Source: Escherichia coli
GTDB lineage: Bacteria; Pseudomonadota; Gammaproteobacteria; Enterobacterales; Enterobacteriaceae
Assembly: GCF_024502345.1 (NCBI RefSeq)
Contig: NZ_JALDNN010000001.1
DNA length: 64,000 nt
Direction: 5' to 3' (one strand)
In this document: piece by piece, positions 1-64,000 of the stretch
How positions within the stretch are numbered: the stretch's first letter is position 1
Layout of the letters: the number at the start of each line of letters is the position of its first letter
Made by a program: the position numbers and the translations under genes
Notes under the pieces: generated by a model
The model's input: only the letters and a program-made list of their open reading frames with translations
The model's database searches: none
Told to the model about the DNA's origin: nothing

Positions 1-624
1 CGTCTGCATCGCATCCAGACCACCACACATTAATACTGTCGGGAACGGGCCATCGCCTTTCGGCATATGCAAAAAGCCGGTGATGGGCGCACCGCCGGGT
101 ACGGTAAACTCCATCTGCCGCATCGTGCCCGGCAGACGCTGGGCGGCCTCTTCATAGGCGCGGTTTGATAAAGCCTGCGCTTGCTCGGCCAGGTCATCTC
201 CTTTCAGATGAGGATAGGCGGCAATGTTGTACAACGTAGCCGCATGCAGCCAGTGTCGACCACTGAGTTGCGGATCTTCTTCCGCACAGGCTTTTTGTTG
301 CCACACCATCGCCTGGGTGGCCCACTCATAAATCCAGTTGCCACCACGGTAGCCAATCACGGTATCGTATAAATCATCATCGGTACGTTCAGCATCGCTC
401 ATCACAATACGTGCCTGGACGTCGAGGATTTCACGTGGGTCAATGCCGCGCCAGATCCACATCAGACGGTTAATCATGCGATACCAGTGAGGGATGGTTT
501 TACCATCAAGGGCCGACTGCACAGGCGGTTGTGCGCCGTGATTAAAGCGGCGGACTAGCGTCGAGGTTTCAGGATGTTTAAAGCGGGGTTTGAACAGGGT
601 TTCGCTCAGGTTTGCCTGTGTCAT
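1..624 (-). CDS. frsA: FrsA esterase (fermentation/respiration switch protein), 5' portion; gene runs off the window start
   Basis: Reverse strand from ATG (cat at 622-624) reads MTQANLSE...; rc of bases 1-60 encodes [20 protein letters not shown]; absent from ORF track because no stop lies inside the window. Confidence 0.85.
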
Positions 625-715
625 GGATGCAGCCTCCAGAATACTTACTGGAAACTATTGTAACCCGCCTGAAGTTAAAAAGAACAACGCCCGGCAGTGC
701 CAGGCGTTGAAAAGA

Positions 716-1174
716 TTAGCGACCGGAGATTGGCGGGACGAATACGACGCCCATATCCCACGGCTGTTCGATCCAGGTATCTTGCGGGATATCAACAACA
801 TAATCATCAACCAGCGGACGACCAGCCGGTTTTGCGAAGATAGTCACAAAATGTGCTTTTGGATACATTTCACGAATCGCAACCGCAGTACCACCGGTAT
901 CCACCAGGTCATCAATAACGATGAAGCCTTCGCCATCGCCTTCTGCGCGTTTTAGCACTTTAAGCTCGCGCTGGTTGTCGTGATCGTAGCTGGAAATACA
1001 AACGGTATCGACATGACGAATACCCAGTTCACGCGCCAGTAACGCACCCGGTACCAGACCGCCACGGCTTACGGCAATAATGCCTTTCCATTGTTCAGAA
1101 GGCATCAGTCGGCTTGCGAGTTTACGTGCATGGATCTGCAACATGTCCCAGGTGACGATGTATTTTTCGCTCAT
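716..1174 (-). CDS. gpt: Xanthine-guanine phosphoribosyltransferase
   Basis: 152-aa [22 protein letters not shown]... with PRTase motif [11 protein letters not shown]. Confidence 0.95.
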
Positions 1175-1434
1175 GTGAAGTGTCCCAGCCTGTTTATCTA
1201 CGGCTTAAAAAGTGTTCGAGGGGAAAATAGGTTGCGCGAGATTATAGAGATCTGGCGCACTAAAAACCAGTATTTCACATGAGTCCGCGTCTTTTTACGC
1301 ACTGCCTCTCCCTGACGCGGGATAAAGTGGTATTCTCAAACATATCTCGCAAGCCTGTCTTGTGTTGACAACATTTTCTGCTAACCCTGTGACCTGCAAT
1401 ACTGTTTTGCGGGTGATCGACAAGGAGACTTAAC

Positions 1435-2892
1435 GTGTCTGAACTGTCTCAATTATCTCCACAGCCGCTGTGGGATATTTTTGCCAAAATCTGTTCTATT
1501 CCTCACCCGTCCTATCATGAAGAGCAACTCGCTGAATACATTGTTGGTTGGGCAAAAGAGAAAGGTTTCCATGTCGAACGCGATCAGGTAGGTAATATCC
1601 TGATTCGTAAACCTGCTACCGCAGGTATGGAAAATCGTAAACCGGTCGTCTTACAGGCCCACCTCGATATGGTGCCGCAGAAAAATAACGACACCGTGCA
1701 TGACTTCACGAAAGATCCTATCCAGCCTTATATTGATGGCGAATGGGTTAAAGCGCGCGGCACCACGCTGGGTGCAGATAACGGCATTGGTATGGCGTCT
1801 GCGCTGGCGGTTCTGGCTGACGAAAACGTGGTTCACGGCCCGCTGGAAGTGCTGCTGACCATGACCGAAGAAGCCGGTATGGACGGTGCGTTCGGCTTAC
1901 AGAGCAACTGGTTGCAGGCTGATATTCTGATTAACACCGACTCCGAAGAAGAAGGTGAAATCTACATGGGTTGTGCGGGGGGTATCGACTTCACCTCCAA
2001 CCTGCATTTAGATCGTGAAGCGGTTCCAGCTGGTTTTGAAACCTTCAAGTTAACCTTAAAAGGTCTGAAAGGGGGTCACTCCGGCGGGGAAATCCACGTT
2101 GGCCTGGGTAATGCCAACAAACTGCTGGTGCGCTTCCTGGCGGGTCATGCAGAAGAACTGGATCTGCGCCTTATCGATTTCAACGGCGGCACACTGCGTA
2201 ACGCCATCCCGCGTGAAGCCTTTGCGACCATTGCTGTCGCAGCTGATAAAGTCGACGTCCTGAAATCTCTGGTGAATACCTATCAGGAGATCCTGAAAAA
2301 CGAGCTGGCAGAGAAAGAGAAAAATCTGGCCTTGTTGCTGGACTCTGTAGCGAACGATAAAGCTGCCCTGATTGCGAAATCTCGCGATACCTTTATTCGT
2401 CTGCTGAACGCCACCCCGAACGGTGTGATCCGCAACTCAGACGTGGCAAAAGGTGTGGTCGAAACCTCCCTGAACGTCGGTGTGGTGACCATGACTGATA
2501 ATAACGTAGAAATTCACTGTCTGATCCGTTCACTGATCGACAGCGGTAAAGACTACGTGGTGAGCATGCTGGATTCGCTGGGTAAACTGGCTGGCGCGAA
2601 AACCGAAGCGAAAGGCGCATATCCTGGCTGGCAGCCGGACGCTAATTCTCCGGTGATGCATCTGGTACGTGAAACCTATCAGCGTCTGTTCAACAAAACG
2701 CCGAACATCCAGATTATCCACGCGGGTCTGGAATGTGGTCTGTTCAAAAAACCGTATCCGGAAATGGACATGGTTTCTATCGGGCCAACTATCACCGGTC
2801 CACACTCTCCGGATGAGCAAGTTCACATCGAAAGCGTAGGTCATTACTGGACACTGCTGACTGAACTGCTGAAAGAAATTCCGGCGAAGTAA
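1435..2892 (+). CDS. pepD: Cytosol non-specific dipeptidase (aminoacyl-histidine dipeptidase) PepD
   Basis: 485-aa ORF, GTG start, MSELSQLSPQPLWDIFAKICSIPHPSYHEE...; M20-family metallopeptidase. Confidence 0.95.
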   Translation: MSELSQLSPQPLWDIFAKICSIPHPSYHEEQLAEYIVGWAKEKGFHVERDQVGNILIRKPATAGMENRKPVVLQAHLDMVPQKNNDTVHDFTKDPIQPYIDGEWVKARGTTLGADNGIGMASALAVLADENVVHGPLEVLLTMTEEAGMDGAFGLQSNWLQADILINTDSEEEGEIYMGCAGGIDFTSNLHLDREAVPAGFETFKLTLKGLKGGHSGGEIHVGLGNANKLLVRFLAGHAEELDLRLIDFNGGTLRNAIPREAFATIAVAADKVDVLKSLVNTYQEILKNELAEKEKNLALLLDSVANDKAALIAKSRDTFIRLLNATPNGVIRNSDVAKGVVETSLNVGVVTMTDNNVEIHCLIRSLIDSGKDYVVSMLDSLGKLAGAKTEAKGAYPGWQPDANSPVMHLVRETYQRLFNKTPNIQIIHAGLECGLFKKPYPEMDMVSIGPTITGPHSPDEQVHIESVGHYWTLLTELLKEIPAK

Positions 2893-2905
2893 TTATTTGA
2901 TTTGC

Positions 2906-2940
2906 TGCCGGATGGCGTTTAATCGCCTTCCGGCAGTTTC
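2906..2940 (+). terminator. Putative rho-independent terminator after pepD
   Basis: GC hairpin tgccggatggcg/tcgccttccggca followed by a T-rich run just after the pepD stop. Confidence 0.4.
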
Positions 2941-2948
2941 ATCCTTCA

Positions 2949-3506
2949 TTATCCTTCGATAAAAGCCATCCCTGTAAATGTCCGTCTCGGGTTGCCACGT
3001 TCAATCTGGTGATGGAACATTCGCCGCTGCGATTTCAGCACCGCGCTATTTTCCTGTTGCTGCTGCTCCAGCTTCCAGGCAATCAGCAATCGTGCCAGCC
3101 GCTTGTTAGCATGCTGACTACGCTCTGACTGAACCTTCACGCTAATACCGGATGCCAAATGCGTGGCGCGTACCGCCGAGTCGGTTTTATTGACATGTTG
3201 ACCGCCCGGCCCCGACGAACGCAACGTCTCATAACGGATTGCATCCGATTGTTCCTGCTCATCAGCGGTAAAACGCCCAATGCCCAGAAACCAGTTTTTG
3301 CGCCCATGATGAGGCCGATACGGACTCGGACAAATCCACTGAATAGTGCCGCACCAGCTTTCGCTTAATGCCCATGCGTTATCGCCATCCAGAGAAACCA
3401 GCGCCGAACGCAGCGTGTCAGAGTAGCGGCCTGTTTCTGTTTCCAGCACCGTTACCGCGACGTCTTGTCGGGTAAAAACGACCAACAGAGAAGAACGCTG
3501 CGCCAA
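2949..3506 (-). pseudogene. prfH: Peptide chain release factor homologue PrfH, N-terminally truncated
   Basis: 185-aa ORF with GGQ motif ([16 protein letters not shown]); first residues do not match a PrfH N-terminus and the ORF overlaps the ykfJ fragment. Confidence 0.75.
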
Positions 3507-3684
3507 TCGGGTAGCCGCGTCCGGGGTGTAAATCTGGCATCCCCACTACGCGCTGCATGTTGGGTAAATTTGCCGTGGTGTGTAATTGTTGGATCGCTAA
3601 ACTCTCGATCCACAGGTCATCAGATGCGATGGTAAATACCGCATCGGATAAGGGAAGAATATATTTGCCCATGTACCATTCCAT
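3418..3684 (-). pseudogene. ykfJ: RtcB-like RNA ligase N-terminal fragment
   Basis: 88-aa ORF MGKYILPLSDAVFTIASDDLW...[17 protein letters not shown] (RtcB N-terminal motif), then runs into the prfH frame. Confidence 0.75.
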
Positions 3685-3989
3685 TTATACTCGTCATACT
3701 TCAAGTTGCATTTACTGCGACTGCGTTCGTTCACCCCAGTCACTTACTTATGTAAGCTCCTGGCGATTCACTCGCTTGTCGCCTTCCTGCAACTCGAATT
3801 ATTTAGAGTATATAAATATAAAAATCAGGAAATGGCAGACGAATCCAGGGCAAGAAAAAAAGAATTAATCCTGGAAAGGTCTGCAAAGAGTCATTGATAA
3901 AGGATTTGTCATGATTTACCTCCTTGCAGTTTGTGGAATAAGAAAACGCGCACATACCAAGCGGGCGTTATTTTCATTGCAAGCTGGAT

Positions 3990-4442
3990 TTAATGTTGCG
4001 GTTTATATCGCATATAAAAATTAGTAAACCACGCTCCCCGGCATTCAACGCGCTGCTGCTTAACTGTCTGAAAACCATAACGTTCAAAAAAGGGTTTTGC
4101 GGTTATGCTGGCATCTACCGTAAGTTCGGATTCAGACTTAATCAATGGTTTTAACAAGGCGCTGGCAACCCCGCGGCGGGTGTATTCAGGGTCAACAAAT
4201 AACATATCGATATAACGTTCAATGCGGGAAATAAAACCAACCGGTTGTGCATTAATGACGGCAACCCGCACTTGTGATTTCGCGAGTTTCTCCTTCCAGC
4301 GAGATTCGTCAATCTGCGCCCAGGCGGCAATTTGTTGTGGAGAATAGTGCTGACTGGAGGTCATCGTAACCGCTCTAATGAAAATAGCGCATAGTTGCTG
4401 AAAATCGCCAGGCTGATAGTTTCTTATTTGTATGTTATTCAT
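3990..4442 (-). CDS. yafP: GNAT-family acetyltransferase YafP
   Basis: 150-aa [24 protein letters not shown]...; start overlaps the dinB stop (ATGA). Confidence 0.9.
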
Positions 4443-5494
4443 AATCCCAGCACCAGTTGTCTTTCCATTTGCGGATCCAGCAACGTCACATGCAGCCCCA
4501 CCAGTCGCACACCTCGCCCGCCGCGGCGTTCATCCCAGGTTTTACGCGCGGTGGCGATTAAGTCAGCTTTATTCAGCCTCGGCCAGACGTGCTCCTGGGT
4601 GGTTTGCTGAAAATCGTCGAACTTTAATTTCACCCCCTGGCGAGCAATCAGTAAATCAGGTTTTACCTTTGCCAGACGGCGTTCAAGTTCCGGATACAGC
4701 CGCTCGATAATCGCTTCACATTCAGACCAGTGATGAATATCTTCCGCCATCGTGCGTTCCACGCCGACGGATTTTCGCAACCGTTCGCTGTTAACATCGC
4801 GTTCGTCAATCCCCTGACTACGCTCCCACAAAATGCGGCCAAATTTGCCAAAGCGTTTAAGCAGCATCACCAGATCACACTTTTGTACATCACCGCAGGT
4901 CCGCAGCCCCATCGCTTCCAGTTTTGCCGCCGAGACTTTGCCGACGCCGGGGATTTTTGCCAGTGGTAAGGTTTGTAAAAATGCCGGAACTTCTGCCGGC
5001 GTAATCACAAACTGGCCGTTGGGTTTATTCATGTCGGAGGCGATTTTGGCGAGAAACTTTACTGGTGCCACGCCCGCAGACGCCGTCAGTTGCAGCTCGC
5101 TGAAAATCGTCTGGCGGATTTCCTGGGCGATGAGGGTCGCAGAACCGTGGCAATGGACGCTATCGGTGACATCGAGATAAGCCTCATCCAGTGACAACGG
5201 TTCAATGCGCGAAGTGTAGCGCGAGAAGATTTCACGGATATGATTTGAGGCTTCTTTGTAGGCGTCAAAGCGCCCCGGAAGCAAGGTGAGATGTGGGCAT
5301 AATTTGAGCGCCATCCCAGTAGGCATAGCGCTACGTACGCCAAATTTACGCGCGGGATAATTGGCGGTGCTGATCACCCCCCGACGTTCGCGGCTGCCGC
5401 CAATAGCAATAGGGATATCGCGCAGGGCGGGATTGTCGCGCATCTCCACCGCTGCGAAAAAGCAGTCCATATCCACATGAATGATTTTACGCAT
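4439..5494 (-). CDS. dinB: DNA polymerase IV (Y-family translesion polymerase)
   Basis: 351-aa [36 protein letters not shown]... Confidence 0.95.
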
Positions 5495-5508
5495 TGCTCA
5501 CCTCTCAA

Positions 5509-5528
5509 CACTGGTAAAGTATACAGTG
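5509..5528. promoter_or_regulatory. LexA (SOS) box upstream of dinB
   Basis: CACTGGTAAAGTATACAGTG, i.e. CTGT-N8-ACAG on the reverse strand, 15 bp upstream of the dinB start. Confidence 0.8.
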
Positions 5529-5564
5529 ATTTCAGGGTTTGAGAAATGCGTAAAGATTCAGCAT

Positions 5565-6455
5565 TTAGCGCGTTCGTTGTGAAAGCACCTGCTGCTTATC
5601 CAGCTTTTGCACCAGCGGCTGCACCACTTTATCCCCATGCTGACCAAAGTATTGATACAGCGTATCGGACGCGCTTTTAGTCAGCACCATAATCTCAATG
5701 CGCCGATTGCCCGCGCTTTGCGGATTTTTGGCATCCAGCAGCATCTGGTCCGCCATTGCGCTTACCTGCATCACTTTATCTTCCGGCATTCCGGCCTCTT
5801 CCAGCACCCGACGAGCCGAAAGCGCGCGGTCACCCGAAAGGTTCCAGTTGTTGTAGATATTGTTTTTGTAGGCCATCGCATCGGTATGCCCGGTAATAAT
5901 AATTTTATTATCGAGCGAGTCGAACACTGGCGCTAACTCCACCAACAGCGTTTTAAAGAACGGCATAATCTGCGCGCTGCCGCGTTCGAACATATTGCGA
6001 TTCTGGTCGTCTTTAATCAGCACGCGTAATCCCTGCGGGACAATCTCCATCTCCAGATTCGCTTCCATATGCGCATCACGGGCAATGGTGTTGATACTGG
6101 TTGCCAGCTCACCAAGCTCGGTGGCGGATTTCTTCTTCAGCAGCGCCGTTTTCTCGTTGACGTCGCGCGCTTTTTTCTCCGTCTCTTCCGGCACCGCCAC
6201 GGTGGCAGGTTTTGGCGGATGAGACGGGCTGATTTTATTTAACGGCGACAGCCCACCACCGTTAAAAATCGACTGCCCGTGCAGCGCGGCGATAATGCTT
6301 TCACGCTCGGATTTACTGACGCTGTTGACAATCAACTTTATCGTCGTCACCAAAGGGGCCGAGCGTATTTCCGAGGTTTCTGCCCGCTTCACCCTGGACG
6401 CGATGCCCGGCAAGCAGATGGCGATTGACGCCGATCTTAACGCCGGGTTGATCAA
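5565..6455 (-). pseudogene. lafU: Lateral-flagellar MotB-like protein LafU, fragment
   Basis: OmpA/MotB C-terminal domain (ITGHTD...NWNLSGDRALSARRV...RRIEIMV); the 5' end of the ORF overlaps the divergent lfhA fragment. Confidence 0.7.
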
Positions 6456-8034
6456 CCAGGCGCAGGCGCAAACCCGGCGTAAAGATGTCGCCAGCGAGGC
6501 CGATTTCTACGGCGCGATGGACGGGGCATCGAAGTTTGTGCGCGGGGATGCCATCGCCGGGATGATGATTCTGGCGATCAACCTGATCGGCGGCGTCTGT
6601 ATCGGGATCTTCAAATACAACCTGAGCGCCGATGCCGCCTTCCAGCAATATGTGCTGATGACCATCGGCGACGGCCTGGTGGCGCAGATCCCTTCCCTGC
6701 TGCTCTCCACGGCGGCGGCGATAATCGTCACCCACGTCAGCGACAACGGCGATATCGCCCATGACGTGCGCCACCAGTTGCTGGCAAGCCCGTCGGTGCT
6801 CTACACCGCTACCGGGATTATGTTTGTGCTGGCGGTGGTGCCGGGAATGCCGCATCTGCCGTTTTTGCTGTTCAGCGCCCTGCTTGGCTTTACCGGCTGG
6901 CGAATGAGCAAACGCCCGCAGGCAGCGCAGGCGGAAGAGAAAAGCCTCGAAACGCTGACCCGCACCATCACTGAAACCAGCGAGCAACAGGTCAGTTGGG
7001 AAACCATTCCGCTGATCGAGCCCATCAGCTTAAGCCTCGGCTACAAACTGGTGGCGCTGGTGGACAAAGCGCAGGGCAACCCGCTCACCCAGCGGATTCG
7101 CGGCGTGCGGCAGGTGATTTCTGACGGCAACGGCGTGCTGCTGCCGGAGATCCGCATTCGGGAAAACTTCCGCCTTAAGCCCAGCCAGTACGCTATTTTC
7201 ATCAACGGCATTAAGGCTGATGAAGCGGATATTCCGACGGATAAACTGATGGCCCTGCCCTCCAGCGAAACCTACGGCGAGATTGACGGCGTGCTGGGGA
7301 ACGACCCGGCGTACGGGATGCCGGTGACCTGGATCCAGCCTGCGCAGAAAGCGAAGGCGCTGAATATGGGGTATCAGGTGATCGACAGCGCCAGCGTGAT
7401 TGCCACCCATGTGAATAAGATTGTACGCAGCTATATTCCTGATTTGTTTAACTATGACGACATCACACAGTTGCATAACCGTTTGTCGTCGATGGCACCG
7501 CGCCTGGCAGAAGACTTAAGCGCGGCGCTGAATTACAGCCAGTTGCTGAAAGTGTACCGCACACTACTGACCGAAGGCGTTTCCCTGCGCGATATCGTCA
7601 CCATCGCCACCGTGCTGGTCGCCAGTAGCGCGGTGACTAAAGATCATATTCTGCTGGCGGCCGATGTACGCCTGGCGCTGCGGCGCAGCATTACCCATCC
7701 GTTCGTTCGCAAGCAGGAGCTGACGGTGTATACGCTGAATAATGAGCTGGAAAATCTGCTGACCAACGTGGTGAATCAGGCGCAACAGGGCGGTAAAGTG
7801 ATGCTCGACAGCGTGCCAGTGGACCCGAATATGCTCAACCAGTTCCAGAGCACGATGCCACGGGTGAAAGAGCAGATGAAAGCGGCGGGGAAAGATCCGG
7901 TGCTGCTGGTGCCGCCGCAGCTGCGTCCTTTGCTGGCGCGCTACGCAAGGTTGTTTGCGCCGGGGCTGCATGTGCTGTCGTATAACGAAGTGCCGGACGA
8001 GCTGGAGTTGAAGATTATGGGGGCCTTGATGTAG
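6295..8034 (+). pseudogene. lfhA: FlhA-like flagellar export protein, N-terminally truncated (Flag-2 remnant)
   Basis: 579-aa ORF begins mid-protein in an FlhA-conserved region (FTLDAMPGKQMAIDADL); about 110 N-terminal residues are missing. Confidence 0.75.
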
Positions 8035-8039
8035 GTATT

Positions 8040-8215
<176 letters not shown>

Positions 8216-8219
8216 ACAA

Positions 8220-8717
8220 TTATGAAATGATACGCTCCCCGGCACTAAAATCCGTTATGTCTCCCGCCCAATCAATGGGATATAACCCTCGCGCCACATC
8301 GCGATGGAACGTTGAGAATGGCCAATCTCTCACCTGCTTTACCCAGCCATGTTTCACTGGATTTATATAAATATAATCAACATGATGTCGGTAATCTGTG
8401 GTATTGCGAATGGCATGCTCCCAAAAACGCGGTTGCCAGATATTATTCAATCCGCAAGCATGGGTGAACTGCTTTTTAATCTCCCGCCAGCGGGAGGAAA
8501 AATCATCATCGCTTTCGGGTAATGTCCATATGCAATGCATATGCTCCGGCAAAACTACCCAGGCATTAATTTCAAAAGGTCTGGCTCGCTTAACTTTAAT
8601 AATGGCGTTACGGAGCGTCTGGTACTGGGTAGTCAAAAGTTGGCTTCGACGATTCCGTAAATTCACCGTGAAAAACCAGCTTCCCCCCTTGAGGTAATAA
8701 CGACGATATTCAGACAT
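8220..8717 (-). CDS. rayT: REP-associated tyrosine transposase RayT (TnpA-REP)
   Basis: 165-aa ORF MSEYRRYYLKGGSWFFTVNLRNRR...; flanked on both sides by REP clusters. Confidence 0.9.
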   Translation of the reverse strand: MSEYRRYYLKGGSWFFTVNLRNRRSQLLTTQYQTLRNAIIKVKRARPFEINAWVVLPEHMHCIWTLPESDDDFSSRWREIKKQFTHACGLNNIWQPRFWEHAIRNTTDYRHHVDYIYINPVKHGWVKQVRDWPFSTFHRDVARGLYPIDWAGDITDFSAGERIIS

Positions 8718-8807
8718 AGCGACTCCTTTTTCTCAACGGTAAGAGGAAAAGGAAAGGTCGGCAATGAGGTGATGGAATAACGGGAAAGCAGCTCGCAAAA
8801 ACGCACA

Positions 8808-8895
8808 AATTTGTAGGCATGATAAGACGCGCCAGCGTCGCATCAGGCATCGGTGCACAACTGCCGGATGCGGCGTAAACGCCTTATCCGTCCTA
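8808..8895. repeat. REP/BIME cluster
   Basis: Same REP units as at 8040-8215, on the other side of rayT. Confidence 0.8.
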
Positions 8896-9642
8896 CAAAA
8901 TCGTCTCCTCCGTCAAAATCCGGCGCGCGCCTAAAAAATGATCCTGCCAGAAAGGTTCAGCTAACCGACTTACCCGAATGGTTTCCCCGGTGCGCGGTGA
9001 CTCAATAAACTGACCGTCGCCCAGATACACCCCCATATGGTCGGCAATCTCACGACTGTGAATATGGAAAAACAGCAAATCTCCCCGGCGCAGGTCGTTA
9101 TTCGCCACAATCGTTGCCCGGCGGTAGTGATACATCTCATTGGCCGTGCGCGGGAGCTTCGCCTCGAGGATCTTGTTGTAGGCATAAAAAACCAACCCGC
9201 TACAGTCGAAGCCTTTATCAGGCCGCGTGCCGCCCCAGACGTAAGGCTTGCCAAGCTGCTGCTCCAGGCGGTGAATCGCCACTTCGGTGATGTTATGCAG
9301 GTGATCGCTGCTTAAAAAGTGGTTGTTTTCCGCCAGCGCCTGCCAGCGTCTGTCACTCGCCTTGAGCGGCGCAGGAAACCATTCTGGATGCTGTTTTATC
9401 TGTTCGCGGTTGTGCTGGCGCAGCGCCCTTCTGCTTTCGGCATTGCCTTCCACAATATAGCTGGCCTGCTTTTTCAGATGGGTTTGGTACTGTTTTAATA
9501 AACGCGCACGGTTTTGCATCCGCTGGCGGGCGGCGTAGCTGAAAGAGATATGTGATGTGGTGGCGCTGGCAAATGAAGAAAACGGCAAACAAATCAACAG
9601 TAATCCCGACAATACAAAGGATGGAATCGACGGCAAGGACAT
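8893..9642 (-). CDS. yafL: NlpC/P60-family lipoprotein peptidase YafL
   Basis: Start moved to MSLPSIPSF... (cat at 9640-9642); catalytic Cys context DCSGLVFYAY; the track ORF extends further upstream to 9702. Confidence 0.85.
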   Translation of the reverse strand: MSLPSIPSFVLSGLLLICLPFSSFASATTSHISFSYAARQRMQNRARLLKQYQTHLKKQASYIVEGNAESRRALRQHNREQIKQHPEWFPAPLKASDRRWQALAENNHFLSSDHLHNITEVAIHRLEQQLGKPYVWGGTRPDKGFDCSGLVFYAYNKILEAKLPRTANEMYHYRRATIVANNDLRRGDLLFFHIHSREIADHMGVYLGDGQFIESPRTGETIRVSRLAEPFWQDHFLGARRILTEETIL

Positions 9643-9819
9643 ACTCAATAATGGCTGGTCATGCTTTAATGTTGCAGTGTATCCCGGATCGTTTCTGAAC
9701 AAACTTAATAAACCATTATTATAAAATTAACATATATATTTCAGTGAATTATGTAAATACATCAGTTTATTGAATTGTTCATGAATTGCCGCTGTTGCTC
9801 ATTTGAGCTACAATTCAAG

Positions 9820-9835
9820 CTGAATAAATATACAG
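9820..9835. promoter_or_regulatory. LexA box upstream of dinJ-yafQ
   Basis: CTGAATAAATATACAG (CTG-N10-CAG) 17 bp upstream of dinJ. Confidence 0.6.
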
Positions 9836-9851
9836 CACAGGAGATACCCCA

Positions 9852-10112
9852 ATGGCTGCTAACGCGTTTGTTCGTGCCCGAATCGATGAAGATCTGAAGA
9901 ATCAGGCGGCGGACGTACTGGCCGGGATGGGGCTGACCATCTCTGACCTGGTTCGCATAACCCTCACAAAGGTCGCGCGTGAAAAGGCATTGCCGTTTGA
10001 TTTACGCGAGCCTAATCAATTAACCATTCAATCAATCAAAAACAGCGAAGCTGGCGTTGATGTTCATAAGGCCAAAGACGCCGATGATTTATTTGATAAA
10101 TTAGGAATTTAA
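9852..10112 (+). CDS. dinJ: Antitoxin DinJ (RelB/DinJ family)
   Basis: 86-aa ORF MAANAFVRARIDEDLKNQAADVLAGMGLTISDLVRI... Confidence 0.9.
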   Translation: MAANAFVRARIDEDLKNQAADVLAGMGLTISDLVRITLTKVAREKALPFDLREPNQLTIQSIKNSEAGVDVHKAKDADDLFDKLGI

Positions 10113-10114
10113 AT

Positions 10115-10393
10115 ATGATTCAAAGGGATATTGAATACTCGGGACAATTTTCAAAGGATGTAAAACTTGCACAAAAGCGTCATAAGGATATGAATAAATT
10201 GAAATATCTTATGACGCTTCTTATCAATAATGCTTTACCGCTTCCAGCTGTTTATAAAGACCACCCGCTGCAAGGTTCATGGAAAGGTTATCGCGATGCT
10301 CATGTCGAACCGGACTGGATCCTGATTTACAAACTTACCGATAAACTTTTACGATTTGAGAGAACTGGAACTCACGCGGCGCTCTTTGGGTAA
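10115..10393 (+). CDS. yafQ: mRNA interferase toxin YafQ
   Basis: 92-aa ORF 3 bp after dinJ; MIQRDIEYSGQFSKDVKLAQKRHKDMNKL... Confidence 0.9.
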   Translation: MIQRDIEYSGQFSKDVKLAQKRHKDMNKLKYLMTLLINNALPLPAVYKDHPLQGSWKGYRDAHVEPDWILIYKLTDKLLRFERTGTHAALFG

Positions 10394-10548
10394 AGCACGC
10401 TGCCGATGAAATTTGTAAACCCTGCGCCGACAGGCTTGCGTAAAACTCTTTTGGTGATAATGTGAGCCTTCCAAATCCAGACTATTCCGATTTGGGATCT
10501 ATTTTGCCGTCCTGGCGTGTGTAACCGTTTTATCAAGGAATAAGCAGT

Positions 10549-11289
10549 ATGCGTAAAATCGCATTAATTCTTGCGATGTTGTTGATCCCGTGCGTTTCGT
10601 TTGCCGGTTTGCTGGGCAGCAGTAGCTCGACCACGCCAGTGAGCAAAGAGTATAAGCAGCAGTTGATGGGATCCCCTGTCTACATCCAGATCTTCAAGGA
10701 AGAACGTACGCTCGATCTCTACGTCAAAATGGGCGAGCAATATCAGCTGCTCGACAGTTATAAAATCTGTAAATATTCCGGCGGCTTAGGGCCAAAACAG
10801 CGTCAGGGCGATTTCAAAAGCCCGGAAGGGTTTTATAGCGTCCAGCGTAATCAGTTAAAACCAGACAGCCGTTACTACAAAGCGATTAATATTGGTTTCC
10901 CCAATGCCTATGACCGTGCGCATGGTTATGAAGGGAAATACCTGATGATCCACGGCGATTGTGTTTCCATCGGCTGCTACGCAATGACCAATCAGGGTAT
11001 TGATGAGATCTTCCAGTTCGTTACTGGTGCGCTGGTGTTTGGTCAGCCGAGCGTGCAAGTGAGTATTTACCCGTTCCGCATGACCGACGCCAATATGAAG
11101 CGCCATAAATATTCCAACTTTAAGGACTTCTGGGAGCAACTGAAGCCGGGTTACGACTACTTTGAGCAAACCCGTAAGCCACCGACCGTTTCTGTGGTCA
11201 ATGGTCGTTACGTGGTCAGCAAGCCGTTAAGCCACGAAGTTGTGCAGCCACAACTGGCATCAAACTACACGCTCCCCGAGGCAAAATAA
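10549..11289 (+). CDS. yafK: L,D-transpeptidase-like periplasmic protein YafK
   Basis: 246-aa ORF with signal peptide [19 protein letters not shown] and YkuD-like core ([12 protein letters not shown]). Confidence 0.9.
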
Positions 11290-12027
11290 GCGCCATTCGC
11301 CTGGCATAATCTTTTGCCAGGTTTCATTGCCCGTCAGCGGCTGTGTTGCAATCACCGTGACCACATCATTCGGTGTGGTCTGCGAGCTGAAGTCGATTTC
11401 CACATCCTGATCCAGCAGCGTTGCCACGCCAAACGGCGCGCGGCGGGTGATCCAGTGTAAATTAGTCGAGCAATACGCCATCACATAGCGCCCGTCAGAA
11501 AGCAGCATGTTGAAAACGCCCTTCTGCCGCAGTTCATCCGCCAGTGAGGCGATATATTTAAACACTGCCGCCATGTTGCCCGGTGTGCGCGGGTAACGCT
11601 GCGTTAATTTATGCAGGAGCCAGCAGAAGGCTTTTTCGCTATCGGTTTCACCGACCGGGCGGAAGTTGCCGGTTTCCAGTGATTTGTAGCCCGTCAGTTG
11701 TCCGTTATGGGCATAAGTCCAGTTACGCCCCCATAACTCACGGGTAAACGGGTGAGTATTTTCCAGCGCCACCTCGCCCCGATTGGCCTGGCGAATATGA
11801 GCCACCACCGAACAGGATTTTATCGGGTAGTCCTGGACAAGTTTGGCGATGGGGGAATTAAAGCTGGGTTGTGGATCTTTAAATGTGCGACAGCCTTTAC
11901 CTTCGTAAAAGGTAATGCCCCAGCCATCTTTATGTGGCCCGGTTCCACCACCACGCTGCACCAGACCGGTGAAACTAAAGCAGATATCGGTAGGGACGTT
12001 GGCGCTCATCCCGAGCAATTCGCACAT
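11260..12027 (-). CDS. yafJ: Class II glutamine amidotransferase YafJ
   Basis: Start moved to [12 protein letters not shown]... (cat at 12025-12027), preceded by GGAGG; N-terminal Cys nucleophile. Confidence 0.9.
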
Positions 12028-12089
12028 GGGTAACCTCCACAACAGCGGGAGCGCATGGCCCCCGGCGAAGATTGATTTAAGAATTTTCA

Positions 12090-12228
<139 letters not shown>

Positions 12229-12232
12229 AGAC

Positions 12233-12811
12233 TTACTTAACCATCTCTTTTTCAATTAACTGGATCAGGATATGGATCACTTTAATGTGAATCTCCTGAA
12301 TGCGGTCGGCATAACCAAAGTGCGGAACGCGAATTTCGATATCCGCCGTGCCAGCCATTTTACCGCCGTCTTTACCGGTCAGGGTGATCACTTTCATCCC
12401 CTTCTCACGCGCCGCTGCGATCGCTTTGATCACGTTTGCAGAGTTACCGGAGGTGGAGATCCCCAGCAGTACATCGCCTTCGCGACCTACCGCTTCAACG
12501 TAGCGGGAGAAAATATCATTGAAACCGAAATCATTACCGACGCAGGAAATATGACTAACGTCAGAAATAGCAATCGCCGGGTAGCCCGGACGGTTTTCAC
12601 GGTAGCGACCGGTCAACTCTTCGGCAAAGTGCATAGCGTCGCAATGGGAACCGCCGTTGCCGCAGGAAAGCACTTTGCCACCGGCTTTAAAGCTGTCTGC
12701 TAACAGGACCGCCGCGCGCTGAATGGCGTGAATATTGGCGTCATCTTTTAAAAAGTTAGCCAGCGTTTCCGCCGCTTCGTTCAGTTCGTTACGAATAAGA
12801 TCCTGGTACAT
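12233..12811 (-). CDS. gmhA: Phosphoheptose isomerase (sedoheptulose-7-phosphate isomerase)
   Basis: Start moved to [17 protein letters not shown]... (cat at 12809-12811), giving 192 aa; SIS domain motifs; the track ORF has a 54-codon 5' extension. Confidence 0.95.
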
Positions 12812-13050
12812 GAGGATATCCTTCAGCATAAATGTAATAGACAAAATGCAGTGTACCGGATACCGCCAAAAGCGAGAAGTACGGGCAGGTGCTATGACCA
12901 GGACTTTTTGACCTGAAGTGCGGATAAAAACAGCAACAATGTGAGCTTTGTTGTAATTATATTGTAAACACATTGCTAAATGTTTTTACATCCACTACAA
13001 CCATATCATCACAAGTGGTCAGACCTCCTACAAGTAAGGGGCTTTTCGTT

Positions 13051-15495
13051 ATGATGATTTTGAGTATTCTCGCTACGGTTGTCCTGCTCGGCGCGTTGTT
13101 CTATCACCGCGTGAGCTTATTTATCAGCAGTCTGATTTTGCTCGCCTGGACAGCCGCCCTCGGCGTTGCTGGTCTGTGGTCGGCGTGGGTACTGGTGCCT
13201 CTGGCCATTATCCTCGTGCCATTTAACTTTGCGCCTATGCGTAAGTCGATGATTTCCGCGCCGGTATTTCGTGGTTTCCGTAAGGTGATGCCGCCGATGT
13301 CGCGCACTGAGAAAGAAGCGATTGATGCGGGCACCACCTGGTGGGAGGGCGACTTGTTCCAGGGCAAGCCGGACTGGAAAAAGCTGCATAACTATCCGCA
13401 GCCGCGCCTGACCGCCGAAGAGCAAGCGTTTCTCGACGGCCCGGTAGAAGAAGCCTGCCGGATGGCGAATGATTTCCAGATTACTCATGAGCTGGCGGAT
13501 CTGCCGCCGGAGTTGTGGGCGTACCTTAAAGAGCATCGCTTCTTCGCGATGATTATCAAAAAAGAGTACGGCGGACTGGAGTTCTCAGCTTATGCCCAGT
13601 CTCGCGTGCTGCAAAAACTCTCCGGCGTGAGCGGGATCCTGGCGATTACCGTCGGCGTGCCGAACTCATTAGGCCCGGGCGAGCTGCTGCAACATTACGG
13701 CACTGACGAGCAGAAAGATCACTATCTGCCGCGTCTGGCGCGTGGTCAGGAGATCCCTTGCTTTGCACTGACAAGCCCGGAAGCGGGTTCCGATGCGGGC
13801 GCGATTCCGGACACCGGGATTGTCTGCATGGGCGAATGGCAGGGCCAGCAGGTGCTGGGGATGCGTCTGACCTGGAACAAACGCTATATTACGCTGGCAC
13901 CGATTGCGACTGTGCTTGGGCTGGCGTTTAAACTCTCCGACCCGGAAAAGCTGCTGGGTGGCGCAGAAGATTTAGGTATTACCTGTGCGCTGATCCCGAC
14001 CACCACGCCGGGCGTGGAAATTGGTCGTCGCCACTTCCCGCTGAACGTACCGTTCCAGAACGGACCGACGCGCGGTAAAGATGTCTTCGTACCGATCGAT
14101 TACATCATCGGTGGGCCGAAAATGGCCGGGCAAGGCTGGCGGATGCTGGTGGAGTGCCTCTCGGTAGGCCGCGGCATCACCCTGCCTTCCAACTCAACCG
14201 GCGGCGTGAAATCGGTAGCGCTGGCAACGGGCGCGTATGCTCACATTCGCCGTCAGTTCAAAATCTCTATCGGTAAGATGGAAGGGATTGAAGAGCCGCT
14301 GGCGCGTATTGCCGGTAATGCCTACGTGATGGATGCTGCGGCATCGCTGATTACCTACGGCATTATGCTCGGCGAAAAACCTGCCGTGCTGTCGGCTATC
14401 GTTAAGTATCACTGTACCCACCGCGGGCAGCAGTCGATTATTGATGCGATGGATATCACTGGTGGCAAAGGCATTATGCTCGGGCAAAGCAACTTCCTGG
14501 CGCGTGCTTACCAGGGCGCACCGATTGCCATCACCGTTGAAGGGGCTAACATTCTGACCCGCAGCATGATGATCTTCGGACAAGGAGCGATTCGTTGCCA
14601 TCCGTACGTGCTGGAAGAGATGGAAGCGGCGAAGAACAATGACGTCAACGCGTTCGATAAACTGTTGTTCAAACATATCGGTCACGTCGGTAGCAACAAA
14701 GTTCGCAGCTTCTGGCTGGGCCTGACGCGCGGTTTAACCAGCAGCACGCCAACCGGCGATGCCACTAAACGCTACTATCAGCACCTGAACCGCCTGAGCG
14801 CCAACCTCGCCCTGCTTTCTGATGTCTCGATGGCAGTGCTGGGCGGCAGCCTGAAACGTCGCGAGCGCATCTCGGCCCGTCTGGGGGATATTTTAAGCCA
14901 GCTCTACCTCGCCTCTGCCGTGCTGAAGCGTTATGACGACGAAGGCCGTAATGAAGCCGACCTGCCGCTGGTGCACTGGGGCGTACAAGATGCGCTGTAT
15001 CAGGCTGAACAGGCGATGGATGATTTACTGCAAAACTTCCCGAACCGCGTGGTTGCCGGGCTGCTGAATGTGGTGATCTTCCCGACCGGACGTCATTATC
15101 TGGCACCTTCTGACAAGCTGGATCATAAAGTGGCGAAGATTTTACAAGTGCCGAACGCCACCCGTTCCCGCATTGGTCGCGGTCAGTACCTGACGCCGAG
15201 CGAGCATAATCCGGTTGGCTTGCTGGAAGAGGCGCTGGTGGATGTGATTGCCGCCGACCCAATTCATCAGCGGATCTGTAAAGAGCTGGGTAAAAACCTG
15301 CCGTTTACCCGTCTGGATGAACTGGCGCACAACGCGCTGGCGAAGGGGCTGATTGATAAAGATGAAGCCGCTATTCTGGTGAAAGCTGAAGAAAGCCGTC
15401 TGCGCAGTATTAACGTTGATGACTTTGATCCGGAAGAGCTGGCGACGAAGCCGGTAAAGTTGCCGGAGAAAGTGCGGAAAGTTGAAGCCGCGTAA
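13051..15495 (+). CDS. fadE: Acyl-CoA dehydrogenase FadE
   Basis: Start moved to [20 protein letters not shown]... (ATG 13051), giving 814 aa; the track ORF starts 26 codons upstream. Confidence 0.95.
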
Positions 15496-15503
15496 TTGAA
15501 TAA

Positions 15504-15530
15504 CGGAGCCGAAAGGCTCCGTTTCTTTAT
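15504..15530. terminator. Putative bidirectional terminator between fadE and ivy
   Basis: Hairpin acggagcc-gaaa-ggctccgt followed by ttctttat. Confidence 0.5.
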
Positions 15531-15537
15531 CCGCTAA

Positions 15538-16011
15538 TTATTTAAAATTAAAGCCATCCGGATGGTTTTCCAGGCTGCCGGTCAACGCCGCGAACAGCAC
15601 CGTTTTACCATCAATCGAAAGCGCATCGTTCACATTCAGCCAGGTGAGTTTCTCTTGCGACGTTTTCTCATCAATAGTCGAGAACAGCCCCGTCATCTGA
15701 TTAGATTTCTCGGACCACATCACAGCGATACGTTGCGAGCCACAGTCATGCGGTTTGCACGCGCTCATCACCTGATACGTCTCATCTCCCAACGTTACGG
15801 TTTGTGCGGGAGTATAAGTACCGCCTTTCATCACCCAGGCAGGCAGCTTATGCCCTTGTACCATCTGATTAAATGCAGCTTTGGTGGTTTCGCCCTTTGC
15901 AAGGCTGCTAATGGTTAAATCATCCTGCGCCATTGCACTGGTGGCGATGACCAGAGCGGCGACTGTCGTTATTGCCTTAAACATCATTCCTCCCGAGCTT
16001 ATCCTGCCCAT
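15538..16011 (-). CDS. ivy: Inhibitor of vertebrate lysozyme Ivy
   Basis: 157-aa ORF with signal peptide and CKPHDC motif. Confidence 0.95.
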   Translation of the reverse strand: MGRISSGGMMFKAITTVAALVIATSAMAQDDLTISSLAKGETTKAAFNQMVQGHKLPAWVMKGGTYTPAQTVTLGDETYQVMSACKPHDCGSQRIAVMWSEKSNQMTGLFSTIDEKTSQEKLTWLNVNDALSIDGKTVLFAALTGSLENHPDGFNFK

Positions 16012-16164
16012 GTTATTAACCTTCTAAAGCCTGGCGATAACACGATAATTTGCAAATCAGATATTTCCAATATCAGCATTTGTTATCAATTTATTCTGCG
16101 CTAAGGCAACTGCCTGATAAGGTGTTAAAGTTATAAAACCCTTCGCATAAAGGAGTTGTACACC

Positions 16165-16935
16165 GTGCCTGGTTTGAAGATTACGCTTTTGCAGCAACCA
16201 CTGGTGTGGATGGATGGCCCTGCCAACCTGCGTCATTTTGATCGTCAACTGGAAGGTATTACCGGGCGCGATGTGATCGTTCTACCGGAGATGTTTACCA
16301 GCGGCTTTGCCATGGAAGCGGCAGCTTCGTCGCTAGCACAAGATGACGTAGTGAACTGGATGACAGCTAAGGCGCAGCAGTGCAATGCGCTGATTGCAGG
16401 CAGTGTTGCATTACAAACGGAGTCTGGTTCGGTTAACCGCTTTTTGCTGGTTGAGCCGGGCGGCACGGTACATTTTTATGATAAGCGTCATCTGTTCCGC
16501 ATGGCAGATGAGCATCTACATTATAAAGCGGGCAATGCGCGAGTGATTGTGGAATGGCGCGGCTGGCGTATTTTGCCGTTGGTGTGCTACGACTTACGTT
16601 TTCCGGTGTGGTCGCGCAATCTCAACGATTATGACCTCGCCATCTACGTTGCCAACTGGCCTGCTCCGCGCTCTCTGCACTGGCAGGCATTGCTGACGGC
16701 CCGCGCGATTGAGAATCAGGCGTATGTGGCGGGATGCAATCGCGTCGGCAGCGATGGCAACGGCTGCCATTATCGCGGTGACAGCCGGGTGATTAATCCA
16801 CAAGGCGAGATTATCGCTACTGCCGACGCGCATCAGGCAACGCGCATTGATGCGGAGCTGTCGATGATGGCATTGCGGGAATATAGAGAAAAGTTTCCGG
16901 CATGGCAGGATGCGGATGAGTTTAGGTTGTGGTGA
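16165..16935 (+). CDS. yafV: Nitrilase-superfamily omega-amidase YafV
   Basis: C-N hydrolase ORF (...[19 protein letters not shown]...); GTG at 16165 chosen because AAGGAG sits 9 nt upstream; the track starts at TTG 16156. Confidence 0.85.
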
Positions 16936-17007
16936 GTGGGGGTTGTGTTTAAGGACGGGGAGAGTCGGGGTATTACTACGAAAGCCCGCTCTCCTGCGAC
17001 CACTTTT

Positions 17008-17175
17008 ATCATAGGAGTGTGGAAGCGCTTTTCCATCAATTGCGATGACGTCTTTATCATTTGATGAATGGCAGTCACGCATCCAGTTAATAAAGCATTC
17101 GTGAAATTATACTGAACGGATACAAGACATAACTCTAATTATGGTGTCGTGAACAGGATTACCATTTTCAAAATT
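17008..17175 (-). mobile_element. H-repeat (ISAs1-family transposase gene) internal fragment, copy 1
   Basis: Reverse strand encodes ...[25 protein letters not shown]...; a near-identical 168-bp copy lies at 18928-19095. Confidence 0.6.
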
Positions 17176-17206
17176 ACGATATTATTTGCAGTAATTATGT
17201 TATTAA

Positions 17207-17719
17207 TCATTGTGATATTTCCATCTCTGTGATTAATACCGGATAAGCATTTAATTGCAGAGTTTGCACGAAATTATCGCAGATAACTGGCAATAACAAT
17301 AACCCATCAGCCCGCTGCTGTAATACCTCCATTCGTTCTACTGATTCAACATTAACAACCAAACCAAGGGCATTTAGCGATTTAAGGATCTCCAGATGTT
17401 CACTCATCCAGCGCAGAGAAAAAGGATCATCCCCAATTATAAAAACAGCCCCCCAGCCGGTTAATAACTGGCGTTTCATTACAGAGCCAGGATGAAGTCG
17501 AGTACATATTACAGGAAATACCCCCTGTTGCGATGGTTCCGATGATGTGGATAATTCAGAAATATTTTCCATTGTTAGTGAAGAATTAACATCCATTAAT
17601 AATGGTGAAACAACCTCACTTTCCTTGCTAGTAATGGCTGCACTAATCTGAAAGGGAAATAACAATATTATTACGTATAAACTCATTTTTAACATAACAC
17701 ATTCAATCCGTTTATTCAT
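17207..17719 (-). CDS. Hypothetical secreted protein (signal peptide), unknown function
   Basis: 170-aa ORF in an AT-rich block; hydrophobic N-terminus MLKMSLYVIILLFPFQISAAITSK; no family recognised. Confidence 0.45.
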   Translation of the reverse strand: MNKRIECVMLKMSLYVIILLFPFQISAAITSKESEVVSPLLMDVNSSLTMENISELSTSSEPSQQGVFPVICTRLHPGSVMKRQLLTGWGAVFIIGDDPFSLRWMSEHLEILKSLNALGLVVNVESVERMEVLQQRADGLLLLPVICDNFVQTLQLNAYPVLITEMEISQ

Positions 17720-17785
17720 GTTATAGAATAATGATGCTATAAATCATCATTAATGTTCAATTATTTAATCACACAATTTGAAAAA

Positions 17786-18289
17786 TCATTGACCAATGTG
17801 AATTGGCAATGTACCACTCAAGTTAAAATCACTGAATATTTTATCAATTTCTCTTGCAGTTTCTATATATTTAACCTCTTTCGTACTTGCATTATAAATA
17901 GCCCAAGCCTCGGGATGGGATGTTCCACCAAACCTTACAAAAAAACTTGATTTCATATTATTATATAAATTAACATCAGGAAAAGGATCTTCTCCAAAAT
18001 TAGTAGTATTGAATAATGAAAGTTCGTATCGCTTAGAAAATTCTGTTGGTAGGATAGCTTCACTGCCATCAATAGCATTCATCCAGAGTTTGTTACCATT
18101 ATATTCCAACAATAATCTCTGTTTTGCATGTGTCTTATCTCGTTCTTTAACGACAGCGAATACCTTTTTAACAACTTGCTGTGCGGATGGTCCTATTGTA
18201 TTACCAAAAGCTGGCAACCCGATTTTGCCATAAACACTCTCCTGAATGAAATAAATATCCGTTTTATCGGCCTCGACAATATCTACCAT
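17786..18289 (-). CDS. Hypothetical protein, unknown function
   Basis: 167-aa ORF in an AT-rich block between the H-repeat fragments; no family recognised. Confidence 0.45.
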   Translation of the reverse strand: MVDIVEADKTDIYFIQESVYGKIGLPAFGNTIGPSAQQVVKKVFAVVKERDKTHAKQRLLLEYNGNKLWMNAIDGSEAILPTEFSKRYELSLFNTTNFGEDPFPDVNLYNNMKSSFFVRFGGTSHPEAWAIYNASTKEVKYIETAREIDKIFSDFNLSGTLPIHIGQ

Positions 18290-18612
18290 TTATCCCTCCA
18301 AACAAGACCTGACTCCAGTACAAGAGCATAGTGTGTAGTAAACACTTCATGCTCTTGCCTTGACCATTGAAATAACAACTTTCGTTTGTTTACTGTACGC
18401 TGTCTAAATAGCTGCGTGGAATAAAGTTGCACTTTTTATCATCCCTTGCAGAGCAAGATTACGAAAGCCCGCCCCCGAAAGGACTGACGCGAGGTAGTCT
18501 CTGTCCGCAGCTGCTTTCACATCTTACATCTTGCCCCTGCCTTGAGTATCTTATCTTTCTTTGAAATATTAATAGCGATGTTCCGTATCCCTGAAAATAA
18601 TTCTGTTGCATT

Positions 18613-19095
18613 TCATCTTCTTATTATAAAGTCGTCTTTATTCATTACCACGTCCAGATGCCAGTGCAATTTATTCTCCACTTGCCAGTGATTTCGGTTC
18701 GCTGTGGCGAACTTCTCTGCGGTTAAATCAGCAGAAATGCTATAATATCTGTCCGTCATTTCTGGCTCTTTCTTTTGTTCTGTTATTATTGAACGAAAGG
18801 AGACTGCCATGCATAATTTCTTCAGCCCTTTTCATTCAAACGTGAAATCAATAAGTTCATCAGGGACATCGCAAATAATATGAAGACGGATTTTAATGAC
18901 ATAAATCGCTCCCTTGCGGCGACTCTTGTCATAAGAGTGCCGAAGCGTTTTTCCATCAATTGCAATGACATCTTTATCATCTGAGGAATGGCAGTCACGC
19001 ATCCAGTTAATAAAGCACTCATGAAATTTTGCAGGACTGATACAGGATACAACTCTGGCAATGATATCGTGAACAGGAATACCATTTTCAAAATC
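18613..19095 (-). pseudogene. H-repeat-associated (ISAs1-family) transposase remnant with internal deletion
   Basis: C-terminal ...[21 protein letters not shown]... (65-aa ORF) plus an upstream copy of the [14 protein letters not shown]... fragment. Confidence 0.65.
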
Positions 19096-19440
19096 ACCAT
19101 ATCACTTCAAAAAATTGGGATGTGTTTCCCCAAATCATCTATATCTTCCCAGCCTTATGCACCAAAAATAACGGCGCAAATAGTTAACAGATAGAATATC
19201 TGGCAATTTATGTTCCACTTTCCAGGCTTGCCTGTAATCGGGGATAATAGAAATATGTTCCATCAATTTTTTAAGTTCCATTTTGTCCCCCTTAATTATG
19301 CAATGAGTATTTGATCATGTATAAGCAATGAAAAACAGCTTTAGGTAATAAGGAACACCTCAATTATTGAACATAAAATGCGAATTATTTAGTACAAAAA
19401 AAACAGCATTACGTGATTTTTCCCTGGGAGTACAGTGTGA

Positions 19441-19490
19441 AGTTTCCGGCATGGCGGGATGCGGATGGGTTTGAACTGGGGTGAATAGGC
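19441..19490. repeat. Imperfect direct repeat of the yafV 3' end
   Basis: agtttccggcatggcgggatgcggatgggtttgaactggggtga closely matches 16892-16940 (agtttccggcatggcaggatgcggatgagtttaggttgtggtga). Confidence 0.6.
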
Positions 19491-21246
19491 ACTACATGTC
19501 TACATTTTCCCGGTCACCAACCCCTCAATCTTATGAACTTAACCTCGGCTCACCGTTTTCGATTCCATCCAATAAATGACCCGGTTGGATGTGGGCTGAT
19601 CGCCAACAACTTTGCCATCTGCAGAGATTAGCTTCAGCTCTTTATTAGCCTCATCACCGAAGTAAATCATGCGGTAGCGAAAATAACCGCCCCAGGGTTC
19701 ACGTCCACCCAGCGAACTTTGCATAAACCAGGCGCGGGAGTCGTGAACCTGGTCATCATAGAGGGCCAGTAATTCAGCGCATGGCTGAGTACGCGTTCCC
19801 GTTCCCAGTGAATCAATAAAAAATTGTGGATAGAGTCCGTCTCCCATAGCCTTAATTTGCTGATATTCTTTTGCTTCATCATCGCCATTAATCAGATACA
19901 CCGGATATTTAGGAATGACATCCACAAGAATCTGAATGGCTTTCTCCATGACGCTGCCGTTAATATCGCGCGTCCATCCTTTATAATCGCTCTGAAATTC
20001 TCGGGCTGCCTCTCGCAACTGATACTGAGCATTGGTTGGGTCAAGGATAGGAATGCCCTGATTACTTTCATCAAGTGTGCCATTCCCTTTCTGCTTGTTC
20101 GCCCGCTCTTTTTCAATATTTTCCATTTGTTCTTTACGCGCTTTAGCCTCTTTATCAAGTCCATCTTTATCCAGCTGTGGCGCCTTAATATAAAAAGGTT
20201 GCACAAGAAGGCTGTTATTCGCATAGCGACCGATACGCCAGGCGGTGATCCAGCCGATCTGATCGCTAATTGCGCTTTCAAGAACCTGGGCAAGTTGATA
20301 GGAGTGATAACCTTCCCTCGTATCAATCATTTCTTCTGTACCCTGCAAGGTGGTGTTCAGCAGCGTTTGTCGCCAGATGTTGAAGCGTTTTGTTAATGAA
20401 TTAGCAATCGTAAATTCCTTTACGCTAGAAGGACTCATAATTCGCAGAGGCGACACACCTTTTATTAATGGAGTAACAAATTTAGAATAAACAGCAAGTG
20501 GTGCTCCTGAATCAAATGCAGCAAGATACATATCATGCAGTGCTATCTGAGAAAGAATTTCGCCTGAGTCACCACAGGACTTCCCCTGATCGCGAACGGG
20601 ATAGCCACCACCGACATCAGAGTGCATCCCCGGATAGATAATTTCCGTCTGGACGACGGATTGAATCCAGCGGAAAGCACAGCCGCTGCTCATGCGCGGC
20701 AACGAAGTGGCGGCAGCATTTAATCAGGCCGGGAAACTGCCTCTCATCAGGGAGTTGCTGAGTACTATCGGCCCATCCCATATGACCGGCAGCGCCCGGT
20801 AAAACATGCGCCGCCCCCACAGAAGCTACGGTATCCAGCAGCCCCAAAAACTCAATACTGACAGCTAACCCGGCCAGCATCACCTGTTGCTCCTGCGGGC
20901 AAGCTAACTGAGTCAACCAGTTAACAAAAGTTCGTGCTTCCGCTGCGCCACGGGAAAATCCGTAGATAAACAGCTTTACGTTTAGCAGGCGCGGACTGGC
21001 TTGCTCTAACAGTCCCTGTAATTTTTCCAGGTAGGGGTTAATCACATTGCGACGATTCACTTCACCAGTCATAGGCCAGGGAGCGCGCATAAGAGGAATG
21101 TGCTCTTTTGCCACATTATCATCCAGTCGCTTATGGGAAGGGTCAATGGAATAGTTCAGGGCATCCACGAGGCGTAATAATGCCCAATTAATTCGATCTT
21201 CACCACCAGTAGCGAACTCCAGCCCGCTGTTGCTGTAATCCATTTC

Positions 21247-22303
21247 GGCTTTGTTGAATAAATCGAACTTTTGCTGAGTTGAAGGATCAGATCACGTATC
21301 TTCCCGACAACGCAGACCGTTCCGTGGCAAAGCAAAAGTTCAAAATCACCAACTGGCCCACCTACAATAAAGCCCTCATCAACCGTGGCTCCATAACTTT
21401 CTGGCTGGATGATGAAGCTATTCAGGCCTGGTATGAGTCAGCAACACCTTCTTCACGAGGCAGACCTCAGCGCTATTCTGACCTTGCCATCACGACTGTG
21501 CTGGTCATTAAACGCGTATTCAGGCTGACCCTGCGCGCTGCGCAGGGCTTTATTGATTCCATTTTTTCTCTGATGAACGTTCCGCTACGCTGCCCGGATT
21601 ACAGCTGTGTCAGCAGGCGGGCAAAGTCGGTTAATGTCAGTTTCAAAACGCCCACCCGGGGTGAAATCGCACACCTGGTAATTGATTCCACCGGGCTGAA
21701 GGTCTTCGGTGAAGGCGAGTGGAAAGTCAAAAAGCATGGCCAGGAACGCCGCCGTATCTGGCGTAAGCTGCATCTCGCCGTTGACAGTAAAACACATGAA
21801 ATCATCTGCGCTGACCTGTCGCTGAACAACGTTACGGACTCAGAGGCCTTCCCCGGGTTAATCCGGCAAACCCACCGGAAAATCAGGTCAGCCGCCGCCG
21901 ATGGCGCTTACGATACCCGGCTATGTCACGATGAACTGCGGCGTAAGAAAATCAGCGCGCTTATCCCTCCCCGAAAAGGTGCGGGTTACTGGCCCGGTGA
22001 ATATGCAGACCGTAACCGTGCAGTGGCTAATCAGCGAATGACCGGGAGTAATGCGCGGTGGAAATGGACAACAGATTACAACCGTCGCTCGATAGCGGAA
22101 ACGGCGATGTACCGGGTAAAACAGCTGTTCGGGGGTTCACTGACACTGCGTGACTACGATGGTCAGGTTGCAGAGGCTATGGCCCTGGTACGAGCGCTGA
22201 ACAAAATGACGAAAGCAGGTATGCCTGAAAGCGTGCGTATTGCCTGAAAACACAACCCGCTACGGGGGAGACTTACCCGAAATCTGATTTATTCAACAAA
22301 GCC
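21247..22303 (+). mobile_element. IS903-like insertion sequence (IS5 family), 1057 bp
   Basis: Terminal inverted repeats GGCTTTGTTGAATAAATC at both ends; perfect 9-bp target duplication ATCCATTTC at 21238-21246 and 22304-22312. Confidence 0.9.
21279..22247 (+). CDS. IS903-family transposase
   Basis: ORF ...AKQKFKITNWPTYNKALINRGSITFWLDDEAIQAWYES...; true start may be a few codons downstream of the track ATG. Confidence 0.9.
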   Translation: MKDQITYLPDNADRSVAKQKFKITNWPTYNKALINRGSITFWLDDEAIQAWYESATPSSRGRPQRYSDLAITTVLVIKRVFRLTLRAAQGFIDSIFSLMNVPLRCPDYSCVSRRAKSVNVSFKTPTRGEIAHLVIDSTGLKVFGEGEWKVKKHGQERRRIWRKLHLAVDSKTHEIICADLSLNNVTDSEAFPGLIRQTHRKIRSAAADGAYDTRLCHDELRRKKISALIPPRKGAGYWPGEYADRNRAVANQRMTGSNARWKWTTDYNRRSIAETAMYRVKQLFGGSLTLRDYDGQVAEAMALVRALNKMTKAGMPESVRIA

Positions 22304-22659
22304 ATCCATTTCACCTATCTTGGGAAATGGTGTGCCTACACCCGGTATATAGTAGTTAAAATATCCCTGTTCTTCTGCGTTCTGATAGGTCGTATGAAAC
22401 AGTTTGGCAATATTGGTTGGGTGTCCAGGAGTGTCATTATATTCATTATTATTTGTACCATCAAAAAACAGACTAATATGCAGACTTTGATTACACGTAA
22501 AGCCAATTCTAAATCCAGCCTGTTTACTACAGTTGGTTTTGTGCTCTTCTGTTTTATTGATTTGTTTTAGGTAGTTCGCGTTTACCTGCGCTTCAGATAA
22601 TATTAATCGCCCATCTTCAGGGAACAACGGGGGGGCATAACACGGAAAAGCCAGACCAC

Positions 22660-23202
22660 TTATTTTGCTGGACATGTTGCAGGTTCCTTCATCTCGCGGG
22701 GTTCTTTGATAGGATAATTCGGTGTGCCATAGCCCTCGCAGACGGTTGTCACTTTAATCTGATTACACGGCAGAAAATGAACGGTCAGGCCACAACGTTC
22801 AGCGCCGTATTCCGGGATGTCAACAATTACTTTATATTTTTGATAATTTGCAGCATGTTTAGCATAAGCATCTTCTTCATAGCCAAAACCTTCTTTTTTC
22901 ATTGCAATAGGTTCAAGGGGGTTCGGGTCTACTTCCCACTCGATCCGGGCTTTTAATCCAGAATGCCACTTCTTTGGTAACATTATGCAGCAATATCCAC
23001 CGCCCAAACCATGGACCCGATAACCATTTACGGTGAACCAATTAATACTGATACCTTTAATATGATTTATTGCCCGGAGATCACCAGCAGTATAATCGTC
23101 GTAATTAGCTGCTGAGCAACCCGAAATCACCATCAAAATTAACACCAGACAGCCTTTAACTACTTTTGTTATATTCATTCCATTTCTTATTTTGCTGGAC
23201 AT
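22660..23202 (-). CDS. Lipoprotein next to the Tle1 effector gene (possible Tli-type immunity protein)
   Basis: 180-aa ORF with lipobox LILMVISGCSA; sits immediately upstream of the Tle1 fragment; the immunity role is inferred from position only. Confidence 0.5.
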   Translation of the reverse strand: MSSKIRNGMNITKVVKGCLVLILMVISGCSAANYDDYTAGDLRAINHIKGISINWFTVNGYRVHGLGGGYCCIMLPKKWHSGLKARIEWEVDPNPLEPIAMKKEGFGYEEDAYAKHAANYQKYKVIVDIPEYGAERCGLTVHFLPCNQIKVTTVCEGYGTPNYPIKEPREMKEPATCPAK

Positions 23203-23616
23203 GTTGCTGGTTCTTTTACTTTGAGAGATTTTAATTGATGGGTATTGTTTCTACGACAATAAAGTTTTGACAAAGAAGCAAATAAAATGCATATCTTTCG
23301 ATTGTCACACATTGGAATATCGACAGAGCATTGATGATATTACGCAAAATATATTGCAGCCAAGTGAACTGACATTACGATCGAACACAAATGCAACATG
23401 ATGGATACTACCATTACATGTCGAGCTTGATTTTCCGTTTATTTCACGATTATCTCTTGATATTAACAGCTACGGACTTTTAAACAGATAAATCTCCCCG
23501 TACATCACCACAATATTATCCTTCGAAGTCCCGCAAAGCTCCGAAATATTTCGCGTCATTGGCCCTGAAAGCAATATCAAGACAGTGGGCAAAATAGCTT
23601 TCCTGACTGAGTTCAC

Positions 23617-23845
23617 TGTGGGATGCAAATAAAGTTTCATCCTAACCCTAAAAACAGAGAGAAACGTCGCGCGCTCTCCTATTCATAAAAAATCCCTTTT
23701 ATATCAGTATGTTGTGAGCACTTACACCCGAGACTGGATCGTTTTGCCTTTCATGGGAGAATGATTAAGGGCGCTAAAGTATCATCCTAATTTTCGCCCA
23801 GGCTCGAAAAATACGGTAAATGGTGAAAATAAAGATTCATCCTTT
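23617..23845. repeat. Tn7-like left end with three spaced TnsB-binding-type repeats
   Basis: ATAAAGTTTCATCC (about 23626), TAAAGTATCATCC (about 23776), ATAAAGATTCATCC (about 23829). Confidence 0.7.
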
Positions 23846-24138
23846 TCCGATGTTGCCCGTTCCAACACGTAAGCAGTCAGTCAGAAAAAACACATAGATC
23901 CAATCCCTAGCGAGCATTGAGCTCTCTCATCCGTGCCAACTGCTCCAACCCTTGGACGCCCTAAATGCTTACCCAAAAAAATCAACACCTTCTTTTAAAA
24001 ACACAATCAAAAATGACACCCTTATATCCATTTAACCTAAACAGCCTTCCCCCCACTGCACTAGCTAGGGCTCGTAGTTCGGCGCAAGGCTGAAGTCGCT
24101 TGGCTGCTTCGCTGTGCAGATCCATGACCCACTTTCCA

Positions 24139-25302
24139 TCAAACTCCCGGTTGTAGTTCCACAAGCATCTCGCGAGTCTTGCCGGCCCGCTCCACTAACA
24201 AGACCACAACATCTCCAACGTTCTTGTCGTCTAGCCGGGCCTGTAATGTGGTGACGTCGTCGACGGCGATACCGTCGATGCTGATAACGCGATCGCCGGG
24301 CACGATGCCGCCTGCGGTGACCTCGACGCCGACGAGCCCGGCCCTGTGCGCCGCCGAGCCCGGCGTCACGCGCAATACGAATACGCCCTTACTGCCGGTC
24401 AGCGCCTGCAGACGCGCGTTGAGCTGCTCATCCACCTCGATGCCCAGCGCCGGACGGATGTACTTGCCGGTCTTTATGAGTTGCGGCACCACGCGCATGA
24501 CGGTATCGACCGGCACCGCAAAGCCGATGCCGGCCGAGGCGCCAGACGGACTGTAGATGGCGGTATTGATGCCGATCAGCCGCCCAGCCGAATCGAGCAG
24601 CGGGCCACCGGAATTGCCGGGGTTGATAGCGGCGTCGGTCTGGATCAGGTGGTCAATGGCCGGGCCACTGGCGTCGCCGGAAAGGGTGCGGTCAAGCGCC
24701 GAGACGATGCCGGTGGTGAGCGTCCAGTCGAGCCCGAAGGGATTGCCAATGGCAAAGACCTTTTGCCCCACCTTGAGATCGGCACTGGTGCCCACCGGCA
24801 CCGCCGGCGGGCGCTTGAAGCCGACGCCAATCTTGAGTACCGCGATGTCGTGCGCAGGACTAGCGCCAACGAGCGCAGCCTGATAATCGCGACCGTCGGC
24901 CAGTTTGACCGTGGCAGACGATGCCCCCTGGATCACGTGGAAGTTGGTCACCACGTGGCCGGCATCGTCCCAGATGAAGCCGGAGCCGGTGCCGCGCGGC
25001 ACGGAAAAGACATTGCGCGACCAGACGTGACGCACTAGTTGTGCCGTGGTGATGTAAACCACCGACCCGCGCGATTTCTCGAACAGCTCGATGGTGGTTT
25101 TTTCGTCGGCGGCCAGGTCGCCGCGCGGCGTCACCGTGCGCTCCTGCGTTTCGTGGGGACTGAACCAGGCTTCGATGGCGGGCAGGAACTGCCACAGCAG
25201 CATGAGTGCGGCGATGCAGCCAGTGATGACGAGCCAGCGCCGGATGAAGCGGTCCGGCGCCGGGCGGCTGTAGGGGTCGGGGTAGGTCACGTCATTCTCC
25301 AT
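24139..25302 (-). CDS. degP: DegP/HtrA-family periplasmic serine protease
   Basis: 387-aa ORF with trypsin-like catalytic motif GNSGGPLLD and a C-terminal PDZ-like region. Confidence 0.85.
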   Translation of the reverse strand: MENDVTYPDPYSRPAPDRFIRRWLVITGCIAALMLLWQFLPAIEAWFSPHETQERTVTPRGDLAADEKTTIELFEKSRGSVVYITTAQLVRHVWSRNVFSVPRGTGSGFIWDDAGHVVTNFHVIQGASSATVKLADGRDYQAALVGASPAHDIAVLKIGVGFKRPPAVPVGTSADLKVGQKVFAIGNPFGLDWTLTTGIVSALDRTLSGDASGPAIDHLIQTDAAINPGNSGGPLLDSAGRLIGINTAIYSPSGASAGIGFAVPVDTVMRVVPQLIKTGKYIRPALGIEVDEQLNARLQALTGSKGVFVLRVTPGSAAHRAGLVGVEVTAGGIVPGDRVISIDGIAVDDVTTLQARLDDKNVGDVVVLLVERAGKTREMLVELQPGV

Positions 25303-25309
25303 GTTGAAA

Positions 25310-26299
25310 TCAGCGCCAAAGGCCGCCGGTGCGCCAGCGTGGCGGACGTGGTGATACGGTCACCTCGGGGACGAAACGGGCCGATGGAAACGGCGGCATC
25401 GCGGGCGGCGGAGCAAGTTCCAGCAAGCGCTCAATGCGTTCAGCCGTCGCCGGATGCGTGCGCAACCAGGAGGGTTCCGGATTGCCCCATCCGGGCAGCA
25501 GCCAGGCGCGCCAGGAGCGGCTCACCCGCTCGATCTTGGCGAGCGCCGAGGCCAGCCCGTGCGGGTCGCCGGTCAATTCGGCAGCGAGCCGGTCGGCGTC
25601 GAATTCGCGCACCCTGGACAAGCCCAACTGAGCCAGCAAGGCCAGCTGTGGCGCGACCGCCAGTAGAAGCAACGCGGGCCAATTGACTTCCGCGACTCCA
25701 AGCAGCAGCGCTGGCAAGCTGAGCACGATCGCAAGCTGCCCCAGCAGGGCCAGCAGATGGGTCAGCCGGCTGATGGAATCGGCCAGGCCCATGACACGCA
25801 AATCCTCGTTCGCAATATGCGCGATTTCGTGGCCGAGCACGCCGGTCAACTCGCGGGGCGTGAGGCTACGCAGCAGGCCGTCGGTCAGCGCGATGGCCGC
25901 GTGATGCTTCGAACCGGTGGCGAAGGCGTTGACGACCCCGCTGGGCACGTAGTGCGGTACCGGCACGGCAGGCAGCCCGGCCCGCGCCGCCAGTTCGCGC
26001 AACACAGCCCAAAGATCGGGCGCTTCATCCGGGTACAGGGGGCGTGCGCCATACAGCCGCAAGGTCAGTCCGGAGGCGGCCGCCGGTTCGAGCAGCAGGG
26101 TGAACCCCGCGGCCGCAAGCGCCAGCCACAGCCCGCCGTCACCCAACAGCAGGCTGCCAGCGACGGCGGCAATCCCGAGCAGGGTCAGCACCAACAGCGC
26201 GGTTTGCAGGCGATTGAGCCAGCGATGCCGCGCGCCGACATCCTGCGCGTGGCGCAGATCACGACTGATCATCTGAGCGTTCCCCGGCGGTCCGGTCAT
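25310..26299 (-). CDS. M48-family zinc metalloprotease (HtpX-like)
   Basis: HEXXH motif in LGHEIAHIANEDL; hydrophobic N-terminal segments. Confidence 0.8.
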   Translation of the reverse strand: MTGPPGNAQMISRDLRHAQDVGARHRWLNRLQTALLVLTLLGIAAVAGSLLLGDGGLWLALAAAGFTLLLEPAAASGLTLRLYGARPLYPDEAPDLWAVLRELAARAGLPAVPVPHYVPSGVVNAFATGSKHHAAIALTDGLLRSLTPRELTGVLGHEIAHIANEDLRVMGLADSISRLTHLLALLGQLAIVLSLPALLLGVAEVNWPALLLLAVAPQLALLAQLGLSRVREFDADRLAAELTGDPHGLASALAKIERVSRSWRAWLLPGWGNPEPSWLRTHPATAERIERLLELAPPPAMPPFPSARFVPEVTVSPRPPRWRTGGLWR

Positions 26300-26762
26300 C
26301 GCGCTCGCGCAGCAGCCAGTAAGTCACCCCGAGCGCCAGCGTAGCACCTGCGAGCGCGGCGATCTTGCCGGGGCTCGCCTCGGGGTCGAGGATCACGAAC
26401 TTGCGCGCCAGCGCGATCAGGCCGATGAGGATCACCGTCTTGACCTGGATGATGCTGTCCCGACGCAGCGCCACGCGCACGATGGAATGCTTGAATTCCA
26501 TGGCGATGAGCAGCGTCATGATCATGGCGAACACGGTCTGGAAGACCTTGTGATCAAGCGGATTGAACGCGTCGAGGATCAGCAGCGTGAAGACAATGGA
26601 CATGAGCTGGAGCAGCGACACCACGATGATCACGGCGATCACCGCAGACAGCACGAGCGCGATGACCTGCTCGAAGCGCTCGTAGAACGTCATCACGGCC
26701 CATTGGGCGCGAAAAGTTTTCGTCAGCGTAGGTTGCTTTTCATTCATCGCCATTTCCCTCAA
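26259..26762 (-). CDS. psiE: PsiE-family inner-membrane protein (phosphate-starvation-inducible)
   Basis: 167-aa multi-pass membrane ORF with a PsiE-like hydrophobic pattern. Confidence 0.75.
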   Translation of the reverse strand: MREMAMNEKQPTLTKTFRAQWAVMTFYERFEQVIALVLSAVIAVIIVVSLLQLMSIVFTLLILDAFNPLDHKVFQTVFAMIMTLLIAMEFKHSIVRVALRRDSIIQVKTVILIGLIALARKFVILDPEASPGKIAALAGATLALGVTYWLLRERDDRTAGERSDDQS

Positions 26763-27610
26763 TTTACATTGGCAACCATAACTTGGTTGCGCCCTTGTCT
26801 TTTTGCCTGGTAGAGCGCGCTGTCCGCCTGCTGCATCACCTGCTCGGAAGAGTTTAAGCGGACGTCGAGGGGAGCCACCCCCATGCTGGCGCTATAGCTG
26901 ATCGACACCTCTCCACACACCAGCGCTGTCGCCGCAACGTCCTGACGAAATCGCTCCGCCCATACTTGGGCGTCTTCTATCGATGCCGCTTCCAACAACA
27001 CAGCGAATTCCTCCCCCCCCCCAATCCGTGCAGCCATGTCGGTTGCGCGAACATGTTCCCTCAACCGTGAAGCAAAGTGCTTGAGCACCTCATCGCCGCA
27101 TCCGTGCCCATAGGTATCATTGATGCGCTTGAAGTGATCGATATCGCAGAGCACAAGTGCTGCTTGTATCTCCGGGCTGCGTTTGAGGCGCGCCCATTCC
27201 AGCTGTAATCGTTCGTTAAAAGCCCGCCGGTTCGACAAGCCGGTCAAGGGGTCGGTGATCGCCATGCGCAGCAACCGCTGCTCCATTTCCTTGCGAGAAG
27301 AGATGTCGAGCAGAGTGCCCACCATCAATTGCCTGCCCGTGTCACCCAGCCAACGACCGCGATCCAGCACCCAAATCCAAACGCCGGATCGATGACGAAC
27401 GCGGTACTCGCACTCCAATCGCTCCGACGGATTTTCTTGGTAAGCGCGCACCTTTGCCAGAACGACCGGTAAATCCTCCGGATGAATACGCGCTTGCCAT
27501 GCGGCATGGGTGGCGCCAATCTCCTCGTCGGAGGTCAAGCCGAACATCGCCAGACTGCGGGCAGAAAGCCTGAAGCTGTCGGTGGCAAGATCCCACTCCC
27601 AGAATCCCAA
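26759..27610 (-). CDS. PAS-GGDEF protein, putative diguanylate cyclase
   Basis: 283-aa ORF with GGDEF-domain signatures (RIGGGEEF active-site motif, DHFKRIND) after an N-terminal PAS-like region. Confidence 0.75.
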   Translation of the reverse strand: MGFWEWDLATDSFRLSARSLAMFGLTSDEEIGATHAAWQARIHPEDLPVVLAKVRAYQENPSERLECEYRVRHRSGVWIWVLDRGRWLGDTGRQLMVGTLLDISSRKEMEQRLLRMAITDPLTGLSNRRAFNERLQLEWARLKRSPEIQAALVLCDIDHFKRINDTYGHGCGDEVLKHFASRLREHVRATDMAARIGGGEEFAVLLEAASIEDAQVWAERFRQDVAATALVCGEVSISYSASMGVAPLDVRLNSSEQVMQQADSALYQAKRQGRNQVMVANVN

Positions 27611-27779
27611 CTCTGCGCCTTCCAGGGCGATGGCGATCCGTTCGTTGTCGTCGATTTTCGCTTGTTGGCGATGCTTCAGCTCGTCACGCCTGTGGCGATT
27701 GGTACGAGCAAAACGCCATAACGCAACCCCATGCCAACATTGGCAAGTAGCGACACCATCAGCCAGATGGTCGGCCCGT

Positions 27780-29498
27780 TCATGGTCTATCCCCGCCTGA
27801 CTGACTGAGTGCCTGCCGTAATTCCTCGATCCGGTGGTCGACTTGGTCGGCGTTGATGCCCAACATCAACAGTACCTGCTCGGCCAGTCCCAGTCCCGCA
27901 GCCAGGTACAACGGGTACAGTCTGACATTGGGCAGATTACGCAAAAGCTGGGCATCCGTTACGCGCTCAGTGGCCACCACCACGGACAAGCTCAGGCGGC
28001 GGTCGAGAACCGCCTGAGCGATACGCAGGGCCGTCTGCGGACGGGCAAACGTCAGCACCACCAGGCGGGCATGGGCCAATCCGGCGGCGGCCAGGGTGTC
28101 GAGCCGACTGGCATCGCCATACGACACCGGCGCCCCCATAGCACGCCCCGCTTCGACCCGTTGGCGGTCCGATTCCAGCAGCAAATGCGGTATGCCTGCC
28201 AGGCGCAGCGTTCGGCTCAGCAGCAGCCCGACGTCATCCGCCCCACAGATGATCACATGGTCGCGCAACGACCGCGCCCGCTCGGCGACTTCGCCTTCTT
28301 CGGCCTGCGGTGGCTGACCGAGTGCGCCCGAGCGGCTGAAAGCCCGCGCCCATCGGTCATGGTGTCGGATCAGGAGCGGTGCCAACCCCATGCTCAACAC
28401 CAGCGCCACCAGCATCGGTTGCACCATGGTGGCGGCGATCAGGTGCTGCTGCATGACCATGCCCAGGAGCAGCAGCGCAAACTCGCCGCCATGACCCAGC
28501 ACGATGCCTGCGCGCCAGGCGTCGAGCGCCGACAGGCGGGTTGCGCGCAGCGCCAGAAAGTTCAGCCCCATCTTGAGAGGCACCAAGGCCAACAGCCAAC
28601 CCAGTACCGCCAGCGGTGCGGCCACGATCTGCGCGGTGTCCAGCTGCAGGCCAATGGTCACGAAGAACAGGCCCGACAGCACATCACGAAAGGGCTTGAG
28701 GTGGCTTTCCATGTGGTGCCGGAAGTCGCTCTCGCCCAGGACCATGCCGGCGAGAAAGGCCCCCAGGGCGGCGGATACGCCGACGGCGTGTGCAGCAGCG
28801 GCTGCCGCCACGACCACGCACAAGGAGACCAGCACGAAGGATTCTTCGTGGCCCTGCCGCGCCACCCAGCCCAGCAGGCCATGCAACAGACGACGCGAGG
28901 CAACCGCCGCTGCCGCGAACAACACCAGCACGCCCAACACTTCGAGCAGCACGCTCTCGATCTTCGGCGAGTCGCCGCGCGCCCAGATCGCCAGCAGGGC
29001 CAGCAGGGGCACGCTGGCCAGGTCCTGAAAGACCAGCACGGCGATGGCACTGCGGCCGTGGCGGGTGGTGAGCTCGCCTTGGTCGGCCAGCTGTCGGCTG
29101 ACCAGCGCCGTGGACGACATGGCCGCTGCGGCGCCGAGCAGTGCAGCGCTCTGAGCTGGCTGACCCAACCCGATCAGCACCAGGGTCAGTGGCGCGGCCA
29201 CGACGACCATCTGCAAGCTGCCGGACGCCAGTACGGTCTTGCGAGTGAGCCAGAAGTGCCCCAGCGAGAATTCCAGTCCGACCATGAACAGCAGCAGGGC
29301 CACACCCAGTTCGGATATGAAAGTCAACGCCTCTCCCGGCGCGATCACACCGCTGACCGAGGGGCCCAGCAAGGCGCCGACGGCGAGGTAACCCAGCAAG
29401 GCGGGTACTCTGAACGCCGCCGTCGCCACCACCGAGAGGCTGCACGCCGCCAGCAGGATCAGGGTAGTGCCGAGCAAATCCTGCGGATTCCACGCCAT
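27780..29498 (-). CDS. kefB: KefB-like cation/proton antiporter with C-terminal TrkA-N domain; first five codons derive from the IS21-family end
   Basis: 572-aa ORF with multiple TM helices and a Rossmann-like VIICGADDVG; start ATGGCGTGGAATCCGCAG lies inside the IS terminal repeat plus target duplication. Confidence 0.8.
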   Translation of the reverse strand: MAWNPQDLLGTTLILLAACSLSVVATAAFRVPALLGYLAVGALLGPSVSGVIAPGEALTFISELGVALLLFMVGLEFSLGHFWLTRKTVLASGSLQMVVVAAPLTLVLIGLGQPAQSAALLGAAAAMSSTALVSRQLADQGELTTRHGRSAIAVLVFQDLASVPLLALLAIWARGDSPKIESVLLEVLGVLVLFAAAAVASRRLLHGLLGWVARQGHEESFVLVSLCVVVAAAAAAHAVGVSAALGAFLAGMVLGESDFRHHMESHLKPFRDVLSGLFFVTIGLQLDTAQIVAAPLAVLGWLLALVPLKMGLNFLALRATRLSALDAWRAGIVLGHGGEFALLLLGMVMQQHLIAATMVQPMLVALVLSMGLAPLLIRHHDRWARAFSRSGALGQPPQAEEGEVAERARSLRDHVIICGADDVGLLLSRTLRLAGIPHLLLESDRQRVEAGRAMGAPVSYGDASRLDTLAAAGLAHARLVVLTFARPQTALRIAQAVLDRRLSLSVVVATERVTDAQLLRNLPNVRLYPLYLAAGLGLAEQVLLMLGINADQVDHRIEELRQALSQSGGDRP

Positions 29499-29586
29499 TC
29501 GGACACTCAGCCCACGCTGATCCGGACACCTGTTCCACGGCCATTCGGACAGGCAGTCGGAGCGCAGCGACGCAGGGGTTGCATTG

Positions 29587-30342
29587 TTAGTCTGAGGTGC
29601 CCGGTGTCGTCAATTTCTTCACCCGCTTTCTCATCGATTCGCCCTTGAGGTTGATCCGATAAGCGTTGTGCACCAGGCGGTCGAGGATGGCATCGGCCAG
29701 GGTTGGATCGCCGATCAGTTCGTGCCAGTTGTCCACGGGCATTTGGCTGGTCACGAGGGTCGAGCGCTGGCCGTAGCGGTCGTCCAGTAGCTCCAGCATG
29801 TCGCGGCGCTGTTCGGCGGTGAACGGCGCCAGGCCCCAGTCGTCGAGGATCAGCAGGTCGGTCTTGGCGTAGCTGCTCATCAGCTTGGCGAAGCGCCCGT
29901 CGCCGTGGGCTAGGCCCAACTCTTCCAACAGGCGCGGCAAGCGCAGGTAACGCACGCTGTAGCCCTCTCGGCAGGCCTGGTGTGCCAGGGCGCAGGCCAG
30001 CCAGGTTTTACCCACGCCAGTCGGACCGTTGATGATCAGGTTGAGTCCGTCGCGCAGCCACTGGCCGCTACCCAGTTGCAGGATCAAGCCCTTGTCCAGC
30101 CCGCGCGGGGCACGGTAGTCGATGTCTTCGAGGCAGGCGCTGTGCTTGAGCCGGGCCTGGCGCAGGCGGCTGCTGAGGCGCTTGTCGTCGCGTTCGGTCA
30201 GTTCGCGGTCGACCAGCAGGCCGAGGCGTTCCACGAAGCTCAAGCTGTCGATGTCCGGGGTTTTCAGTTGCTCGGCGAGTGCCTTGAGCATGCCGGTCAG
30301 GCGCAGGGTCTGGAGCTTGTCCAGGGTCGGATGGGGCAGCAT
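29587..30342 (-). CDS. istB: IS21-family helper ATPase IstB
   Basis: Start MLPHPTLDKLQTLRL... (cat at 30340-30342); Walker [12 protein letters not shown]. Confidence 0.85.
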   Translation of the reverse strand: MLPHPTLDKLQTLRLTGMLKALAEQLKTPDIDSLSFVERLGLLVDRELTERDDKRLSSRLRQARLKHSACLEDIDYRAPRGLDKGLILQLGSGQWLRDGLNLIINGPTGVGKTWLACALAHQACREGYSVRYLRLPRLLEELGLAHGDGRFAKLMSSYAKTDLLILDDWGLAPFTAEQRRDMLELLDDRYGQRSTLVTSQMPVDNWHELIGDPTLADAILDRLVHNAYRINLKGESMRKRVKKLTTPGTSD

Positions 30343-30359
30343 GGTGGGATTCCTTGTGT

Positions 30360-31874
30360 TTAGTGGTAGTAGCCGGGGCCGCGCAGGTTGGCGTGGTCGT
30401 CCGGCAGCAGGGGCAGGTGCTGCTGGGCCAGCGGCAGATTTTCCAGCCCCTGGCGCAGGATCGATTCGAGGCTCTTGTAGCTGCACGCACCGAGGCTGAG
30501 GGCGCGACGGCAGGCCAACTCCAAGCACACTTCGCCATGGGTCTTGCCCAGGCGCAGGATGCCCAGGCAGGCCCGGTAGCCTTGGGTTGGGTGGATGCGC
30601 CGTTCGAGGATGTGGCTGATCACGCCGGCCGTGTTCGGCCCGGTCTGCTCAGCCCAGCGGATCAGCCGTTGTGGCGTCCACTCGGCGTGCTCGCGATGGC
30701 TCTTGGGCATGTGCTCGGCCTGTGTGCTGTGCCGGCCCTTGTGCGGTGAGCGAAGGTGGCTGGCCACCCGCTGATTGGCGTGGAAGCACTCCACCGTGCG
30801 CGCTGTCAGGCGTACTTCCAGTTGTTTCTTCACCAGTTGGTACGGCACCGAGTAGTAGTGCCCATCGACCTCGACGTGGTAGTCGATGTGCACCCGCGCC
30901 TTCTTCCACTCGGCATAGACGTAGGGCTGCTCCGGCAGTGGGCGCAGCGCTGGACGATCCAGGGCTTCGAAGGCCGAGTGCCGGGAGCCCGGCAGCTTGC
31001 GAAACGGTCGTCGGTTGAGCCGCTCCAGCAATAAGGCGATGGCGCTGTTGAGTTCGTCCAGGGAGAAGAACTGGCGGTTCCTCAGCGCGGCGAGGATCCA
31101 GCGCTCGACCACCTGCACGCCGACCTCGGCCTTAGCCTTGTCGCGCGGCTTACGCGCCCGCGCCGGCACCACCGCCACGCCATAGTGCTCGGCCAGATCG
31201 CGGTAGCTCGGGTTGATGTCCGGCTCGTAGCGATGGCTCTTACTCACCGCGCTTCGCAGGTTGTCCGGCACCACGATCTCCGGCACACCGCCGAGAAAGG
31301 AGAAGCAGCGGGCATGTGAGCCCAGCCAGTCAGGTAACTGCTGCGACCAGGTGGCTTCGGCGAAGGTGTAGCTGGATGCACCAAGCACCGCGACGAACAC
31401 CTGCGCCTGGCGGATCTCGCCGCTGTGGCGGTCGATCACCGGCACCGTCTGCCCGGCGTAGTCGACGAACAACTTCTCGCCAACGCGATGTTCCTGGCGC
31501 ATCACCACGTCCAGCTTGCCCTGCCAGGCTCGGTAGTGCTCGCAGAACCAGCTGTACTGAAAGCCTTTCGGCTGGCTCAGGCGATACTCCTGCCAGAGCA
31601 GCGCCAAGGTCACGCCCGGCCGGCGTAGCTCGGCGTGGATCATGGCCCAATCGGGCAGCGGTCGTTGCTCGGAGGGTACCGCCGCCGGTGGCGGGAACAG
31701 CTGCTGCTCCAACTCCGCATCGGACAACGAACAGGGCCAACTGAGGCCGCTGGCGGCAAAGCGACAGAGGTAATCACCGGCACTGCTGTGGCCTATGCCC
31801 AGACTGCGGGAGATCTTACGGACAGACAGCCCGCAATCGAACTTGAGGCGCAACACCTCACGGATTTTACGCAT
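30360..31874 (-). CDS. istA: IS21-family transposase IstA
   Basis: Start MRKIREVLRLKFDCGLSVRKISRSLG... (cat at 31872-31874); HTH then DDE region; the track ORF extends upstream into trx. Confidence 0.85.
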   Translation of the reverse strand: MRKIREVLRLKFDCGLSVRKISRSLGIGHSSAGDYLCRFAASGLSWPCSLSDAELEQQLFPPPAAVPSEQRPLPDWAMIHAELRRPGVTLALLWQEYRLSQPKGFQYSWFCEHYRAWQGKLDVVMRQEHRVGEKLFVDYAGQTVPVIDRHSGEIRQAQVFVAVLGASSYTFAEATWSQQLPDWLGSHARCFSFLGGVPEIVVPDNLRSAVSKSHRYEPDINPSYRDLAEHYGVAVVPARARKPRDKAKAEVGVQVVERWILAALRNRQFFSLDELNSAIALLLERLNRRPFRKLPGSRHSAFEALDRPALRPLPEQPYVYAEWKKARVHIDYHVEVDGHYYSVPYQLVKKQLEVRLTARTVECFHANQRVASHLRSPHKGRHSTQAEHMPKSHREHAEWTPQRLIRWAEQTGPNTAGVISHILERRIHPTQGYRACLGILRLGKTHGEVCLELACRRALSLGACSYKSLESILRQGLENLPLAQQHLPLLPDDHANLRGPGYYH

Positions 31875-32046
31875 GGACAAACGCTCCACGACGACCTCTC
31901 TGCTTCGAAAAAGAGGTCGATGGTAGTGAATAAATCCTGCGTAGCTGCCTGCCTGGAAAGTGTCCGGATGGCCGTGGAATCGGTGTCCGGATGCTCGTGG
32001 AATAAGTGTCCGGATCAGCGTGGAATCCGCACAAATCCTGCATCGG

Positions 32047-32487
32047 TCAGCGTCCCACCTGTGCAGAGGCCCAGCGCACGATGTCCTGCGAGCCCATGGC
32101 GCCTGCCTGGCGGGCGATCTCACGTCCGCCCTGGAACAGGGCGAGCGTCGGAATGCTGCGGATACCGAACTGCGCGGCCAGGTGGGGCTCAGCCTCGGTG
32201 TTCACCTTTGCCAGCCTGATCCCGGGTTCGAGCTGGCGCGCGGCTTGTTGAAACTGCGGCGCCATCATCTTGCACGGCCCGCACCAGGGCGCCCAGAAAT
32301 CGACCAGCAGCGGCAGATCGCTGCGCTCCACGTGGCGCGAGAACGTCGCCGTCGTCAACTCGATGGGCTCGCCGGTGAACAAGGGCTGCTGGCAGCGGCC
32401 GCAGTTGGAACGATCCGCGAGCTTGGCGGCCGGCACGCTGTTGATGGACTGGCAATGTGGGCAGACGATGTGGAGTTCATTTTTCAT
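32047..32487 (-). CDS. Thioredoxin with N-terminal zinc-finger extension (Trx2-like)
   Basis: 146-aa ORF with CPHC...CGRC N-terminal cysteines and active site WAPWCGPCK. Confidence 0.85.
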   Translation of the reverse strand: MKNELHIVCPHCQSINSVPAAKLADRSNCGRCQQPLFTGEPIELTTATFSRHVERSDLPLLVDFWAPWCGPCKMMAPQFQQAARQLEPGIRLAKVNTEAEPHLAAQFGIRSIPTLALFQGGREIARQAGAMGSQDIVRWASAQVGR

Positions 32488-33628
32488 GGTTCGCTTGCTT
32501 GGACTGCGGTGAGGTTGCCTCGCTTCGGATCACCGACATCGCCGACCAATTTACGCCTTTGATCCAATCGTTCCCGTCTTCGCTCACGCCGGCATCTTCC
32601 ACGTGAGCCGCAATGAAGGCTTCGGCTTGAATGAGCCCCGCTCTGACAGCATCTATCTTATTAGGCATCCGCAGGATTTCAGCAGCGCAGCCTGCATCCA
32701 GCCCATCCACCCGGATAAGCAGAAAAATGCGGCGCCACAAGTGCGGCATACCCTTCATCAGGTCGAATGCAAATGCGAATTCGCTCGATCTGTCACCAAT
32801 TTCCTCCTGTTCGGCGATTGCTGCTGGGTCGGGAAGCCGACTATCAGCCATGACGTCGGCCAGGCTGAGTGCGTCATCAGGCTGATAAAACTCGTAGAAC
32901 TCTTCCTCTACCATGGCCTCCGCCATGTCCTGCGCATCCGCTTCGACCGGCGCATCCAGCGAAACGGCCTCGCCATATTGCCGGCTGTTTGCCACTTCGC
33001 GATCAATGACGGCAAAAAGATGCTTCAAAAGATCGAGGTAAGCGGCATTTTCTTCTGGAACGGATGTCCATACCGATTCAGCCAGAGCAATCGCTTCGTC
33101 CACCACGTCGTGCAGCGTCGGATAATCGCGAGGCAAATCACCGGCGGCATGCAGATAAGCCAACTCGCGTTGCGCAACGGCCTCAACCTTCGGCAGCAGC
33201 GTCTCGATTATCCCGCGTGCTTGCTGGACGACAGAGGCAGGTTGAGTGTCGATCCGCGCCTTGAGCTCGCGCAAGCGTTCACGACGCGCCTTACGCTTGA
33301 TTTGATCCTGAGCGCTCAGCCGATCAAAGTGCTTCTTGGCCTGCCGGAACAACGCCTGCGCTAGCATGTGCGCGAGAGGCGTCAGATCGTTATGCGATGC
33401 AGTGACGCTGACGATTTTTTTGCCCGGCAAGTGCATGTGGCCACTGGCCGTTAAGCGAGATCCTTTTTTCGCGCGTTCGAGGACGATTTGAAGACGTACC
33501 GAATCTTCGGAGCGCTTTTCGATCAGCGGCTTGAGAGCGGGTTCAACCGCTTTTTCTACAGACATTCGCCAAGGTTCATGAAATTCTTTTTCGACGAGTC
33601 GATAGCTATATTGTATACGCATGCTCAA
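32477..33628 (-). CDS. Hypothetical protein of the heat-resistance island
   Basis: 383-aa ORF MSMRIQYSYRLVEKEF...; acidic C-terminal half; no family recognised with confidence. Confidence 0.55.
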   Translation of the reverse strand: MSMRIQYSYRLVEKEFHEPWRMSVEKAVEPALKPLIEKRSEDSVRLQIVLERAKKGSRLTASGHMHLPGKKIVSVTASHNDLTPLAHMLAQALFRQAKKHFDRLSAQDQIKRKARRERLRELKARIDTQPASVVQQARGIIETLLPKVEAVAQRELAYLHAAGDLPRDYPTLHDVVDEAIALAESVWTSVPEENAAYLDLLKHLFAVIDREVANSRQYGEAVSLDAPVEADAQDMAEAMVEEEFYEFYQPDDALSLADVMADSRLPDPAAIAEQEEIGDRSSEFAFAFDLMKGMPHLWRRIFLLIRVDGLDAGCAAEILRMPNKIDAVRAGLIQAEAFIAAHVEDAGVSEDGNDWIKGVNWSAMSVIRSEATSPQSKQANHEK

Positions 33629-33720
33629 GTCCTTTAGGGTTGTCCGCCCAGGTGAGTGGACCCGGGTGATTGGATATGTTGATTTTCAAAGATGATCTTA
33701 CGGTTTGGTTTTTCACGCCC

Positions 33721-34332
33721 TTACCTCTGACGCGCTTTGCGCAAACGCCAACTAAGAAGCAAAAGAGTCATACCGAAGATCGCAGCATGGAAACCCAATA
33801 CCCAGCCCGCGGCCAGAAATGATTCGATCGGGCGGGTAAAAAACATCCATAGGATGATCGCACCGAGGAGCACGGAAAGCAGCCCGCTGAGGGCAAGCCA
33901 GATCTCGCCCTTGATTTCCCGGCGCAGACGAACGGCGGCGGATATCTCCAGCATACCGGTGAAAATTGCCCAGAATGCCACGCTTACCCACAAGAAATAG
34001 GCCAACGCCAAAGTGGCAGCCAGAGGGGCAACTACCACAACGACACCGGTGAGTATGCCGACGATGCCGCTGAACAACAGCCAGCCCCAGCGCTGCTTTT
34101 GCCGCATTTGCCGCACCGCTGCAACCAGGTTGAACGCACCATTGACCAAAGAAAATGCGCCGAACACTATCGTCATGGCGAACAAAGCCGAGTGTGGCAT
34201 CCAGAATGCGAGGACTGCAAAAATCAACGCGAATATGCCGCGCAGCGCAAACAACCACCAATTTTGGGTCAGTGAACACACGGCATCGGCAGGGTTATCC
34301 GCATTCGAATCGGCGATGGTATTTGCATTCAT
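33721..34332 (-). CDS. hdeD: HdeD-like acid-resistance membrane protein
   Basis: 203-aa ORF with six hydrophobic segments typical of the HdeD family. Confidence 0.7.
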   Translation of the reverse strand: MNANTIADSNADNPADAVCSLTQNWWLFALRGIFALIFAVLAFWMPHSALFAMTIVFGAFSLVNGAFNLVAAVRQMRQKQRWGWLLFSGIVGILTGVVVVVAPLAATLALAYFLWVSVAFWAIFTGMLEISAAVRLRREIKGEIWLALSGLLSVLLGAIILWMFFTRPIESFLAAGWVLGFHAAIFGMTLLLLSWRLRKARQR

Positions 34333-34417
34333 GCGATATCTCCTTGATGGATCATGAGATCAGGAAAATCAAGCCTTCATCGCGAAGAGAGGGGCTATTC
34401 GCCCCTCTCTTGCGGTT

Positions 34418-35305
34418 TTAGAACAGCTTTGACAGTCTCGCCTTGATTTCATCGAGCCAGCCTTTTCCGCTCCCGCCTCCGGCCGTCTTTTCCTTGACTT
34501 TCTTGAGTTCAGAGTACAGGGGCTCAAAGTCCTTCTTTTTGCCATAGCCCAGCAGTTCTGCCATTTCCAACTGCTGCCGGGCTTCGTTTAACAAGTCCTG
34601 CAGGCGTTCACCGGACGCCTCGCTGCGCTGGCCATCTTCTGTCAAGGTCTCGGCGCGCTTGACGAGCAGTTTGGCGCGCAGGATGGGCAGCGGGATGACG
34701 CTGAGTGTCTCGACGAGCGTGCCGAGCGCCAACTGCAGCGCGGCCTTGGCCTCTTCGATCTTGCCCTGATCGATCAGCGGCACGACGGATTTCACGGCTG
34801 CCGGGTAAGTCGCCAGAGGGATGTTGGTGACCGCAATCACGATTTCGCTGGCCAGCAATGCCAACACGCGACGAGCGCGTTGCACCTCGCCATGTTTGAG
34901 GGCATCCAGCGCCTCGTCAGTCATCGCCTCAACGGTTTCCGTGTTGGCGAACAAGTCGTGCACGATGGTGCGCACATCAACGGGGGCCAGGGCGAGCGTG
35001 GGTTCGCGTGCAACGATCAGCTCCAGCTTTCCCGTCACTTCGGCCAGCGTTGCCAGTGCTCGCGCGGATTCTTTTTCGTCCAGGGCCGCCAGCGCTGATT
35101 TGGTCAGCGCCAAGGCCGAGACGGCCTCATCGAGGACTTGTTTACGTTTGTCTGCCGCTTGCGAGTCCGTTTCCTTCTGAACCTCAGGCTGTACCTCCGT
35201 GACGACTTCAGGCTTGGGCTCTGGTCTGGCAGGAAGGCTGCTTACCGCGGCCTGTTCGTTCGTGCCTTCGTTGATCGCGTTGGGATTCGATGTTTGCTCA
35301 TTCAT
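34418..35305 (-). CDS. yfdX: YfdX-family periplasmic protein (copy 2)
   Basis: 295-aa ORF sharing blocks with the neighbouring YfdX copy (LAREP..ALAPVDV, LPLPILRAK, LLGYGKKKDF). Confidence 0.8.
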   Translation of the reverse strand: MNEQTSNPNAINEGTNEQAAVSSLPARPEPKPEVVTEVQPEVQKETDSQAADKRKQVLDEAVSALALTKSALAALDEKESARALATLAEVTGKLELIVAREPTLALAPVDVRTIVHDLFANTETVEAMTDEALDALKHGEVQRARRVLALLASEIVIAVTNIPLATYPAAVKSVVPLIDQGKIEEAKAALQLALGTLVETLSVIPLPILRAKLLVKRAETLTEDGQRSEASGERLQDLLNEARQQLEMAELLGYGKKKDFEPLYSELKKVKEKTAGGGSGKGWLDEIKARLSKLF

Positions 35306-35407
35306 GGTGATATGCCTCGTATGAGATAGTGAAAATAGGGGAATCTATTGGGGCCGACTGCGAATATCGCGAGACTGACCGATGGAGCAGTCGGCCCCTT
35401 CATCACC

Positions 35408-36322
35408 TCAAAACAGCTTTTGGATGCGCGTCTTCAACTCGTCGAACCATCCATTGCCGCTTTTGCCACCAGCCGACTTTTGCTCAATGGACTTCACCTG
35501 ATCGAAGATGGGTTTGAAGTCCTCCTTCTTGCCATAACCCAGGATTTGCGCCAGCTCGATCTCCGTGCGCACGGACGACAGCAAGGTGCTGAGCTCCTCG
35601 TTCTGCTTGGCATCGCGCTTGTCAGTCTCGGCCAGCTTTTCAGCTTTTGCCATCGCGGCTTCGGCCCGTAGCACGGGCAGAGGGAGTACAACTTGGGTGA
35701 CCACCAGCGTGTTCAGTGCTCGGGCGAGTTCCGCCTTGGCGTTGTCGATCTTGCCGCTGTCGATGAGCCGTGCGGCCGACTTGATCGCTGCCGGGTACGT
35801 TGCCATCGGCAGGTTGTCGGTTTCGATCACGATTTCGCTGGCAAGATTGGCAACAATGGGCCGTGCCTTTTGCACCTCGCCATCATCCAACAACTCCTGA
35901 GACAACTTGACCGCTTTCTTGACCGATTCCACGTCGGCGTGGATGTCATGGGTGATGACGCTTACATCGACGGGCGCCAAAGCAATTTTTGGCTCACGCG
36001 CCAATACCAGTTCCAGCTTTCCGCTGGCCAGTTCCAGCGCAGCGAGCGCCTCCTTGGTCTTCTTTGCATCAAGGAGGATCAATGCCTCATGGGTCTTGGC
36101 CAGCGCAGTGATTGCATCTTGGGCGAGTTCGGCGCGCTTCTTCGCGGCTTCCCGGGCGACCTTGTCATCTACCTGTGGCAGCGCCGCTTTGGATGCGGCA
36201 GAGGGTGCTGCAGCACCTGGGCTAGAACCTGCCGCCGATTGGGCCAGAGCCGGTCCGCTCAGTCCGACGACGACCGCCAGGGCAAGTGCGGAGAAGATGT
36301 ATTGTGGCTGTTTGATATTCAT
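35408..36322 (-). CDS. yfdX: YfdX-family periplasmic protein (copy 1)
   Basis: Start MNIKQPQYIFSALALAVVVG... (cat at 36320-36322) with signal peptide; paralogous to 34418-35305. Confidence 0.8.
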   Translation of the reverse strand: MNIKQPQYIFSALALAVVVGLSGPALAQSAAGSSPGAAAPSAASKAALPQVDDKVAREAAKKRAELAQDAITALAKTHEALILLDAKKTKEALAALELASGKLELVLAREPKIALAPVDVSVITHDIHADVESVKKAVKLSQELLDDGEVQKARPIVANLASEIVIETDNLPMATYPAAIKSAARLIDSGKIDNAKAELARALNTLVVTQVVLPLPVLRAEAAMAKAEKLAETDKRDAKQNEELSTLLSSVRTEIELAQILGYGKKEDFKPIFDQVKSIEQKSAGGKSGNGWFDELKTRIQKLF

Positions 36323-36343
36323 GATGTTGGACTCCAATTGAAG

Positions 36344-36802
36344 TTAATTGACTGAAATTTCAATCTGTTTCGGTTTGGCTTGCTCGGCCTTGACAAGCCG
36401 CACTTCCAGCACGCCGTCTTTCATGGAAGCCGTCACCTTGGTCGGATCAACGTTGTCAGGCAAGACAAAGCTGCGCACAAAGCGGCCATACGCACGTTCG
36501 ATGCGGTGGAACTTCTTGCCCTGCTCCTCTTTTTCCAGTTTGCGCTCGCCGCTGATGGTGAGCACACCGTTTTCCGCGCTGACGCGCACGGCATCCTTGG
36601 GGACCTCCGGCAGATCCAGCTTGAGGAGGAATGCGTTCTCATCCTCGCTGATGTCCACCATTGGTGCCCAGTCCGCCGTGGTCATGGCTTCGTTGCCGGT
36701 ACGGGCGCCCTGTCGCTGGGGTGTCCGTCCCAACATCGTCGCCAGGCGGTTTTGCAATTCATCCAGTTCCCGGAAGGGGTCCCACGGAGTCAATGCAGAC
36801 AT
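36344..36802 (-). CDS. Small heat shock protein (Hsp20/alpha-crystallin family)
   Basis: Start MSALTPWDPFRELDEL... (cat at 36800-36802) after AAGGAG; alpha-crystallin domain (GVLTISGERK..., GVLEVRL). Confidence 0.85.
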   Translation of the reverse strand: MSALTPWDPFRELDELQNRLATMLGRTPQRQGARTGNEAMTTADWAPMVDISEDENAFLLKLDLPEVPKDAVRVSAENGVLTISGERKLEKEEQGKKFHRIERAYGRFVRSFVLPDNVDPTKVTASMKDGVLEVRLVKAEQAKPKQIEISVN

Positions 36803-36896
36803 ATCGGTTCTCCTTGAACAATGCCGGTGAATTGGATGACGCACCGAACAGAGCCGCCGGCTCACTCTGAATAGCGCCTATTACTTTTCGTTTCTA

Positions 36897-38231
36897 TCAA
36901 GAACAGGCCATGAGCAAGAATAGTCCATGAAGCAATAGCGCATGTCCCATCTCGTGATAGGCCACGGTTTCCCGCTCCTTCGGATTGAGCACACGGTTCT
37001 TCCTTTCCAGGCCGGCCACGATGCGCTCGATGGCGGCGGTGAAGTCTTGCAGCTCCACAGCCTGCGCCTTGCGCCGCGTCGCGTTCAGCGCTGCTTCGTT
37101 CACGAGATTGGCCAGATCAGCGCCGGAAAAGCCGGTGGTCAACGCCGCCACCTGTTCCAGATCTACACCGTGGGCCAGGGTGATCTTCTTGACATGGACC
37201 TTCAGGATATCCAGGCGACCTTTCTTGTCGGGACGGTCCACCAGCACCTGACGGTCGAAGCGACCGGCACGAAGCAAGGCCTGATCGAGGATTTCGGGGC
37301 GGTTGGTGGCGGCGAGGATGATCAGCCCGACCGAGCTGTCGAAGCCATCCATTTCGGTGAGCAACTGGTTCAGCGTCTGCTCACGCTCGTCGTGTCCGCC
37401 GGTCGGTCCTCCGACACCGCGTGCGCGGCCCAAAGCATCCAGCTCATCAATGAAGATGATCGCCGGCGCCTGCCCGCGCGCCTGCTCGAACAGGTCGCGC
37501 ACGCGCGCCGCACCCACGCCGACGAACATCTCGACGAACTCCGAGCCTGAGATGGAAAAGAACGGTACCCCGGCCTCGCCCGCCACGGCCTTGGCCAGCA
37601 GGGTCTTGCCCGTGCCCGGCGGGCCAACCAGCAACACACCTTTCGGGATGCGCGCGCCGAGGCGGCCGTAATCCTGCGGGTTCTTCAGGAAGTCGACGAT
37701 TTCGACCAGCTCGGCCTTGGCCTCATCGACACCCGCGACATCGGCAAAGGTGACGCCGGTGTTCTTCTCCATGAACACCTTGGCGCGGCTCTTGCCGATG
37801 CTCAGGAAGCCGCCCATGCCCTGCTTCTCGGCGAAGCGGCGGAACAGGAAGAACCAGACGCCGAAGAAGGCCACCGCCGGCAGAATCCAGGAGAGCACAT
37901 CACGTAGCCAGGTGCTTTCCACCACCCGCGCGTAGGGCACCTCGTACTTGGACAGCCGCTCGGCCAGGTCGGGTTCGACGCGAGTGGCCACGATGGTGGT
38001 CTTGCCCCGGCTGTCCGGCGATTTCAGGCGCCCGGTGACCGTGCGGTCCGACACCAGCACTTCGGCGACGCGCCCCTCGGCCAGCGCCTTCTCGAATTCG
38101 CTGTAGGGCACGGGCTCGACGGTCTTGGCCGCCTGCCAGTAGTTCTGCAGCGTCAGCAGCAACAGGCCGGCGACGATCCAGTAGCCAATGTTCCATTGAT
38201 CTTTCTTTTCCATGGGCAATGTTCCTCGCAA
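36897..38231 (-). CDS. ftsH: FtsH-like AAA+ protease, C-terminally short (ends about 20 residues after HEXXH)
   Basis: 444-aa ORF with TM N-terminus, Walker A GPPGTGKT, Walker B IIFIDELD, then AYHEMGHAL and an early stop. Confidence 0.75.
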
Positions 38232-38240
38232 GTCGTGCCG

Positions 38241-39701
38241 CTAGAGAATGGGGGTGAACAGACGGGCCACCCCGTCGCGCAAGCGCATGGCCAGCGGGTG
38301 GGCGCGCAACGCCTTCGCCGATATCTCGCCCGACACATCACGAGCGGCATCAAAAAGGGATGACAGCCGCGTAGACAACGCGGTGTCGTACACCTCCACA
38401 TTGAACTCGAAGTTGAGGCGCAAACTGCGCGCATCCCAATTGGCCGAACCCAGGCAGCACCACGCTCCGTCTACCAGCATCAGCTTGCTGTGGTCGAACG
38501 GGCCAGGCCGTTCGAAGATGCGCACACCGTGCTCCAGCACCTGCCAGTAGTGGGCGCGCGCGGCCCATTGCACCGTGGGATGGTCGCCGTTTGCGGGCGT
38601 CAGCACGTCGATACGCACGCCGCGCAACGCGGCCGTGCTCAGCGCCGCGATCATCGGCTGATCGGGGACGAAGTAAGGTGTCCAGATGCGCACCGAATGC
38701 TTCGCCGCGCTCAAAGCGCCCATGAAGGTCCAGCGCATCCGGTCCAGGGCCTCGTCGGGACCGGCCTCGATGCCGCGCGCCCAACTGGTTCCCGGCTCAT
38801 CAGCCGTTACGGGCGGTTCGCCCCAGAAACCCTCGTTGAGCCGCTCGCCCGTGGTATCGCACCAATCATCGGTGAAGCTCCGCATCAGATGCTCCACCAC
38901 CGGCCCGCGCAGACGAAAGTGCAAATCGTGACAGGCCTGGTCCGGCGCATCGGGCCGCCAGTACGGGCTGAAGATGTTCAATCCGCCGGTGAAACCCGTC
39001 TCGCCATCGATCACCAGCAGCTTGCGGTGATTCCGCAGATGCGCGGCATGCAGGCGCGCGGGAATCAATGTCGGGTTGAACGTCGCCGCCGGAACGCCGG
39101 CGCGCTGCAAGGCGCGGTAGGCGCTGCGGGGCGTCCAGCGGGCATACACGTCGTCGATCAGCACCCGCACTTGCACGCCGCGCTCATGAGCCCGGCGCAG
39201 CGCATCGACGAACTGCGCCCCGATGCCTTGGCTGTCGAAGATGTACGAGGTCAAGGCGACGCTGTACCGCGCCGATTCGATGGCGGCGAGCATGGCCGGG
39301 TAGGCCTGCTCGCCATCGACAAGCGGCTCGATGCGGTTGCCGCCGGTCAGCGACTGGCCGGTGGCGCGTCCCACCAGGTGGGCCAGACCGGCAAGTGGCG
39401 GCGATACAGCCTCGGGTATCGTGGGCGAGAGATCCTGCCGAACAGCAGGATCTGCCCCCGGGAAGAGCCGCCGCGCCCGCCGCTGGTAACGGTTGATGCC
39501 GAACAGCCCATACAGCAGCGAACCGCCCAGCGGCAGCAAGGCGATCAGCAGTACCCACAGCGTGGCCGATCGAGGGTCACGCTTGTAGATGACCGCATGC
39601 CCCGCTGTGGGGATAGCGACCGCCAGCGACACGAGGGTGGCTGCCCATGTCAGCCCATTGGGGTCGGACACGACAGCCTCCCATCGCTCAAGATTCGCCA
39701 T
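38241..39701 (-). CDS. cls: Cardiolipin synthase / phospholipase D family
   Basis: Start [11 protein letters not shown]... (cat at 39699-39701); two HKD motifs (HRKLLVIDGE; HSKLMLVDGAWCCLGSANWD). Confidence 0.8.
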   Translation of the reverse strand: MANLERWEAVVSDPNGLTWAATLVSLAVAIPTAGHAVIYKRDPRSATLWVLLIALLPLGGSLLYGLFGINRYQRRARRLFPGADPAVRQDLSPTIPEAVSPPLAGLAHLVGRATGQSLTGGNRIEPLVDGEQAYPAMLAAIESARYSVALTSYIFDSQGIGAQFVDALRRAHERGVQVRVLIDDVYARWTPRSAYRALQRAGVPAATFNPTLIPARLHAAHLRNHRKLLVIDGETGFTGGLNIFSPYWRPDAPDQACHDLHFRLRGPVVEHLMRSFTDDWCDTTGERLNEGFWGEPPVTADEPGTSWARGIEAGPDEALDRMRWTFMGALSAAKHSVRIWTPYFVPDQPMIAALSTAALRGVRIDVLTPANGDHPTVQWAARAHYWQVLEHGVRIFERPGPFDHSKLMLVDGAWCCLGSANWDARSLRLNFEFNVEVYDTALSTRLSSLFDAARDVSGEISAKALRAHPLAMRLRDGVARLFTPIL

Positions 39702-42543
39702 CCGCTGACTTCTTCTTGCGCGCAGGCTTGCTCGCGTCGCCAGGCGGTGCCTCGGCCACGTCCGCGGCATCGGGCTTTTCAGGCTCAGCCGACTTCGCGG
39801 GTGGCTCCTGGCGCTCGAAGACCACCCGTTCGGCCTTGTCGTCCCAGCGGGCGTTGGCGTGATCACCCTTGCCGATACCGCCACCCAGCATCTCGCGCGC
39901 CAGCGCGGTTTCCAGCTCGCTGCGGATCAGCCGCTTGAGCTCACGCGCGCCGAACTCGGGCTTGTAGCCTTCCTCCGCGAAGTGGTCGATCAAGGTCTGA
40001 TCGAAGGTCAGCGTCACGCCCTGGCTGGCGGCGTTGCGGGCCACACGATCAAGCTGCAGGCCGACGATATGGCGGATTTCCTCCTTGCCCAGCGCATGGA
40101 AGACGATGATCTCGTCGATGCGGTTGATGAACTCGGGGCGGAAGTGTCCGCGCAGCACGTCCATCACCTCGGACTTGGTCTTCTCGTATTCCTCGCCGGC
40201 GGCGCCACCGGCCTTCAGCCGACGCTGGATGATGTCCGAGCCCAGGTTCGAGGTGGCGATGATGATGGTATTGGTGAAATCCACCACCCGGCCCTTGCCG
40301 TCGGTGAGCCGCCCGTCGTCGAACACCTGCAGCAGGATGTTGTAGACGTCGGGGTGCGCTTTTTCGATCTCATCGAGCAGCAACACGCTGTAGGGCTTGC
40401 GACGCACCTTCTCGGTGAGCTGGCCGCCCTCGTCATAGCCCACATAACCCGGAGGCGCGCCCACCAGGCGTGCCACGGCATGGCGTTCCCCGTACTCGGA
40501 CATGTCGATGCGCAGCAGCGCACCTTCATCGCCATAGATGGACTCGGCCAGCGCCTTGGCGAGCTCGGTCTTGCCCACGCCGGTCGGCCCAAGGAACAGG
40601 AAAGTCGCCACCGGCTTGTCGCCTTCGCGCAGGCCCGCGCGCGACAACCGCACGGCATCGGCCACCGCGCGCACCGCTTCGTCCTGGCCCACCAGGCGCT
40701 CATGCAGCCGCTGCTCCAGATGCAGCAGCTTCTCGCGTTCTTCCACCGTCAGCTCGTTGACCGGAATGCCGGTCAGGCGCGAGACGATCTGCGCGACATG
40801 CTCGGCCTTGACTTCGGCGCTGCCCGAGGCGCGCTCGCGTTCCCATTCCTCGACGAGCTGCTTGAGTTCAGTCTCCTTGGCCTCGATGCGCTTGCCCAGC
40901 TCGGCGGCCTTGTCGTACTGCTTGCGCGAGGCCATGTAGTCCTGCTCACGCCGCAACTGGTGCAGTTCGGACTCCAGCTCCTGCACCGCCACCGGGCGAG
41001 CCGTGGCCGACAGCTTCACGCGTGCGGCCGCCTGGTCAAGCAGGTCGATGGCCTTGTCAGGCAAAAAGCGCGCGGTGATGTAGCGGTCCGACAACTCGGC
41101 GGCGGCGATGATCGCATCCTCGGTGATGCTGACCTTGTGGTGCGCCTCGAAGGTGTCGCGCAGGCCGCGCAGGATCATCATGGTCTGCGCTACCGTCGGC
41201 TCGGGCACCATCACCGGCTGGAAACGACGCTCCAGCGCGGCGTCCTTCTCGATGTACTTCTGATACTCGTTGAGCGTGGTGGCGCCGATCAGGTTCAGTT
41301 CGCCGCGCGCCATCATCGGCTTGAACACGTTGGCCACGTCCAGCCCGCCTTCGCCGCCACCCTGGCCTGCACCGACGATGGTGTGCACTTCATCGATGAA
41401 GAGAATCATCTCGCCCTGGTGCTCGGTCACTTCCTTGAGCACCTTCTGCACGCGCTCCTCGAACTCGCCGCGATACTTGGCGCCTGCCACCATGGCGTTG
41501 ATGTTGAGCTCGACCAGACGCTTGTCGCGCAGCGTCTCGGGCACTTCACCGGCGACCATGCGCTGCGCCAGCCCTTCGACAATGGCGGTCTTGCCGACGC
41601 CGGGCTCACCGATCAACACCGGGTTGTTTTTCTTGCGCCGGGCCAGCACCTCGATGGTGGTCTCGATCTCCTGCGCACGGCCGATGACTGGATCGAGTTT
41701 GCCCTCGCGCGCCATCTTGGTGAGGTCGCGCGAGTATTTATCCAGCTCGGGCGTGTTGGTCGGCGTCTCGGCGCGGCCATCCTCGGCCCCTTTGCCGACC
41801 ACCTTGCTTACCTGCTGGCGCAGCGCTTGCGGCGTGAGGCCGTAACGGCGCAGCAGGTTGGCCGCCAAACCTTCGCCTTCCTCAGCGAGCCCGATCAGGA
41901 AATGCTCCGGCCCGACATAAGAGTGGCCGAGTTCGTTGGAGGCCACGAAAGCGCGGCTGAGCGCGTCCTTGACCCGGGGCGACACGCCGACTTCGCCCTC
42001 GAACGGCTTCTCGCCGCGCTTGGCTTCGGATTCGATCTGTCGCTTGAGGTCATCGACCTTGATCTTGAACTGTCCCAGGATGGTCTTCACCACGTCGCTG
42101 TCGGATAGCGCCAGCAGCAGGTGTTCGGTATCGACTTCGGCGCGCCCGAACTCTGCAGCGTGTCGGGCGGCCTCCTGCAATAGGGCCTCGGACTGTTCGC
42201 TGATACGGCTGGCGAGCCCACTGCCGCGACGGCGCGCAGTGCCCGTACCGGCCGGGGCGGGTTCGCCGAACGAGGCATCGACCACCTCGTCGGTATCGGC
42301 CGCCATGGACGGCGAATCGTCACCGATGCGGAAGAAGTCGCTGCCGAGGAAGTCTTCGAACAAGCCGCTGCGCGAGCCAAACAAGGCTTCCAGCGGCGAG
42401 ACGGTGCGCTTTTGCTGGCGCGCCAGTTGGCGATAGTGATCGTCACACAACAGCATGGTGCTGTGGCGACCATTGAGATTGGCTTCCACCCGCACCGTGG
42501 CGGGCTGGCCGCAGACCTGGCATTGTTTTCTGGCCATGCTCAT
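39688..42543 (-). CDS. clpK: ClpK/ClpG-type AAA+ disaggregase (ClpB-like with N-terminal zinc-binding domain)
   Basis: Start [17 protein letters not shown]... (cat at 42541-42543) after GGAG; two AAA+ modules (GEPGVGKT and GPTGVGKT). Confidence 0.9.
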
Positions 42544-42634
42544 GCTCCTTGAGAGGACTGATTTGACGAGGCGCCGAAGGTCACGGCGCCTCGCCATTCA
42601 CTTGGTTTTTCTGTAGAGAACAAGCCGATCGGCG

Positions 42635-43204
42635 TCAGCCGTTGATCGGGATCGAGCGGCCCTGCTTGGGCGCACTGGCCTCGCGCTTTTCCATTGTGAT
42701 CGTGAGTACGCCGTTCTTGAAAGCGGCCTTGATCGTGTCCTGGTTGGCATCGGTCGGCAGGTTCAGAGCGCGCTGAAAGCTGCCGTAGGAGCGCTCCACC
42801 CGGTGGAAACCGCCGTCTTTGCTTTCCTGCTCCTGACGCTTTTCACCGCGAACCAGCAGCACGTCGTTGTCGAGCGTGATATGGATGTCTTTTTCCTCGA
42901 CGCCGGGAACCTCCAAAGAAATCTTGTACTGCTTGTCGGTCTCCTGGATGTCCAGCGCCGGCTTCAGCAGGCCCGGCCAGTCCGACGGCCAGCGTGGCAT
43001 GGCCAGCGCCGGAAAGCCGAAGCCTCGAAACGTGTCGTCGAAGAGGCGGTCGATCTCGCGGTGCAATTGCAGGATGGGACTGACGGGCCCACCCGCTACC
43101 GGCAGGTCATTGCGCTGCACCGGCAGCGAGGCAGTGCTCTGTTGTTCTTCCTGCTCCTTCTTGAACCAGTTCCAGGGAGCCAACTTCTTGAAATCAATGT
43201 CCAT
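42635..43204 (-). CDS. Small heat shock protein (Hsp20 family)
   Basis: Start MDIDFKKLAPWNWF... (cat at 43202-43204) after GGAGGTG; alpha-crystallin domain. Confidence 0.85.
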   Translation of the reverse strand: MDIDFKKLAPWNWFKKEQEEQQSTASLPVQRNDLPVAGGPVSPILQLHREIDRLFDDTFRGFGFPALAMPRWPSDWPGLLKPALDIQETDKQYKISLEVPGVEEKDIHITLDNDVLLVRGEKRQEQESKDGGFHRVERSYGSFQRALNLPTDANQDTIKAAFKNGVLTITMEKREASAPKQGRSIPING

Positions 43205-43239
43205 GTCACACCTCCAGAACAAAAATTGAAGACTCTCGC

Positions 43240-43521
43240 TCACTCCGTTTGCCTGCGGCTATGGATAGCGCGCCCAGGCAACACGGGATGTTTCGCTGAC
43301 TTCGGCTGCTCATCTGTACGTATCACCTCCTTCTTTCTGCCTGCTTGGATCTGATCATTGATCCATCGATCGATTTCACTTTGACGAAACCGCCACGTCC
43401 CGCCGACCTTGAAGGCCGGAATCTCCCCGTGCGCGGCGAGCCGGTAGAGCGTCCGCTTGCCGACCTTTAAGTAGGTAGCCAACTCGTCGAGTGTGAAGAT
43501 CGCCTGCTGGCGCGCTGTCAT
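43240..43521 (-). CDS. Helix-turn-helix DNA-binding protein (MerR/excisionase-like), first gene of the heat-resistance island
   Basis: Start MTARQQAIFTLDELATYLKVGKRTLYRLAAHGEIPAFKVGGTWRF (cat at 43519-43521); HTH pattern. Confidence 0.65.
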   Translation of the reverse strand: MTARQQAIFTLDELATYLKVGKRTLYRLAAHGEIPAFKVGGTWRFRQSEIDRWINDQIQAGRKKEVIRTDEQPKSAKHPVLPGRAIHSRRQTE

Positions 43522-44026
43522 ACCACCCCCACAAGTTCCGTCGTCACGCGGCCTCGCCTGAGGAAGTTCTTGCAAGACTTTGCAAGATATTGCGCCTAAT
43601 ATGCCAAAAGTCAAGAGTCAACATCCAGCGATCTGCTGGCCGATTGATGTGACTCAAATCTTCAAGGACGGTATGCCAGGGCGGGCCGGTCCGGCGCAGG
43701 GGACGGTGGGTTGATCGGGACCTTGCGGGCGCCGCCCACGGCCGCAGATCAAACACCGATCCTCACGTTGTAACCGAGCGCCCGCAGCCCCTTGCTCGTG
43801 CGCATGTTCCTTGGCGGAAACTCGTCTGGGCGCGCCCAGCCGACGATTTCCCCGAGGCTGCTCAGGCCAATGTGCGGAATTGCCCAGTCGTCGCTGCGGA
43901 TCGCGTTCCAGAGTCGGGCCGAAAAACCTCCGTTGCCCCAGACAACGTAGTTCAACAGTATCCGTCCTGCCAACACACCTTCCCGACACCGCCGCCGAAG
44001 GCCATGGCCCATCAAGCGGATTTTCC

Positions 44027-44399
44027 ATGCCCCCTCAGCGCCGTACCTACAGCAAATCTTTCAAGGCCCAGGTCATTCAGGAGTGTTCTGAACCCGGTGC
44101 CTCCATCGCAAACATCGCCTTGGGCTACAGCCTCAATGCCAACCTCGTCCACAAATGGATTCGGCTGCATACCCAGAAAACCACGGCTATCCAGCCAGCG
44201 TTCATCCCGTTGCCTTCTCAAATGCTCGGCGCGGGATCGCATGCTCAAGTGCGCTGCTGCGATCATGAGTTTGATCCAGTCGGCCCGTAATAATGGGCAC
44301 GATCCGTATGCCTATCTCAAGGATGTGCTGACACGGTTGCCGACGCAGCGGGCGAGTGAGATTGCAGAGCTGCTGCCGCATAGGTGGCATCCGGCATAG
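44027..44399 (+). mobile_element. IS66-family remnant (TnpA-like N-terminus fused to the last residues of a TnpC-like transposase)
   Basis: MPPQRRTYSKSFKAQVIQECSEPGASIANIALGYSLNANLVHKWIRL... then ...NGHDPYAYLKDVLTRLPTQRASEIAELLPHRWHPA; internal deletion inferred. Confidence 0.5.
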
Positions 44400-44659
44400 T
44401 CGCGCAAGACGGTCTGCCCGCACGCTTACGTTCAACAGCTCAAGCACCGTCCGCCCTTCGCGGGATCGTTGCCGCCAGAGCCACACGCCGAACTTTTCCA
44501 CCTTGTCGTCGCCGGCCTGCGGTCAGTCAGGCAAGCCCAGGTGCTTGTTTTCCTGCTTGATCGCGTGGTCTCGGATCGCGTGCACCCGGGAAACGGCATC
44601 CACGAACTGCCACCATCTCTTAGCTTGGCGGGGTCAAGCCAGCCGGGATGCCCGGACGG

Positions 44660-46497
<1,838 letters not shown>

Positions 46498-46505
<8 letters not shown>

Positions 46506-48000
46506 TCCATCTTCCTATCAATCGAATGAACGCAGTGGTCAGTGGTGCCACCCTGCTTTTTTCCAATCCACAACGCTTTTCCAGCTCCCAGCGCCTAGAC
46601 GTTATGCCTGTCTGTACATCCTTCAGCATCGCTGCAGTCAGGCGACGGATCTGATACTCGCCGACGGACTCGGCATAGCGATCCAGGAAGGTGCAGCAAA
46701 GAGGCAATTGATCGAGACGGTGCTCGACTGATGCCCGATGGGGTAGCTGCTGCAGGAACCAGTTGCGACTCCTGCGCGGAAGGCCCAGGTCTTCTTCGCT
46801 ACCTCTACCAATCCGGATCAGCAGGCGCACCAACCTTATGTCACGCGCTCGCCAGTCGATGTGGCTGTTGTTGCCCTGTCGGCGCTGCCTGACCTGGTTC
46901 GCAACCATCAGCCAGTGTCGGTCATGACGATAGAGCCAGGCGTAACATGCCCCTGCTCCGTCTTGCCTGGCTGCCTTGGCTCCACCGTGATTAGCCAGTG
47001 CTTGCAGCCAAATGGCTCGGTACTGCTGCTTTTGCTCAAACTCAGCAGGGAGCAGCTGCACTGACCGCTCGGAGGCAAGGTCGACCTGGCGAGTCTTCGC
47101 CTCGCTGATCAGCTCGCCAGCATGCTGGCCAGGGCGCAGGCTGGTCCAGACGATCAGATGCTGCAGCGCACTGAATCCCTTGCGATGCTTCCTGAACATC
47201 GCCAACAGCCAAGGTGGAGGCTCTCCGGATGTCAGCAGACCGTTCGCAGCAAGCCAATCCCTTTGATGGGATGCCAGGATCTTCTCCCAGATGACTTCAG
47301 CCCTGACCTGCCGGCCTCGCCTGGCGCCGCACTCTGTAGCCAGGTACCGGTACAGGTTGGTCCAGCGTCCGTAGCCAGGCGATTGCACCTCTTCGAGCGC
47401 CAGCAGCTGCATAGCAGCCTTGGCGAGCCTGATAGCCTCTTCGCCCACGGGACTCACGCGAAGATCACGGGGCAGAAACAGTGGAGAGGCTGTATGAAAC
47501 TCGTGCCGCTGCGCTCGACGGAACGGGATAGGTGAGTTCAGGAGCTGACAGCCATGCTCGGGACAGGCATCTATCCCTTGAATCTGCCAGCTGCGCCGCC
47601 AGTAGGGTTCACCGTAGCGCGCAGCCATATCTTCAAAGCAGATCGGGCAGTAACGCAGCCAATCGGGCCACTTGACCAAGGCCGTCGAGGCCCCAGACAG
47701 ACCAATCGTCGGCCGGTCGGGAGCAAGCATGGCCTGAAAAAGATCGGTACGGCGCTCCGGCGGAATGAAAGGGGCATAGAGCGGGAACAGCGTGTGATTC
47801 AGGATCATGCCTTCCGCATCCAAGCCCGTGTTGTTCGCCAACGCAGTCAGGTGTGTGGGCAGATCGGTGATCGCGGCAACCTTGCTGTCACCGAAAAGCA
47901 TGTGCAGCAAGGTCTTGTGGCTGCCTATCCCCAGATGTACCCGGCACCGGGCAATACCGCTGTAAAGCAGTTCGTCCGGGTAGAGCCTGGGGAAGTACAT
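46498..48000 (-). CDS. tnsD: Tn7 TnsD/TniQ-like target-selection protein
   Basis: 500-aa ORF MYFPRLYPDELLYSGIARC...; zinc-finger-like RYCPICF...CPEHGC; FRKHRKGFSALQHLIVW and YAWLYRHDRHWL blocks. Confidence 0.8.
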
Positions 48001-48001
48001 G

Positions 48002-49612
48002 TCAGCTCGCTCTCAGCAGAGGCCGTAGATCGAGGATCAAGCCAGCCTGCTTGAATCTGTCATAGGCCTCGCTTTCAGGCCCATCGGCATAACGTCGGCG
48101 CAGATCCTCCTCGGATAGGCACCCCCACTCCGTCCGCTTAACTCTGGAAATGCCGGGCCTCTTGGGAGCGTCCTGCGCGAGGTAGGCCGTGGCCTTGTGA
48201 ATCAGGGCCGCCAGCGGGATGTCCGGATTCTCCGCCAACAATTCATCGGCCATGGGAATGGCGATGTCCCTCGGGATTTCCATACCTTCGAGCAGGGCGG
48301 CCAACCGCTTTGCCTTGTCATCAGCCGGAGGGGCCGGTGGTTTAGGTTGGGGGACGCTATCCAGAGAGCGAGTCAGGGTCAGCAACCGTCCCTCGATCTC
48401 TGGCATCAGCAGGTCGTCATATTTGGCGATCAGCTCGGGCCTACCGCTCCGCAAGGCCGCCAGCATCGGATGGACCGGTTTGAACTCGTCCTCGAAAACC
48501 CTGCGCAGCAACAGCGGCTTAATGCACTCGACACCTGTCACTATCGCCCGGATCTGCGCCAGCGCGAACAGCTTGATGACGATGTCCATGACCCCTTGGG
48601 TGAGGTCGTACATCGTAGCCTCCAGTTCATCATCCAGCGGCGCCGCATTTCGCAGCCACTGATACTTCCAAAGCCGCTTCAACAGACGCTTCCAATGCTC
48701 GTCCCGAGGCAACCTATCCCAGCGGATGCTGCCCAACCCGGAGACCCGCCGAGCAGCCCGGAACGTGCGCTGGAAGAACTTGCTGGCCCGGTGGGTGCCG
48801 ACCTGAATGATCGGAACACCGATGGTGTTCACCAGCGACACGAAGAAATTGTGCATTTTTTCGGCACCACCGGAGCGTGCCTCGTTGAGGTTCTGAACCT
48901 CGTCGATGATCAGCACTCCGAGCGTGTGCAGATTGGCCAGCTGGCACATGGATGCCAGCAGACGTTTGGTACCCAGCTTCTTGCGTCCGTGGCTACGGCT
49001 GTAGTGGGTACCCAGGATCTTGTCTACTTCGTTGAAGAAGCTCAGGCACAGCTCATCCAAGTCACCGTCAATTGGGCAGTCGATCTTCAGGTAGACCAGT
49101 TGGGTGATGTCGTAATCAGGGTGATGGAGAGCTTGGGGGTACATGCCCAGAATCCGCTCCAGCGTGCGCGTCTTGCCGCAACCGGAGCAGCCGAACAGCG
49201 ACAGGCTGTTGGCCGTAGAGGAGACACTCTGGTACACCGCCGCATCCAGATCCTCCTCCTCGACACGGCGATAGCCATTCTGCAGGTGCGCATACCAGGC
49301 ACCGCTGGCCGGATTCCGACCGATGTACCCTTGACGGATCATCAGGCTGATCTTGCTCTCCAGCTCCAAGTGATGGCTCAGCGGCTGGAAGAAGCCGTGC
49401 AACAGGCGGGCAATCGCATGTGCCCTGAGCCGACCATCCAGAAGCGCCTCCTGCGGCTCGAAACCGGGAAGCTGCTGCAATAGATCGACCACCTCCTGCA
49501 GATCAGGAATCGGAGGCAATGCGCTGATGAGCGGATTGTCCTGATACTCGGGAAGCTGCTGCTCCTGGTAACGCGCCAGGGGAATGACTCCGCGCTGGAA
49601 TTCTTCAGTCAT
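48002..49612 (-). CDS. tnsC: Tn7 TnsC-like AAA+ transposition regulator
   Basis: 536-aa ORF with Walker A GCSGCGKT and Walker B LIIDEVQNL. Confidence 0.85.
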   Translation of the reverse strand: MTEEFQRGVIPLARYQEQQLPEYQDNPLISALPPIPDLQEVVDLLQQLPGFEPQEALLDGRLRAHAIARLLHGFFQPLSHHLELESKISLMIRQGYIGRNPASGAWYAHLQNGYRRVEEEDLDAAVYQSVSSTANSLSLFGCSGCGKTRTLERILGMYPQALHHPDYDITQLVYLKIDCPIDGDLDELCLSFFNEVDKILGTHYSRSHGRKKLGTKRLLASMCQLANLHTLGVLIIDEVQNLNEARSGGAEKMHNFFVSLVNTIGVPIIQVGTHRASKFFQRTFRAARRVSGLGSIRWDRLPRDEHWKRLLKRLWKYQWLRNAAPLDDELEATMYDLTQGVMDIVIKLFALAQIRAIVTGVECIKPLLLRRVFEDEFKPVHPMLAALRSGRPELIAKYDDLLMPEIEGRLLTLTRSLDSVPQPKPPAPPADDKAKRLAALLEGMEIPRDIAIPMADELLAENPDIPLAALIHKATAYLAQDAPKRPGISRVKRTEWGCLSEEDLRRRYADGPESEAYDRFKQAGLILDLRPLLRAS

Positions 49613-51692
49613 CCTCTTCCTCCTTGAATATCAGGTCACTGAGATCTGGGAAGGCATAATCTTCCTGCTTCTCGCCCCGCAGTGGGATCACCTCGGCTGG
49701 CTTTTCCTGCTGTGCTTTATCCGGTTTGAATGCTGTTTTCTGGCGTTCCTGGCGCTTTTCCTGCTGCTTGTTCTCGCGGATCTGGGTTCCCAGATCCTTC
49801 GTGGTCATACCCGTTTTGAGCGGACTGGCATCCTCTGCCTGGGCAACGATGGACTCGATCTGCTTCAGAAGATTGCCTCTCTCTACCAAAGCTTCCGCCG
49901 CCGCGTTGGTATCGCTACGCCGTTCCTCTCTGGACAGCAGCCAGACATCCCAGAAGGTCATCCCCCTGAAGCGTCGACTGCGGTCGGCAAGATCGCAAAC
50001 CCAGTAGTCCTTGAGACTATTGGACGGCCGCAGGTAGATGTGGTCGGCGCTACGCGGATCGTATGCGACCGTTACCCCTGTCGGCCGGCGCCCCTGGCCT
50101 CGGTGAAACCAACCCTCCCTGATTGCTTCCTGGCAGGTGTAGAAGCAGCCGAACAGTCTGATTCCCAGCTCCGAAACCGTGGCCGACTCATGGGGCAAGA
50201 GATTTATCCGCACCAGCTCCTCGGGCGCAGTACGTAACCGGCCGGTCAAGTTGGCCAAGCCCCAGTTCCACAGCATGACCGGGATGGCTGGCAGATCGCC
50301 CGGCATACCAGAGGTTCTGTCGTATTTGCTCAAGGTATGAAAGTTGTTGTGGTAGAGGATGCCGGCAATGATGATCTGGGTGAACTCGGGCAAGGTCAGA
50401 CTGGCATCAAGTCTGTAGTCGTGGCCACCCCGCTTCCGGCTGGTGGTGTCCTCGACCACACCGCTGGCATAGGGCTTGAAACGCTCCTGCACCGTCCGGA
50501 AATAACGCTCGACGATCCCCTTGGCATCTCCTCGCCTGGCCGGTGCATTCTCGATGCGAACGCCGAAGGCTTGGGAAAATGCTTCCACCTTGGTGCCATT
50601 CAGTTCGCCCTTATCGGCCAGCACCACATCCGGCAAGCCTTTGACCGGCCAGTCGCTGGCATCGATCTCCACGCTATACTGGCGGCAATACTCAACCTTG
50701 TCGGCGACCGTGTTGGCCAATGCCACCATGGCACTGACCCAGGAAGGTCCCTCGAATCCGACGTACATACCAACGACCATGCGGCTGAACACGTCGATCA
50801 CCATGTAAACGACAGGCCTGCCGACGATAAGGCTGCGATCATGTTCTGAAACCAGATAGATATCGGCGATGGTGGCATCGATCTGGTAGCGGTATCCTGG
50901 CCCCAGTGCCTCGGTCGTCGATGTACTGCTGAGCGGTCGGAAGTCCTTGGCAAAATCCACTGCGGACACCCTGCATGGCAAGGTGTCGGTGAAGTGATAT
51001 TCGCGCCCATAGAAGTAACGGAACTGCCCCAATGTAGGCAGTTCGGAGGTCGGCAGCTCCGTCAGAACAGCACGGAGCAGATTCAGCCCGGCGGCGTAGG
51101 CATCAGGAATGGACGGATGTTTTTCCTTGAGCAAACGTTCCTCGATGACCCGGCGAAAAATGCGCTCGATGTCCGGCGTGACATTGCTCCCTTTCCCCTC
51201 CATCACCACTCTGGGCCTGCCCAGCTTGGCCTGGTTCGGCTTTCTGCGCTTGCCACGGGCGCCCGAGTTGACATAGTCCGGCAAGAGGGCATTCCTGCAC
51301 ATGCCTCGCTGCCAGTAGCGCCTCAGTAACCTATACACCGTCTGATTGGTGACACCATGGCGCTCCATGATGCCTCTGACAATGAGCCCTCTGGGGCGCC
51401 GCACGAAAAGCTGGGGGTTGTGCACAAAATCCGCCAGCATTCCCCAAGCTTCATCACGCTTCTGCTGATCAAGGGAACCTTCCTCAACCTCCCGTAGGAC
51501 TGTTTCCTCGAAGGGATCGGCAATGCTCTCCAGCTCCCGCTCCATGATCAGACGCTCCAGCTCTACAATCGATATCGGTTCGGGCAACGCCGTGTCCGAA
51601 TCGATATCGATCCAGATTGCCTGCTCGGTACCGGACCAAAGCAGGCGCTTTCGCAGTTCCCCCATCCGGAACACCTGATTAACGGGCAACAC
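49605..51692 (-). CDS. tnsB: Tn7 TnsB-like DDE transposase
   Basis: 695-aa ORF with YQIDATIADIYLV, VLADKGE and GIVERYFRT blocks matching the Tn7 TnsB catalytic region. Confidence 0.9.
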   Translation of the reverse strand: MLPVNQVFRMGELRKRLLWSGTEQAIWIDIDSDTALPEPISIVELERLIMERELESIADPFEETVLREVEEGSLDQQKRDEAWGMLADFVHNPQLFVRRPRGLIVRGIMERHGVTNQTVYRLLRRYWQRGMCRNALLPDYVNSGARGKRRKPNQAKLGRPRVVMEGKGSNVTPDIERIFRRVIEERLLKEKHPSIPDAYAAGLNLLRAVLTELPTSELPTLGQFRYFYGREYHFTDTLPCRVSAVDFAKDFRPLSSTSTTEALGPGYRYQIDATIADIYLVSEHDRSLIVGRPVVYMVIDVFSRMVVGMYVGFEGPSWVSAMVALANTVADKVEYCRQYSVEIDASDWPVKGLPDVVLADKGELNGTKVEAFSQAFGVRIENAPARRGDAKGIVERYFRTVQERFKPYASGVVEDTTSRKRGGHDYRLDASLTLPEFTQIIIAGILYHNNFHTLSKYDRTSGMPGDLPAIPVMLWNWGLANLTGRLRTAPEELVRINLLPHESATVSELGIRLFGCFYTCQEAIREGWFHRGQGRRPTGVTVAYDPRSADHIYLRPSNSLKDYWVCDLADRSRRFRGMTFWDVWLLSREERRSDTNAAAEALVERGNLLKQIESIVAQAEDASPLKTGMTTKDLGTQIRENKQQEKRQERQKTAFKPDKAQQEKPAEVIPLRGEKQEDYAFPDLSDLIFKEEEDD

Positions 51693-52506
51693 TGCTCAGC
51701 TCCTGATGCATTTGATGAGAGTTGGCAACCAGGTCTTTCGGCTTCAGCTCCCGGTAAGGAGTGTCAAGATCGAAAAGGAAACAGTGCCGGGCCAGCAACT
51801 GGCGTAGCCAATAGAGCGCCTGACCGGCCTCCAGCTGGCCGGAGGTATCCAGTCCTTGGGCAATAGCGGTCAGCTTCCGGTCTGGGTGACGCTGAAACTC
51901 GAGCAGAAACAGCTGCTGGTAATGGGCGAGATCGTCCTGAGCGATGTCGCCTTCAGCATGGGCAGGATAGAGCCATTGGATATTGGCAAATGCCACCTTG
52001 GATACCTCGCGCTCCGTAACGATGACCCAGGGAATACCTTTTTCCTGCCAGTAGCGCCTTTCAAGCTCAAGCCTCTCGATAACTTCAGGCTTCTGCAGGT
52101 CGGTACTGTACTTGGCCTGAATCGCGATGCTCGGGCGCTGAGGATCTTCGAAATCCACCAGAAAGTCGCTGGTCAGTACCTGCGGGGTACCCTTGTAACA
52201 ACCGTGGGGCAGGCCAAGCTCCTCGGCGATGCGCACCGTATCTTCGACCCGCATCGGAAACTGTTCACGGATATCGGTGACATGGGGAGACCGATCCAAG
52301 GTCAGGAAGATGGCCAGTTCAAGATCGGATAGAAGATGGTGTAAACGCCGGGTCTTGCTGCCAGGCAGGCGGTGGGAGCGACCCAGCGAGGACACGTCCC
52401 TTGTGTAGATGAACGGCTTGTAGTCTGATCCCTGGCCTTGACCACGCCCGTCCTTGAGCCTTCTATCGATCTGGGCCTGGGTCAGCCCCTTGAATGTTCC
52501 AGACAT
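51679..52506 (-). CDS. tnsA: Tn7 TnsA-like endonuclease
   Basis: 275-aa ORF MSGTFKGLTQAQIDRRLKDGRGQGQGSDYKPF...HHLLSDLELAIFL...TSDFLVDF...AIQAKYS; sits just inside the right transposon end. Confidence 0.9.
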   Translation of the reverse strand: MSGTFKGLTQAQIDRRLKDGRGQGQGSDYKPFIYTRDVSSLGRSHRLPGSKTRRLHHLLSDLELAIFLTLDRSPHVTDIREQFPMRVEDTVRIAEELGLPHGCYKGTPQVLTSDFLVDFEDPQRPSIAIQAKYSTDLQKPEVIERLELERRYWQEKGIPWVIVTEREVSKVAFANIQWLYPAHAEGDIAQDDLAHYQQLFLLEFQRHPDRKLTAIAQGLDTSGQLEAGQALYWLRQLLARHCFLFDLDTPYRELKPKDLVANSHQMHQELSSVAR

Positions 52507-52562
52507 GAGAAAGCCTGCCCCCGCTGTGTCGATGACCTCAACATAGCGGATGCAGGCTCAGA

Positions 52563-52626
52563 ATGAAACTTTATTTATACGGATGATACTTTATTTATAC
52601 GGATGAACCTTTATTTGCATCCCACA
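52563..52626. repeat. Tn7-like right end with three contiguous TnsB-binding-type repeats
   Basis: Reverse complement reads TGTGGGATGCAAATAAAGGTTCATCC-GTATAAATAAAGTATCATCC-GTATAAATAAAGTTTCATTC. Confidence 0.75.
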
Positions 52627-52703
52627 CATTTTACTTAAGGCATAAGCGGTAGAGTTGAGTGATAACCCTTCCATAATTTCATTTTCTAACACACTAATTT
52701 AAT

Positions 52704-53069
52704 TTAGTGTGAATTTCCACTTTTAGTCATTATCGCTATCGCTTCATCGATAGTCGGTATTGTAAAGAGAGAATTCTCTCTACAATCCTTGCGAATAACC
52801 TTCCTGTTTTTTTGAACAGAAATATTTTCGCACCAGGCTAATGTCCCGGTGAAATGCTTTTCTTCCATCCTCATATCTAGAAAAGCAAGTCGATCATTAA
52901 GGGATTGCATATCTTCAGTTACAGTAGAGGGACCTGATTCTAACAGTTCCAGACGGCTTTCCACATCAGCAACCTTGCCTTTAACCTGTGAGACGTCTTC
53001 TGCTAACTTTTCATGTCTGTGGATAGTATCAGCAAGTGCTCGTGAGTTTTGGGCGAATATCTCAGCCAT
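52704..53069 (-). CDS. Hypothetical protein, unknown function
   Basis: 121-aa ORF just outside the Tn7-like right end; coiled-coil-like N-terminus; may be a gene fragment. Confidence 0.3.
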   Translation of the reverse strand: MAEIFAQNSRALADTIHRHEKLAEDVSQVKGKVADVESRLELLESGPSTVTEDMQSLNDRLAFLDMRMEEKHFTGTLAWCENISVQKNRKVIRKDCRENSLFTIPTIDEAIAIMTKSGNSH

Positions 53070-53562
53070 TTGCGCTAAGGCAGATCCTTTCGCTTCTGGT
53101 GGAGGTGGGTATATATACCTAATGCTTAGTCAACGACAGTATGACCTCATGGAATAACCATTTTTGAAAGTGCTCACCAGCTGCGCTTCGGTCGCTCGAC
53201 ATGACTCAATACAAACCTAGTTGGAGCTATAACTTTCGCCGTAGGAATTAATGACCATTATTTGGCCAGCATCAACAGGCTGGCCATCTAAAGTAACAAG
53301 TCGTTTAGTTGCACGCTCTGGAAAGATAATATCCTTTGACTGCCTATCTTCTTCAATGTCCTTTAGTACCTTAGCCAAGGAGGTTTTCAATGTTCCATGG
53401 GGCGCATACAAAGAGCACACGCCGTCAATGCTATTAATTCTGGTAAAGTCTAACTACTCCACCAGTTTATTGATGCTGTAACAGTTCTCCAGATCCAGTC
53501 CAAGTTTCATTTCGACTTCTTTTTCAAATCGTTCATTTCAAAAAACTGTGAATTAACACAGC

Positions 53563-55216
53563 TCACGCATACCTGCTTGAAAACTCGTCCATCGAATTAG
53601 ATACCGTAAAATTCACCTCATCACCCAGTGCTTCAAAATGTGCATAACCACATTTTATTTTGGCATTTTCCTCCGGACGTCGTTCCACCGAGAAAAGCGT
53701 GCTTTTGGTTTCGACAACGAAATAGAGCTTTTCTTTTCCGTCCTTTTCGATCAGCACCGCCCAGTCGGGGTTGTAACCGCCTAATGGGGTATCGATTTTG
53801 AACCAACTAGGGAGTTTGGCGTAAAGTTTGATATCCTCGTTTCGCTCGAAGGCCGAGGCGAATTCCAATTCGATATCAGAGTCGTAAACCACGTGGTCGA
53901 AGACGGACTTCGTCATACCAGCGGTAGTTGGCGACCTTGTCGATAAAAAACAGGCTCAGCACCTTAATGCCCTGTGGGCGCAGGCGCATTTCTTTATCGA
54001 GATGCTCTTCAATGGTTTTGCGGATCTGCAGGCGTTTAAATTCATCCGGATCAACTTCTCCCAAGGCCTGACCCAGTTTCAGAATATCGGGCTTACTGGT
54101 AAAGCTGATGTATTCATTGCCCTGTTCGCAGTAGATGTCATCAATAATGTAGCCGTCATATACATCGCGGCCACCGCTGTACCTGGCATCCAGCAAATCC
54201 GCTCCGCTGGTCACCGTGACTTCCTTGCGCTTAATGCTGCCATTCTTCAGGCGAGCATCAATTTCGATTTTGGCACTGATCGGGCTTTTTTTATTGTTCA
54301 CACTGACCAGCTTGATAAAGGCCTTATTGTGGCCGTCCTTAACCTCAATGCCTGCCACTTCAATCTGCTTAACCAGTTTTTGCTCGTAGGCATCAACTGA
54401 ATCAAGCTTGTAGAGCATATGGTGCTTTTCCACATGGGTAGCTGAATAACGCAGTGTACACATGGGATTAAGCGAGGCGATGGCCTCTTTACTCTTATCT
54501 GTGGTGTCAACACTCTGCGGCTCATCGACAATCACAATTGGGTTGGTTTGCTGGATAAATTCGATCGGCTTGGCACCGGTCATCCGGTCGTGTGCCCGGT
54601 GAATGATGTTGGCTTTGTTCTCTTGCTCCGGGTCGCTAAAGCTTTTCCGGAAGGCATCGATATTGATGACCATGATCTGAATGTCAGGGCTGGTCGCAAA
54701 GTTACGCACATCCGACAGCTTACTGGAATCGTAGGTGAAATAGTCGAAGGCAACGTTTTCGTACAGCTCTTTAAAATGAGTCGCCGTAATTTCCAGTGAC
54801 TTCTGCACTCCTTCTTTAATGGCGATGGACGGCACCACGATAATAAACTTGGTAAAGCCATAGAGCCGGTTCATTTCGAAAACTGTACGCAGGTAAACAT
54901 AGGTTTTACCCGTTCCGGTTTCCATTTCCACGGTTAAGTGAATGCCGTATTTCGAGTCAAATGACTCTGACGGCGCGAGGCCATTTTTCAGCTGTATTTT
55001 GCGGATATTGGCATGGATGTCTTCATCCAGCAGGCGTAGGCGGTTACCAATACCCAGGGTATCTTCCTGAATACCATGAAACAGCGAGCCTTCTTCCCAG
55101 GAATGCAGCGGTGCTACCGTAAAGTTGGTCTGGCAGATTTCCTGGCCGGCGAATACGCCCGTTACTGACTCAATCGCATCACGCTGATAGCCAAGGTGAT
55201 AGCTGTAACTCTTCAA
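53563..55216 (-). pseudogene. Type III restriction Res-like helicase/endonuclease, frameshifted and internally deleted
   Basis: 446-aa ORF with helicase motif I (EMETGTGKTYVY), IVIVDEPQ and KVLSLFFIDKVANYR, overlapping a 117-aa ORF with a PD-(D/E)xK-like core (GGYNPDWAVLIEKDG...LYFVVETKS); the expected C-terminal helicase motifs are missing. Confidence 0.65.
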
Positions 55217-55700
55217 TGACCCACTTTGCTTGATCCGCTCTGTTTATGCGCTTGTCCGCCAGGCAGATAGCCAGTTGTTCTTTGTCGTGTTGTTTTTCGC
55301 GTACGTTTGAATCCGAATCGCCAGTGCCCTCTGTGCCTTTGTTTTCAGCGTGCACAAAGAAAATTACTAATGGGTAAGGTATCGCCCTGTTGATCAGCTG
55401 ACCAATTCGTTCTGCGCTTTTGGTATTGCTTAATTCCACGTGCAGAAAGGCCAGCTCACCATAGTCGCGCAGGTCGTCACTAAAAGGCGCGATATTGATG
55501 GTGCTGGGCTTTAGGGTGTAGAGCCAACGGATTTTATCAACATCGTCCTTCAGAGCCTTTTTGTCTTTAGCGTCCAGGTCGGCGTGCTCCTGAAACATCT
55601 TTTTGAACAGGGGCTTATTGAGCACACAGCTATTGGGCACGTTCAAGCCTTCCAGAAAGGCTTCGAATTGTGGCAAGCCTAACCTCATATCAGACATCAC
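55179..55700 (-). CDS. Hypothetical protein coupled upstream of the Res-like gene
   Basis: 173-aa ORF whose stop overlaps the Res-like start; no family recognised with confidence. Confidence 0.45.
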   Translation of the reverse strand: MMSDMRLGLPQFEAFLEGLNVPNSCVLNKPLFKKMFQEHADLDAKDKKALKDDVDKIRWLYTLKPSTINIAPFSDDLRDYGELAFLHVELSNTKSAERIGQLINRAIPYPLVIFFVHAENKGTEGTGDSDSNVREKQHDKEQLAICLADKRINRADQAKWVIEELQLSPWLSA

Positions 55701-56337
55701 GCTCTCCTTGACCTTCTGTTCCCTGAGTAACGGCTGTCAATATCAGGTAGGACACCACCATAAAGTCTTCAATGCCCTGACTGGAGGTGGCGGTAAGTAC
55801 AGTACCGCCTTTGGCAAACAGGCTTTCAATGCCTTTTTCTTCGCTCTTCCCGGCAATGCTATCTACAGCGACAGCTAATAGGTGCTGAAAGTGGCTCATA
55901 TCACACCCGTGGCGTGTCATGCGGTTAACTTCGGTGATGGCGGGTTGATCGGGCACTTTGTGCTTAAAGGCTTCACGCTTGAGCAGATCGAGTATCTTTT
56001 TACTTTGGGTGAAGTTCAGCTCAACTACAGTGCTGCCTTCGGCATCAGCGGTCACGTAGATCAGGAAGTAAGGTGCCAGCGGGTAATTATCATCTACCTG
56101 AACCGCTTCTTTACCGCTGCGGATATTCTTCAGGCAGAAGATGACGCCGGGTTTGATGCCATCGGCGACCATATCTTCGTCAATGCTGACGGCGGCATAC
56201 AGGCCTAGCGGTGTTTGCTCCAGCGTTGCGAGACGGGCCTTATCGTTCATGTAGCCTGACAGATCCATGCGGAAGTCATTGAGGGTAAGGTCGGTAATGG
56301 ATACCGGATGGGGCGTGGAGGATATGGTAGCAACCAT
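55690..56337 (-). CDS. Hypothetical protein, first gene of the Res-like module, possibly 5'-truncated
   Basis: ORF overlaps the start of the 173-aa gene; the upstream in-frame extension runs into unrelated GC-rich DNA and no convincing RBS precedes Met at 56337. Confidence 0.4.
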   Translation of the reverse strand: MVATISSTPHPVSITDLTLNDFRMDLSGYMNDKARLATLEQTPLGLYAAVSIDEDMVADGIKPGVIFCLKNIRSGKEAVQVDDNYPLAPYFLIYVTADAEGSTVVELNFTQSKKILDLLKREAFKHKVPDQPAITEVNRMTRHGCDMSHFQHLLAVAVDSIAGKSEEKGIESLFAKGGTVLTATSSQGIEDFMVVSYLILTAVTQGTEGQGERDV

Positions 56338-56835
56338 GATGCGCTGTCTGCCGGACCGCGCCACCAGCCCAGTAGCGACACAGTTGCACGGGAGGCTCTG
56401 CACGGAGCCGGTAAAGTCGCAGGCCCGTGACGGCTTCGGTGAGGCGGTGGGGCGGGTGTTCGATACGGCAGAGTCATCGTCATTCCTGCCTGCGCCGCTG
56501 AAGACGGTGATACGTACCGTGCGTGATGCGGTGGTGTCTGTAGCCCGCGCGGTCTGGGACTGGATCTTCTTCTGAATGAGTAAAAGGTCATCAGCGTTGT
56601 AGTGGATGGCTCTGTTTATTCACAGCCTGGTGGATGATTATTTTAAAGCAGACACAACCTGTCCTGACCAGCAAAAGATATCACCAGTCATAAGCGCGTC
56701 ACCACTGCCGACGTTGCATCCACGCAGTCTTCTCGCGCCAGGCGTTTCGCTACGTATCACGGACATAACCTGTCAGTCTCATCCTTTACAGTAATACCTT
56801 CTTAATTAATCAATTACCAAACACGGAGATAATAC

Positions 56836-57159
56836 ATGTCTCAGACTGAGCGTCGTTATGACCGCCTGTCTGTCCGGCTTTCTCTGATTATCAGCCGTCT
56901 GCTCGCGGGTGAAACGCTGAATATGCGCAAACTGGCCGCTGAGTTTGGCGTCTCGGAGCGTACCCGCCAGCAGTCAGCGGCTGTGGCGTCACAATACACC
57001 AACGTTGCTACAGAGGATGACCAGAACACACATTTTCGCCTGGTGGTCCGGGATACCGACGGCAGGATGCACTGGCGGGCCAGGAACTTTGAGCCGGAGG
57101 CGGGTTACTGGCTGAACCGCTATCTCACCAGCGATGGCATTCGCAGAGCCACAACGTAA
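56836..57159 (+). CDS. Hypothetical protein with a helix-turn-helix-like N-terminus
   Basis: 107-aa ORF ...[29 protein letters not shown]...; possibly a fragment. Confidence 0.35.
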
Positions 57160-57278
57160 TACATACTACCGTTACCTTCAGCATACCACCCGCAACGATG
57201 TTATAAACAGAGCTAGGCCACACCTCCTTCGGGAAGTGTGGCCTTTCGTATTTTTATCGAGAGAATAAGGAGTTATCC

Positions 57279-58097
57279 ATGCGACTCGCCAGCCGCTTTG
57301 GCCGTATCAATCAGATCCGCCGCGACCGCCCCTTAACCCATGAAGAATTAATGCAGGTTGTTCCCAGCGTCTTCGGGGAAGGTAAGCACGTGTCCCGTTC
57401 AGACCATTACAGCTACATACCGACCATTACCCTGCTGGAGAACCTGCAGCGTGAAGGATTCCAGCCATTCTTTGCCTGCCAGACCCGCGTCAGGGACCAG
57501 AGCCGCCGTGAGCATACGAAACATATGCTGCGCCTGCGTCGCTCCGGGCAGATAACCGGTCAGCAGGTGCCGGAAATTATCCTGCTCAATTCGCATGACG
57601 GTTCGTCCAGTTACCAGATGTTGCCGGGGTATTTCCGTGCCATCTGTACCAACGGTCTCGTCTACGGGCAGTCATTTGGCGAGGTGCGAGTGCCACACCG
57701 GGGAAATGTCGTGGAGAAAGTGATTGAAGGCGCTTACGAAGTCCTCGGTGTGTTCGACCGGGTGGAAGAGAAGCGTGATGCGATGCAGTCGCTTTTACTC
57801 CCGCCACCGGCACAACAGGCTTTTGCCAGAGCCGCGCTGACGTACCGCTTCGGGGAAGAGCACCAGCCGGTGACGGAAGCGCAGATACTGACACCCCGCC
57901 GCTATAAAGACCGTCAGGATGACCTGTGGTCAGTTTTTAATCGGTGCCAGGAGAACCTGCTCAAAGGGGGGCTGCCAGGACGTACTGCCAAAGGCAAACG
58001 CAGCCATACCCGCGCGGTGAAAGGCATCGACGGCGACGTTAAGCTCAACCGGGCACTCTGGGTGATGGCGGAAAAACTGCAGCAGGCGCTGAGCTGA
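57279..58097 (+). CDS. DUF932-family protein (YfjQ/YafZ-like) of a CP4-like prophage remnant
   Basis: 272-aa ORF at the position this family occupies in CP4-type elements; assignment from recalled family resemblance. Confidence 0.6.
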   Translation: MRLASRFGRINQIRRDRPLTHEELMQVVPSVFGEGKHVSRSDHYSYIPTITLLENLQREGFQPFFACQTRVRDQSRREHTKHMLRLRRSGQITGQQVPEIILLNSHDGSSSYQMLPGYFRAICTNGLVYGQSFGEVRVPHRGNVVEKVIEGAYEVLGVFDRVEEKRDAMQSLLLPPPAQQAFARAALTYRFGEEHQPVTEAQILTPRRYKDRQDDLWSVFNRCQENLLKGGLPGRTAKGKRSHTRAVKGIDGDVKLNRALWVMAEKLQQALS

Positions 58098-58364
58098 TGC
58101 CACCGCTGCCTGATAACGCCCACCCGGTCGCCATTTATCCTGCCCCCTGGAGAACAACCCCGGCAGCCGCTCCATCTCCGATGACGACCTGTGCGCCTAT
58201 GCTCACACCTTCTTTATCGTCCCGGTGAACTCAGTTTCTGCCGGTTAAGTCTCGCTGACGGCCACTGGCCCTCACACTGTGATGAAGACGGCTATGCGCA
58301 GTCATGTCCGTCACTCCGATTGAACCAGTATCCCCAACACAATGAATGAAAGAGGAAAAACAAC

Positions 58365-58835
58365 ATGACCGATAACACTCTGCCACTGTTCACACCCGCA
58401 GCAGATGCTCTTGCTGCGGCTCAGCATCAGATTATCGCTATACCGGTAACCGATGAGAACCGCATCAGCTTCTGGCCGCAGCACTTTGGCAGCATTCCGC
58501 AGTGGATAATCCTTGAGCCGACCATCTTCGCGTGGATGGACCGCTTCAGCACGGACTACAACGGCGGCATCTGGAATTTTTACACGCTGAGCAACGGCGG
58601 TGCGTTTATGGCCCCGGAAGTGGAGAACGATGAACTCTGGTCGCTGTTTAACACGATGAACGGCAACGGCGGTGACATGAGTGCTGAAGCTGCAGGGATT
58701 GCGGTCTGTCTGATGGCTTACAGCCACCATGCCTGCCGTACCGAATGCGACGCCATGACGGAGCACTACTACCGCCTGCGGGACTACGCGCTCAACCACG
58801 CGGAATGCAACGCCATCATGCACATCATCGACTGA
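58365..58835 (+). CDS. Antirestriction protein (KlcA/ArdB family; YfjX/YafX-like)
   Basis: 156-aa ORF with family-typical blocks ([25 protein letters not shown]). Confidence 0.7.
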
Positions 58836-58846
58836 GGTCAGCCGCT

Positions 58847-59326
58847 ATGGAGCAACAGTTACCGTTGTTTGCCCGTGAATTAGCCCCTGCCGACCTGCAG
58901 ACAGTCAGGAAAGCCTTATCTCTGTTGAAGTGCCAGCTACGTGAAACCGGGGCGTCATTTACTTCCAGCCATGCCGTCCGCGACTGGCTGCGCCTGCAGC
59001 TCGCGTCACTGGAGCGGGAAGAGTTTACCGCGCTCTTTCTCGATAACCAGCATCGCCTGATAGCCCACGAAACGCTATTTACCGGCACCATCAACCATAC
59101 GCAGGTCCATCCCCGCGAAGTGGTGAAGGCCGGTCTGAAGCATAACTGCGCCGCTGTCATTGTCGCCCATAGCCATCCCTCCGGGGAGGCTGAACCCAGC
59201 AAGGCAGACCGTCAGGTCACTACGCGTATTCAGCAGGCGCTGGACCTGGTTGATATCCGCCTGCTGGACCACCTGGTGGTCGGCGGCATGGAGATCACCT
59301 CGTTTGCAGATCGTGGCTGGCTGTAG
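58847..59326 (+). CDS. RadC-like JAB/MPN-domain protein (YeeS/YfjY/YkfG family)
   Basis: Start [12 protein letters not shown]... (ATG 58847); JAMM motif [19 protein letters not shown]. Confidence 0.85.
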
Positions 59327-59346
59327 CACAACAGGAGAATAACCCA

Positions 59347-59568
59347 ATGAAAATTATCAGTAAACGTCAGGCTATGGCGATATACCGCCAGCATCCGCAG
59401 TCCCGGTTGTTTCCCTTCTGCACGGGTAAATACAAATGGTCTGGCAGCATCTGCCACTACGCCGGGCAGGAGGTTCAGGATATCAGCGGTGTGCTCGCGG
59501 TCTTCGCTGAACGCCGTCAGAACCGCAACGGCCACTATGTCGTATTACGCAGCGTCACGCTGAATTAA
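59347..59568 (+). CDS. DUF987-family small protein (YeeT/YkfH-like)
   Basis: 73-aa ORF between the radC-like gene and the antitoxin gene, as in CP4-type elements. Confidence 0.65.
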   Translation: MKIISKRQAMAIYRQHPQSRLFPFCTGKYKWSGSICHYAGQEVQDISGVLAVFAERRQNRNGHYVVLRSVTLN

Positions 59569-59591
59569 CACACGTTTAAGGAAGGTTAAAA

Positions 59592-59951
59592 TTGTCGAAT
59601 AAAACACCGATAGTAAACCACGATGTCACTGAACCCTGGTGGGGGCTTAAACGCAGTATCACGCCCTGTTTTGGCGTACGGCTGGTGCAGGCGGGCAACT
59701 GTCTGCATTATCTCGCTGACCGGGCCAGCATCACCGGACAGTTCAGCGACGCGGATTTACGGCATCTCGACCAGGCATTTCCACTGCTGCTCAAACAGCT
59801 TGGACTGATGCTCACCAGCGGTGAACTCACTCCCCGCCATCAGCACTGTGTCACGCTCTATGCAAAAGGGCTGACCTGCGAGGCCGACTCCCTCGGCTCG
59901 CATGGTTACGTATACCTGGCGATTTATCCGACACCAGCGGCAACCGCGTAA
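59592..59951 (+). CDS. CbeA/YeeU-family antitoxin (type IV TA)
   Basis: TTG-start 119-aa ORF with PWWGL...[19 protein letters not shown]...[21 protein letters not shown] blocks. Confidence 0.8.
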
Positions 59952-60001
59952 AGCTTCTTACTACTTACCCTCGTTTTACCCATCAACAAAGAGATCCCAC
60001 T

Positions 60002-60379
60002 ATGCAAACCCAACCACTATCCTCAACGCAGGAGGCTACATCACGCCCGTCACCGGTGGAGATCTGGCAACAGCTTCTGAGCCACCTGTTGGATCGTCAC
60101 TACGGTCTGACGCTTAACGACACGCCGTTTGGCAACGACGGTGTGATTCAGGAGCATATCGACGCCGGTATATCACTGTGCGACGCCGTGAATTTTATTG
60201 TGGAGAAGTACGATCTGGTGCGCATCGATCGTCACGGTTTCAGTACAGAAACACAGTTGCCGCGTCTCACCAGTATCGATATTCTCCGCGCCCGCAAAGC
60301 CACCGGGTTGATGACTCGCAACGATTACAGAACGGTGACCGACATCACCACCGGTAAATACCGTGGGGGGCATCGATGA
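60002..60379 (+). CDS. CbtA/YeeV-family toxin (type IV TA, cytoskeleton-targeting)
   Basis: 125-aa ORF ...[30 protein letters not shown]...[17 protein letters not shown]...[18 protein letters not shown]. Confidence 0.8.
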
Positions 60380-60867
60380 AGTTATCCCTGACGGTAGAAG
60401 CCGACGCCATCAACGTTCTGGCCCTGAATGCGGGCCGAATCGCTGTGGATATTGACGGCATTGAACTGGCTGCGCTGATCGATGTGGTCTGTGATAACGG
60501 TTATTCCCTTCGCGTTGCTGACTCCCCCGGAAAGCTGGTCGTTGAAGATCCGCTTCCACCCGTCGCCCGCGTTAATGGCATCCAGTGCAGTACCGCGCAT
60601 ATTACGGAGGAAGACAACGCTCTGCTGTTTACTCTTTCACACCAGAATGAAGACTTTGGTGAGTCGGAATGGATTAGTTACACCGGGTCGGGTTATCTGC
60701 TCCACCTGGGTGCCTGGTCATTTCCGGTCTTACGCCTCAAACGTCTCGGTCTGTCGAAAGCCTGCCGTCGGTTAGTAGTGACGCTTATCCGTCGCTACGC
60801 CGTTGGCATTGTTCATCTGGATGCCTTTGGCGCAGTGCTGCCGGGCTTTGACATTTTCGACTGGTAA
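60376..60867 (+). CDS. Hypothetical protein translationally coupled to the CbtA-like toxin gene
   Basis: 163-aa ORF whose ATG overlaps the toxin stop (ATGA); family not recognised. Confidence 0.4.
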
Positions 60868-60898
60868 ATCTTCTCACCAATAAGCACAGGATATTCTC

Positions 60899-61102
60899 AT
60901 GGAGAAATTAACCACCGAAGTGGCTCTCAACGTTCTGATTGACTGGCTGCAGGACAACATCGATTGTGGGAACATGATTATTTTCGACAACGACGAAGAC
61001 AACACCGATTCAGCAGTGCTGTTGCCCTGGATTGAACGTGCGCGTCAGGACGTTCGCGATCTCCGTCATCTTCAACTTCTGCGACAGACCAGTACAAATT
61101 AA
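60899..61102 (+). CDS. Hypothetical small acidic protein
   Basis: 67-aa ORF MEKLTTEVALNVLIDWLQDNIDCGNMIIFDNDED... Confidence 0.35.
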   Translation: MEKLTTEVALNVLIDWLQDNIDCGNMIIFDNDEDNTDSAVLLPWIERARQDVRDLRHLQLLRQTSTN

Positions 61103-61182
61103 CCACCGAACAGTACTCATCACTTACTCATAATCGCCAGCCCTCACCGGCTGGCGCTTTGCTTTATATAAGGAACGAAATA

Positions 61183-62034
61183 ATGTCAGAGCTTACTCTC
61201 ACCAAACCCGAAGTATTAACCGGCCACACCGACGTGATTTGCTCCACCAGCATTGAGCGTATTGTCACCGGACGTAATGCCGCACTGGCGCAGATTGAAG
61301 CGCTGATACAACAACTTGACACTATTTCAACGCTGACCCGCAGTATCGGGGGAAAAACCGCGTTGGACTGGGCTATGAAGCAGGATTTCCGTTGTGGCTG
61401 CTGGCTGATGGAGAAACCAGAAGCAGCGCTGAAGGCCATTACCCGTAATCTCGATCGCAGCATATGGCGAGACCTGATGAAGAAGTCGGGCATGCTTTCG
61501 CTCATGGATGCTCAGGCTCGTGAGCAGTGGTACAACAGCCTGGAAAAGGACGATATTCCCGCTGTCAGTGAAGCCAATATCCTCAGTACGTTTGAGCAGT
61601 TGCACCAGAGCAAAGGCGAGGTGTTTGAGCGTGGGGCGATCAACGTGTTTAAAGGGCTGAGCTGGGATTTTAAGAGCAATAGCCCATGTAAGTTCGGGAA
61701 AAAGATCATCGTTACGGGACTGGTCAAATGTGATCGGTGGGGATTTGGGCTTAACTGGGGCTGGCAACGTGATCGGCTTGCAGACCTTGAACGCATGCTG
61801 ATGCTTCTTGATGGCAAACCGGTTCCCGACAACCGCGCTGACGTTACCCGTCGTCTCAGCGATCATATCCATGCTAATCGGCACAGCAATCGTTACGAGG
61901 ACGAGATGTTTGCGATCAAGTACTTTCAGAAGGGGACAGCGCATATCATCTTCAAACGACCAGAGCTGGTTGATAAGCTGAACGACATCATCGCCCGACA
62001 CTATCCGGGAGCACTGCCAGCGAGAAGAGAGTGA
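61183..62034 (+). CDS. DUF4942-like prophage protein
   Basis: Start MSELTLTKPEVLTGHTDVI... (ATG 61183); last gene before aspV. Confidence 0.55.
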   Translation: MSELTLTKPEVLTGHTDVICSTSIERIVTGRNAALAQIEALIQQLDTISTLTRSIGGKTALDWAMKQDFRCGCWLMEKPEAALKAITRNLDRSIWRDLMKKSGMLSLMDAQAREQWYNSLEKDDIPAVSEANILSTFEQLHQSKGEVFERGAINVFKGLSWDFKSNSPCKFGKKIIVTGLVKCDRWGFGLNWGWQRDRLADLERMLMLLDGKPVPDNRADVTRRLSDHIHANRHSNRYEDEMFAIKYFQKGTAHIIFKRPELVDKLNDIIARHYPGALPARRE

Positions 62035-62111
62035 GTTGTCCGATGCTATCTCAGGTAAGCCAGCGCAAGCCGGACGGTAATGGCATACTGGATGGCATAC
62101 CGAAAAAAACA

Positions 62112-62147
62112 GATATAAAAAAGGCCATGCTAATCAATAGCATGGCC
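62112..62147 (-). terminator. Rho-independent terminator of aspV
   Basis: Hairpin ggccatgc...gcatggcc followed on the reverse strand by a T-run (aaaaaa on the forward strand), 8 nt past the tRNA 3' end. Confidence 0.55.
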
Positions 62148-62155
62148 TAGAATAG

Positions 62156-62232
62156 TGGCGGAACGGACGGGACTCGAACCCGCGACCCCCTGCGTGACAG
62201 GCAGGTATTCTAACCGACTGAACTACCGCTCC
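62156..62232 (-). tRNA. aspV: tRNA-Asp (anticodon GUC)
   Basis: Reverse complement reads GGAGCGGTAGTTCAGTCGGTTAGAATACCTGCCTGTCACGCAGGGGGTCGCGGGTTCGAGTCCCGTCCGTTCCGCCA (77 nt with CCA). Confidence 0.97.
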
Positions 62233-62364
62233 GCGTTGTGTTCCGTTGGGAACGAGGCGAATATTACGGATTGCCTCACCCGTCGTCAATGGTTTTTCTC
62301 ATCTTTTGAATCGTTTGCTGCAAAAATCGCCCAAGTCGCTATTTTTAGCGCCTTTCACAGGTAT

Positions 62365-63096
62365 TTATGCTCGCCAGAGGCAGCTTCCGCCTTTCTTCTG
62401 CACCAGATCAAGACGGGCTTCATGTGCTGCAAGCTCTTCATCTGTCGCAAAAACAACGCGTAACTTACTTGCCTGACGTACAATGCGCTGAATTGTTGCT
62501 TCACCTTGTTGCTGTTGTGTCTCTCCTTCCATCGCAAAAGCCATCGACGTTTGACCACCGGTCATCGCCAGATAAACTTCCGCAAGGATCTGGGCATCGA
62601 GTAATGCCCCGTGTAGCGTTCGTTTACTGTTATCTATTTCGTAGCGGGCACATAACGCATCGAGGCTGTTGCGCTTACCAGGAAACATTTTCCTCGCCAC
62701 CGCAAGGCTATCGGTGACCTTACAGAAGGTATTGGTCTTCGGAATATCGCGCTTAAGCAACGAGAACTCGTAGTCCATAAAGCCGATATCGAACGCTGCG
62801 TTATGGATCACCAACTCCGCGCCGCGGATATAGTCCATGAACTCATCGGCTACTTCGGCAAACGTGGGCTTATCGAGCAAAAATTCATCGGCAATACCAT
62901 GTACGCCAAAGGCTTCCGGATCCACCAGCCGATCGGGTTTGAGATAAACATGGAAGTTATTGCCCGTCAGGCGACGGTTCACCACTTCAACGGCACCAAT
63001 CTCAATGATCTTGTGGCCTTCATAGTGCGCACCAATCTGGTTCATACCGGTGGTTTCGGTATCGAGAACGATCTGGCGTGTAATTGCAGTGCTCAT
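62365..63096 (-). CDS. dnaQ: DNA polymerase III epsilon subunit (3'-5' proofreading exonuclease)
   Basis: Start [20 protein letters not shown]... (cat at 63094-63096), giving 243 aa. Confidence 0.95.
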
Positions 63097-63160
63097 AGCG
63101 GTCATTTATGTCAGACTTGTCGTTTTACAGTTCGATTCAATTACAGGAAGTCTACCAGAG

Positions 63161-63628
63161 ATGCTTAAACAGGTAGAAATTTTCACCGATGGTTCGTGTC
63201 TGGGCAATCCCGGACCTGGGGGTTATGGCGCTATTTTACGCTATCGCGGACGCGAGAAAACTTTTAGCGCTGGCTACACCCGCACCACCAACAACCGCAT
63301 GGAGTTGATGGCCGCTATTGTCGCGCTGGAGGCGTTAAAAGAACATTGCGAAGTCATTTTGAGTACCGACAGCCAGTATGTCCGCCAGGGTATCACCCAG
63401 TGGATCCATAACTGGAAAAAACGTGGCTGGAAAACCGCAGACAAAAAACCAGTAAAAAATGTCGATCTCTGGCAACGTCTTGATGCTGCGCTGGGGCAGC
63501 ATCAAATCAAATGGGAATGGGTAAAAGGCCATGCCGGTCATCCAGAAAACGAACGTTGCGATGAACTGGCTCGTGCCGCGGCAATGAATCCCACACTGGA
63601 AGATACGGGCTACCAAGTCGAAGTTTAA
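63161..63628 (+). CDS. rnhA: Ribonuclease HI
   Basis: 155-aa [28 protein letters not shown]... inside the track ORF 63050..63628. Confidence 0.95.
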
Positions 63629-64000
63629 GCCTGTGGTTTACGAAATTGCCGGGTGGCGCCGACCGCCTGGCGAATTCGCGGTTTGTTTTTGCTCTGTTTC
63701 ATCGGGTTGAGCGTTAAAGGAATAGTCCGTTTCCGGGCAACGATAAGTTGTAAGCAACCAAGCGCAGGAATATGCGCGCTCAATAGTTTTCCACCATGTT
63801 TATTCCACGGGAGAACGTGGAAACGGCTGGCGTGTAGCACTTCAAAATTCAACAAAGAGAGCCAGTCCAGTTGCCGCATCAGAGTAAACATCCGGCTGTT
63901 ATAGGGCGAGGTTTTTCGCAATACCGGCACAAGTTTGCGTAATCCCATTAAACTAATGGGATTGAAGCCACTAATCACCAGCCAGCCATCATCAATCAAT
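63625..64000 (-). CDS. yafS: SAM-dependent methyltransferase YafS, 3' portion (gene starts beyond window end)
   Basis: Reverse-strand ORF ending ...[17 protein letters not shown] with stop at 63625; open to the window edge. Confidence 0.8.

Follow-up and report, generated by a model that had tools for sequence, protein, structure and literature searches.

[quoted passage not shown] How was the effector gene broken, where is the secretion system that it would have served, and is the surviving neighbor an orphan immunity gene kept after effector loss, as an earlier note on this DNA had proposed? We consider the locus, with a probability of about 0.9, to be the decayed distal end of the type VI secretion cluster of the E. 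coli aspV island.

The tle1 pseudogene as a whole (19539–22675, minus strand; Tle1-family T6SS phospholipase effector, PA3290 type) is broken by a copy of IS903B and by a 23-bp deletion. The DUF2235 signatures were said to be divided among three open reading frames, and all three frames were found: ORF 22289–22675 (128 aa) bears FFDGTNNN, ORF 20617–21243 (208 aa) bears GFSRGAAEARTF and ORF 19539–20702 (387 aa) bears HSDVGGGY. The corresponding segments of tle1 all lie on the minus strand. The N-terminal segment (22304–22675, codons 1–124) has FFDGTNNN at residues 70–77 and, as an ORF, reads on into IS903B to 22289. The middle segment (20641–21246, codons 122–321) contains GFSRG (Ser219) and the DTVA aspartate (Asp259), and its out-of-frame tail stops at 20617. 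The C-terminal segment (19539–20640) contains HSDVGGGY (His337) and the PF22137 domain, in a frame that differs from that of the middle segment.

The insertion is exactly the 1057 bp of IS903B (IS5 family; 21247–22303, plus strand), at the place where an IS903-like element with a target duplication had been noticed. It has 18-bp perfect terminal inverted repeats (GGCTTTGTTGAATAAATC) and is flanked by two identical 9-bp direct repeats, ATCCATTTC (left copy 21238–21246, right copy 22304–22312); the chance of an exact 9-bp duplication is about 4e-6. The element is 99.5–99.8% identical to copies annotated as 'IS5-like element IS903B' on many plasmids. Its transposase ORF (21279–22247) is apparently intact and was matched end to end by an IS5-family model (357 bits). 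With the same length, repeats, 9-bp target duplication and single transposase as IS903/IS903B, it is an ordinary copy, and the only one in the window. The duplicated ATCCATTTC equals three codons of tle1 (E-M-D, codons 122–124), and therefore the reading frame resumes in phase across the element, as the earlier note had read it. Taking out IS903B together with one duplicate in silico and retranslating rejoined the tle1 frame.

The second change of frame, previously placed near 20620–20700, is a single 23-bp deletion between 20640 and 20641 when compared with an intact orthologue. In the intact allele the 10-bp direct repeat GATAATTTCC occurs twice, at a distance of 23 bp; here a sole copy remains as the scar (20637–20646). 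The deletion removed codons 322–329 and shifted the frame. It is a microhomology deletion and not a point indel. All 24 full-length orthologues among the matches listed span 1731 bp, compared with 1708 bp here. The residues encoded by the 23 bp align to real residues of Pseudomonas Tle1 (4O5P), and the 23 bp are therefore ancestral.

When both lesions were mended in silico, tle1 encoded a protein of 697 aa. It differs from the intact E. coli orthologue WP_164476073.1 at 3 of 2094 nt (99.86% nucleotide identity) and at 3 aa, so that none of the three substitutions is synonymous. Pfam searches of the repaired protein found PF22137 (Tle1 C-terminal; E 7e-57) and, in two stretches, PF09994 (DUF2235/Tle1 catalytic; E 1e-13 and 1e-8); NCBIfam models matched it with no family. 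Residues 12–677 align with Pseudomonas aeruginosa Tle1 (PDB 4O5P) at E 2.7e-117, which bears out the suspected DUF2235/Tle1 membership. The motifs GFSRG (217–221), LLDTVA (Asp259) and HSDVGGGY (His337) are identical in 4O5P, and the numbering of the Ser-Asp-His triad in the repaired protein follows this alignment. The locus is a pseudogene of the Tle1 family without an uninterrupted coding sequence, and not a functional member.

The enteroaggregative (EAEC) Sci-1 Tle1 was rejected as the identity of the effector, since the match to 6SJL_D was only E 6e-7. The EAEC Sci-1 Tle1/Tli1 pair (6SJL / 6SKI, with Tle1 bound directly to VgrG1) likewise consists of a DUF2235/Tle1-family antibacterial phospholipase and a lipoprotein immunity partner, but this Tle1 is a distant relative, aligning over about 140 residues. 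EAEC Tle1 binds the C-terminal extension of VgrG1 directly and is loaded in this way, without a DUF4123 adaptor; it belongs to a different T6SS cluster. Judged by its homology, the effector studied here is of the PA3290/DUF4123-adaptor type and not the EAEC Sci-1 type.

The lipoprotein gene upstream of tle1 is intact, as had been claimed: tli1a (22660–23202, minus strand) encodes 180 aa of the Tli1a (DUF3304) family of immunity lipoproteins. Its product scored 201.6 bits with the NCBIfam model NF053804, 'Tli1a family immunity protein', over profile positions 1–155 of 155 (curated cutoff, 110 bits), and PF11745 is on record for an identical product. A lipobox, ISG/C in the context LILMVISG/CSAAN, can be read in the sequence; it places Ser at +2 of Cys29, with no Lol-avoidance Asp. 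The stop of tli1a overlaps the start of tle1 by 16 nt, and the two genes adjoin likewise in all orthologous loci inspected. Two orthologues each differ from the protein at 2 aa, and the gene has 5 nt differences from that of PapRG-04-4, three of them synonymous. It now stands without its upstream operon. A promoter scan of the upstream region gave only weak 9-of-12 matches, in numbers no higher than shuffled sequence gives (6, versus 3.6 ± 1.9), and the same scan found no terminators there.

What remains of the rest of the cluster is very little. As the earlier note had stated, the window contains no T6SS structural genes: 20 T6SS proteins, used as tblastn queries, matched just ClpK, a ClpV paralogue, and a remnant of a DUF4123 adaptor, and vgrG, hcp and tss were all absent. 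The whole yafV-aspV island falls within the window, and no T6SS core genes occur between yafV and tRNA-Asp. The remnant (23519–23616, minus strand) comprises the last 33 codons of tla1, an adaptor/chaperone gene (tblastn, residues 222–254 of 254, 97% identity). Its orthologues are named 'tla1: toxin Tle1 chaperone Tla1' in RefSeq, and its identity is also backed by synteny with MS1170 and PapRG-04-4. In MS1170 the locus runs tle1, three copies of tli1a, DUF4123, vgrG, hcp, tssBCEFG and onward.

Here, the last 33 codons of tla1 adjoin the left end of a Tn7-like transposon instead (23617–52626; left end TGTGGGATGC, right end GCATCCCACA). This 29-kb element has tnsABCDE at its right, and its cargo is the heat-resistance island tLST (tLST/LHR stress-tolerance island). 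It is 99.7–99.95% identical, end to end, to the element of G3/10. The tns genes and termini of the TGT...ACA type are present and the 5-bp target duplication is absent, the flanks being TTCAC and CATTT. Elsewhere the same element has 5-bp duplications, CCAGT in G3/10 and CATTT in C 236-04A, and RX24 has a full T6SS cluster together with an empty CATTT site. The hybrid flanks suggest that the left end was rearranged later. Judging from these junctions, the absence of T6SS genes is explained by a deletion of the entire cluster up to the left terminus of the Tn7-like tLST element.

We also looked for an intermediate in which the Tn7-like element interrupts tla1 (right end, then TTCAC and the rest of tla1). 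Among 5426 complete E. coli genomes, none joined the two parts of a 125-bp chimeric junction query, and the same junction pattern had no exact match in JGI metagenome contigs. Such an intermediate, had one turned up, would have spoken for a pair of insertions and subsequent recombination rather than for an adjacent deletion. On the other side of the locus, downstream of tle1, are decayed fragments of an ISAs1-family transposase (18613–19281, minus strand), which occupy this place in all related loci. Four further deletions were seen in the defense genes next door. An Rfam scan of the whole window at gathering thresholds returned nothing in the region.

The roles of Tle1, Tli1a and Tla1 were established by experiments in P. 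aeruginosa (PMC13133936) and are assigned to the E. coli proteins by homology. There, Tli1a binds Tle1, and according to the authors, co-produced immunity proteins failed to counteract Tle1 toxicity (PMC13133936). The vgrG4a island of P. aeruginosa comprises Tle1 (PA3290), Tli1a (PA3291), Tla1 (PA3293, DUF4123) and VgrG4a. Its effector family, with GxSxG and Ser-Asp-His kept, and its immunity family (NF053804 / DUF3304) are the same as here, and the order vgrG, DUF4123, tli1a array, tle1 is common to the intact E. coli relatives. The effectors differ in length (697 aa in E. coli versus 882–884 aa in Pseudomonas), and the alignment stops near Pseudomonas residue 708. Unlike the vgrG4a island, the locus studied here has a double pseudogene for an effector and 33 codons for a chaperone, and vgrG and the T6SS have been deleted. 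The literature that we searched contained no experiments on the E. coli Tle1 module, whose orthologues already bear the names tla1 and tli1a in RefSeq.

In the intact relatives, the operon reads vgrG, tla1, one to three tli1a and then tle1. Tla1 would load the spike protein VgrG with the phospholipase Tle1, and the T6SS would fire Tle1 into the periplasm of a neighbor, where the Ser-Asp-His lipase domain would degrade membrane phospholipids. Tli1a, an outer-membrane lipoprotein, would bind Tle1 in the periplasm and so shield the producer and its kin. Three events, probably in the order given here, shaped the locus. The T6SS was lost in a deletion that extended from within tla1 precisely to the left terminus of the Tn7-like element and took away vgrG, hcp and every tss core gene. 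IS903B inserted at codons 122–124 of tle1, duplicating 9 bp, and a slippage-type event between the two GATAATTTCC repeats removed 23 bp. The insertion parts the DGTNN motif from Ser219, and the 23-bp deletion parts Ser219 and Asp259 from His337. Because no fragment has the full active site and neither chaperone nor apparatus is left, the effector is dead. Only tli1a, of the members of the module, is left intact; its product, if made, would serve as orphan immunity against strains of E. coli armed with Tle1.

The same allele, with its junctions, occurs in independent samples, in ten contigs from metagenome assemblies (99.2–100% identity). The IS junctions are reproduced in all ten, and the 23-bp deletion and the Tn7-like junction recur in every contig that spans them. 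The left IS junction and the 23-bp deletion lie within six of the contigs; five of these are 99.9–100% identical without gaps, and one is 99.2% identical with two gap openings. The remaining four contain the right IS junction together with tli1a, three of them reaching across the Tn7-like junction as well. Since the allele recurs in these ten contigs, it represents a real lineage. No complete E. coli genome in the collection searched has the exact locus, the best place covering 75%, that is, all but the IS. With the tLST query, matches in complete E. coli genomes begin only at the transposon end. Of the complete E. coli genomes, about 1.3% have this tle1.

That the lesions are artefacts of assembly or sequencing, or that the 23 bp were inserted in other strains, is extremely improbable. 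Beyond the a priori possibility, nothing speaks for either. The metagenome contigs effectively rule out an assembly artefact, and a loss of 23 bp between 10-bp repeats is untypical of sequencing error. An insertion elsewhere is effectively ruled out by the 24 orthologues among the matches listed, all of which contain the 23 bp, and by the alignment of the encoded residues to P. aeruginosa Tle1. With the lesions taken as real, the question becomes why tli1a is whole. The earlier proposal of an orphan immunity gene kept after effector loss stands insofar as tli1a is intact and the effector is lost, but keeping by selection does not follow from this, because recent neutral decay predicts the same intactness. 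We lean, with some confidence, towards tli1a being a neutral passenger that so far has not been hit, in a module that is a dying remnant without present function. Pseudogenization seems to be very recent (three substitutions in 2094 nt), tli1a is a small target of 543 bp, and there is decay all around it, in the ISAs1 fragments, the truncated tla1 and the deletions in the adjacent defense genes. Nothing speaks directly against neutral persistence, although the present data fit a selection model equally.

It is possible, but on balance unlikely, that selection actively keeps tli1a as an orphan immunity gene that guards the disarmed lineage from Tle1-firing E. coli. The gene is whole while its neighbors tle1 and tla1 are both destroyed, the three metagenome contigs that include its full length all have it intact, and the synonymous share of nucleotide differences is three of five for tli1a (versus PapRG-04-4) and none of three for tle1. 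However, these counts are far too few for a dN/dS test of tli1a, and the neutral chance that both lesions fall in tle1 is about 0.63 (tle1 and tli1a together are 2637 bp). The identity of tle1 to the intact allele also leaves little time for decay, the operon promoter of tli1a is gone with no convincing local promoter, and the rarity of tle1 among complete E. coli genomes implies that exposure may be rare. Orphan T6SS immunity genes are documented in other bacteria: the arrays of Vibrio cholerae, the acquired interbacterial defense clusters of Bacteroidales and the immunity islet of Salmonella Typhi show the same survival of immunity genes that lack a working cognate effector, and such genes could give protection when others attack. 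Compared with those systems, tli1a is a lone gene that very recent decay has spared where it stood, not an accumulated or mobilized array, and its protection is hypothetical. Any expression or selective retention of tli1a would have to be supposed.

A wider scenario seems doubtful to us. A widespread gut E. coli lineage that had gained, on the Tn7-like element, the tLST island for tolerance of heat and chlorine would have lost its whole aspV-island T6SS by a deletion ending exactly at the left terminus of the transposon; the useless Tle1 would then have decayed, and an expressed Tli1a would have been kept as a shield that works by itself against E. coli armed with Tle1. This would amount to disarmament mediated by a transposon end, together with a selectively retained orphan immunity gene.

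The finding itself is ordinary, and RefSeq already has it annotated. The proper annotation is a tle1 pseudogene (broken by IS903B and the 23-bp deletion) with a whole tli1a and the remnant of tla1, in a strain that has lost its aspV-island T6SS. The IS, deletion and Tn7-like junctions can be used as lineage markers. Of more interest is a by-product, the tLST-carrying Tn7-like transposon, whose left end is the endpoint of the T6SS deletion. For the biology of these effectors, the locus is a tidy, datable case of a T6SS effector module decaying after loss of the apparatus, with the immunity gene outlasting the toxin, and it bears on whether disarmed strains keep their shields.

The gene tle1 (19539-22675, minus strand) is a pseudogene in the window. 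Its motifs are spread over three minus-strand ORFs, as the earlier note had described: FFDGTNNN in 22289-22675, GFSRGAAEARTF in 20617-21243 and HSDVGGGY in 19539-20702. The IS903 element was also placed exactly by that note, together with its 9-bp duplication. This IS903B copy, the only one within the window, occupies 21247-22303 (1057 bp) and has terminal inverted repeats that are perfect over 18 bp (GGCTTTGTTGAATAAATC). Its flanks are two identical copies of the direct repeat ATCCATTTC (21238-21246 and 22304-22312), which corresponds to tle1 codons 122-124 (E-M-D). The ORF at 21279-22247 matched the entire profile of an IS5-family transposase model (357 bits), and many plasmid copies labelled 'IS5-like element IS903B' showed 99.5-99.8% identity to the element.

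A frameshift had been proposed in addition, and alignment located it as a 23-bp deletion. The nearest complete-genome match was E. coli PapRG-04-4 (99.0% identity, with all except the IS covered). There, a DUF3304 protein gene precedes the gene of WP_164476073.1, a 697-aa 'T6SS phospholipase effector Tle1-like catalytic domain-containing protein'. Aligned with this locus, the IS-excised sequence had a single gap: 23 bp (ATTTCCTCTGCATTTAAAGGATA, plus strand) were absent between 20640 and 20641, which takes out codons 322-329. In the intact allele, two copies of GATAATTTCC, 23 bp apart, enclose the missing piece, and one copy is left in the window (20637-20646). Such a loss between repeats is a signature of slippage or microhomology deletion. 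Orthologues span 1731 bp in 24 of the 24 listed full-length E. coli cases, compared with 1708 bp in the window, and the residues encoded by the 23 bp (..PLNAEEII..) pair with residues of the P. aeruginosa protein. Restoring the segment also opens the frame, and together these three lines show the 23 bp to be ancestral. When the IS and one duplicate copy were removed in silico and the 23 bp put back, tle1 encoded a 697-aa product with zero stop codons, and its three nucleotide differences from the WP_164476073.1 gene gave three amino acid changes (V17L, M65L and S152N).

The repaired protein proved to be a DUF2235/Tle1 protein, as had been predicted. It matched PF09994 (Tle1-like catalytic domain, formerly DUF2235) and PF22137 (Tle1-like C-terminal domain, E 7e-57). 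Its residues 12-677 aligned with P. aeruginosa Tle1 of known structure (4O5P, E 2.7e-117), and GFSRG, DTVA and HSDVGGGY are shared, whereas similarity to EAEC Sci-1 Tle1 (6SJL_D) was only remote (E 6e-7). The E. coli module and the P. aeruginosa vgrG4a, tla1, tli1a, tle1 island are related at the level of orthologues, and RefSeq already uses the names Tle1-like, tli1a and tla1 for the E. coli genes. IS903B lies between the DGTNN motif and Ser219, the deletion parts Ser219 and Asp259 from His337, and none of the fragments holds the complete triad.

An assembly or sequencing artefact was ruled out by the same configuration in ENA metagenome contigs. Nine metagenome-assembly contigs are on record with the exact 208-aa middle fragment, and seven with an exact copy of the 128-aa ORF that fuses the N-terminal part to the IS. 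Ten retrieved contigs were collinear with the window, nine of them with 99.8-100% identity and L009 with 99.2%. From inside IS903B, six of the ten extend over the left IS junction and past the 23-bp deletion, and five of these six are gap-free. The remaining four lead from the right end of the IS over tli1a, and three of these pass the left junction of the Tn7-like element. Since the same junctions occur in contigs from several samples, the configuration represents a real lineage. It was not found among 5426 complete E. coli genomes.

The neighboring lipoprotein gene (22660-23202, minus strand) was searched against Tli-type immunity families and matched the full profile of NCBIfam NF053804, 'Tli1a family immunity protein', at 201.6 bits (cutoff 110). 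Its lipobox is ISG|C (Cys29, Ser at +2), and it differs from the PapRG-04-4 and MS1170 orthologues by 5 nt (2 aa) and 6 nt (2 aa), respectively. Tle1 immunity partners are DUF3304 lipoproteins in P. aeruginosa, B. thailandensis, K. pneumoniae and V. cholerae; P. aeruginosa Tli1a is located at the outer membrane and binds Tle1, and the DUF4123 protein Tla1 bridges Tle1 and VgrG4a (PMC13133936). The number of tli1a copies varies, with one in the window and PapRG-04-4, two in many strains and three in MS1170 (one frameshifted). All gene junctions of the array, tli1a/tle1 included, share a repeat some 30 nt long in which stop and start overlap by 16 nt (22659-22690 and 23177-23213 in the window; 17336-18955 in MS1170, L003), and both genes start with MSSKI. 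The repeats look like a built-in recombination substrate for array expansion and contraction.

The earlier note saw here an orphan immunity gene kept after effector loss. The intact Tli1a-family gene stands, but 'kept' is weaker. Retention by selection would fit the intact frame, yet it seems rather doubtful. The decay of tle1 is recent, because only 3 substitutions separate its 2094 nt from the intact allele. If two disruptive events struck tle1 and tli1a (2637 bp together) at random, both would fall in tle1 with a probability of (2094/2637)^2, about 0.63. The upstream operon of tli1a is gone, and promoter-like matches upstream of it showed no excess over shuffled sequence. In addition, tle1 of this type is uncommon, being present in 70 of the 5426 complete genomes (tli1a in 68). 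We therefore favor tli1a as a neutral passenger, with a probability of roughly 0.6.

No T6SS structural genes had been noticed in the window, and a tblastn search with 20 T6SS proteins likewise gave nothing beyond ClpK (a ClpV paralogue in the tLST) and the tla1 remnant (23519-23616, minus strand). As the window reaches tRNA-Asp (62156-62232) and then dnaQ/rnhA, the whole island is visible. In MS1170 the order is yafV, an ISAs1 remnant, a PFL_4695 ICE protein, a hypothetical gene, an ISAs1 pseudogene, tle1, three tli1a, DUF4123, vgrG, hcp, tssB, C, E, F, G, tagH, tssJ, K, L and so on. From the backbone (dinB, lafU, yafL, fadE, ivy, yafV) the window stays collinear with this arrangement until 33 codons before the DUF4123 gene ends. 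The backbone also had two naRNA4 matches (REP-derived nucleoid-associated RNA) over the Rfam gathering score, near rayT/yafL and lpcA/fadE (8816-8893 and 12145-12222, minus strand). Downstream of tle1, amid ISAs1 remnants, a 170-aa PFL_4695-family integrating-conjugative-element protein and an uncharacterised 167-aa ORF lacking an NCBIfam match (17207-18289, minus strand) keep the same place in all related E. coli loci inspected. PapRG-04-4, the closest strain with intact tle1, has IS100 inside the ISAs1 pseudogene immediately downstream (L001 9537-11338), and its upstream vgrG region is rearranged and partly decayed (a vgrG fragment, an M35 peptidase, a second vgrG and a PAAR gene). Across several lineages, this distal part of the T6SS cluster seems to be a hotspot of IS traffic.

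The side finding of most interest is the 29-kb Tn7-like element that adjoins the tla1 remnant (23617-52626; left end TGTGGGATGC..., right end ...GCATCCCACA; TGTGGG...CCCACA). It has tnsABCDE at the right, and its cargo is the whole heat- and stress-tolerance island tLST/LHR, including clpK, sHSP20-GI, yfdX1/2, hdeD-GI, trx-GI, kefB-like, psiE, htpX and degP-like genes. An IS21-family element sits inside it. Tn7 elements flanking tLST have been noted, with the data called scarce (PMC8290217). Over its full length, the window element shares 99.7-99.95% identity with that of strain G3/10. Clean 5-bp duplications bound the same element at two other chromosomal positions: CCAGT in G3/10, which carries it elsewhere in its chromosome, and CATTT in C 236-04A, which carries it in the aspV-side integrative island. 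RX24 has an empty site with a single CATTT and a complete T6SS cluster between this site and tle1. The window flanks are hybrid: TTCAC, which is tla1 sequence, at the left and CATTT, as in C 236-04A, at the right. In the simplest history, the element would have inserted at CATTT. Afterwards, everything from within tla1 to the exact left terminus would have been lost, either by deletion or by recombination between the element and another copy of it. This loss would have taken vgrG, hcp, all tss genes, ykfM and the integrase of the island, 32 kb or more when compared with RX24.

A 56-aa chimeric ORF (23470-23640, minus strand) starts in the left end of the element (MKLYLHPT...) and continues into the last 33 tla1 codons; transcription exiting the transposon end would therefore head towards tli1a. 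Beside the transposon, 53908-56965 has four separate internal deletions when compared with C 236-04A (L005), of about 1.4, 2.4, 4.5 and 2.3 kb, with 2-5 bp of overlap at each junction. The type III restriction-modification genes res and mod are truncated or fused by these losses, as are the DUF4391, helicase, GTPase and WYL genes. A defence island thus holds another patch of microhomology-type decay.

The tle1 pseudogene, the family assignments and the T6SS loss are all directly supported, and the overall reading of the earlier note was right. Pseudogenisation by IS is well documented, as are orphan T6SS immunity genes; everything at this locus is of known kinds, and the finding is ordinary. 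The deletion that disarmed the strain ends at the left terminus of the Tn7-like element.

Follow-up and report, generated by a model that had tools for sequence, protein, structure and literature searches.

Why should a Tn7-like transposon that encodes TnsD lie away from glmS, the usual TnsD target, and with no 5-bp target-site duplication around it? The element in question occupies positions 23617-52626 of the window, by which we mean the whole 64,000-nucleotide stretch of the Escherichia coli contig NZ_JALDNN010000001.1 analysed here, part of the pepD-fadE-yafV ... aspV-dnaQ region of the chromosome. We conclude that it is a known Tn7-family heat-resistance transposon which was inserted normally and lost its left flank later, an ordinary secondary rearrangement.

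The transposon and its heat-resistance cargo

The element is bounded by perfect 18-bp terminal inverted repeats. The sequence TGTGGGATGCAAATAAAG occurs in the window only at 23617-23634 (+) and 52609-52626 (-), compared to 0.02 matches expected by chance, and in seven other sequence contexts of the element the flanks diverge exactly at TGTGGG and CCCACA; the termini are therefore unambiguous. The 5 bp outside the left end are TTCAC (23612-23616) and those outside the right end are CATTT (52627-52631), which confirms the original prediction that no 5-bp duplication is present. Moving the ends by a few bases does not reveal one either, the ends having been called correctly. A random pair of 5-mers matches only 1 time in 1024, so that the mismatch is by itself statistically unremarkable; it matters because perfect 5-bp duplications surround the element in five other insertion contexts (CCAGT, GTTGC, ACGTC, CATTT and GGGCT). 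The duplication typical of the Tn7 family is thus lacking from this copy but present at other copies of the same element, and its absence reflects the later history of this copy rather than a property of the element. Searches with the terminal repeat and the TnsB-type repeats found neither a further copy in the window nor a stray end. The two ends are:

23617..23842, + strand: left (tnsA-distal) end, with the 18-bp terminal inverted repeat and spaced TnsB-type repeats at 23627-23642 and 23827-23842 (same terminus in other copies)
52561..52626, - strand: right (tnsA-proximal) end, with three contiguous TnsB-type repeats at 20-bp spacing and the terminal inverted repeat

All five TnsB-type repeats are confined to these two ends (0.29 expected by chance), and the combination of TGT...ACA termini with repeats that stand apart at the left end and adjoin one another at the right is that of the Tn7 family. 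The transposition genes are as follows:

51679..52506, - strand: tnsA, intact, 275 aa (Pfam Tn7_TnsA-like_N and Tn7_Tnp_TnsA_C; full-length alignment to Tn7 TnsA 1f1z, E = 1.9e-60)
49605..51692, - strand: tnsB, DDE transposase (Pfam Mu-transpos_C; TnsB_N and HTH_TnsB matches on the identical product)
48002..49612, - strand: tnsC, AAA+ regulator (Pfam AAA_22 and TniB; Tn7_TnsC_Int match on the identical product)
46498..48000, - strand: tnsD (TniQ and TnsD domains), glmS-directed target selector (Pfam; Tn7 TnsD structure 8glu, E = 1.3e-46; identical protein in glmS-adjacent elements)
44883..46505, - strand: tnsE (Pfam TnsE_C, E = 5.5e-44; matches Tn7 TnsE structures 5d16 and 5d17)

The family order tnsA-tnsB-tnsC is seen beside the right end, the Tn7 catalytic residues E63, D114 and K132 are conserved in TnsA (alignment to 1f1z), and the domain and structure matches of TnsE predict a second target selector. 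The element is therefore a canonical tnsABCDE transposon of the Tn7 family carrying a heat-resistance locus, and not an aberrant one. Its cargo comprises:

24139..43614, - strand: tLST/LHR heat-resistance locus (Pfam; RefSeq annotation of 99.5-99.8% identical copies)
29486..32031 (approximate), - strand: IS21-family insertion (istA/istB) inside the cargo (missing from the copies in strain 81, 2273-PO3 and 873.10)

The cargo genes encode an S1C protease, HtpX, PsiE, a GGDEF protein, a KefB-like antiporter, Trx, HdeD, YfdX1/2, sHSP20, a truncated FtsH, a cardiolipin synthase/PLD, ClpK, Hsp20 and an HTH regulator, with a GC content of 55-68% compared to 39-52% in the flanks. Judged by these predicted products, the complete tLST/LHR core module appears to be present (hsp20-clpK(clpG), sHSP20-GI, yfdX, hdeD-GI, trx-GI, kefB-GI, psiE, htpX and the degP-like protease). 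The IS21-family insertion, with istA/istB also annotated in the copies of ABWA45, LR536430.1 and G3/10, marks a subgroup of copies that includes that of the window, and in this subgroup ftsH is truncated as well.

The TnsD target and the two junctions

The original prediction held that neither flank is glmS and that the canonical TnsD/glmS route did not place this copy. Both points are borne out, the left flank being a remnant of tla1 and the right flank a hypothetical gene of an aspV-integrated island. Its further suggestion, that TnsD may have a different target, is refuted by the positions of other copies. An identical 500-aa TnsD is encoded by elements lying ~25 bp downstream of glmS in other genomes, relatives with 82-99% identity are also found at glmS in Pantoea and Pseudomonas, and seven of eight related loci in other species are at glmS. 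Six of 5,426 complete E. coli genomes have the right end next to glmS; in the one whose junction was read (strain TC24), 25 bp separate it from the glmS stop codon and the duplication is GGGCT. TnsD is thus predicted, from the company that its gene keeps, to direct insertion to glmS in one orientation. That it recognises instead a non-glmS site, with the present location as its attachment site, is barely credible: the sole point in its favour is the lack of glmS in either flank, and the copies outside glmS sit at many unrelated sites. Plasmids account for 25 of 85 right-end places in one survey and 45 of 205 in another. The absent duplication and the non-glmS position do not, then, signal a new mode of targeting.

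The right flank continues from the hypothetical gene into type III restriction-modification remnants, and ends at the tRNA gene into which the island is integrated:

52627..52631, + strand: CATTT, surviving right half of the 5-bp duplication made at the original insertion (CATTT on both sides in ABWA45, LR536430.1, GCA_014103995.1 and others)
52632..62155, no strand: right arm of the aspV-integrated genomic island (3 mismatches to ABWA45 in ~9.6 kb, and four internal deletions)
62156..62232, - strand: tRNA-Asp (aspV), attachment site of the island (divergence from ABWA45 rises to 2.6% directly to the right)

The same element with the same right junction is found in ABWA45, C 236-04A and LR536430.1, and at least four other E. 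coli genomes carry it at the same site of the island with the CATTT duplication intact. Several further contigs have, as judged by gene order, the same hypothetical gene next to the tnsA-proximal end, and the empty site also exists (strain 210221272 reads ggaaggcCATTTtactt). Since the same site is flanked by CATTT on both sides in other genomes and occurs empty in others, the right junction is ancestral. The element inserted into a non-glmS site of the island, between a yagK/yfjJ-like gene and the hypothetical gene, and made the CATTT duplication in doing so; this insertion would most likely have used TnsE or an untargeted pathway rather than TnsD, with the TnsE route itself plausible.

In both ABWA45 and LR536430.1, aspV marks one boundary of the island and a partial aspV repeat, beside its integrase, marks the other. 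Its right arm in the window is nearly identical to that of ABWA45, while the core genome differs from ABWA45 by 1.3-3.4% on the left (up to 7.9% over a 1.4-kb stretch) and by 2.6% immediately to the right of aspV, and the island has therefore moved as a unit, spreading between E. coli lineages with the element aboard. The four deletions in the window lineage are of 1.4-4.5 kb each, show 2-5 bp of microhomology and lie within 4.3 kb of the right flank. This lineage, which also has an IS903 insertion, can be told by a 446-aa res'-mod' fusion protein and by its alleles in the left core.

The left flank consists of what remains of a type VI secretion (T6SS) gene:

23517..23616, - strand: tla1 3' remnant (approximately the last 33 codons), encoding a T6SS chaperone (DUF4123) (coordinates mapped onto the A30 annotation)

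The final 5 bp of this remnant are the TTCAC that abuts the element, and its neighbours are tli1 (DUF3304) and tle1. Uninterrupted tla1 in more than 80 E. coli genomes reads ...GAGTTCAC followed directly by TGACTGCTTTC, so that the exact left terminus, TGTGGG, abuts the middle of the gene. The site is also intact in GCA_019583735.1, a genome of the same core lineage (99.94% identity over 9.6 kb), in which tla1 is followed by decayed T6SS genes, an IS1, the aspV repeat and the integrase island. Because the exact terminus lies inside a gene that is whole elsewhere, including in this genome of the same lineage, the left junction is secondary. About 13-35 kb of DNA has been lost to the left of the element, namely the left arm of the island together with the remainder of the secretion cluster.

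GCA_017173755.1 has the same left junction in an independent 100-kb contig, which runs from fadE to at least 10 kb into the element, and the right junction is present in several independent contigs that run well into it. The left junction is thus probably real. It would be an artefact if a complete copy in tla1 and another in the island had been collapsed as a 29-kb repeat and the interval between them deleted in silico. Such a repeat is hard to span, and a sister short-read assembly (GCA_050022275.1) does break 77 bp inside the right end, but no junctions of a second copy were found in complete E. coli genomes or JGI metagenomes and we consider an artefact very improbable. The left junction of the window itself was found in 0 of 5,426 complete E. 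coli genomes and not in JGI metagenomes, and look-up of a 56-aa open reading frame spanning it returned no record.

Origin of the present flanks

The left terminus has gained a nucleotide-exact joint with TTCAC inside tla1, at the cost of the rest of that gene, the remaining secretion cluster, the partial aspV repeat, the integrase and the left arm of the island up to yagK-CATTT. For the mechanism we infer a history of insertion into the island, short-range re-insertion and recombination between the two copies, to which we assign a probability of roughly 0.45. In the window lineage the island adjoined the type VI secretion cluster before the second step; a tandem arrangement of T6SS and integrase island is common, and in one contig that has it the island encodes a protein identical to that of the right flank beside its left arm with no transposon genes between. 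The intact element may then have hopped a short distance into tla1 in direct orientation, so that the new copy would have had TTCAC at either side. The two copies would next have undergone homologous recombination, whether in a RecA-mediated deletion at some later time or while the break at the donor site was being repaired, with loss of one copy and of the intervening DNA; the end product would be a single element with half of one duplication on its left and half of the other on its right. The original prediction had offered flank rearrangement or recombination between two copies among its explanations, and it is this kind that we favour, with the left flank as the one that was altered later.

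A copy of the element with intact tnsA fits a further transposition event in the window lineage alone, since tnsA is broken in relatives at the CATTT site: a +G frameshift, which the window lacks, is present in the CATTT-site copies that were checked at the sequence level, and at eight further CATTT-site loci the sole tnsA product called is a 93-aa C-terminal fragment. There is also precedent in other Tn7-like islands, where mismatched duplications have been read as ends from different events plus a deletion (PMC11014353). Against this history, the reciprocal junction (right end, TTCAC, rest of tla1) that would mark a two-copy intermediate was not found in 5,426 complete E. coli genomes or in JGI metagenomes. 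The hop would have covered just ~13-35 kb, within reach of target immunity, which in Tn7 makes a further insertion unfavourable for tens of kb around a resident copy. Nor can the sequence of a single surviving copy reveal that two copies once co-existed. Relative to ABWA45 the window element has ~70 differences to the left of 41 kb and 2 to the right, a split that might suggest a hybrid of two copies; this reading was rejected, as the patch at 24652-24802 is private to the ABWA45 lineage, the cluster at 31970-32014 is a difference in repeat number, and the clpK patch is shared with a CATTT-site copy whose duplication is intact. The mosaic patches are explained by gene conversion, which is seen also in copies with intact duplications.

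The same flanks could have arisen in one step, if the ends of the resident copy attacked TTCAC in tla1 on the same chromosome, by replicative or one-ended transposition. This would resolve to a deletion that retains CATTT at the right and links the new target to the left end, with never a free-standing second copy, and its geometry fits exactly (one old flank, one new, no duplication and the intervening DNA lost). Catalytically dead TnsA reportedly switches Tn7 to replicative transposition (May and Craig 1996), and the defective tnsA genes of CATTT-site relatives are of interest in this respect; near tnsA, the window also has the allele 50898T in common with another subgroup (strain 81), so that a repaired tnsA is conceivable. 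However, the TnsA of the window is intact with its catalytic residues conserved, which predicts cut-and-paste; parsimony dates the frameshift after the split of the window lineage; and the frameshift, which falls at about codon 195, spares the active site but costs the C-terminal domain that interacts with TnsC, so that it is more likely to abolish transposition than to make it replicative. Adjacent deletion by replicative transposition goes with the lack of an active TnsA-type nuclease and of 5'-strand cleavage, which is not the state of this element, although the geometry of the product is still compatible. Target immunity applies here too, and we regard one-step intramolecular transposition as unlikely. 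A fuller version, in which the element itself made the deletion with a target ~13-35 kb away, perhaps while carrying a defective tnsA that was then gene-converted from a co-resident copy, is decidedly unlikely; if true, it would be natural evidence that Tn7-like elements sculpt neighbouring DNA as IS26 or Mu do.

The joint may alternatively be non-transpositional, as an illegitimate microhomology deletion that ended at the terminus, or as a break made by the transposase at the left end and sealed to a resected tla1 end by microhomology end joining, in which case TTCAC is not half of a target duplication. Uninterrupted tla1 (TGACTG) and the terminus (TGTGGG) overlap by 2 bp (TG) at the junction, and together with the four microhomology deletions nearby in the same lineage this leaves room for such a joint. 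A random endpoint would fall on the exact terminal nucleotide only about once in several thousand cases, however, and a break at the left end alone would be unusual for Tn7, in which cutting goes together with the assembly of both ends and a target; we therefore think a joint of this sort improbable. Two independent acquisitions, of a tla1 copy from a plasmid- or glmS-borne source and then of the island with its own copy at aspV, followed by direct-repeat recombination, would escape target immunity because the island integrates site-specifically. Many E. coli strains do carry two copies of the tLST or element (chromosome and plasmid, or both chromosomal), the same-lineage short-read assembly GCA_050022275.1 stops 77 bp inside the right end as expected of a repeated end, and the clpK segment of the window is of the strain 81 type. 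Yet two rare events are needed in the same orientation and the same ~40-kb interval, no tla1 insertion occurs among the 5,426 complete genomes, and the clpK patch, being present in a copy with an intact duplication, is no evidence for a hybrid, all of which makes this history distinctly improbable. Whatever the mechanism, such elements are associated with the loss of neighbouring genes, here the type VI secretion cluster and the island integrase, a loss that fixes the element and island in place.

Comparison with known elements

The element has the same gene order and gene sizes as the prototype Tn7, and its TnsA, TnsD and TnsE match the solved Tn7 proteins. It is also alike in its TGT...ACA termini, in the layout of its TnsB-type repeats and in its 5-bp duplication, and other copies share its insertion site ~25 bp downstream of glmS, with the right end nearer the gene. 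It differs in its end sequences and in its cargo (the heat-resistance locus, compared to dfrA1-sat-aadA in Tn7), and the window copy differs further in lying outside glmS with one half of its duplication lost.

The cargo has the same gene set and similarly high GC content as the tLST/LHR islands of Enterobacteriaceae and Pseudomonas. The locus is known to be flanked by mobile elements including Tn7 (PMC8290217; PMC4563881), which that literature treats in passing, and our literature search found no paper naming or dissecting this Tn7-family carrier. What carries the heat-resistance locus, which is widespread in E. coli, is a fully equipped Tn7-family transposon competent for insertion at glmS, and this transposon is also found aboard islands and plasmids. 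The Tn6230 subfamily (sil-cop/mcr-9 carriers) likewise belongs to the Tn7 family, has tnsABCD and occurs on plasmids and chromosomes, but its ends are TGTCCGAAGACAATAAAGTTGT, its duplication is always GCTGC, it lacks tnsE and its cargo is metal resistance (PMC13049778). Identity with Tn6230 was rejected, since both ends and duplication differ (PMC13049778).

Adjacent deletions made by IS26, IS1, Tn3 and Mu have the same outcome as that seen here, with one old flank, one new, no duplication and the DNA between lost; those elements transpose replicatively, whereas cut-and-paste is what intact TnsA leads one to expect of a Tn7-family element. The Tn6022 and AbaR-type islands of Acinetobacter baumannii have been interpreted by the same logic, in which the 5-bp duplication tells which ends integrated together and a mismatch is put down to separate transpositions with deletion or recombination afterwards (PMC11014353), and half-duplications can be used in this way to reconstruct the history of an element. 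Those islands have a comM attachment site, other selector proteins and other cargo, and their nested or tandem elements are still visible, whereas here one copy survives.

Element ends and the 5-bp duplication

The Tn7-family element is 29,010 bp long and ends at both sides in a perfect 18-bp inverted repeat, TGTGGGATGCAAATAAAG, with no site beyond the two ends found in the window when up to three mismatches were allowed. All five copies of a 16-bp TnsB-type repeat in the window are confined to these ends (two, spaced, at the left; three, contiguous with 20-bp spacing, at the right). The main features are:

23617-52626, whole element
24.1-43.6 kb, tLST/LHR heat-resistance cargo, GC 55-68% compared to ~40-50% outside: Hsp20, ClpK, cardiolipin synthase, sHSP20-GI, YfdX1/2, HdeD-GI, Trx-GI, KefB-like antiporter, PsiE, HtpX and S1C protease
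beside the right end, minus strand, tnsA, tnsB, tnsC, tnsD and tnsE

TnsA aligns over its full length to the solved Tn7 protein and retains E63, D114 and K132, and TnsD and TnsE also match solved Tn7 proteins. The element is highly abundant in public sequence data (exact TnsB in 4,398 assembly-index blocks, exact TnsD in 2,692). Our literature search found no paper describing this Tn7-family carrier of tLST/LHR. The cargo is interrupted by an IS21-family element, beside whose end lie three repeats of a 23-bp unit, AGTGTCCGGATGACCGTGGAATC (31959-32027); other aligned copies are ~46 bp (two units) shorter here, so alignments display a false SNP cluster.

The outer 5 bp are TTCAC at the left and CATTT at the right, thus the duplication reported missing in the original prediction is indeed absent. 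Its ends were also called correctly, since the flanks in seven other contexts of the element diverge exactly at TGTGGG / CCCACA, and every re-assignment of the ends that was checked lacked a duplication. Elsewhere the element is normally flanked by one:

Target-site duplications flanking other copies of the element
G3/10: CCAGT
strain 81: GTTGC
873.10 plasmid: ACGTC
TC24 (glmS site): GGGCT
ABWA45, LR536430.1 and GCA_014103995.1 (E. coli, same island site as the window): CATTT

The one other copy found lacking a duplication is that on the chromosome of E. coli 2273-PO3 (NZ_CP061749.1, locus L024; TGTAC left, GGTGT right), hence flank changes around the element recur. The left flank of that copy is a truncated DUF4942 gene.

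Target-site use

An identical 500-aa TnsD occurs in elements inserted with their right end ~25 bp downstream of glmS, in an atpC-glmU-deoR-glmS context in 6.2-6.8-Mb genomes. Among related loci in Pantoea, Pseudomonas and others, the right end could be recognised in eight, and seven of these are also at glmS, the neighbouring gene being verified as GlmS by its GATase and SIS domains. The right end adjoins glmS in 6 of 5,426 complete E. coli genomes; in strain TC24 the element lies 25 bp after the glmS stop codon, with a GGGCT duplication. Together, the identical TnsD, the relatives and the E. coli copies indicate that the element is a canonical attTn7 user, and the suggestion of an altered TnsD target does not hold. 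Other copies lie away from glmS, including many on plasmids; these must have used a pathway other than TnsD, for which TnsE is the obvious candidate.

Origins of the right and left junctions

The right flank is part of an island integrated at aspV; this flank comprises, in order:

hypothetical gene
type III restriction-modification genes
helicase
GTPase
CbtA/CbeA module
DUF4942
tRNA-Asp

Three complete genomes share the exact right junction; in these and in further draft genomes CATTT lies on both sides of the element, and genomes with an empty site read ...ggaaggcCATTTtactt..., which identifies the right junction as the original one. Relative to ABWA45, the island right arm has 3 differing positions in ~9.6 kb, compared to core genome divergence of 1.3-3.4% at the left (one 1.4-kb stretch reaches 7.9%) and 2.6% directly to the right of aspV. 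The island boundaries in ABWA45 and LR536430.1 are aspV on one side and, next to the integrase, a partial aspV repeat on the other. These patterns indicate that the island moved horizontally as a unit, with the transposon already aboard.

The right arm also carries four separate deletions relative to ABWA45, at 53911, 55189, 56304 and 56965 (1,373, 2,374, 4,477 and 2,262 bp; microhomologies of 2-5 bp: CTTC, TA, TAC, TACCC), which removed most of the type III restriction-modification genes, the helicase and neighbours and created a 446-aa fusion ORF (53876-55216) with exact matches in 19 public contigs, both isolate and metagenome. In C 236-04A (NZ_CP109924.1, locus L095) the CATTT duplication is intact, with IS1 ~120 bp left of the element and yafV directly after, so the island left arm was lost there by a different, IS1-associated route. 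The other CATTT-site copies compared at sequence level share a +G frameshift at 51923 (~codon 195 of tnsA). For the rest of the loci at this site the sole annotated tnsA product is a 93-aa C-terminal one (L005, L006, L078 and L098-L106 cover the group), and in a subgroup including ABWA45 tnsC is fused to tnsD by a 1.56-kb deletion.

To the left of the element lies tle1-tli1-tla1', which forms the yafV-proximal end of an aspV-linked type VI secretion cluster. The first base of the element directly follows TTCAC, ~100 bp from the tla1 3' end, where tla1 reads on as TGACTGC... in >80 genomes; this comparison marks the left junction as secondary. The window lacks the remainder of tla1, the secretion cluster (27.7 kb in strain A30), the aspV repeat, the integrase and the island left arm (7.7 kb in LR536430.1), a loss of about 13-35 kb depending on prior cluster decay. 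The interpretation offered in the original prediction is thus right in part, in that a normal non-TnsD insertion was followed by rearrangement: a known kind of element with a known kind of secondary change.

Within this flank, tle1 is broken by an IS903-type insertion (21247-22303, 1,057 bp; terminal repeats GGCTTTGTTGAATAAATC, 9-bp duplication ATCCATTTC), which is missing from two assemblies of the same lineage (loci L045 and L043) and is therefore the most recent event in the region. The gene also appears split into two ORFs that overlap (19539-20702 and 20617-21243), suggestive of a frameshift, and is probably inactivated twice.

Assembly collapse is unlikely, since GCA_017173755.1 has the identical left junction on an independent 100-kb contig, which lacks the IS903 insertion, and 19 public contigs share the right flank including its peculiar deletions; several of these cross the right junction into the element.

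Routes to the left junction

Both junctions are exact to the terminal nucleotide and thus look transposase-made, by different events. We favour a local hop of the element into tla1, after which the two direct copies would have undergone homologous recombination, because TnsA is intact and the window lineage is the only one found with intact tnsA at the CATTT site, the others being frozen with their duplication intact. The precursor would need the secretion cluster beside the integrase side of the island, an arrangement that is common. It is seen in contig L102, where the island encodes an identical 121-aa right-flank protein and transposon genes are absent next to it, and in GCA_019583735.1, which belongs to the same core lineage as the window (99.94% over 9.6 kb) and where tla1 is whole at the TTCAC site and leads into a decayed cluster, IS1, the aspV repeat and an integrase island. 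However, Tn7 target immunity is known to act over such distances, and junction searches of the 5,426 complete E. coli genomes and JGI metagenomes found no two-copy intermediate, both of which count against a local hop.

One-step intramolecular transposition could also join the element to tla1, but intact TnsA predicts cut-and-paste rather than replicative products, as established by Tn7 biochemistry. The junction could instead be a microhomology joint, consistent with its 2-bp TG overlap and with the four microhomology deletions nearby in the same lineage, or could reflect recombination with an independently acquired copy. One caveat on the argument against assembly collapse comes from GCA_050022275.1, a short-read assembly of the window's lineage: its contig JBAOKM010000052.1 (locus L028), with 1 mismatch to the window in 11.4 kb, breaks off 77 bp into the right end of the element. 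Such a break is a repeat-boundary signature in the assembly graph and hints that this genome holds one more copy.

Element-internal mosaicism was rejected as a discriminator between these models, as copies with intact duplications show it too. Private to the ABWA45 lineage is a patch with ~28 changes across 150 bp of the protease gene (24652-24802), the clpK region (39433-40988) has two allele types distributed independently of insertion site (loci L005, L006, L078 and L092 compared), and ABWA45 carries a second tLST, 86% identical, ~45 kb away. The element copies are thus mosaics, and together these features point to recurrent gene conversion between co-resident tLST copies.

Follow-up and report, generated by a model that had tools for sequence, protein, structure and literature searches.

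A Tn7-family transposon with an LHR2/tLST2-type heat-resistance island as passenger in Escherichia coli

Heat-resistance islands allow Escherichia coli, Klebsiella, Cronobacter and Salmonella to survive the heat, chlorine and pressure treatments applied in food processing and hospitals, and in the LHR papers, in which tolerance of heat, chlorine and pressure is a known phenotype of related islands, they are described as "flanked by mobile elements", with no transposon defined (Mercer et al., 2015, PMC4563881; Boll et al., 2017, PMC5383660). The 64,000-nucleotide stretch of E. coli DNA analyzed here (the window) contains one such island and raises the question of what carries it from one site to another. 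Judged from its ends, genes and relatives, the segment at positions 23617-52626 is very probably a copy of a Tn7-family transposon whose composition resembles that of Pseudomonas and whose passenger is an LHR2/tLST2-type island. A transposon of this family beneath one variant of the island provides a concrete, testable route of spread.

The sequence-only reading of this locus had considered the arrangement to be possibly undescribed, which did not hold, as the combination of a Tn7-like transposon and a heat-resistance island is already published and annotated in public genomes. In Pseudomonas aeruginosa CF39S, tdcA is borne together with LHR genes on a Tn7-like transposon with inverted repeats (Almblad et al., 2021, Nat Commun, PMC8012707, Fig. 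1d and text), a description repeated in a 2026 review (PMC13104619), and Tn7 elements flanking the tLST were noted by Kamal et al. (2021, PMC8290217). In CF39S, as in the window, LHR-syntenic genes and the thermosensory diguanylate cyclase TdcA are framed by transposition genes and inverted repeats, while the host and the insertion site are different; this likeness is based on the published description and on protein identity. The CF39S account consists of a figure panel and two sentences, without target duplications, attTn7 analysis, end anatomy, distribution or a mobility test (PMC8012707). A literature search for tLST together with "Tn7-like" returned nothing; transposons are not mentioned in the Fec10 plasmid paper (PMC7984374), the LHR2 paper (PMC5383660) or the mSystems tLST paper (PMC8407380), nor is heat-resistance cargo in a survey of Tn7 cargo (PMC8649781). 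What is new relative to the published concept is comparative proof: of where the element ends, of its duplications and empty sites, of its use of attTn7 and of its host range.

Ends and transposition genes

The element spans 29,010 bp with a G+C content of 60.8%, against ca. 50% for the E. coli background, and is embedded in flanks of 47-52%. Both boundaries carry the same 18-nt inverted tip, TGTGGGATGCAAATAAAG, as exact matches at 23617-23634 (+ strand) and 52609-52626 (- strand); it is found in the window at these two places only, and a pair of matches was obtained in 0 of 100 shuffles. The TnsB-type motif AWAAAGNWTCATYC matched seven times in a motif scan of the window (0.47 expected), with starts at 23629, 23774 and 23829 in the left end, spaced across ~215 bp, and at 52561, 52581 and 52601 in the right end, with a phasing of 20 bp; the seventh match, at 17419, is isolated. 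Tips and motif each far exceed chance expectation. The left arm (23617-24060, + strand) would thus hold three spaced TnsB sites (predicted at 23629-23642, 23774-23787 and 23829-23842), and the right end (52561-52626, - strand) three adjacent predicted ones plus the terminal repeat.

The same limits emerged from other genomes. Homology in other E. coli records begins at window position 23615-23617 on the left and stops at 52626-52629 on the right, with genomes and plasmids stopping at 52626. The left arm was found in 17 E. coli records and is missing from tLST1 islands, whose homology begins at 24061; it is specific to the transposon. With TGT...ACA tips and multiple predicted transposase-binding repeats in an asymmetric layout, the ends resemble those of the Tn7 family. 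Both the inverted terminus at either boundary and the Tn7-like asymmetry of three spaced left and three contiguous right repeats, as proposed by the sequence-only reading, were therefore confirmed.

Just within the right end, five full-length open reading frames on the - strand follow each other in the order tnsA-B-C-D-E, from 52506 down to 44883, as had been read from the letters. A search against NCBIfam assigned the Tns proteins to 0 families, or gave a weak IS481 match for TnsB, and homology was judged in its place against the sequences of solved Tn7 structures, which all five matched: the intact endonuclease gene tnsA (51679-52506; PDB 1f1z, 2e-60), the DDE transposase gene tnsB (49605-51692; PDB 7pik, 2e-187, end to end), the AAA+ regulator gene tnsC (48002-49612; PDB 7mbw, 1.2e-122, residues 13-471), tnsD for the attTn7/glmS target selector (46498-48000; PDB 8glu_X, 1.3e-46, residues 3-301) and tnsE for the selector of replicating/conjugal DNA (44883-46505; PDB 5d16, the C-terminal domain of Tn7 TnsE, 1.7e-10). 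The tnsE product is named "Tn7-like element transposition protein TnsE" in RefSeq. Alignment with 1f1z showed conservation of the TnsA catalytic residues E63, D114 and K132, and in the 7pik alignment the TnsB residues corresponding to Tn7 D273, D361 and E396 are conserved as well, the numbering of these catalytic residues being that of the established Tn7 literature. The element encodes separate TnsA and TnsB proteins, TnsC and a TnsD/TniQ selector, as expected of the Tn7 family, and in addition a second selector, TnsE.

The window element shares with Tn7 the gene order inside the right end, five homologous proteins with conserved catalytic residues, TGT...ACA termini, and spaced left with adjacent right sites. 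Its Tns proteins, by contrast, are clearly diverged from those of Tn7 rather than near-identical (judged from the TnsA and TnsB alignments). Three sites are recognizable in its right end, while the right end of Tn7 is usually described with four, and its cargo is a 20-kb stress island, while that of Tn7 is an integron with dfrA1-sat2-aadA1. The G+C content of the element (58-62%) also sets it apart from Tn7 and points to a Pseudomonas-type origin.

The island as cargo

The island is encoded on the - strand, and its first genes, directly upstream of clpK, are those for an HTH/excisionase-type DNA-binding protein (43240-43614) and an sHsp20 (42635-43243), both with NCBIfam matches. They are followed by the hallmark of the island, the AAA+ disaggregase ClpK (ClpG-GI; 39688-42597; NCBIfam NF033606, 2152.9 bits vs a curated cut-off of 1900), a cardiolipin synthase/PLD-family protein (38241-39884; TIGR04265, 1e-85) and a C-terminally truncated FtsH-type protease of 444 aa (36897-38231; TIGR01241, profile positions 8-432 of 598). 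The next open reading frames, named via the RefSeq annotation of near-identical copies, are sHSP20-GI (36344-36865, also with an sHsp match), YfdX1 (35408-36337), YfdX2 (34418-35305) and HdeD (33721-34332); an open reading frame for a hypothetical protein (32477-33628) and the thioredoxin Trx-GI (32047-32487; NCBIfam TrxC, 2e-45) come after these. The distal part comprises a KefB/KefC-type K+/H+ antiporter (27780-29498; NCBIfam, 1e-92), a PAS-GGDEF diguanylate cyclase (26759-27610; GGDEF domain, 3e-49), a PsiE-family protein (26259-26762; NCBIfam, 2.5e-07, and RefSeq annotation), the zinc metalloprotease HtpX (25310-26299; NCBIfam, 4e-42) and, as last tLST gene, a DegP/HtrA-type S1C serine protease (24139-25302; NCBIfam TIGR02037, 1e-84, and RefSeq annotation of identical copies). 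The cyclase is probably the orthologue of the thermosensor TdcA: of its 284 translated positions, the stop included, 283 agree with WP_170981765.1, a protein listed as 97.9% identical to TdcA (PMC8012707 supplement).

Judged by its gene content, the segment contains both the core HTH-sHsp20-ClpK(ClpG-GI) module of the LHR/tLST and the accessory synteny (sHsp20-GI, YfdX1/2, HdeD, Trx, KefB, PsiE, HtpX, DegP), genes shared with LHR2/tLST2 and LHR1/tLST1 alike, as is the G+C content of ~61%. The diguanylate cyclase gene (orfE), the hallmark of LHR2, assigns the cargo to the LHR2/tLST2 type, known for heat and chlorine tolerance. The tLST1 of AW1.7, which lacks the cyclase, cls, Tn7 ends and tns genes, is homologous to window positions 24061-44139 alone, with 81-86% identity.

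The copy in the window is not pristine because ftsH is truncated and an IS21 element is inserted. FtsH is full length (609 aa) in strain 81 and 873.10, and its gene is a RefSeq pseudogene in L001 and G3/10. The IS21-family element, with istA and istB (29485-32031, - strand; NCBIfam IS21 transposase 9e-93, IstB 6.5e-83), is intact, represents a secondary insertion between trx-GI and kefB with the direct repeat CAAATCCTGC at both junctions, and is not present in the copies of TC24, strain 81 and P. saxonica. The true debris, annotated in RefSeq as transposase and ATP-binding protein fragments, is confined to a junction zone at 43654-44882. Hence, of the earlier description of the cargo as a complete island with IS debris, the island as cargo stood, the completeness did not, and the debris was reduced to the junction zone alone.

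Insertion sites in other genomes

In E. coli, Klebsiella and Pantoea, a perfect duplication of 5 bp of target DNA brackets copies of the full tns + island unit (~27-29 kb) at each of ten different sites: AAATG in NZ_LR536430.1, GTTGC, GGGCT, ACGTC, AGCGG, CCAGT and ACATG at six further E. coli sites, CCTTC in a K. variicola plasmid, and GGGCC and TGGGC in two Pantoea copies. Ten independent full-size insertions, the window copy not among them, thus display the duplication characteristic of Tn7 and its family. Empty sites were rebuilt from the flanks of the NZ_LR536430.1 and G3/10 copies plus one copy of the repeat. Both sites run through without interruption in other E. coli genomes (29 and 31), where the 5-bp repeats did not pre-exist as duplicates. 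E. coli G3/10 is also in the list of Almblad et al. (PMC8012707).

Other evidence comes from glmS, which directly adjoins the right end in E. coli TC24, 1218KP and 873.10 and in two Pantoea, with a spacer of 24-25 bp from the glmS stop codon to the right tip, the right end facing glmS (attTn7); the identities of glmS and pstS at these copies were confirmed by NCBIfam. The element thus occupies attTn7 in a single orientation, at the distance from glmS and with the proximal right end seen in Tn7, and glmS-pstS may be used in surveillance as a diagnostic landing site, together with the junction sequences. Further copies sit on plasmids, as they do for Tn7, and several Pseudomonas carry the same ends and genes. 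Altogether, comparison shows that in E. coli, Klebsiella and Pantoea the tns genes and the island were inserted together, as one unit, at many sites, among them attTn7 and sites on plasmids.

The roles of the individual Tns proteins can be proposed by analogy with Tn7. TnsB would bind to the sites repeated at either end, and TnsA together with TnsB would excise the element by double-strand breaks, TnsA cleaving the 5' ends and TnsB cleaving and joining the 3' ends, while TnsC would link the transposase to a target picked by TnsD or TnsE. Following the target pathways described for Tn7 (PMC12153342), TnsD would recognize the 3' end of glmS, so that the element would land 24-25 bp beyond the gene, its right end facing glmS, and TnsE would recognize replicating DNA, chiefly conjugative plasmids; insertion would then produce the 5-bp duplication. 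The transposon would in this way have access to both a safe chromosomal site and conjugative plasmids.

These data bear on the possibility that two elements lie side by side, namely a small Tn7-like transposon (tnsABCDE plus right end) next to an independent heat-resistance island, with a left "end" of other origin. The island does occur elsewhere without tns genes or Tn7 ends (tLST1 in AW1.7 and ~130 other E. coli records), and IS debris separates it from tnsE in the window; nevertheless, the duplications enclose the entire unit, tip to tip, at ten independent sites, the whole unit is absent from the empty sites, and the left arm shares the 18-nt tip and the binding-site motif with the right end. 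As the duplications bracket the whole unit, two unrelated elements are excluded for the element as a kind, and for the window such a juxtaposition is hardly credible. Mobilization of the island by flanking IS (IS1, IS5, IS26, IS21), with the Tn7 machinery as an incidental neighbor, is also very improbable. It would agree with the mobile elements reported around the islands (PMC4563881, PMC5383660) and with LHR1/tLST1 copies bounded by IS5, IS110 and IS26 fragments; however, the boundaries of the tLST2-type variant across genomes are Tn7-type tips and not IS ends, 5-bp repeats combined with glmS-site specificity are shown by no IS family present here, and the IS5 near the window copy stands 1.4 kb off the tip. 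The proposal that the island is cargo of a cut-and-paste element of the Tn7 family is, then, supported by Tns homology, ends, duplications, attTn7 use and empty sites, and the check it had suggested, for the same ends at different flanks, was positive.

A database scan with the terminal 18-mer gave 42 matches, with ~9 expected by chance at that database size (an estimate); those in Limosilactobacillus, Chlorobiaceae, Bacteroidia and similar taxa were discarded, as similarity ends with the 18-mer.

The window copy and its capacity to move

The window copy is flanked by TTCAC on the left and CATTT on the right, that is, without a 5-bp target duplication; its left tip adjoins a foreign T6SS locus, and its flanks derive from two different loci. 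Since the duplication is missing and the flanks come from two loci, the present left junction did not arise by simple insertion, and since these flanks are non-cognate, the empty site joining 23616 to 52627 is uninformative for this copy. No complete E. coli genome has the left junction, and the reciprocal junction (right end at the TTCAC T6SS site, TTCAC|TGACTGCTTTC), which would be a sign of a former second copy, was found in 0 of 5,426 genomes. A segment running from an integrase to YagK is missing, and an adjacent deletion or recombination between two copies may account for the junction.

Based on this history, the window copy could be regarded as a relic, belonging to the Tn7 family by descent, immobile, and fixed by a rearrangement that removed the cognate left flank, the island now being passed on by vertical inheritance, homologous recombination and plasmid transfer alone. 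Besides the missing duplication and the absence of both junctions from complete E. coli genomes, the decay of related copies, many of those in E. coli included, favors this explanation: tnsA is a pseudogene in NZ_LR536430.1, pKL53-L is without the left end, and the left arm persists in just 17 of the 34 records with tns genes. Homologous exchange among copies is also frequent, as seen from SNP clusters and 87-99% mosaic segments. On the other hand, both tips and all six predicted TnsB sites are intact in the window, the five full-length Tns proteins, TnsA included, match those of the G3/10 copy, which has the duplication, with 100% identity, and, to judge by the Tn7 mechanism, excision should need the ends of the element alone and so proceed even where a flanking repeat has been lost. 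A relic is on balance unlikely, and the window copy, with its five genes and both ends intact and the left target duplication lost, may still be able to move.

The broader interpretation that can be tentatively put forward, at somewhat less than even chances, is that the Tn7-family element, derived from Pseudomonas, is still active in Enterobacteriaceae and has been chiefly responsible for seeding and spreading the LHR2/tLST2-type island, entering chromosomes at glmS and conjugative plasmids by TnsE-type capture, and that its transposase both mobilizes miniature derivatives of 327 bp in trans and created the left junction in the window, which is precise to the end. In that case, tolerance of heat and chlorine would travel on a transposon, and the site where it lands could be predicted.

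The possibility that the window element is a chimera of two divergent copies was considered as well and rejected: short SNP clusters aside, it is near-identical throughout to the copies in NZ_LR536430.1 and in G3/10, the latter with 43 mismatches over 29 kb.

Ends and transposition genes of the element

Two exact matches to TGTGGGATGCAAATAAAG are present in the window, at 23617-23634 (plus strand) and 52609-52626 (minus strand), evidencing the inverted termini that the sequence-only reading had placed at both boundaries; two matches were obtained in 0 of 100 shuffles. The TnsB-type motif AWAAAGNWTCATYC, derived from the repeats named in that reading, matched the window seven times (0.47 expected). 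Three matches are spaced over ~215 bp of the left end (23629, 23774, and 23829) and three lie in 20-bp phase at the right end (52561, 52581, and 52601), in agreement with the proposed asymmetric layout; the seventh, at 17419, is isolated. The segment bounded by the tips comprises 29,010 bp with a G+C content of 60.8% (flanks, 47% and 52%). Its left part aligns with complete E. coli genomes from window 23615-23617 onwards, and its right part up to 52626-52629, whatever sequence follows.

Directly inside the right tip, five long ORFs on the minus strand occupy the coordinates assigned by the first reading to tnsA-B-C-D-E (44883-52506). NCBIfam contained no models for these five proteins; each was compared with, and matched, its positional counterpart among the solved Tn7 proteins, namely TnsA (PDB 1f1z, E-value 2e-60), TnsB (7pik, 2e-187), TnsC (7mbw, 1e-122), TnsD (8glu_X, 1e-46), and TnsE (5d16, 2e-10). 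In alignments with the Tn7 proteins, E63, D114, and K132 of TnsA and the TnsB triad corresponding to D273, D361, and E396 are conserved, in the numbering established in the Tn7 literature. None of the five proteins is truncated, and each is 100% identical to its counterpart in the E. coli G3/10 copy, which is flanked by a duplication; in NZ_LR536430.1 tnsA is broken. A second variant, located at attTn7 in E. coli and on plasmids of Klebsiella (L046, L048, and L055), is 98-99% identical to that of the window (44883-52506) in TnsA/B/C, 92-94% in TnsD and 95-96% in TnsE, the target selectors diverging more than the core proteins.

Insertion sites and host range

Complete copies were retrieved and the bases just outside both tips were read. 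Ten insertions at different flanks showed perfect 5-bp repeats (chance probability of 1 in 1,024 per match): AAATG in a CP4-like island (E. coli NZ_LR536430.1), GTTGC within a prophage integrase gene (strain 81), CCAGT within a UvrD-helicase gene (G3/10), ACGTC within IS1 (873.10 plasmid), ACATG on plasmid pMEI282, CCTTC on the K. variicola plasmid p1_020019, and, at attTn7, GGGCT (TC24 and 1218KP), AGCGG (873.10 chromosome), GGGCC (Pantoea agglomerans), and TGGGC (Pantoea sp. GD03673). Empty sites were rebuilt for NZ_LR536430.1 and G3/10 by joining the two flanks through one repeat copy, and these were uninterrupted (99.6-100%) in 29 and 31 E. coli genomes, respectively. As far as sequence comparison goes, the duplications, empty sites and attTn7 insertions support the proposal of a Tn7-type mobile element carrying the island, and show that the whole tns and island segment has transposed as one unit.

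In E. coli TC24, 1218KP, 873.10 and both Pantoea, 24-25 bp separate the glmS stop codon from the right tip, and pstS or lpf is found beyond the left tip, a pattern that is the behavior of TnsD-directed Tn7 (PMC12153342). The tns module was also detected on 111 plasmids from Klebsiella (69), Escherichia (19), Acinetobacter (11), Pseudomonas (6), Enterobacter (3), Salmonella (2, one annotated as serovar Senftenberg), and Citrobacter (1), which fits the TnsE route, short of proof. A scan with the 18-nt tip over one genome per species detected the same ends together with tns genes and island segments in Pseudomonas saxonica, P. toyotomiensis, a Pseudomonadales MAG and Pantoea, and related ends in P. 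alcaligenes, P. oleovorans, P. indoloxydans and others; these hosts, in agreement with the G+C content, point to a Pseudomonas-type source.

Miniature elements of 327-328 bp that share these tips, have their left-type sites spaced and their right-type sites adjacent, and contain no ORF are present in P. alcaligenes NBRC 14159 (L021 6614-6941; L022 3549-3876) and P. oleovorans DSM 1045 (L031 662-988; L032 4188-4515; L034 8834-9160), four of the five with 5-bp target duplications. They look like non-autonomous derivatives, putatively mobilized in trans. In the L031 copy the right-type end faces glmS, which lies 24 bp upstream, and P. indoloxydans (L039) carries a full-size relative at the same spot. 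The same tip with a different interior and an identical outside flank, ACTGACCAATGC, was observed in P. juntendi (L024 12289), P. oleovorans (L033 6902), and Pseudomonas sp. ZH-FAD (L040 944); it may mark a related element, located either at a site that is conserved or within a larger mobile unit.

Transposon shell and passenger island

Among 5,426 complete E. coli genomes, the tns module and right end occur in 34 records from 31 genomes and the 444-bp left arm in 17 records; in ~130 further records, which are tLST1 islands, the match is confined to the final 78 bp ahead of the DegP-like gene. The tLST1 of AW1.7 is bounded by IS5, IS110, and IS26 fragments and its homology (81-86%) is restricted to window 24061-44139; the transposon shell thus comprises 23617-24060 and 44140-52626, with the island as its passenger. 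The hybrid plasmid pKL53-L has tLST1 on the left, the right half of this element at 99%, and an IS5 fragment in place of the left end.

The cargo extends from an HTH gene, sHsp20 and ClpK (2152.9 bits; curated cut-off, 1900) at one end to the DegP-like protease at the other, and includes cardiolipin synthase, FtsH, sHsp20-GI, YfdX1, YfdX2, HdeD, a hypothetical protein, Trx, KefB, a PAS-GGDEF cyclase, PsiE, and HtpX. It is marred at two points: FtsH is shortened (444 aa vs 609 aa in other copies), and an intact IS21 has inserted between trx and kefB (29485-32031), with a direct repeat at its junctions. True debris is confined to 43654-44882. The trx-proximal end of IS21 (31950-32031) contains repeated ~23-bp GTGTCCGGAT...CGTGGAAT units and is ~46 bp longer than in the NZ_LR536430.1 and G3/10 copies. 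SNPs are clustered in two zones, 24000-25000 and 39000-41000 (28 in the degP-like gene vs NZ_LR536430.1; ~20 in cls/clpK vs NZ_LR536430.1 and vs G3/10), the rest of the element being near-identical, and other E. coli copies are mosaics with segments at 87-99%. This suggests possible gene conversion between co-resident islands.

Previous descriptions and the window copy

LHR1 and LHR2 were described only as "flanked by mobile elements" (Mercer 2015, PMC4563881; Boll 2017, PMC5383660). Kamal et al. (2021, PMC8290217) reported tLST with Tn7 elements on its flanks. Almblad et al. (2021, PMC8012707) were more explicit: they described, in P. aeruginosa CF39S, a Tn7-like transposon with tdcA and LHR genes, as repeated in a 2026 review (PMC13104619); their figure includes the transposition genes and inverted repeats, and their supplement lists WP_170981765.1 as 97.9% identical to the thermosensory diguanylate cyclase TdcA (98.2% for the G3/10 protein). 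Of 284 translated positions, stop codon counted, the window cyclase shares 283 with WP_170981765.1. TnsA, TnsD, and TnsE are already so named by RefSeq in dozens of genomes; heat-resistance island cargo is unmentioned in a large survey of Tn7-like cargo (PMC8649781). The element is real, but the supposition that the arrangement had escaped description does not hold: it is already known, though thinly documented. To this the present analysis adds its precise limits, the division into shell and cargo, ten insertions with target duplications, sites that are empty in other genomes, the use of attTn7, the range of hosts and the anomaly described below for the window copy. The element would not surprise a specialist but offers a clean, testable account of the spread of one stress-island variant.

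No target duplication flanks the window copy (TTCAC at 23612-23616 vs CATTT at 52627-52631). Window 1-16994 and the stretch of NZ_LR536430.1 from pepD to yafV are collinear, and therefore the element lies in the same region of both genomes. On the right, the window copy is flanked by the cognate AAATG site of NZ_LR536430.1. The segment adjoining the left tip differs between the two, the break falling exactly at the tip; in the window it comes from within a T6SS Tle1-Tli1 locus, which is uninterrupted in PapRG-04-4 (L053 7521-7640). Neither this left junction nor the reciprocal one was found in any complete genome of the collection. The junction may have arisen through an end-precise adjacent deletion or, alternatively, by recombination with a second copy that has since been lost.

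Another copy lacking the duplication (TGTAC vs GGTGT) is on the chromosome of E. coli 2273-PO3; it has the same right flank as pKL53-L, which suggests that the segment came from a plasmid or that two copies recombined. In the window, an IS5-family element (21279-22247) lies between the Tle1 phospholipase effector and Tli1a immunity genes, 1.4 kb left of the tip. To the right (53900-56000), a type III restriction-modification system is degraded compared to NZ_LR536430.1, lacking the 3' end of the DUF4391 gene with the whole methyltransferase gene (L001 815-3187) and a stretch inside the endonuclease gene (L001 4470-5841).

Follow-up and report, generated by a model that had tools for sequence, protein, structure and literature searches.

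What is the GC-rich block of proteostasis genes at positions 24139-43521 (minus strand) of this window, a 64,000-nucleotide stretch of an Escherichia coli genome, how did it come to lie there, and which of its functions should still be available to the strain? In the tLST family, proteins denatured by heat are held by sHsp20 and sHsp-GI and resolubilised by ClpK/ClpG, a disaggregase that works alone; protection of the envelope falls to HdeD and to the periplasmic chaperones YfdX1/YfdX2; and Trx, KefB, PsiE, an M48 protease and DegP counter oxidative and chlorine damage. We are highly confident that the locus is a known transmissible heat- and chlorine-resistance island (LHR/tLST) of the variant tLST2c, the cargo of a Tn7-like transposon that sits within the aspV island; it is not a new island but one whose variant has been published. 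An earlier note had drawn its boundaries exactly, as the stop codon of degP-GI ends at 24139 and orf1 begins at 43521, and was also right that its GC content (62.5%) is above that of the host (49.6% in 1-23616 and 51.4% in 52627-64000) and that its genes share one strand with short gaps (all minus, -14 to 172 bp). The GC-rich block extends past 43521, up to 52626, because the island is joined to the tnsEDCBA genes of the transposon.

Profile matches (NCBIfam and Pfam) and tblastn against the tLST3b reference give the gene order orf1(HTH)-sHsp20-ClpK-Cls-FtsH'-sHspGI-YfdX1-YfdX2-HdeD-orf11-Trx-[IS21-family IS]-KefB-DGC'-PsiE-HtpX-like-DegP. Every gene in the string proposed earlier is present in the order proposed, but that string left out orf11, istAB and a diguanylate cyclase (DGC) pseudogene and missed the truncation of ftsH. 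The homeostasis head reads:

43240..43521, minus: orf1 (dna), MerR/excisionase-type HTH protein, 93 aa (TIGR01764 match; 100% identical to the tLST3b reference)
42635..43204, minus: sHsp20 (orf2), 189 aa, intact (NCBIfam; 99.5% vs tLST3b reference)
39688..42537, minus: clpK (clpG-GI) disaggregase, 949 aa, intact (NF033606 ClpK)
38241..39671, minus: cls-GI, PLD-type cardiolipin synthase, 476 aa, intact (NCBIfam; 97.9% vs tLST3b reference)
36897..38213, minus: ftsH-GI pseudogene, 3'-truncated (NCBIfam FtsH model positions 8-432 of 598; translations)

ClpK covers positions 1-949 of the curated model NF033606 at 2152.9 bits, above its cut-off of 1900 bits, and aligns gap-free to the tLST3b reference protein at 99.9% identity. 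The check on which the earlier identification was made to hang, the integrity of clpK and the small heat-shock genes, finds ClpK, sHsp20 and sHsp-GI full length and without frameshift. ftsH-GI retains residues 1-427 of 609, including the TM segments, the AAA+ module and HEMGH, and then runs through 11 foreign codons to a stop, having lost about 528 bp from its 3' end; the break point (36905-36937) is the site at which sequence ancestry switches. In strains G3/10 and ABWA45 the gene is annotated as 'missing C-terminus'. A truncated ftsH has been found irrelevant to LHR2-dependent heat resistance (PMC5383660; PMC8290217). sHsp-GI, the envelope genes and orf11 follow:

36344..36802, minus: sHsp-GI (orf7), 152 aa, intact (NCBIfam; 99.3% vs tLST3b reference)
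35408..36322, minus: yfdX1 (pscA), 304 aa (Pfam YfdX PF10938, E=3.8e-35; tblastn)
34418..35305, minus: yfdX2 (pscB), 295 aa (91% vs tLST3b reference, full length)
33721..34332, minus: hdeD-GI (orf10), DUF308 membrane protein, 203 aa (Pfam DUF308 x2)
32477..33622, minus: orf11, hypothetical protein, 381 aa, intact (tblastn vs tLST3b reference)

The orf11 reading frame, in which no Pfam domain was found, is uninterrupted and lacks orfC/orfD; it is 99.9% identical at the nucleotide level to its counterpart on the Pseudomonas fragi NMC25 plasmid, and the envelope-stress module as a whole is 98-99.9% identical to that plasmid but only ~87% to other E. coli tLSTs. Its alleles diverge from those of tLST3b, with 78% aa identity for HdeD and 71% for orf11, and their function is a predicted one. 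The remainder of the locus is the oxidative module and the element that interrupts it:

32047..32487, minus: trx-GI (orf12), thioredoxin, 146 aa, intact (NCBIfam; tblastn)
29482..32031, minus: IS21-family insertion sequence, 2,550 bp, TG...CA termini (NCBIfam IS21 transposase and IstB helper)
30360-31874, minus: istA (NCBIfam IS21 transposase)
29587-30342, minus: istB (NCBIfam IstB helper)
27780..29498, minus: kefB-GI (orf13), CPA2 K+/H+ antiporter, 572 aa, intact ORF (NCBIfam; tblastn)
26759..27783, minus: tdcA-like PAS-GGDEF diguanylate cyclase gene (orfE/orfB), pseudogene (NCBIfam GGDEF and PAS; alignment, translation)
26259..26747, minus: psiE-GI (orf14), 162 aa, intact (NCBIfam; 88.9% vs tLST3b reference, full length)
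25310..26272, minus: orf15, HtpX-like M48 zinc metalloprotease, 320 aa, intact (NCBIfam; 99.1%, full length)
24139..25290, minus: degP-GI (orf16), S1C serine protease, 383 aa, intact (NCBIfam Do-family; 99.7% vs tLST3b, 383/383 aa)

Comparison with strain 81, whose trx-kefB junction has no insertion, places the insertion sequence in kefB codons 2-4, between 7-bp target duplications (GGATTTG at 29475-29481 and 32032-32038). Its relatives, 78 of 90 records of which lie on Pseudomonas plasmids (best identity 95.9%), mark it as a Pseudomonas-type element, and an ISPa85 has been placed here in tLST2c (Li et al., 2025; PMC12603250). The first five codons of kefB (MAWNP) come from the IS end and the native sequence begins at 29483, beyond which residues 2-568 of the tLST3b reference align gap-free. 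In the DGC gene, a 1-bp deletion at codon 19 leads to a stop after 35 codons, as compared with the intact 342-aa tLST3b allele, and in the residual 283-codon ORF (26759-27610) a run of 10 Gs, against 7 in the intact allele, changes GGEEF to GGGEEF; across loci the run is 7, 8, 9 or 10 long. The described TdcA has 342 aa and a GGEEF motif and is encoded downstream of kefB on a Tn7-like transposon (PMC8012707). As both ftsH-GI and the tdcA-like gene are pseudogenes, neither should contribute to the phenotype.

What phenotype, then, is to be expected? Cloned LHR confers heat resistance (PMC4563881), plasmid-borne LHR2 gives LHR2-dependent heat resistance (PMC5383660), and deletion of sHsp20, clpK, sHspGI, pscA, pscB or hdeD lowers resistance to both heat and chlorine (PMC8407380). 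Because orf1 is followed by intact copies of the first two modules with nothing inserted in them, heat tolerance is a reasonable prediction and the strain is very probably highly heat resistant. Oxidant tolerance is less certain, since the IS cuts kefB-psiE-orf15-degP off from the operon upstream and puts its own end in place of the native start of kefB, a gene whose deletion lowers chlorine resistance (PMC8407380). The element supplies a new kefB start codon, and expression of the four genes would depend on read-through from istAB or from farther upstream; we infer a polar effect on kefB-degP, and what the third module adds to chlorine tolerance is uncertain.

It is also possible, at somewhat less than an even chance, that the locus is fully functional, the IS being transparent or promoter-active, all three modules expressed and the strain extremely tolerant of heat and of chlorine and other oxidants. 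The in-frame ATG in the IS end does restore the kefB reading frame, and istAB and kefB share a strand with no terminator-like site between istB and kefB in a simple scan. The IS-bearing variant has moreover been kept, at 99.6-99.7% identity and 100% coverage, in four complete E. coli genomes of faecal and wastewater origin (G3/10, ABWA45, C 236-04A and LR536430.1), whose annotation includes clpK, trx-GI, hsp20-GI and yfdX1, and in E. coli it is reported to be common in wastewater- and sink-associated ST635/ST399 (PMC12603250), habitats in which one would expect selection for tolerance of chlorine. Against this, the native translational coupling of trx to kefB (TGAccgATG) is lost with 2.55 kb of foreign DNA between them, and a simple scan detected no sigma-70-like promoter directed outward from the IS. 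In addition, many tLST2c carriers have tLST1, as published CC399 strains often do (PMC12603250), and tLST1 could supply the phenotype; each of the four closest genomes has a second tLST-like place. We continue to favor a strain in which heat resistance is the firmer prediction.

The question of how the locus arrived is answered by the DNA around it:

23617..52626, minus: complete Tn7-like transposon with the tLST as cargo, 29,010 bp, perfect inverted-repeat termini
23617..23850, unstranded: left end, three spaced repeats (23624-23643, 23769-23788, 23824-23843)
52563..52626, unstranded: right end, three contiguous 20-nt repeats (repeat scan; element-free genome matches)
51679-52506, minus: tnsA, intact (Pfam TnsA_N and TnsA_C)
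49605-51692, minus: tnsB, intact (Pfam Mu-transpos_C; alignment of the 686-aa reference TnsB begins at 51665)
48002-49612, minus: tnsC, intact (Pfam AAA_22/TniB)
46498-48000, minus: tnsD, intact (Pfam TniQ and TnsD)
44883-46505, minus: tnsE, intact (Pfam TnsE_C)
43600..44882, unstranded: spacer between tLST and tnsE (as annotated in G3/10, 873.10 and LR536430.1, where this stretch is identical)
62156..62232, minus: tRNA-Asp (aspV), then dnaQ, the host island anchor

The left end begins TGTGGGATGCAAATAAAG and the right end closes ...TTTGCATCCCACA, each with three 20-nt repeats resembling TnsB sites, spaced at the left and contiguous at the right. Matches to element-free genomes stop at 23616/23617 and resume at exactly 52627. 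The tnsABCDE products (44883..52506, minus) have 99.8-100% aa identity to those of the 873.10 plasmid copy, and the spacer holds a conserved 87-aa ORF (43752-44012) with remnants of transposase and ATP-binding-protein genes. The association with aspV that had been proposed is confirmed by the tRNA-Asp gene, but the direct vehicle of the tLST is the Tn7-like transposon and not the aspV island as such.

The 29-kb transposon with identical termini also occurs at other sites, each with a 5-bp duplication (CCAGT in G3/10; GACGT, inside an IS1, in the 873.10 plasmid; CATTT in LR536430.1). The window copy has no target duplication, its flanks being TTCAC and CATTT, because its left flank has been replaced. 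In our reading, an intact transposon (tnsABCDE) entered the aspV island with the tLST as cargo, an insertion that survives with its CATTT duplication in LR536430.1; the sequence on the left side of the window copy was later lost or exchanged, which is why its left end is now joined to a tla1 gene that is truncated. Island genes adjoining the transposon are also deleted or disrupted.

That the missing duplication and the patchy right-hand island are instead assembly errors in the source genome is barely credible. Relative to LR536430.1 there are four clean deletions within 13 kb and a differing transposon-end junction, and homopolymer length differs between assemblies; yet the termini are base-perfect, the left flank runs unbroken into DNA that matches the tla1 gene region of strain A30 at 99.5% identity, LR536430.1 has an identical right flank, and there are no Ns or collapsed repeats in the sequence to hint at misassembly. 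We consider it very unlikely, too, that the island is a decaying passenger of no useful phenotype whose lesions reflect relaxed selection. The truncated ftsH, the frameshifted DGC gene with its drifting poly-G tract, the IS within kefB, the absence of a target duplication and the damaged neighboring genes would all fit such decay, but the genes needed for heat resistance by deletion (PMC8407380) are all full length, at 87-100% aa identity to functional references apart from HdeD at 78% to its tLST3b allele, tnsABCDE is intact, and tLST1, the commonest functional variant, is likewise without ftsH and cls (PMC8290217).

As the earlier note had supposed, the locus is collinear with known LHR/tLST loci, here the tLST2, tLST3b and tLST3a references (accessions from PMC12603250), and its features assign it to tLST2c, an LHR2-family locus with an IS and a truncated ftsH. 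Coverage and identity are 87% and 95.5% for tLST2 (CP061749), 87% and 94.2% for tLST3b (CP061755), and 80% and 90.9% for tLST3a (CP010237); the ~13% not covered is the IS. The locus is a recombinant mosaic: the homeostasis module with the tns genes (ftsH'-cls-clpK-sHsp20-orf1-tnsEDCBA) is about 99% (99.05%) identical to tLST3b, the part from degP to kefB matches tLST2 at 98.8% identity, and the envelope module matches the P. fragi plasmid at 98-99.9%. We detected no structural difference from tLST2c as published by Li, Jarocki, Wyrsch, Cummins and Djordjevic (2025, NPJ Antimicrob Resist; PMC12603250). In that variant, too, orfC/orfD are absent, an IS stands between trx and kefB, part of ftsH is deleted, and cls and a DGC gene (orfE) are present. 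The 'DNA duplication between kefB and orfE' given there for tLST2a-c is not seen relative to CP061749, and Tn7 has no mention in the main text of that paper.

Among other relatives, tLST1/LHR1 of E. coli AW1.7 (Mercer et al., 2015) has the same three functional modules, core heat-resistance genes and GC of ~62%, but at ~15 kb it retains only fragments of cls and ftsH (orf4-6), has no DGC gene, and its envelope module is ~81% identical. tLST2/LHR2 (Boll et al., 2017; CP061749, E. coli 2273-PO3; also strain 81) shares the Tn7-like carrier, the orf1-sHsp20-clpK-cls-ftsH head and the 1-bp DGC frameshift, but has a full-length ftsH (609 aa), no IS, orfC and orfD (mechanosensitive channel) inserted in orf11, and an envelope module only ~87% identical. 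tLST3b (CP061755, E. coli 873.10 plasmid) has the same transposon, with a 5-bp duplication, and the same gene content apart from the lesions, its DGC being intact at the 342-aa length of TdcA, its ftsH intact, the locus free of the IS, and its envelope module 87% identical. The tdcA-bearing Tn7-like transposon of P. aeruginosa CF39S and TLPQC-1/tLSTa of clone C (Almblad et al., 2021; Lee et al., 2015) likewise have LHR-syntenic cargo in which kefB is immediately followed by a PAS3-GGEEF cyclase gene, although TdcA there is an intact thermosensor whereas the gene here is frameshifted, with an extra Gly in GGEEF. Finally, the tLST of the P. fragi NMC25 plasmid (CP021133) differs in having no cls, no ftsH and no IS at trx/kefB and in a clpK region only 91.7% identical, but its Tn7-like right part is as in the window, and trx-orf11-hdeD-yfdX2-yfdX1-sHspGI, with the part of kefB compared, is 98-99.9% identical.

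An earlier note on this DNA, made before any database search, had placed a GC-rich heat-resistance and proteostasis island at 24139-43521 within an aspV-associated island. The island is real: in this interval the long open reading frames with high third-position GC all lie on the minus strand, and the end points proved exact, 24139 being the degP stop codon and 43521 the start codon of orf1. GC content within these bounds is 62.5%, as against 49.6% left of 23617 and 51.4% right of 52626, and the GC-rich block continues past the island to 52626. The aspV setting likewise stands, as the tRNA-Asp gene at 62156-62232, followed by dnaQ and rnhA, marks the aspV position. Products were assigned by curated NCBIfam models together with Pfam.

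Features of the island (24139-43521, minus strand, products in the direction of transcription) and of its carrier transposon
Island, first part: orf1 (excisionase/MerR-type HTH), sHsp20, ClpK, PLD-type cardiolipin synthase (Cls), FtsH
Island, middle part: sHsp-GI (the second sHsp), two YfdX proteins, DUF308/HdeD, orf11, TrxC-like thioredoxin
Island, last part: IS21-family IstA and IstB, CPA2 KefB/KefC-like antiporter, PAS-GGDEF protein, PsiE, HtpX-like M48 protease, DegP/HtrA
29482-32031: IS21-family element, 2,550 bp, TG...CA termini, placed after ATGCAGGATTTG
44883-52506: genes for TnsE, TnsD, TnsC, TnsB and TnsA (Pfam), all full length

The NCBIfam search gave no matches for YfdX, HdeD, orf11 or the Tns proteins; Pfam identified YfdX, DUF308 and TnsA-E, and orf11 (381 aa) has no domain by NCBIfam or Pfam.

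By megablast with 24000-44100 as the query, the island sequence is present in 165 of 5,426 complete E. coli genomes, and four matches (G3/10, C 236-04A, ABWA45 and LR536430.1) reach 100% coverage at 99.6-99.7% identity. G3/10 comes from human faeces and ABWA45 from wastewater, and the RefSeq annotation of all four uses the family-specific names clpK, trx-GI, hsp20-GI and yfdX1. Aligned to reference loci of the tLST (LHR) stress-tolerance family (accessions from Li et al., 2025; PMC12603250), the locus matches tLST2 (CP061749, strain 2273-PO3; 87% coverage, 95.5% identity), tLST3b (CP061755, a plasmid of strain 873.10; 87%, 94.2%) and tLST3a (CP010237; 80%, 90.9%), and takes the variant label tLST2c; the 13% that the reference loci leave uncovered is the IS. 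All three matches fall within the published screening rule, which asks that a reference variant be matched at 90% nucleotide identity and 80% coverage or more (PMC12603250), and the family hallmark of ~62% GC in a ~50% GC host, with flanking mobile elements, is present in the 62.5% GC and the Tn7-like transposon. Because published reference loci match at the field's identity and coverage criteria, the locus is, judged by its sequence, a member of the LHR/tLST family.

Gene integrity was assessed by translating all tLST3b reference genes, which are intact there, and comparing them with the window by tblastn. Proteins that align end-to-end with no frameshift are orf1, sHsp20, ClpK, Cls, sHsp-GI, YfdX1, YfdX2, HdeD, orf11, Trx, KefB (from residue 2), PsiE, orf15 and DegP. 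The core head orf1(dna)-sHsp20-clpK(clpG-GI) is intact and adjacent, with 93/93, 189/189 and 949/949 aa aligned at 99.5-100% identity, and ClpK scores 2152.9 bits against NF033606 (cut-off 1900) over model positions 1-949. Frameshifts in clpK or the sHsp genes, on which the earlier note had made its claim depend, were therefore looked for and none was found; these genes are full length. The envelope-stress module sHspGI-yfdX1-yfdX2-hdeD is also full length throughout, in divergent alleles of 78-99% aa identity, and every ORF of the oxidative-stress module orf11-trx-kefB-psiE-orf15-degP is open, with an IS separating trx from kefB. Relative to the tLST3b gene set there are three lesions, in ftsH, kefB and the PAS-GGDEF gene. 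At the 3' end of clpK (39688-39714), the gene is annotated 24 bp longer in G3/10 and 12 bp longer in ABWA45; the last 27 bases of the window gene do not align to either and are gapless against the tLST3b reference, and the ClpK C-terminus seems to be a variable stretch.

The tLST2c variant occurs in 6.3% of tLST-positive complete E. coli genomes, often in ST635 and ST399, and its IS between trx and kefB has been named ISPa85; ftsH deletions, and a kefB-orfE DNA duplication whose carrier variants are unspecified, are stated for the tLST2a-c group (PMC12603250). Here orfC and orfD are absent, leaving orf11 as an uninterrupted 381 aa: the stretches that bear them in the tLST2 loci of strain 81 (L002, 12505-14473) and 2273-PO3 (L005, 9481-11446) are without counterpart in the window. 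An IS21-family element at 29482-32031 lies between trx and kefB, and ~528 bp of the 3' end of ftsH are gone. Aligned with CP061749 and CP061755, the locus shows no kefB-orfE duplication. The degP-kefB segment of strain 81 is ~25 bp longer, and by gene coordinates ~27 of its extra bp lie between kefB and the GGDEF gene (a gap of 196 versus 169 bp). It would be possible to describe the locus as tLST3b plus lesions, and its gene content fits that label, but the degP-kefB segment and a shared frameshift in the cyclase gene are nearer to tLST2. On each point open to comparison the locus fits tLST2c, and we adopt that label because the published tLST2c describes exactly this structure.

The truncation of ftsH can be followed to the base. 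Residues 1-427 of 609 remain, which takes in the transmembrane part, the AAA+ module and the HEXXH motif, and a tail of 11 unrelated residues then leads to a stop codon. The remainder of the M41 protease domain is gone, the ORF stopping 6 residues past HEMGH and lacking FtsH model positions 433-598 (NCBIfam). In G3/10 and ABWA45 the RefSeq entry for this gene carries the remark 'missing C-terminus'. Pairwise blastn divides the element into three blocks of different ancestry: 23617-29484 is 98.8% identical to tLST2; 32012-36905, from trx to sHsp-GI, is ~87% identical to tLST2 and tLST3b and 81-83% to all other E. coli tLSTs; and 36937-52626 is 99.05% identical to tLST3b. A plasmid of the meat isolate Pseudomonas fragi NMC25 matches the middle block at 98% identity overall and at 99.9% in orf11-hdeD-yfdX2. 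As the second block gives way to the third exactly at the ftsH break, and the P. fragi-type locus, unlike the one here, is without cls or ftsH, recombination between two locus types would be the simplest explanation of the truncation. That the envelope module is P. fragi-like suggests a donor pool in Pseudomonas, which may interest specialists, and the crossover that would explain the loss of the FtsH C-terminus is a detail of possible specialist use.

In IS-free loci the trx/kefB junction reads trx-TGA-ccg-ATG-CAG-GAT-TTG-CTC, and precise excision of the IS21-family element would restore TGAccgATGCAGGATTTGCTC. GGATTTG is repeated on both sides of the element as a 7-bp target duplication, the length typical of the IS21 family. 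Since the terminal bases of the IS hold an in-frame ATG, the kefB ORF now starts MAWNP-QDLLGT where the native protein starts MQDLLGT; this base-level anatomy, with kefB restarting from the IS end, may be of specialist use. Pseudomonas plasmids carry the closest relatives of the element (78 of 90 plasmid records; best identity 95.9%), which are annotated as ISPpu23-family. A promoter and terminator scan of the trx-IS-kefB region gave nothing above shuffled expectation, and no terminator or promoter between istB and kefB, so polarity of the IS is not readable from the sequence. At the left end of the element (31958-32027), G3/10 has 46 bp more, within short direct repeats (ATCCGGACAC...TTCCACG) that look like putative multiple IstA-binding sites; as we read it, the difference is one of copy number of the IS terminal repeats.

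The third lesion concerns the counterpart of tdcA, the gene for the thermosensory cyclase of P. aeruginosa CF39S, whose product has 342 aa and a GGEEF motif and is encoded after kefB on a Tn7-like transposon (PMC8012707). The intact PAS-GGDEF allele likewise encodes 342 aa and overlaps the kefB stop (ATGA). The PAS3-linker-GGDEF architecture of TdcA is broken in the window by a 1-bp deletion in codon 19, which leads to a stop after 35 codons, and by a tract of ten G, against seven in the intact allele, so that the residual ORF reads RIGGGEEF and the active site GGGEEF. The 5' frameshift is common to all tLST2-type loci examined; the G tract is longest in the window and G3/10 (10), followed by ABWA45 (9), two tLST2 loci (8) and tLST3b (7). 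Could the 283-codon GGDEF ORF annotated in G3/10 be a functional short cyclase? We deem this unlikely, because its TTG start lies inside the PAS N-terminal region with the first 59 of 342 residues gone, because the active-site motif has an extra Gly, and because otherwise near-identical loci differ in tract length (ABWA45 has 9, and its gene is split). The poly-G tract itself (27005-27030, minus strand) encodes the GG of GGEEF, and its range of 7-10 among closely related loci comes either from slippage at a hot spot or from some assemblies having sequencing errors in the homopolymer.

The carrier is a complete Tn7-like element: tnsA, tnsB and tnsC are all present along with the target selectors tnsD (TniQ) and tnsE. 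Its termini are perfect inverted repeats of the TGT...ACA type starting TGTGGGATGCAAATAAAG, and TnsB-site-like 20-nt repeats, three spaced on the left and three contiguous on the right beside tnsA, are in what is recognizably the Tn7 layout. The tns module is found in 37 of the 5,426 E. coli genomes and also on plasmids of Klebsiella, Escherichia, Acinetobacter, Pseudomonas and others; Tn7 elements flanking tLST have been reported (PMC8290217). At its other sites the 29-kb unit has 5-bp target duplications (CCAGT in G3/10, CATTT in LR536430.1, and GACGT on the 873.10 plasmid, where it sits inside an IS1), which show real transposition of the unit. The window copy is flanked by TTCAC (left) and CATTT (right); because its three sister copies have duplications and it has none, it was rearranged after insertion. 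Its right flank is the LR536430.1 site (CATTT...) and its left flank, TTCAC, lies inside a truncated tla1 (DUF4123) gene. Simple insertion into an empty site is ruled out, as the two flanks joined in silico are contiguous in none of the 5,426 E. coli genomes. Because the right flank is shared and no genome joins the two flanks, the window copy descends from the aspV-island insertion seen in LR536430.1, with the left DNA later lost or exchanged, whether through recombination with another copy or through a deletion that stops at the transposon tip.

The spacer from the tLST to tnsE (43600-44882) is identical in all Tn7-borne tLSTs examined. An ORF of 87 aa lies in it, together with 102 bp left of an ATP-binding-protein gene and, on the opposite strand, the split remains of an IS-type transposase; the spacer probably marks the site where the transposon first captured a tLST. 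Elsewhere the unit adjoins tRNA-Phe and an integrase (strain 81) or lies within a prophage-like region (2273-PO3), and each of the closest genomes has a tLST-like place at a second chromosomal position.

The neighbouring aspV island has changes of its own. In strain A30 a T6SS-1 cluster (VgrG/Hcp/Tss) lies between tla1 and aspV; it is absent from the window, which has none of its core genes. To the left, the T6SS phospholipase effector gene tle1 is disrupted by the insertion of an IS903-type (IS5-family) element of 1,057 bp (21247-22303), which has perfect inverted repeats of 18 bp, GGCTTTGTTGAATAAATC, and is flanked by a 9-bp target duplication, ATCCATTTC. The stretch 22289-23616 then holds a Tli1a-family immunity gene (22660-23202) and the tla1/DUF4123 chaperone gene, which breaks off at the precise left end of the Tn7-like element. 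To the right, 53908-56965 differs from LR536430.1 by four clean deletions of ~1.4, 2.4, 4.5 and 2.3 kb with junction overlaps of 2-5 bp. A helicase-related gene and neighbours are lost in them, as is most of a type III restriction-modification system, whose mod gene is gone and whose res gene is truncated.

The evidence allows a joint history that we put forward as possible, though less likely than not. The tLST2c copy would have been assembled in a Pseudomonas-rich setting, meat plants or wastewater for example, where a tLST3b/tLST2-like Tn7 element recombined with a tLST of the P. fragi-plasmid type, truncating ftsH at the crossover, and additionally acquired a Pseudomonas IS. After Tn7-type insertion at aspV, deletion or inter-copy recombination from the exact left end would have removed adjoining DNA, perhaps including the T6SS-1 cluster that occupies the tla1-aspV interval in A30. 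It is tempting to speculate that the G7-G10 tract might serve, where the 5' end is intact, as a slipped-strand on/off switch for c-di-GMP synthesis.

The earlier note had also predicted extreme heat and oxidant tolerance. A cloned LHR confers heat resistance (PMC4563881), as does plasmid-borne LHR2, irrespective of ftsH status (PMC5383660, PMC8290217); single deletions of sHsp20, clpK, sHspGI, pscA/yfdX1, pscB/yfdX2 or hdeD lower heat and chlorine resistance, and deletion of kefB lowers chlorine resistance (PMC8407380). The literature supports 60 C survival and chlorine tolerance for tLST1, tLST2 and tLSTa. As all deletion-sensitive genes are open in the window, high heat resistance is predicted for the strain with good confidence. 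Chlorine and oxidant tolerance is predicted with lower confidence, because 2.55 kb of IS DNA now precede kefB-psiE-orf15-degP and the start of kefB is no longer the native one. For surveillance in food processing and water treatment, an E. coli chromosome with an intact ClpK/sHsp/YfdX set likely survives 60 C treatments and sanitisers, and the set, being on a transposon with intact transposition genes, could move to plasmids.

In substance nothing here is novel, and our base-level descriptions are refinements that add little scientifically to what has been published: the island itself (2010-2015), LHR2/tLST2 (2017), the link to Tn7-like elements, the adjacent TdcA-type cyclase on a Tn7-like LHR transposon (2021) and this exact variant (2025).

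Follow-up and report, generated by a model that had tools for sequence, protein, structure and literature searches.

A PAS-GGDEF gene in an Escherichia coli heat-resistance island is probably a decaying tdcA pseudogene

Does the heat-resistance island of this Escherichia coli strain encode a working synthase of the second messenger c-di-GMP? The question is raised by an open reading frame of 283 codons (26759..27610, minus strand) in the window, i.e., the whole 64,000-nucleotide stretch of contig NZ_JALDNN010000001.1 that was analysed. According to the original prediction, a PAS-GGDEF diguanylate cyclase gene sits here between kefB and psiE inside the island; such an enzyme does not belong to the canonical heat-resistance gene set and may be a variant-specific addition that couples the island to biofilm and motility signalling. 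The first of these statements was borne out by the reading frame, its Pfam domains, and its neighbours. The answer to the question is most probably no: the window copy appears to be the tdcA/orfE gene of tLST2 (LHR2) islands turned into a decaying pseudogene, with a frame that is open by chance.

The reading frame is embedded in a heat-resistance island. Its upstream neighbour encodes a kefB-type CPA2 (KefB/KefC) cation:proton antiporter (27780..29498, minus strand) and its downstream neighbour is a psiE-family gene (26259..26762, minus strand; start at about 26747 according to PGAP), beyond which HtpX and DegP-like genes are located. On the other flank, an IS21-family element (istA/istB; 29587..32123, minus strand), presumably ISPa85, separates kefB from trx-GI and marks the tLST2c variant. 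It is followed by trx-GI, hdeD, yfdX2, yfdX1, sHSP-GI, a shortened ftsH, cls, clpK, and sHSP20, with Tn7-like tns genes past sHSP20. The 4.2 kb surrounding the gene match the E. coli G3/10 chromosome (NZ_CP060075.1) with 100% identity. There, the RefSeq annotation agrees with the window gene by gene, and the island gene set was read from NCBIfam matches together with the annotation of this identical region. Both content and order are those of tLST2/LHR2, namely clpK, cls (orfA), ftsH, sHSPs, yfdX1/2, hdeD, trx, kefB, orfE, psiE, htpX, and degP. Because trx and kefB are separated by an insertion sequence, orfC/orfD are lacking, and ftsH is truncated, the window island fits the tLST2c type as defined in a 2025 survey (PMC12603250).

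The gene itself has been described before: where it lies, that LHR1 lacks it, and what it does in Pseudomonas are all published. A GGDEF reading frame termed orfE was reported in LHR2 of E. coli FAM21805 and C604-10, where it is located between orf13 (kefB) and orf14 (psiE) (Boll et al. 2017, PMC5383660). The orthologue from Pseudomonas aeruginosa CF39S is TdcA, a thermosensory diguanylate cyclase of 342 amino acids that combines PAS3 and GGDEF domains, has the motif GGEEF together with a consensus I-site, and is specified by a heat-resistance island of Tn7-like type (Almblad et al. 2021, Nat Commun, PMC8012707). The same study found the LHR of E. coli AW1.7 to be without tdcA and all TdcA orthologues of more than 93% identity to lie in LHR synteny (PMC8012707); a review of the tLST repeats the identity of TdcA and the LHR context of its gene. 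The window reading frame is 96% identical to a cluster of 342-aa PAS_3-GGDEF proteins and 94% identical to a P. aeruginosa protein. These values, measured against 342-aa homologues standing in for CF39S TdcA, lie above the 93% mark and go along with LHR synteny. Furthermore, M167 and E257 (in GGEEF) of the 342-aa homologues fit the numbering of the published TdcA mutants. As judged by sequence and synteny, the window gene is a TdcA orthologue of the same lineage as LHR2 orfE.

Reference loci carry the gene at the same position, as exemplified by the LHR2 reference plasmid of E. coli FAM21805, the tLST2 reference NZ_CP061749, and the P. aeruginosa CF39S island, an outcome that the original prediction had named as refuting it and that makes the gene a known component of such islands. 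The arrangement kefB-gene-psiE is shared by two further loci of the comparison (L028 and L012) and by the LHR2 reference, a Stenotrophomonas contig displays the order trx-kefB-gene-psiE-htpX-degP, and the gene is found in many plasmids of Klebsiella, Enterobacter, Citrobacter, and Salmonella. The absence of a c-di-GMP synthase from the canonical set holds for LHR1 of AW1.7, tLST1, and tLST3a, all of which lack the gene. An htpX-psiE-kefB segment is present in 154 of 5426 complete E. coli genomes, and only 15 of these 154 contain the gene at 80% or more of its length. It is thus variant-specific, as had been proposed, but the variant is one already known and named. In the tLST3a strain S43, the psiE ATG overlaps the kefB stop and no tdcA remnant lies between them; the junction gives no direction with respect to insertion in LHR2 versus deletion from LHR1. 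Matches of 33% coverage (H63-H66) are not LHR1 but correspond to the "truncated tLST" already described (PMC8290217), with a C-terminal cyclase fragment beside psiE and clpK upstream.

The 283-codon frame covers the 3′ 83% of the gene, starts with a TTG equivalent to Leu59 of TdcA in the first beta-strand of the PAS core, and ends with a TGA at 26759-26761; its counterpart in G3/10 is labelled by PGAP as a "GGDEF domain-containing protein" CDS. The 58 N-terminal residues of TdcA are missing, so that everything N-terminal to the PAS core is lost and, of this part of the protein, only the PAS_3 core is retained. This domain, the "thermoPAS" region of TdcA, extends over 27314..27568 on the minus strand (residues 15-99 of the reading frame, Pfam E=6e-15). 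The GGDEF domain occupies 26783..27262 on the same strand (residues 117-276) and matches PF00990 over model positions 1-161 of 161 with E=8.2e-47 and 159 bits. Both Pfam matches are far beyond chance. NCBIfam agrees with Pfam on the cyclase domain (TIGR00254, E=3e-49) and phmmer yields matches to solved cyclases. The tetrapeptide RATD (27038..27049, minus strand) conforms to the RxxD inhibitory (I) site of diguanylate cyclases.

Translation of the intact 342-aa protein starts at an ATG that overlaps the kefB stop. The protein comprises, in order, an N-terminal hydrophobic segment, a linker, the thermoPAS (PAS_3) domain, a linker of helical structure, and a GGDEF domain bearing the GGEEF A-site and the RxxD I-site. 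DNA alignment with three intact 342-codon alleles delimits the full tdcA/orfE remnant of the window to 26759..27783 (minus strand), 1025 nt as opposed to 1029 nt when intact. The original ATG (27781..27783, minus strand) has been preserved and overlaps the kefB stop TGA (27780-27782) in an ATGA arrangement. Translation from this codon yields MNGPTIWLMVSLLANVGM, the N-terminus of the 342-aa homologues; past the point of divergence, it runs into a premature TGA (27676..27678, minus strand), which leaves a leader reading frame of 35 codons, MNGPTIWLMVSLLANVGMGLRYGVLLVPIATGVTS. The lesion is a deletion of 1 nt at codon 19 (27727..27729, minus strand), by which ATG-GCG-GTT has become ATG-GGG-TT; it appears as a single-base gap relative to the three intact alleles and is confined to tLST2-type alleles. 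In a tblastn search with the 342-aa homologue P0001, the match likewise breaks into separate frames at codon 20. An uninterrupted frame of 342 codons from the ATG at the kefB stop is therefore absent from the window allele.

Two ways of rescuing the frame were considered and rejected. The main frame stays open upstream of the TTG as far as a stop at 27868, but no ATG, GTG, or TTG occurs in it between this stop and the TTG at 27610, which eliminates an alternative upstream start. Programmed frameshifting was dismissed because no slippery heptamer was seen at the deletion site when the sequence was read directly. The codon-19 deletion is present in each of the 17 complete records of tLST2 type that were analysed (18 entries, with one strain represented twice) and in all 14 metagenome contigs classed as 5′-deleted; for this reason it is regarded as real and ancestral to the tLST2 lineage.

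The second lesion lies in the active site. A run of ten G residues (27013..27022, minus strand; C10 on the plus strand) takes the place of the G7 seen in intact alleles, with lengths of G5-G10 elsewhere. No homopolymer in the 64-kb window is longer, and only one other, an A8, reaches a length of eight or more. The run falls within the codons for the glycines of the motif: the region reads ATT GGG GGG GGG GAG GAA TTC, and the last six codons (27005..27022, minus strand) specify GGGEEF, the active-site motif with one extra Gly. The resulting motif, R-I-G-G-G-E-E-F, is one residue longer than its counterpart in the 342-aa homologues and in solved diguanylate cyclases. The predicted GGEEF after a PAS-like domain is thus accurate as far as the succession of PAS_3 and GGDEF and the literal string are concerned, but the true motif is GGGEEF; in the same vein, inspection of the conserved residues recovers the inhibitory site as RATD and a catalytic motif that is non-canonical. 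While the RxxD and GG[DE]EF sites are spaced by 5 residues in 66 of 68 relatives having both, the spacing is 6 in the window and otherwise only in two clusters that represent G10 alleles. When aligned by HMMER to 3IGN, a solved cyclase, and to 3I5C, a construct with the WspR GGDEF domain, the window sequence requires a one-residue gap exactly at the extra Gly. The window allele departs from the canonical A-site, R-x-G-G-[DE]-E-F, whose distances to the preceding strand and to the I-site are fixed. Among intact alleles, which carry G7, the run is interrupted in Stenotrophomonas (GGGGGTG). The instability of a G run in the GG codons is in itself a minor new observation.

Codon 19 and the length of the G run were scored for each allele in a survey of 69 entries (the window, 24 complete E. 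coli genome or plasmid regions, 8 species-representative contigs, and 36 metagenome contigs). Alleles of the tLST2 lineage, defined by the 5′ deletion and usually a tLST2-type C-terminal tail, display G7 (3 alleles), G8 (about 22), G9 (4), or G10 (7, two of which are the window and the record of its genome). Alleles with an intact 5′ region have G7 (7, one of them interrupted) or G6 (3), and C-terminal fragments ("truncated tLST" and IS-disrupted Acinetobacter copies) have G6. Every tLST2-lineage allele examined bears the 5′ deletion. These alleles are separated by 0-1 substitutions over about 1 kb, yet their runs are G7, G8, G9, or G10, which indicates that the G run alters far faster than substitutions accrue. 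The modal tLST2 run, G8, is out of frame, and about 10 of about 36 5′-deleted alleles are in frame, near the one third expected without selection. G10 was recovered in four independent complete records (five fetched entries, one from the strain of the window itself) and in two metagenome contigs. Given this independent recurrence of G10 and the universal presence of the codon-19 deletion in the lineage, neither window lesion is likely to be an artefact. Lesions of other kinds have inactivated the gene in other lineages: Pseudomonas saxonica and Pantoea have a frameshift at codon 301, and there are also copies interrupted by insertion sequences, one with an internal deletion, and a second frameshift, located at a G5 run. 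For the Salmonella Senftenberg ATCC 43845 plasmid, two assemblies agree over 3483 nt except that one has G7 and the other G8; part of the variation in run length may thus be technical, or else this strain may be heterogeneous. The dN/dS ratio was considered as a sign of relaxed selection and set aside: at about 0.2-0.3 between the window and three intact alleles, it equals the ratio among the intact alleles themselves, and the substitutions on their own show no decay. It is uninformative, given the near-identity of the tLST2 alleles and the recent date of the inactivation.

In the reading considered most probable, the codon-19 deletion halts translation from the native ATG after 35 codons, and the G run, grown from G7 to G10, places an extra glycine in the beta-hairpin that bears the active site. 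The 283-codon frame would be continuous only since G10 happens to be in frame, G10 itself probably being derived from a G8 ancestor. Changes in run length would arise by replication slippage at a pace exceeding that of substitutions in the rest of the gene. A locus in this state would give rise to no functional diguanylate cyclase and would play no part in the c-di-GMP signalling of the strain. For intact TdcA, c-di-GMP output rises steeply with temperature, with a Q10 of about 135, and thermosensitivity is conferred by the PAS3 domain (Almblad et al. 2021, PMC8012707). Activity is abolished by E257A or by loss of the GGDEF domain, and a natural tdcA frameshift at nt 162 in P. aeruginosa CF39 (162delG) abolishes the heat-induced phenotypes (PMC8012707). 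The value of this null allele as proof that a frame starting at Leu59 is inactive is weakened by the finding that codon 59 is CTG, not TTG, in related alleles, i.e., those of the tLST3b type and of Stenotrophomonas. Deletion of orfE from pFAM21805 left plasmid-conferred biofilm formation unchanged (Boll et al. 2017, PMC5383660). The absent effect fits a pseudogene, though the allele deleted there was G8, not G10. Coupling of the island to c-di-GMP signalling has been shown for the intact Pseudomonas orthologue and is unlikely for the frameshifted GGGEEF allele of the window.

Several features of the window allele run counter to its interpretation as a pseudogene: the frame is intact from the TTG to the stop, a literal GGEEF and the RxxD site are kept, the GGDEF model scores 159 bits, and the TTG is preceded, at 7 nt, by a GGAAGG that weakly resembles a Shine-Dalgarno sequence. 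The internal TTG might thus direct the synthesis of a truncated 283-aa protein, either a soluble PAS-GGDEF cyclase or at least a c-di-GMP-binding or regulatory one, that would still link the island to c-di-GMP signalling. In its favour are 283 open codons containing complete Pfam PAS_3 and GGDEF matches, GGEEF and RATD, a weak SD-like sequence before the start, a CDS call by PGAP, and an in-frame state that persists in the G10 alleles of four independent complete records and two metagenome contigs. Such a protein would begin at the first beta-strand of the PAS core with the preceding 58 residues gone, however, and its extra Gly alters a spacing that is constant in relatives. The otherwise identical sister alleles are mostly out of frame (G8/G9), which argues against selection on the downstream reading frame, and the deletion of orfE had no phenotype (PMC5383660). 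A truncated active or regulatory product is hence deemed unlikely. As for sequencing or assembly errors hiding an intact 342-codon tdcA, homopolymer-length mistakes are frequent in long-read assemblies and one and the same strain has been read as G7 or G8 depending on the assembly. Nevertheless, the codon-19 deletion lies outside long homopolymers and is found in every tLST2-type record as well as in 14 metagenome contigs of short-read style, G10 turns up repeatedly in records independent of one another and in contigs from metagenomes, and even a G7 would leave the 5′ frameshift standing; that both lesions are errors is barely credible.

The G run within the GG codons could also be viewed as a phase-variation switch, with the cyclase on at G7 and off at G6 or G8, and the window representing one of its states. 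Run lengths from G5 to G10 over the 69 entries, the occurrence of both G7 (including cluster P0001 with 211 members) and G6 (including P0016 with 78 members) among 5′-intact alleles, and the G7 and G8 assemblies of the ATCC 43845 plasmid are in line with this view, as is the toggling of tdcA by frameshift in a clinical P. aeruginosa pair (PMC8012707). On the other hand, the published CF39/CF39S toggle is at nt 162, outside the G run (PMC8012707), the run is interrupted in the Stenotrophomonas allele (GGGGGTG) and hence not conserved, G7 is short for a classical contingency tract, and homopolymer calls are error-prone, such that the ATCC 43845 difference may be technical. In the lineage of the window, the 5′ frameshift already blocks translation and the length of the run switches nothing. 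As an account of the window, a switch is highly improbable; it is possible in 5′-intact alleles and cannot operate in the tLST2 lineage. A broader proposal combines both ideas: the poly-G run would be a slippage-prone on/off switch by which a thermosensing c-di-GMP synthase is lost and recovered again and again in island-bearing populations, G6, G8, G9, and G10 would be the footprint of switching and later decay, and G10 could yield a truncated protein with low activity or a regulatory role. This composite scenario is quite unlikely. The pseudogene interpretation is preferred.

A comparison with known systems delimits what is particular to the window allele. It resembles TdcA of P. aeruginosa CF39S in its place between kefB and psiE, in the Tn7-like heat-resistance island around it, in the PAS_3 and GGDEF domains, and in the RxxD site; compared through close homologues, it differs by the 1-nt deletion at codon 19, by GGGEEF in place of GGEEF, and by a C-terminal tail that is 2 residues shorter and of different sequence. 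Relative to orfE of the LHR2/tLST2 references (FAM21805, NZ_CP061749), 0 substitutions were counted over the gene, and the 5′ deletion, the neighbours, and the C-terminal tail are shared. The reference alleles are G8, annotated as two overlapping CDSs, whereas the window allele is G10 and forms a single reading frame; in addition, the window island is of the tLST2c form: orfC/orfD are missing, ftsH is truncated, and an IS21-family element has inserted between trx and kefB. The tLST3b allele of the E. coli 873.10 plasmid (NZ_CP061755), named orfB in PMC12603250, represents the same gene at the same position with about 93% DNA identity. In contrast to the window, it is an uninterrupted CDS of 342 codons with G7 and GCGG at codon 19.

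Homopolymer contingency loci undergo phase variation by slipped-strand mispairing, as exemplified by the poly-G/C tracts of Neisseria and Haemophilus. The window gene shares with them a coding poly-G run that sets the reading frame and varies in length among otherwise identical alleles (G7-G10 at 0-1 substitutions). It departs from them in that an upstream frameshift already disables the gene and not every intact allele conserves the run.

Since both the uninterrupted 342-codon frame and the canonical A-site spacing fail, the window gene should, on its predicted coding capacity, be filed as a tdcA pseudogene or remnant, and not as a working diguanylate cyclase. A description of the shared 5′ frameshift of tLST2 orfE and of the hypervariable G run in its GG codons was not found in the literature examined; the two constitute a small annotation-level point and not a new system. 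Annotation pipelines and island surveys list the reading frame as a diguanylate cyclase, some as a link to biofilm formation, and caution is due in this respect: enterobacterial tLST2 orfE is best treated as a pseudogene unless shown otherwise. If, however, the G run does act as a switch in 5′-intact alleles, a mobile element would carry a temperature-sensing second-messenger enzyme under mutational on/off control.

The five large ORFs of a Tn7-like transposition module occupy positions 44883-52506 on the minus strand of the window, and the annotation of the identical region of the Escherichia coli G3/10 chromosome (NZ_CP060075.1) names TnsE and TnsD. The heat-resistance island is therefore carried on a Tn7-like element, as has been reported for the island of P. 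aeruginosa CF39S. According to the G3/10 annotation, the adjoining stretch (approximately 6800-20300) encodes two site-specific integrases, an M48 peptidase, an IS1 copy, and a type I restriction-modification system with R, S, and M subunits. The presence of these genes beside the island suggests a larger composite genomic island.

Within the island, an IS21-family element (istA and istB; 29587-32123, minus strand) lies between trx-GI and kefB and abuts the kefB start. Because of this insertion at the kefB start, the predicted N-terminus of kefB is slightly extended in the window (572 versus 568 amino acids). The ftsH copy of the island (36897-38231, minus strand) is short, its ORF comprising 444 amino acids as compared with approximately 609 in other tLST2 loci, and its counterpart in the identical G3/10 region is a RefSeq pseudogene lacking the C-terminus. 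Such a shortening agrees with the published description of tLST2a-c as having "minor deletions in ftsH".

The N-terminus of full-length homologs of the diguanylate cyclase TdcA (residues 5-23 in the 342-amino-acid homolog cluster P0001; 27700-27783 of the window, minus strand) reads TIWLMVSLLANVGMAVALWRFA and then RTNRHRRDELKHR. Its mean Kyte-Doolittle hydropathy is 1.8 across 19 residues, positive charges follow, and it resembles a membrane anchor. The parts of the TdcA paper considered here (Almblad et al. 2021; PMC8012707) describe the protein as PAS and GGDEF domains only, with no mention of an N-terminal anchor.

In two independent assemblies of one Salmonella Senftenberg ATCC 43845 plasmid, the sole difference across 3483 nt is the length given for the poly-G tract of orfE, which codes for the catalytic glycines: G8 (L016) versus G7 (L029). 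The Pseudomonas saxonica and Pantoea alleles (loci L020, L021, and L023) carry G7 together with a distinct frameshift near codon 301 and keep the native 5′ start, L021 being cut by a contig end. Four protein clusters (P0010, P0011, P0014, and P0030) share the C-terminal ending "...SASMGGGSP", suggestive of slippage at a second run, the G5 of AGCATGGGGGTG. The cyclase gene seems to have been inactivated repeatedly, by differing routes. In the "truncated tLST" (locus L068 of E. coli NCTC11129 and the 33%-coverage matches H63-H66), all that is left of the cyclase gene is its final ~320 nt, with the tract in a G6 form; this remnant, annotated as a partial "PsiE family protein", adjoins psiE-htpX, with clpK upstream.
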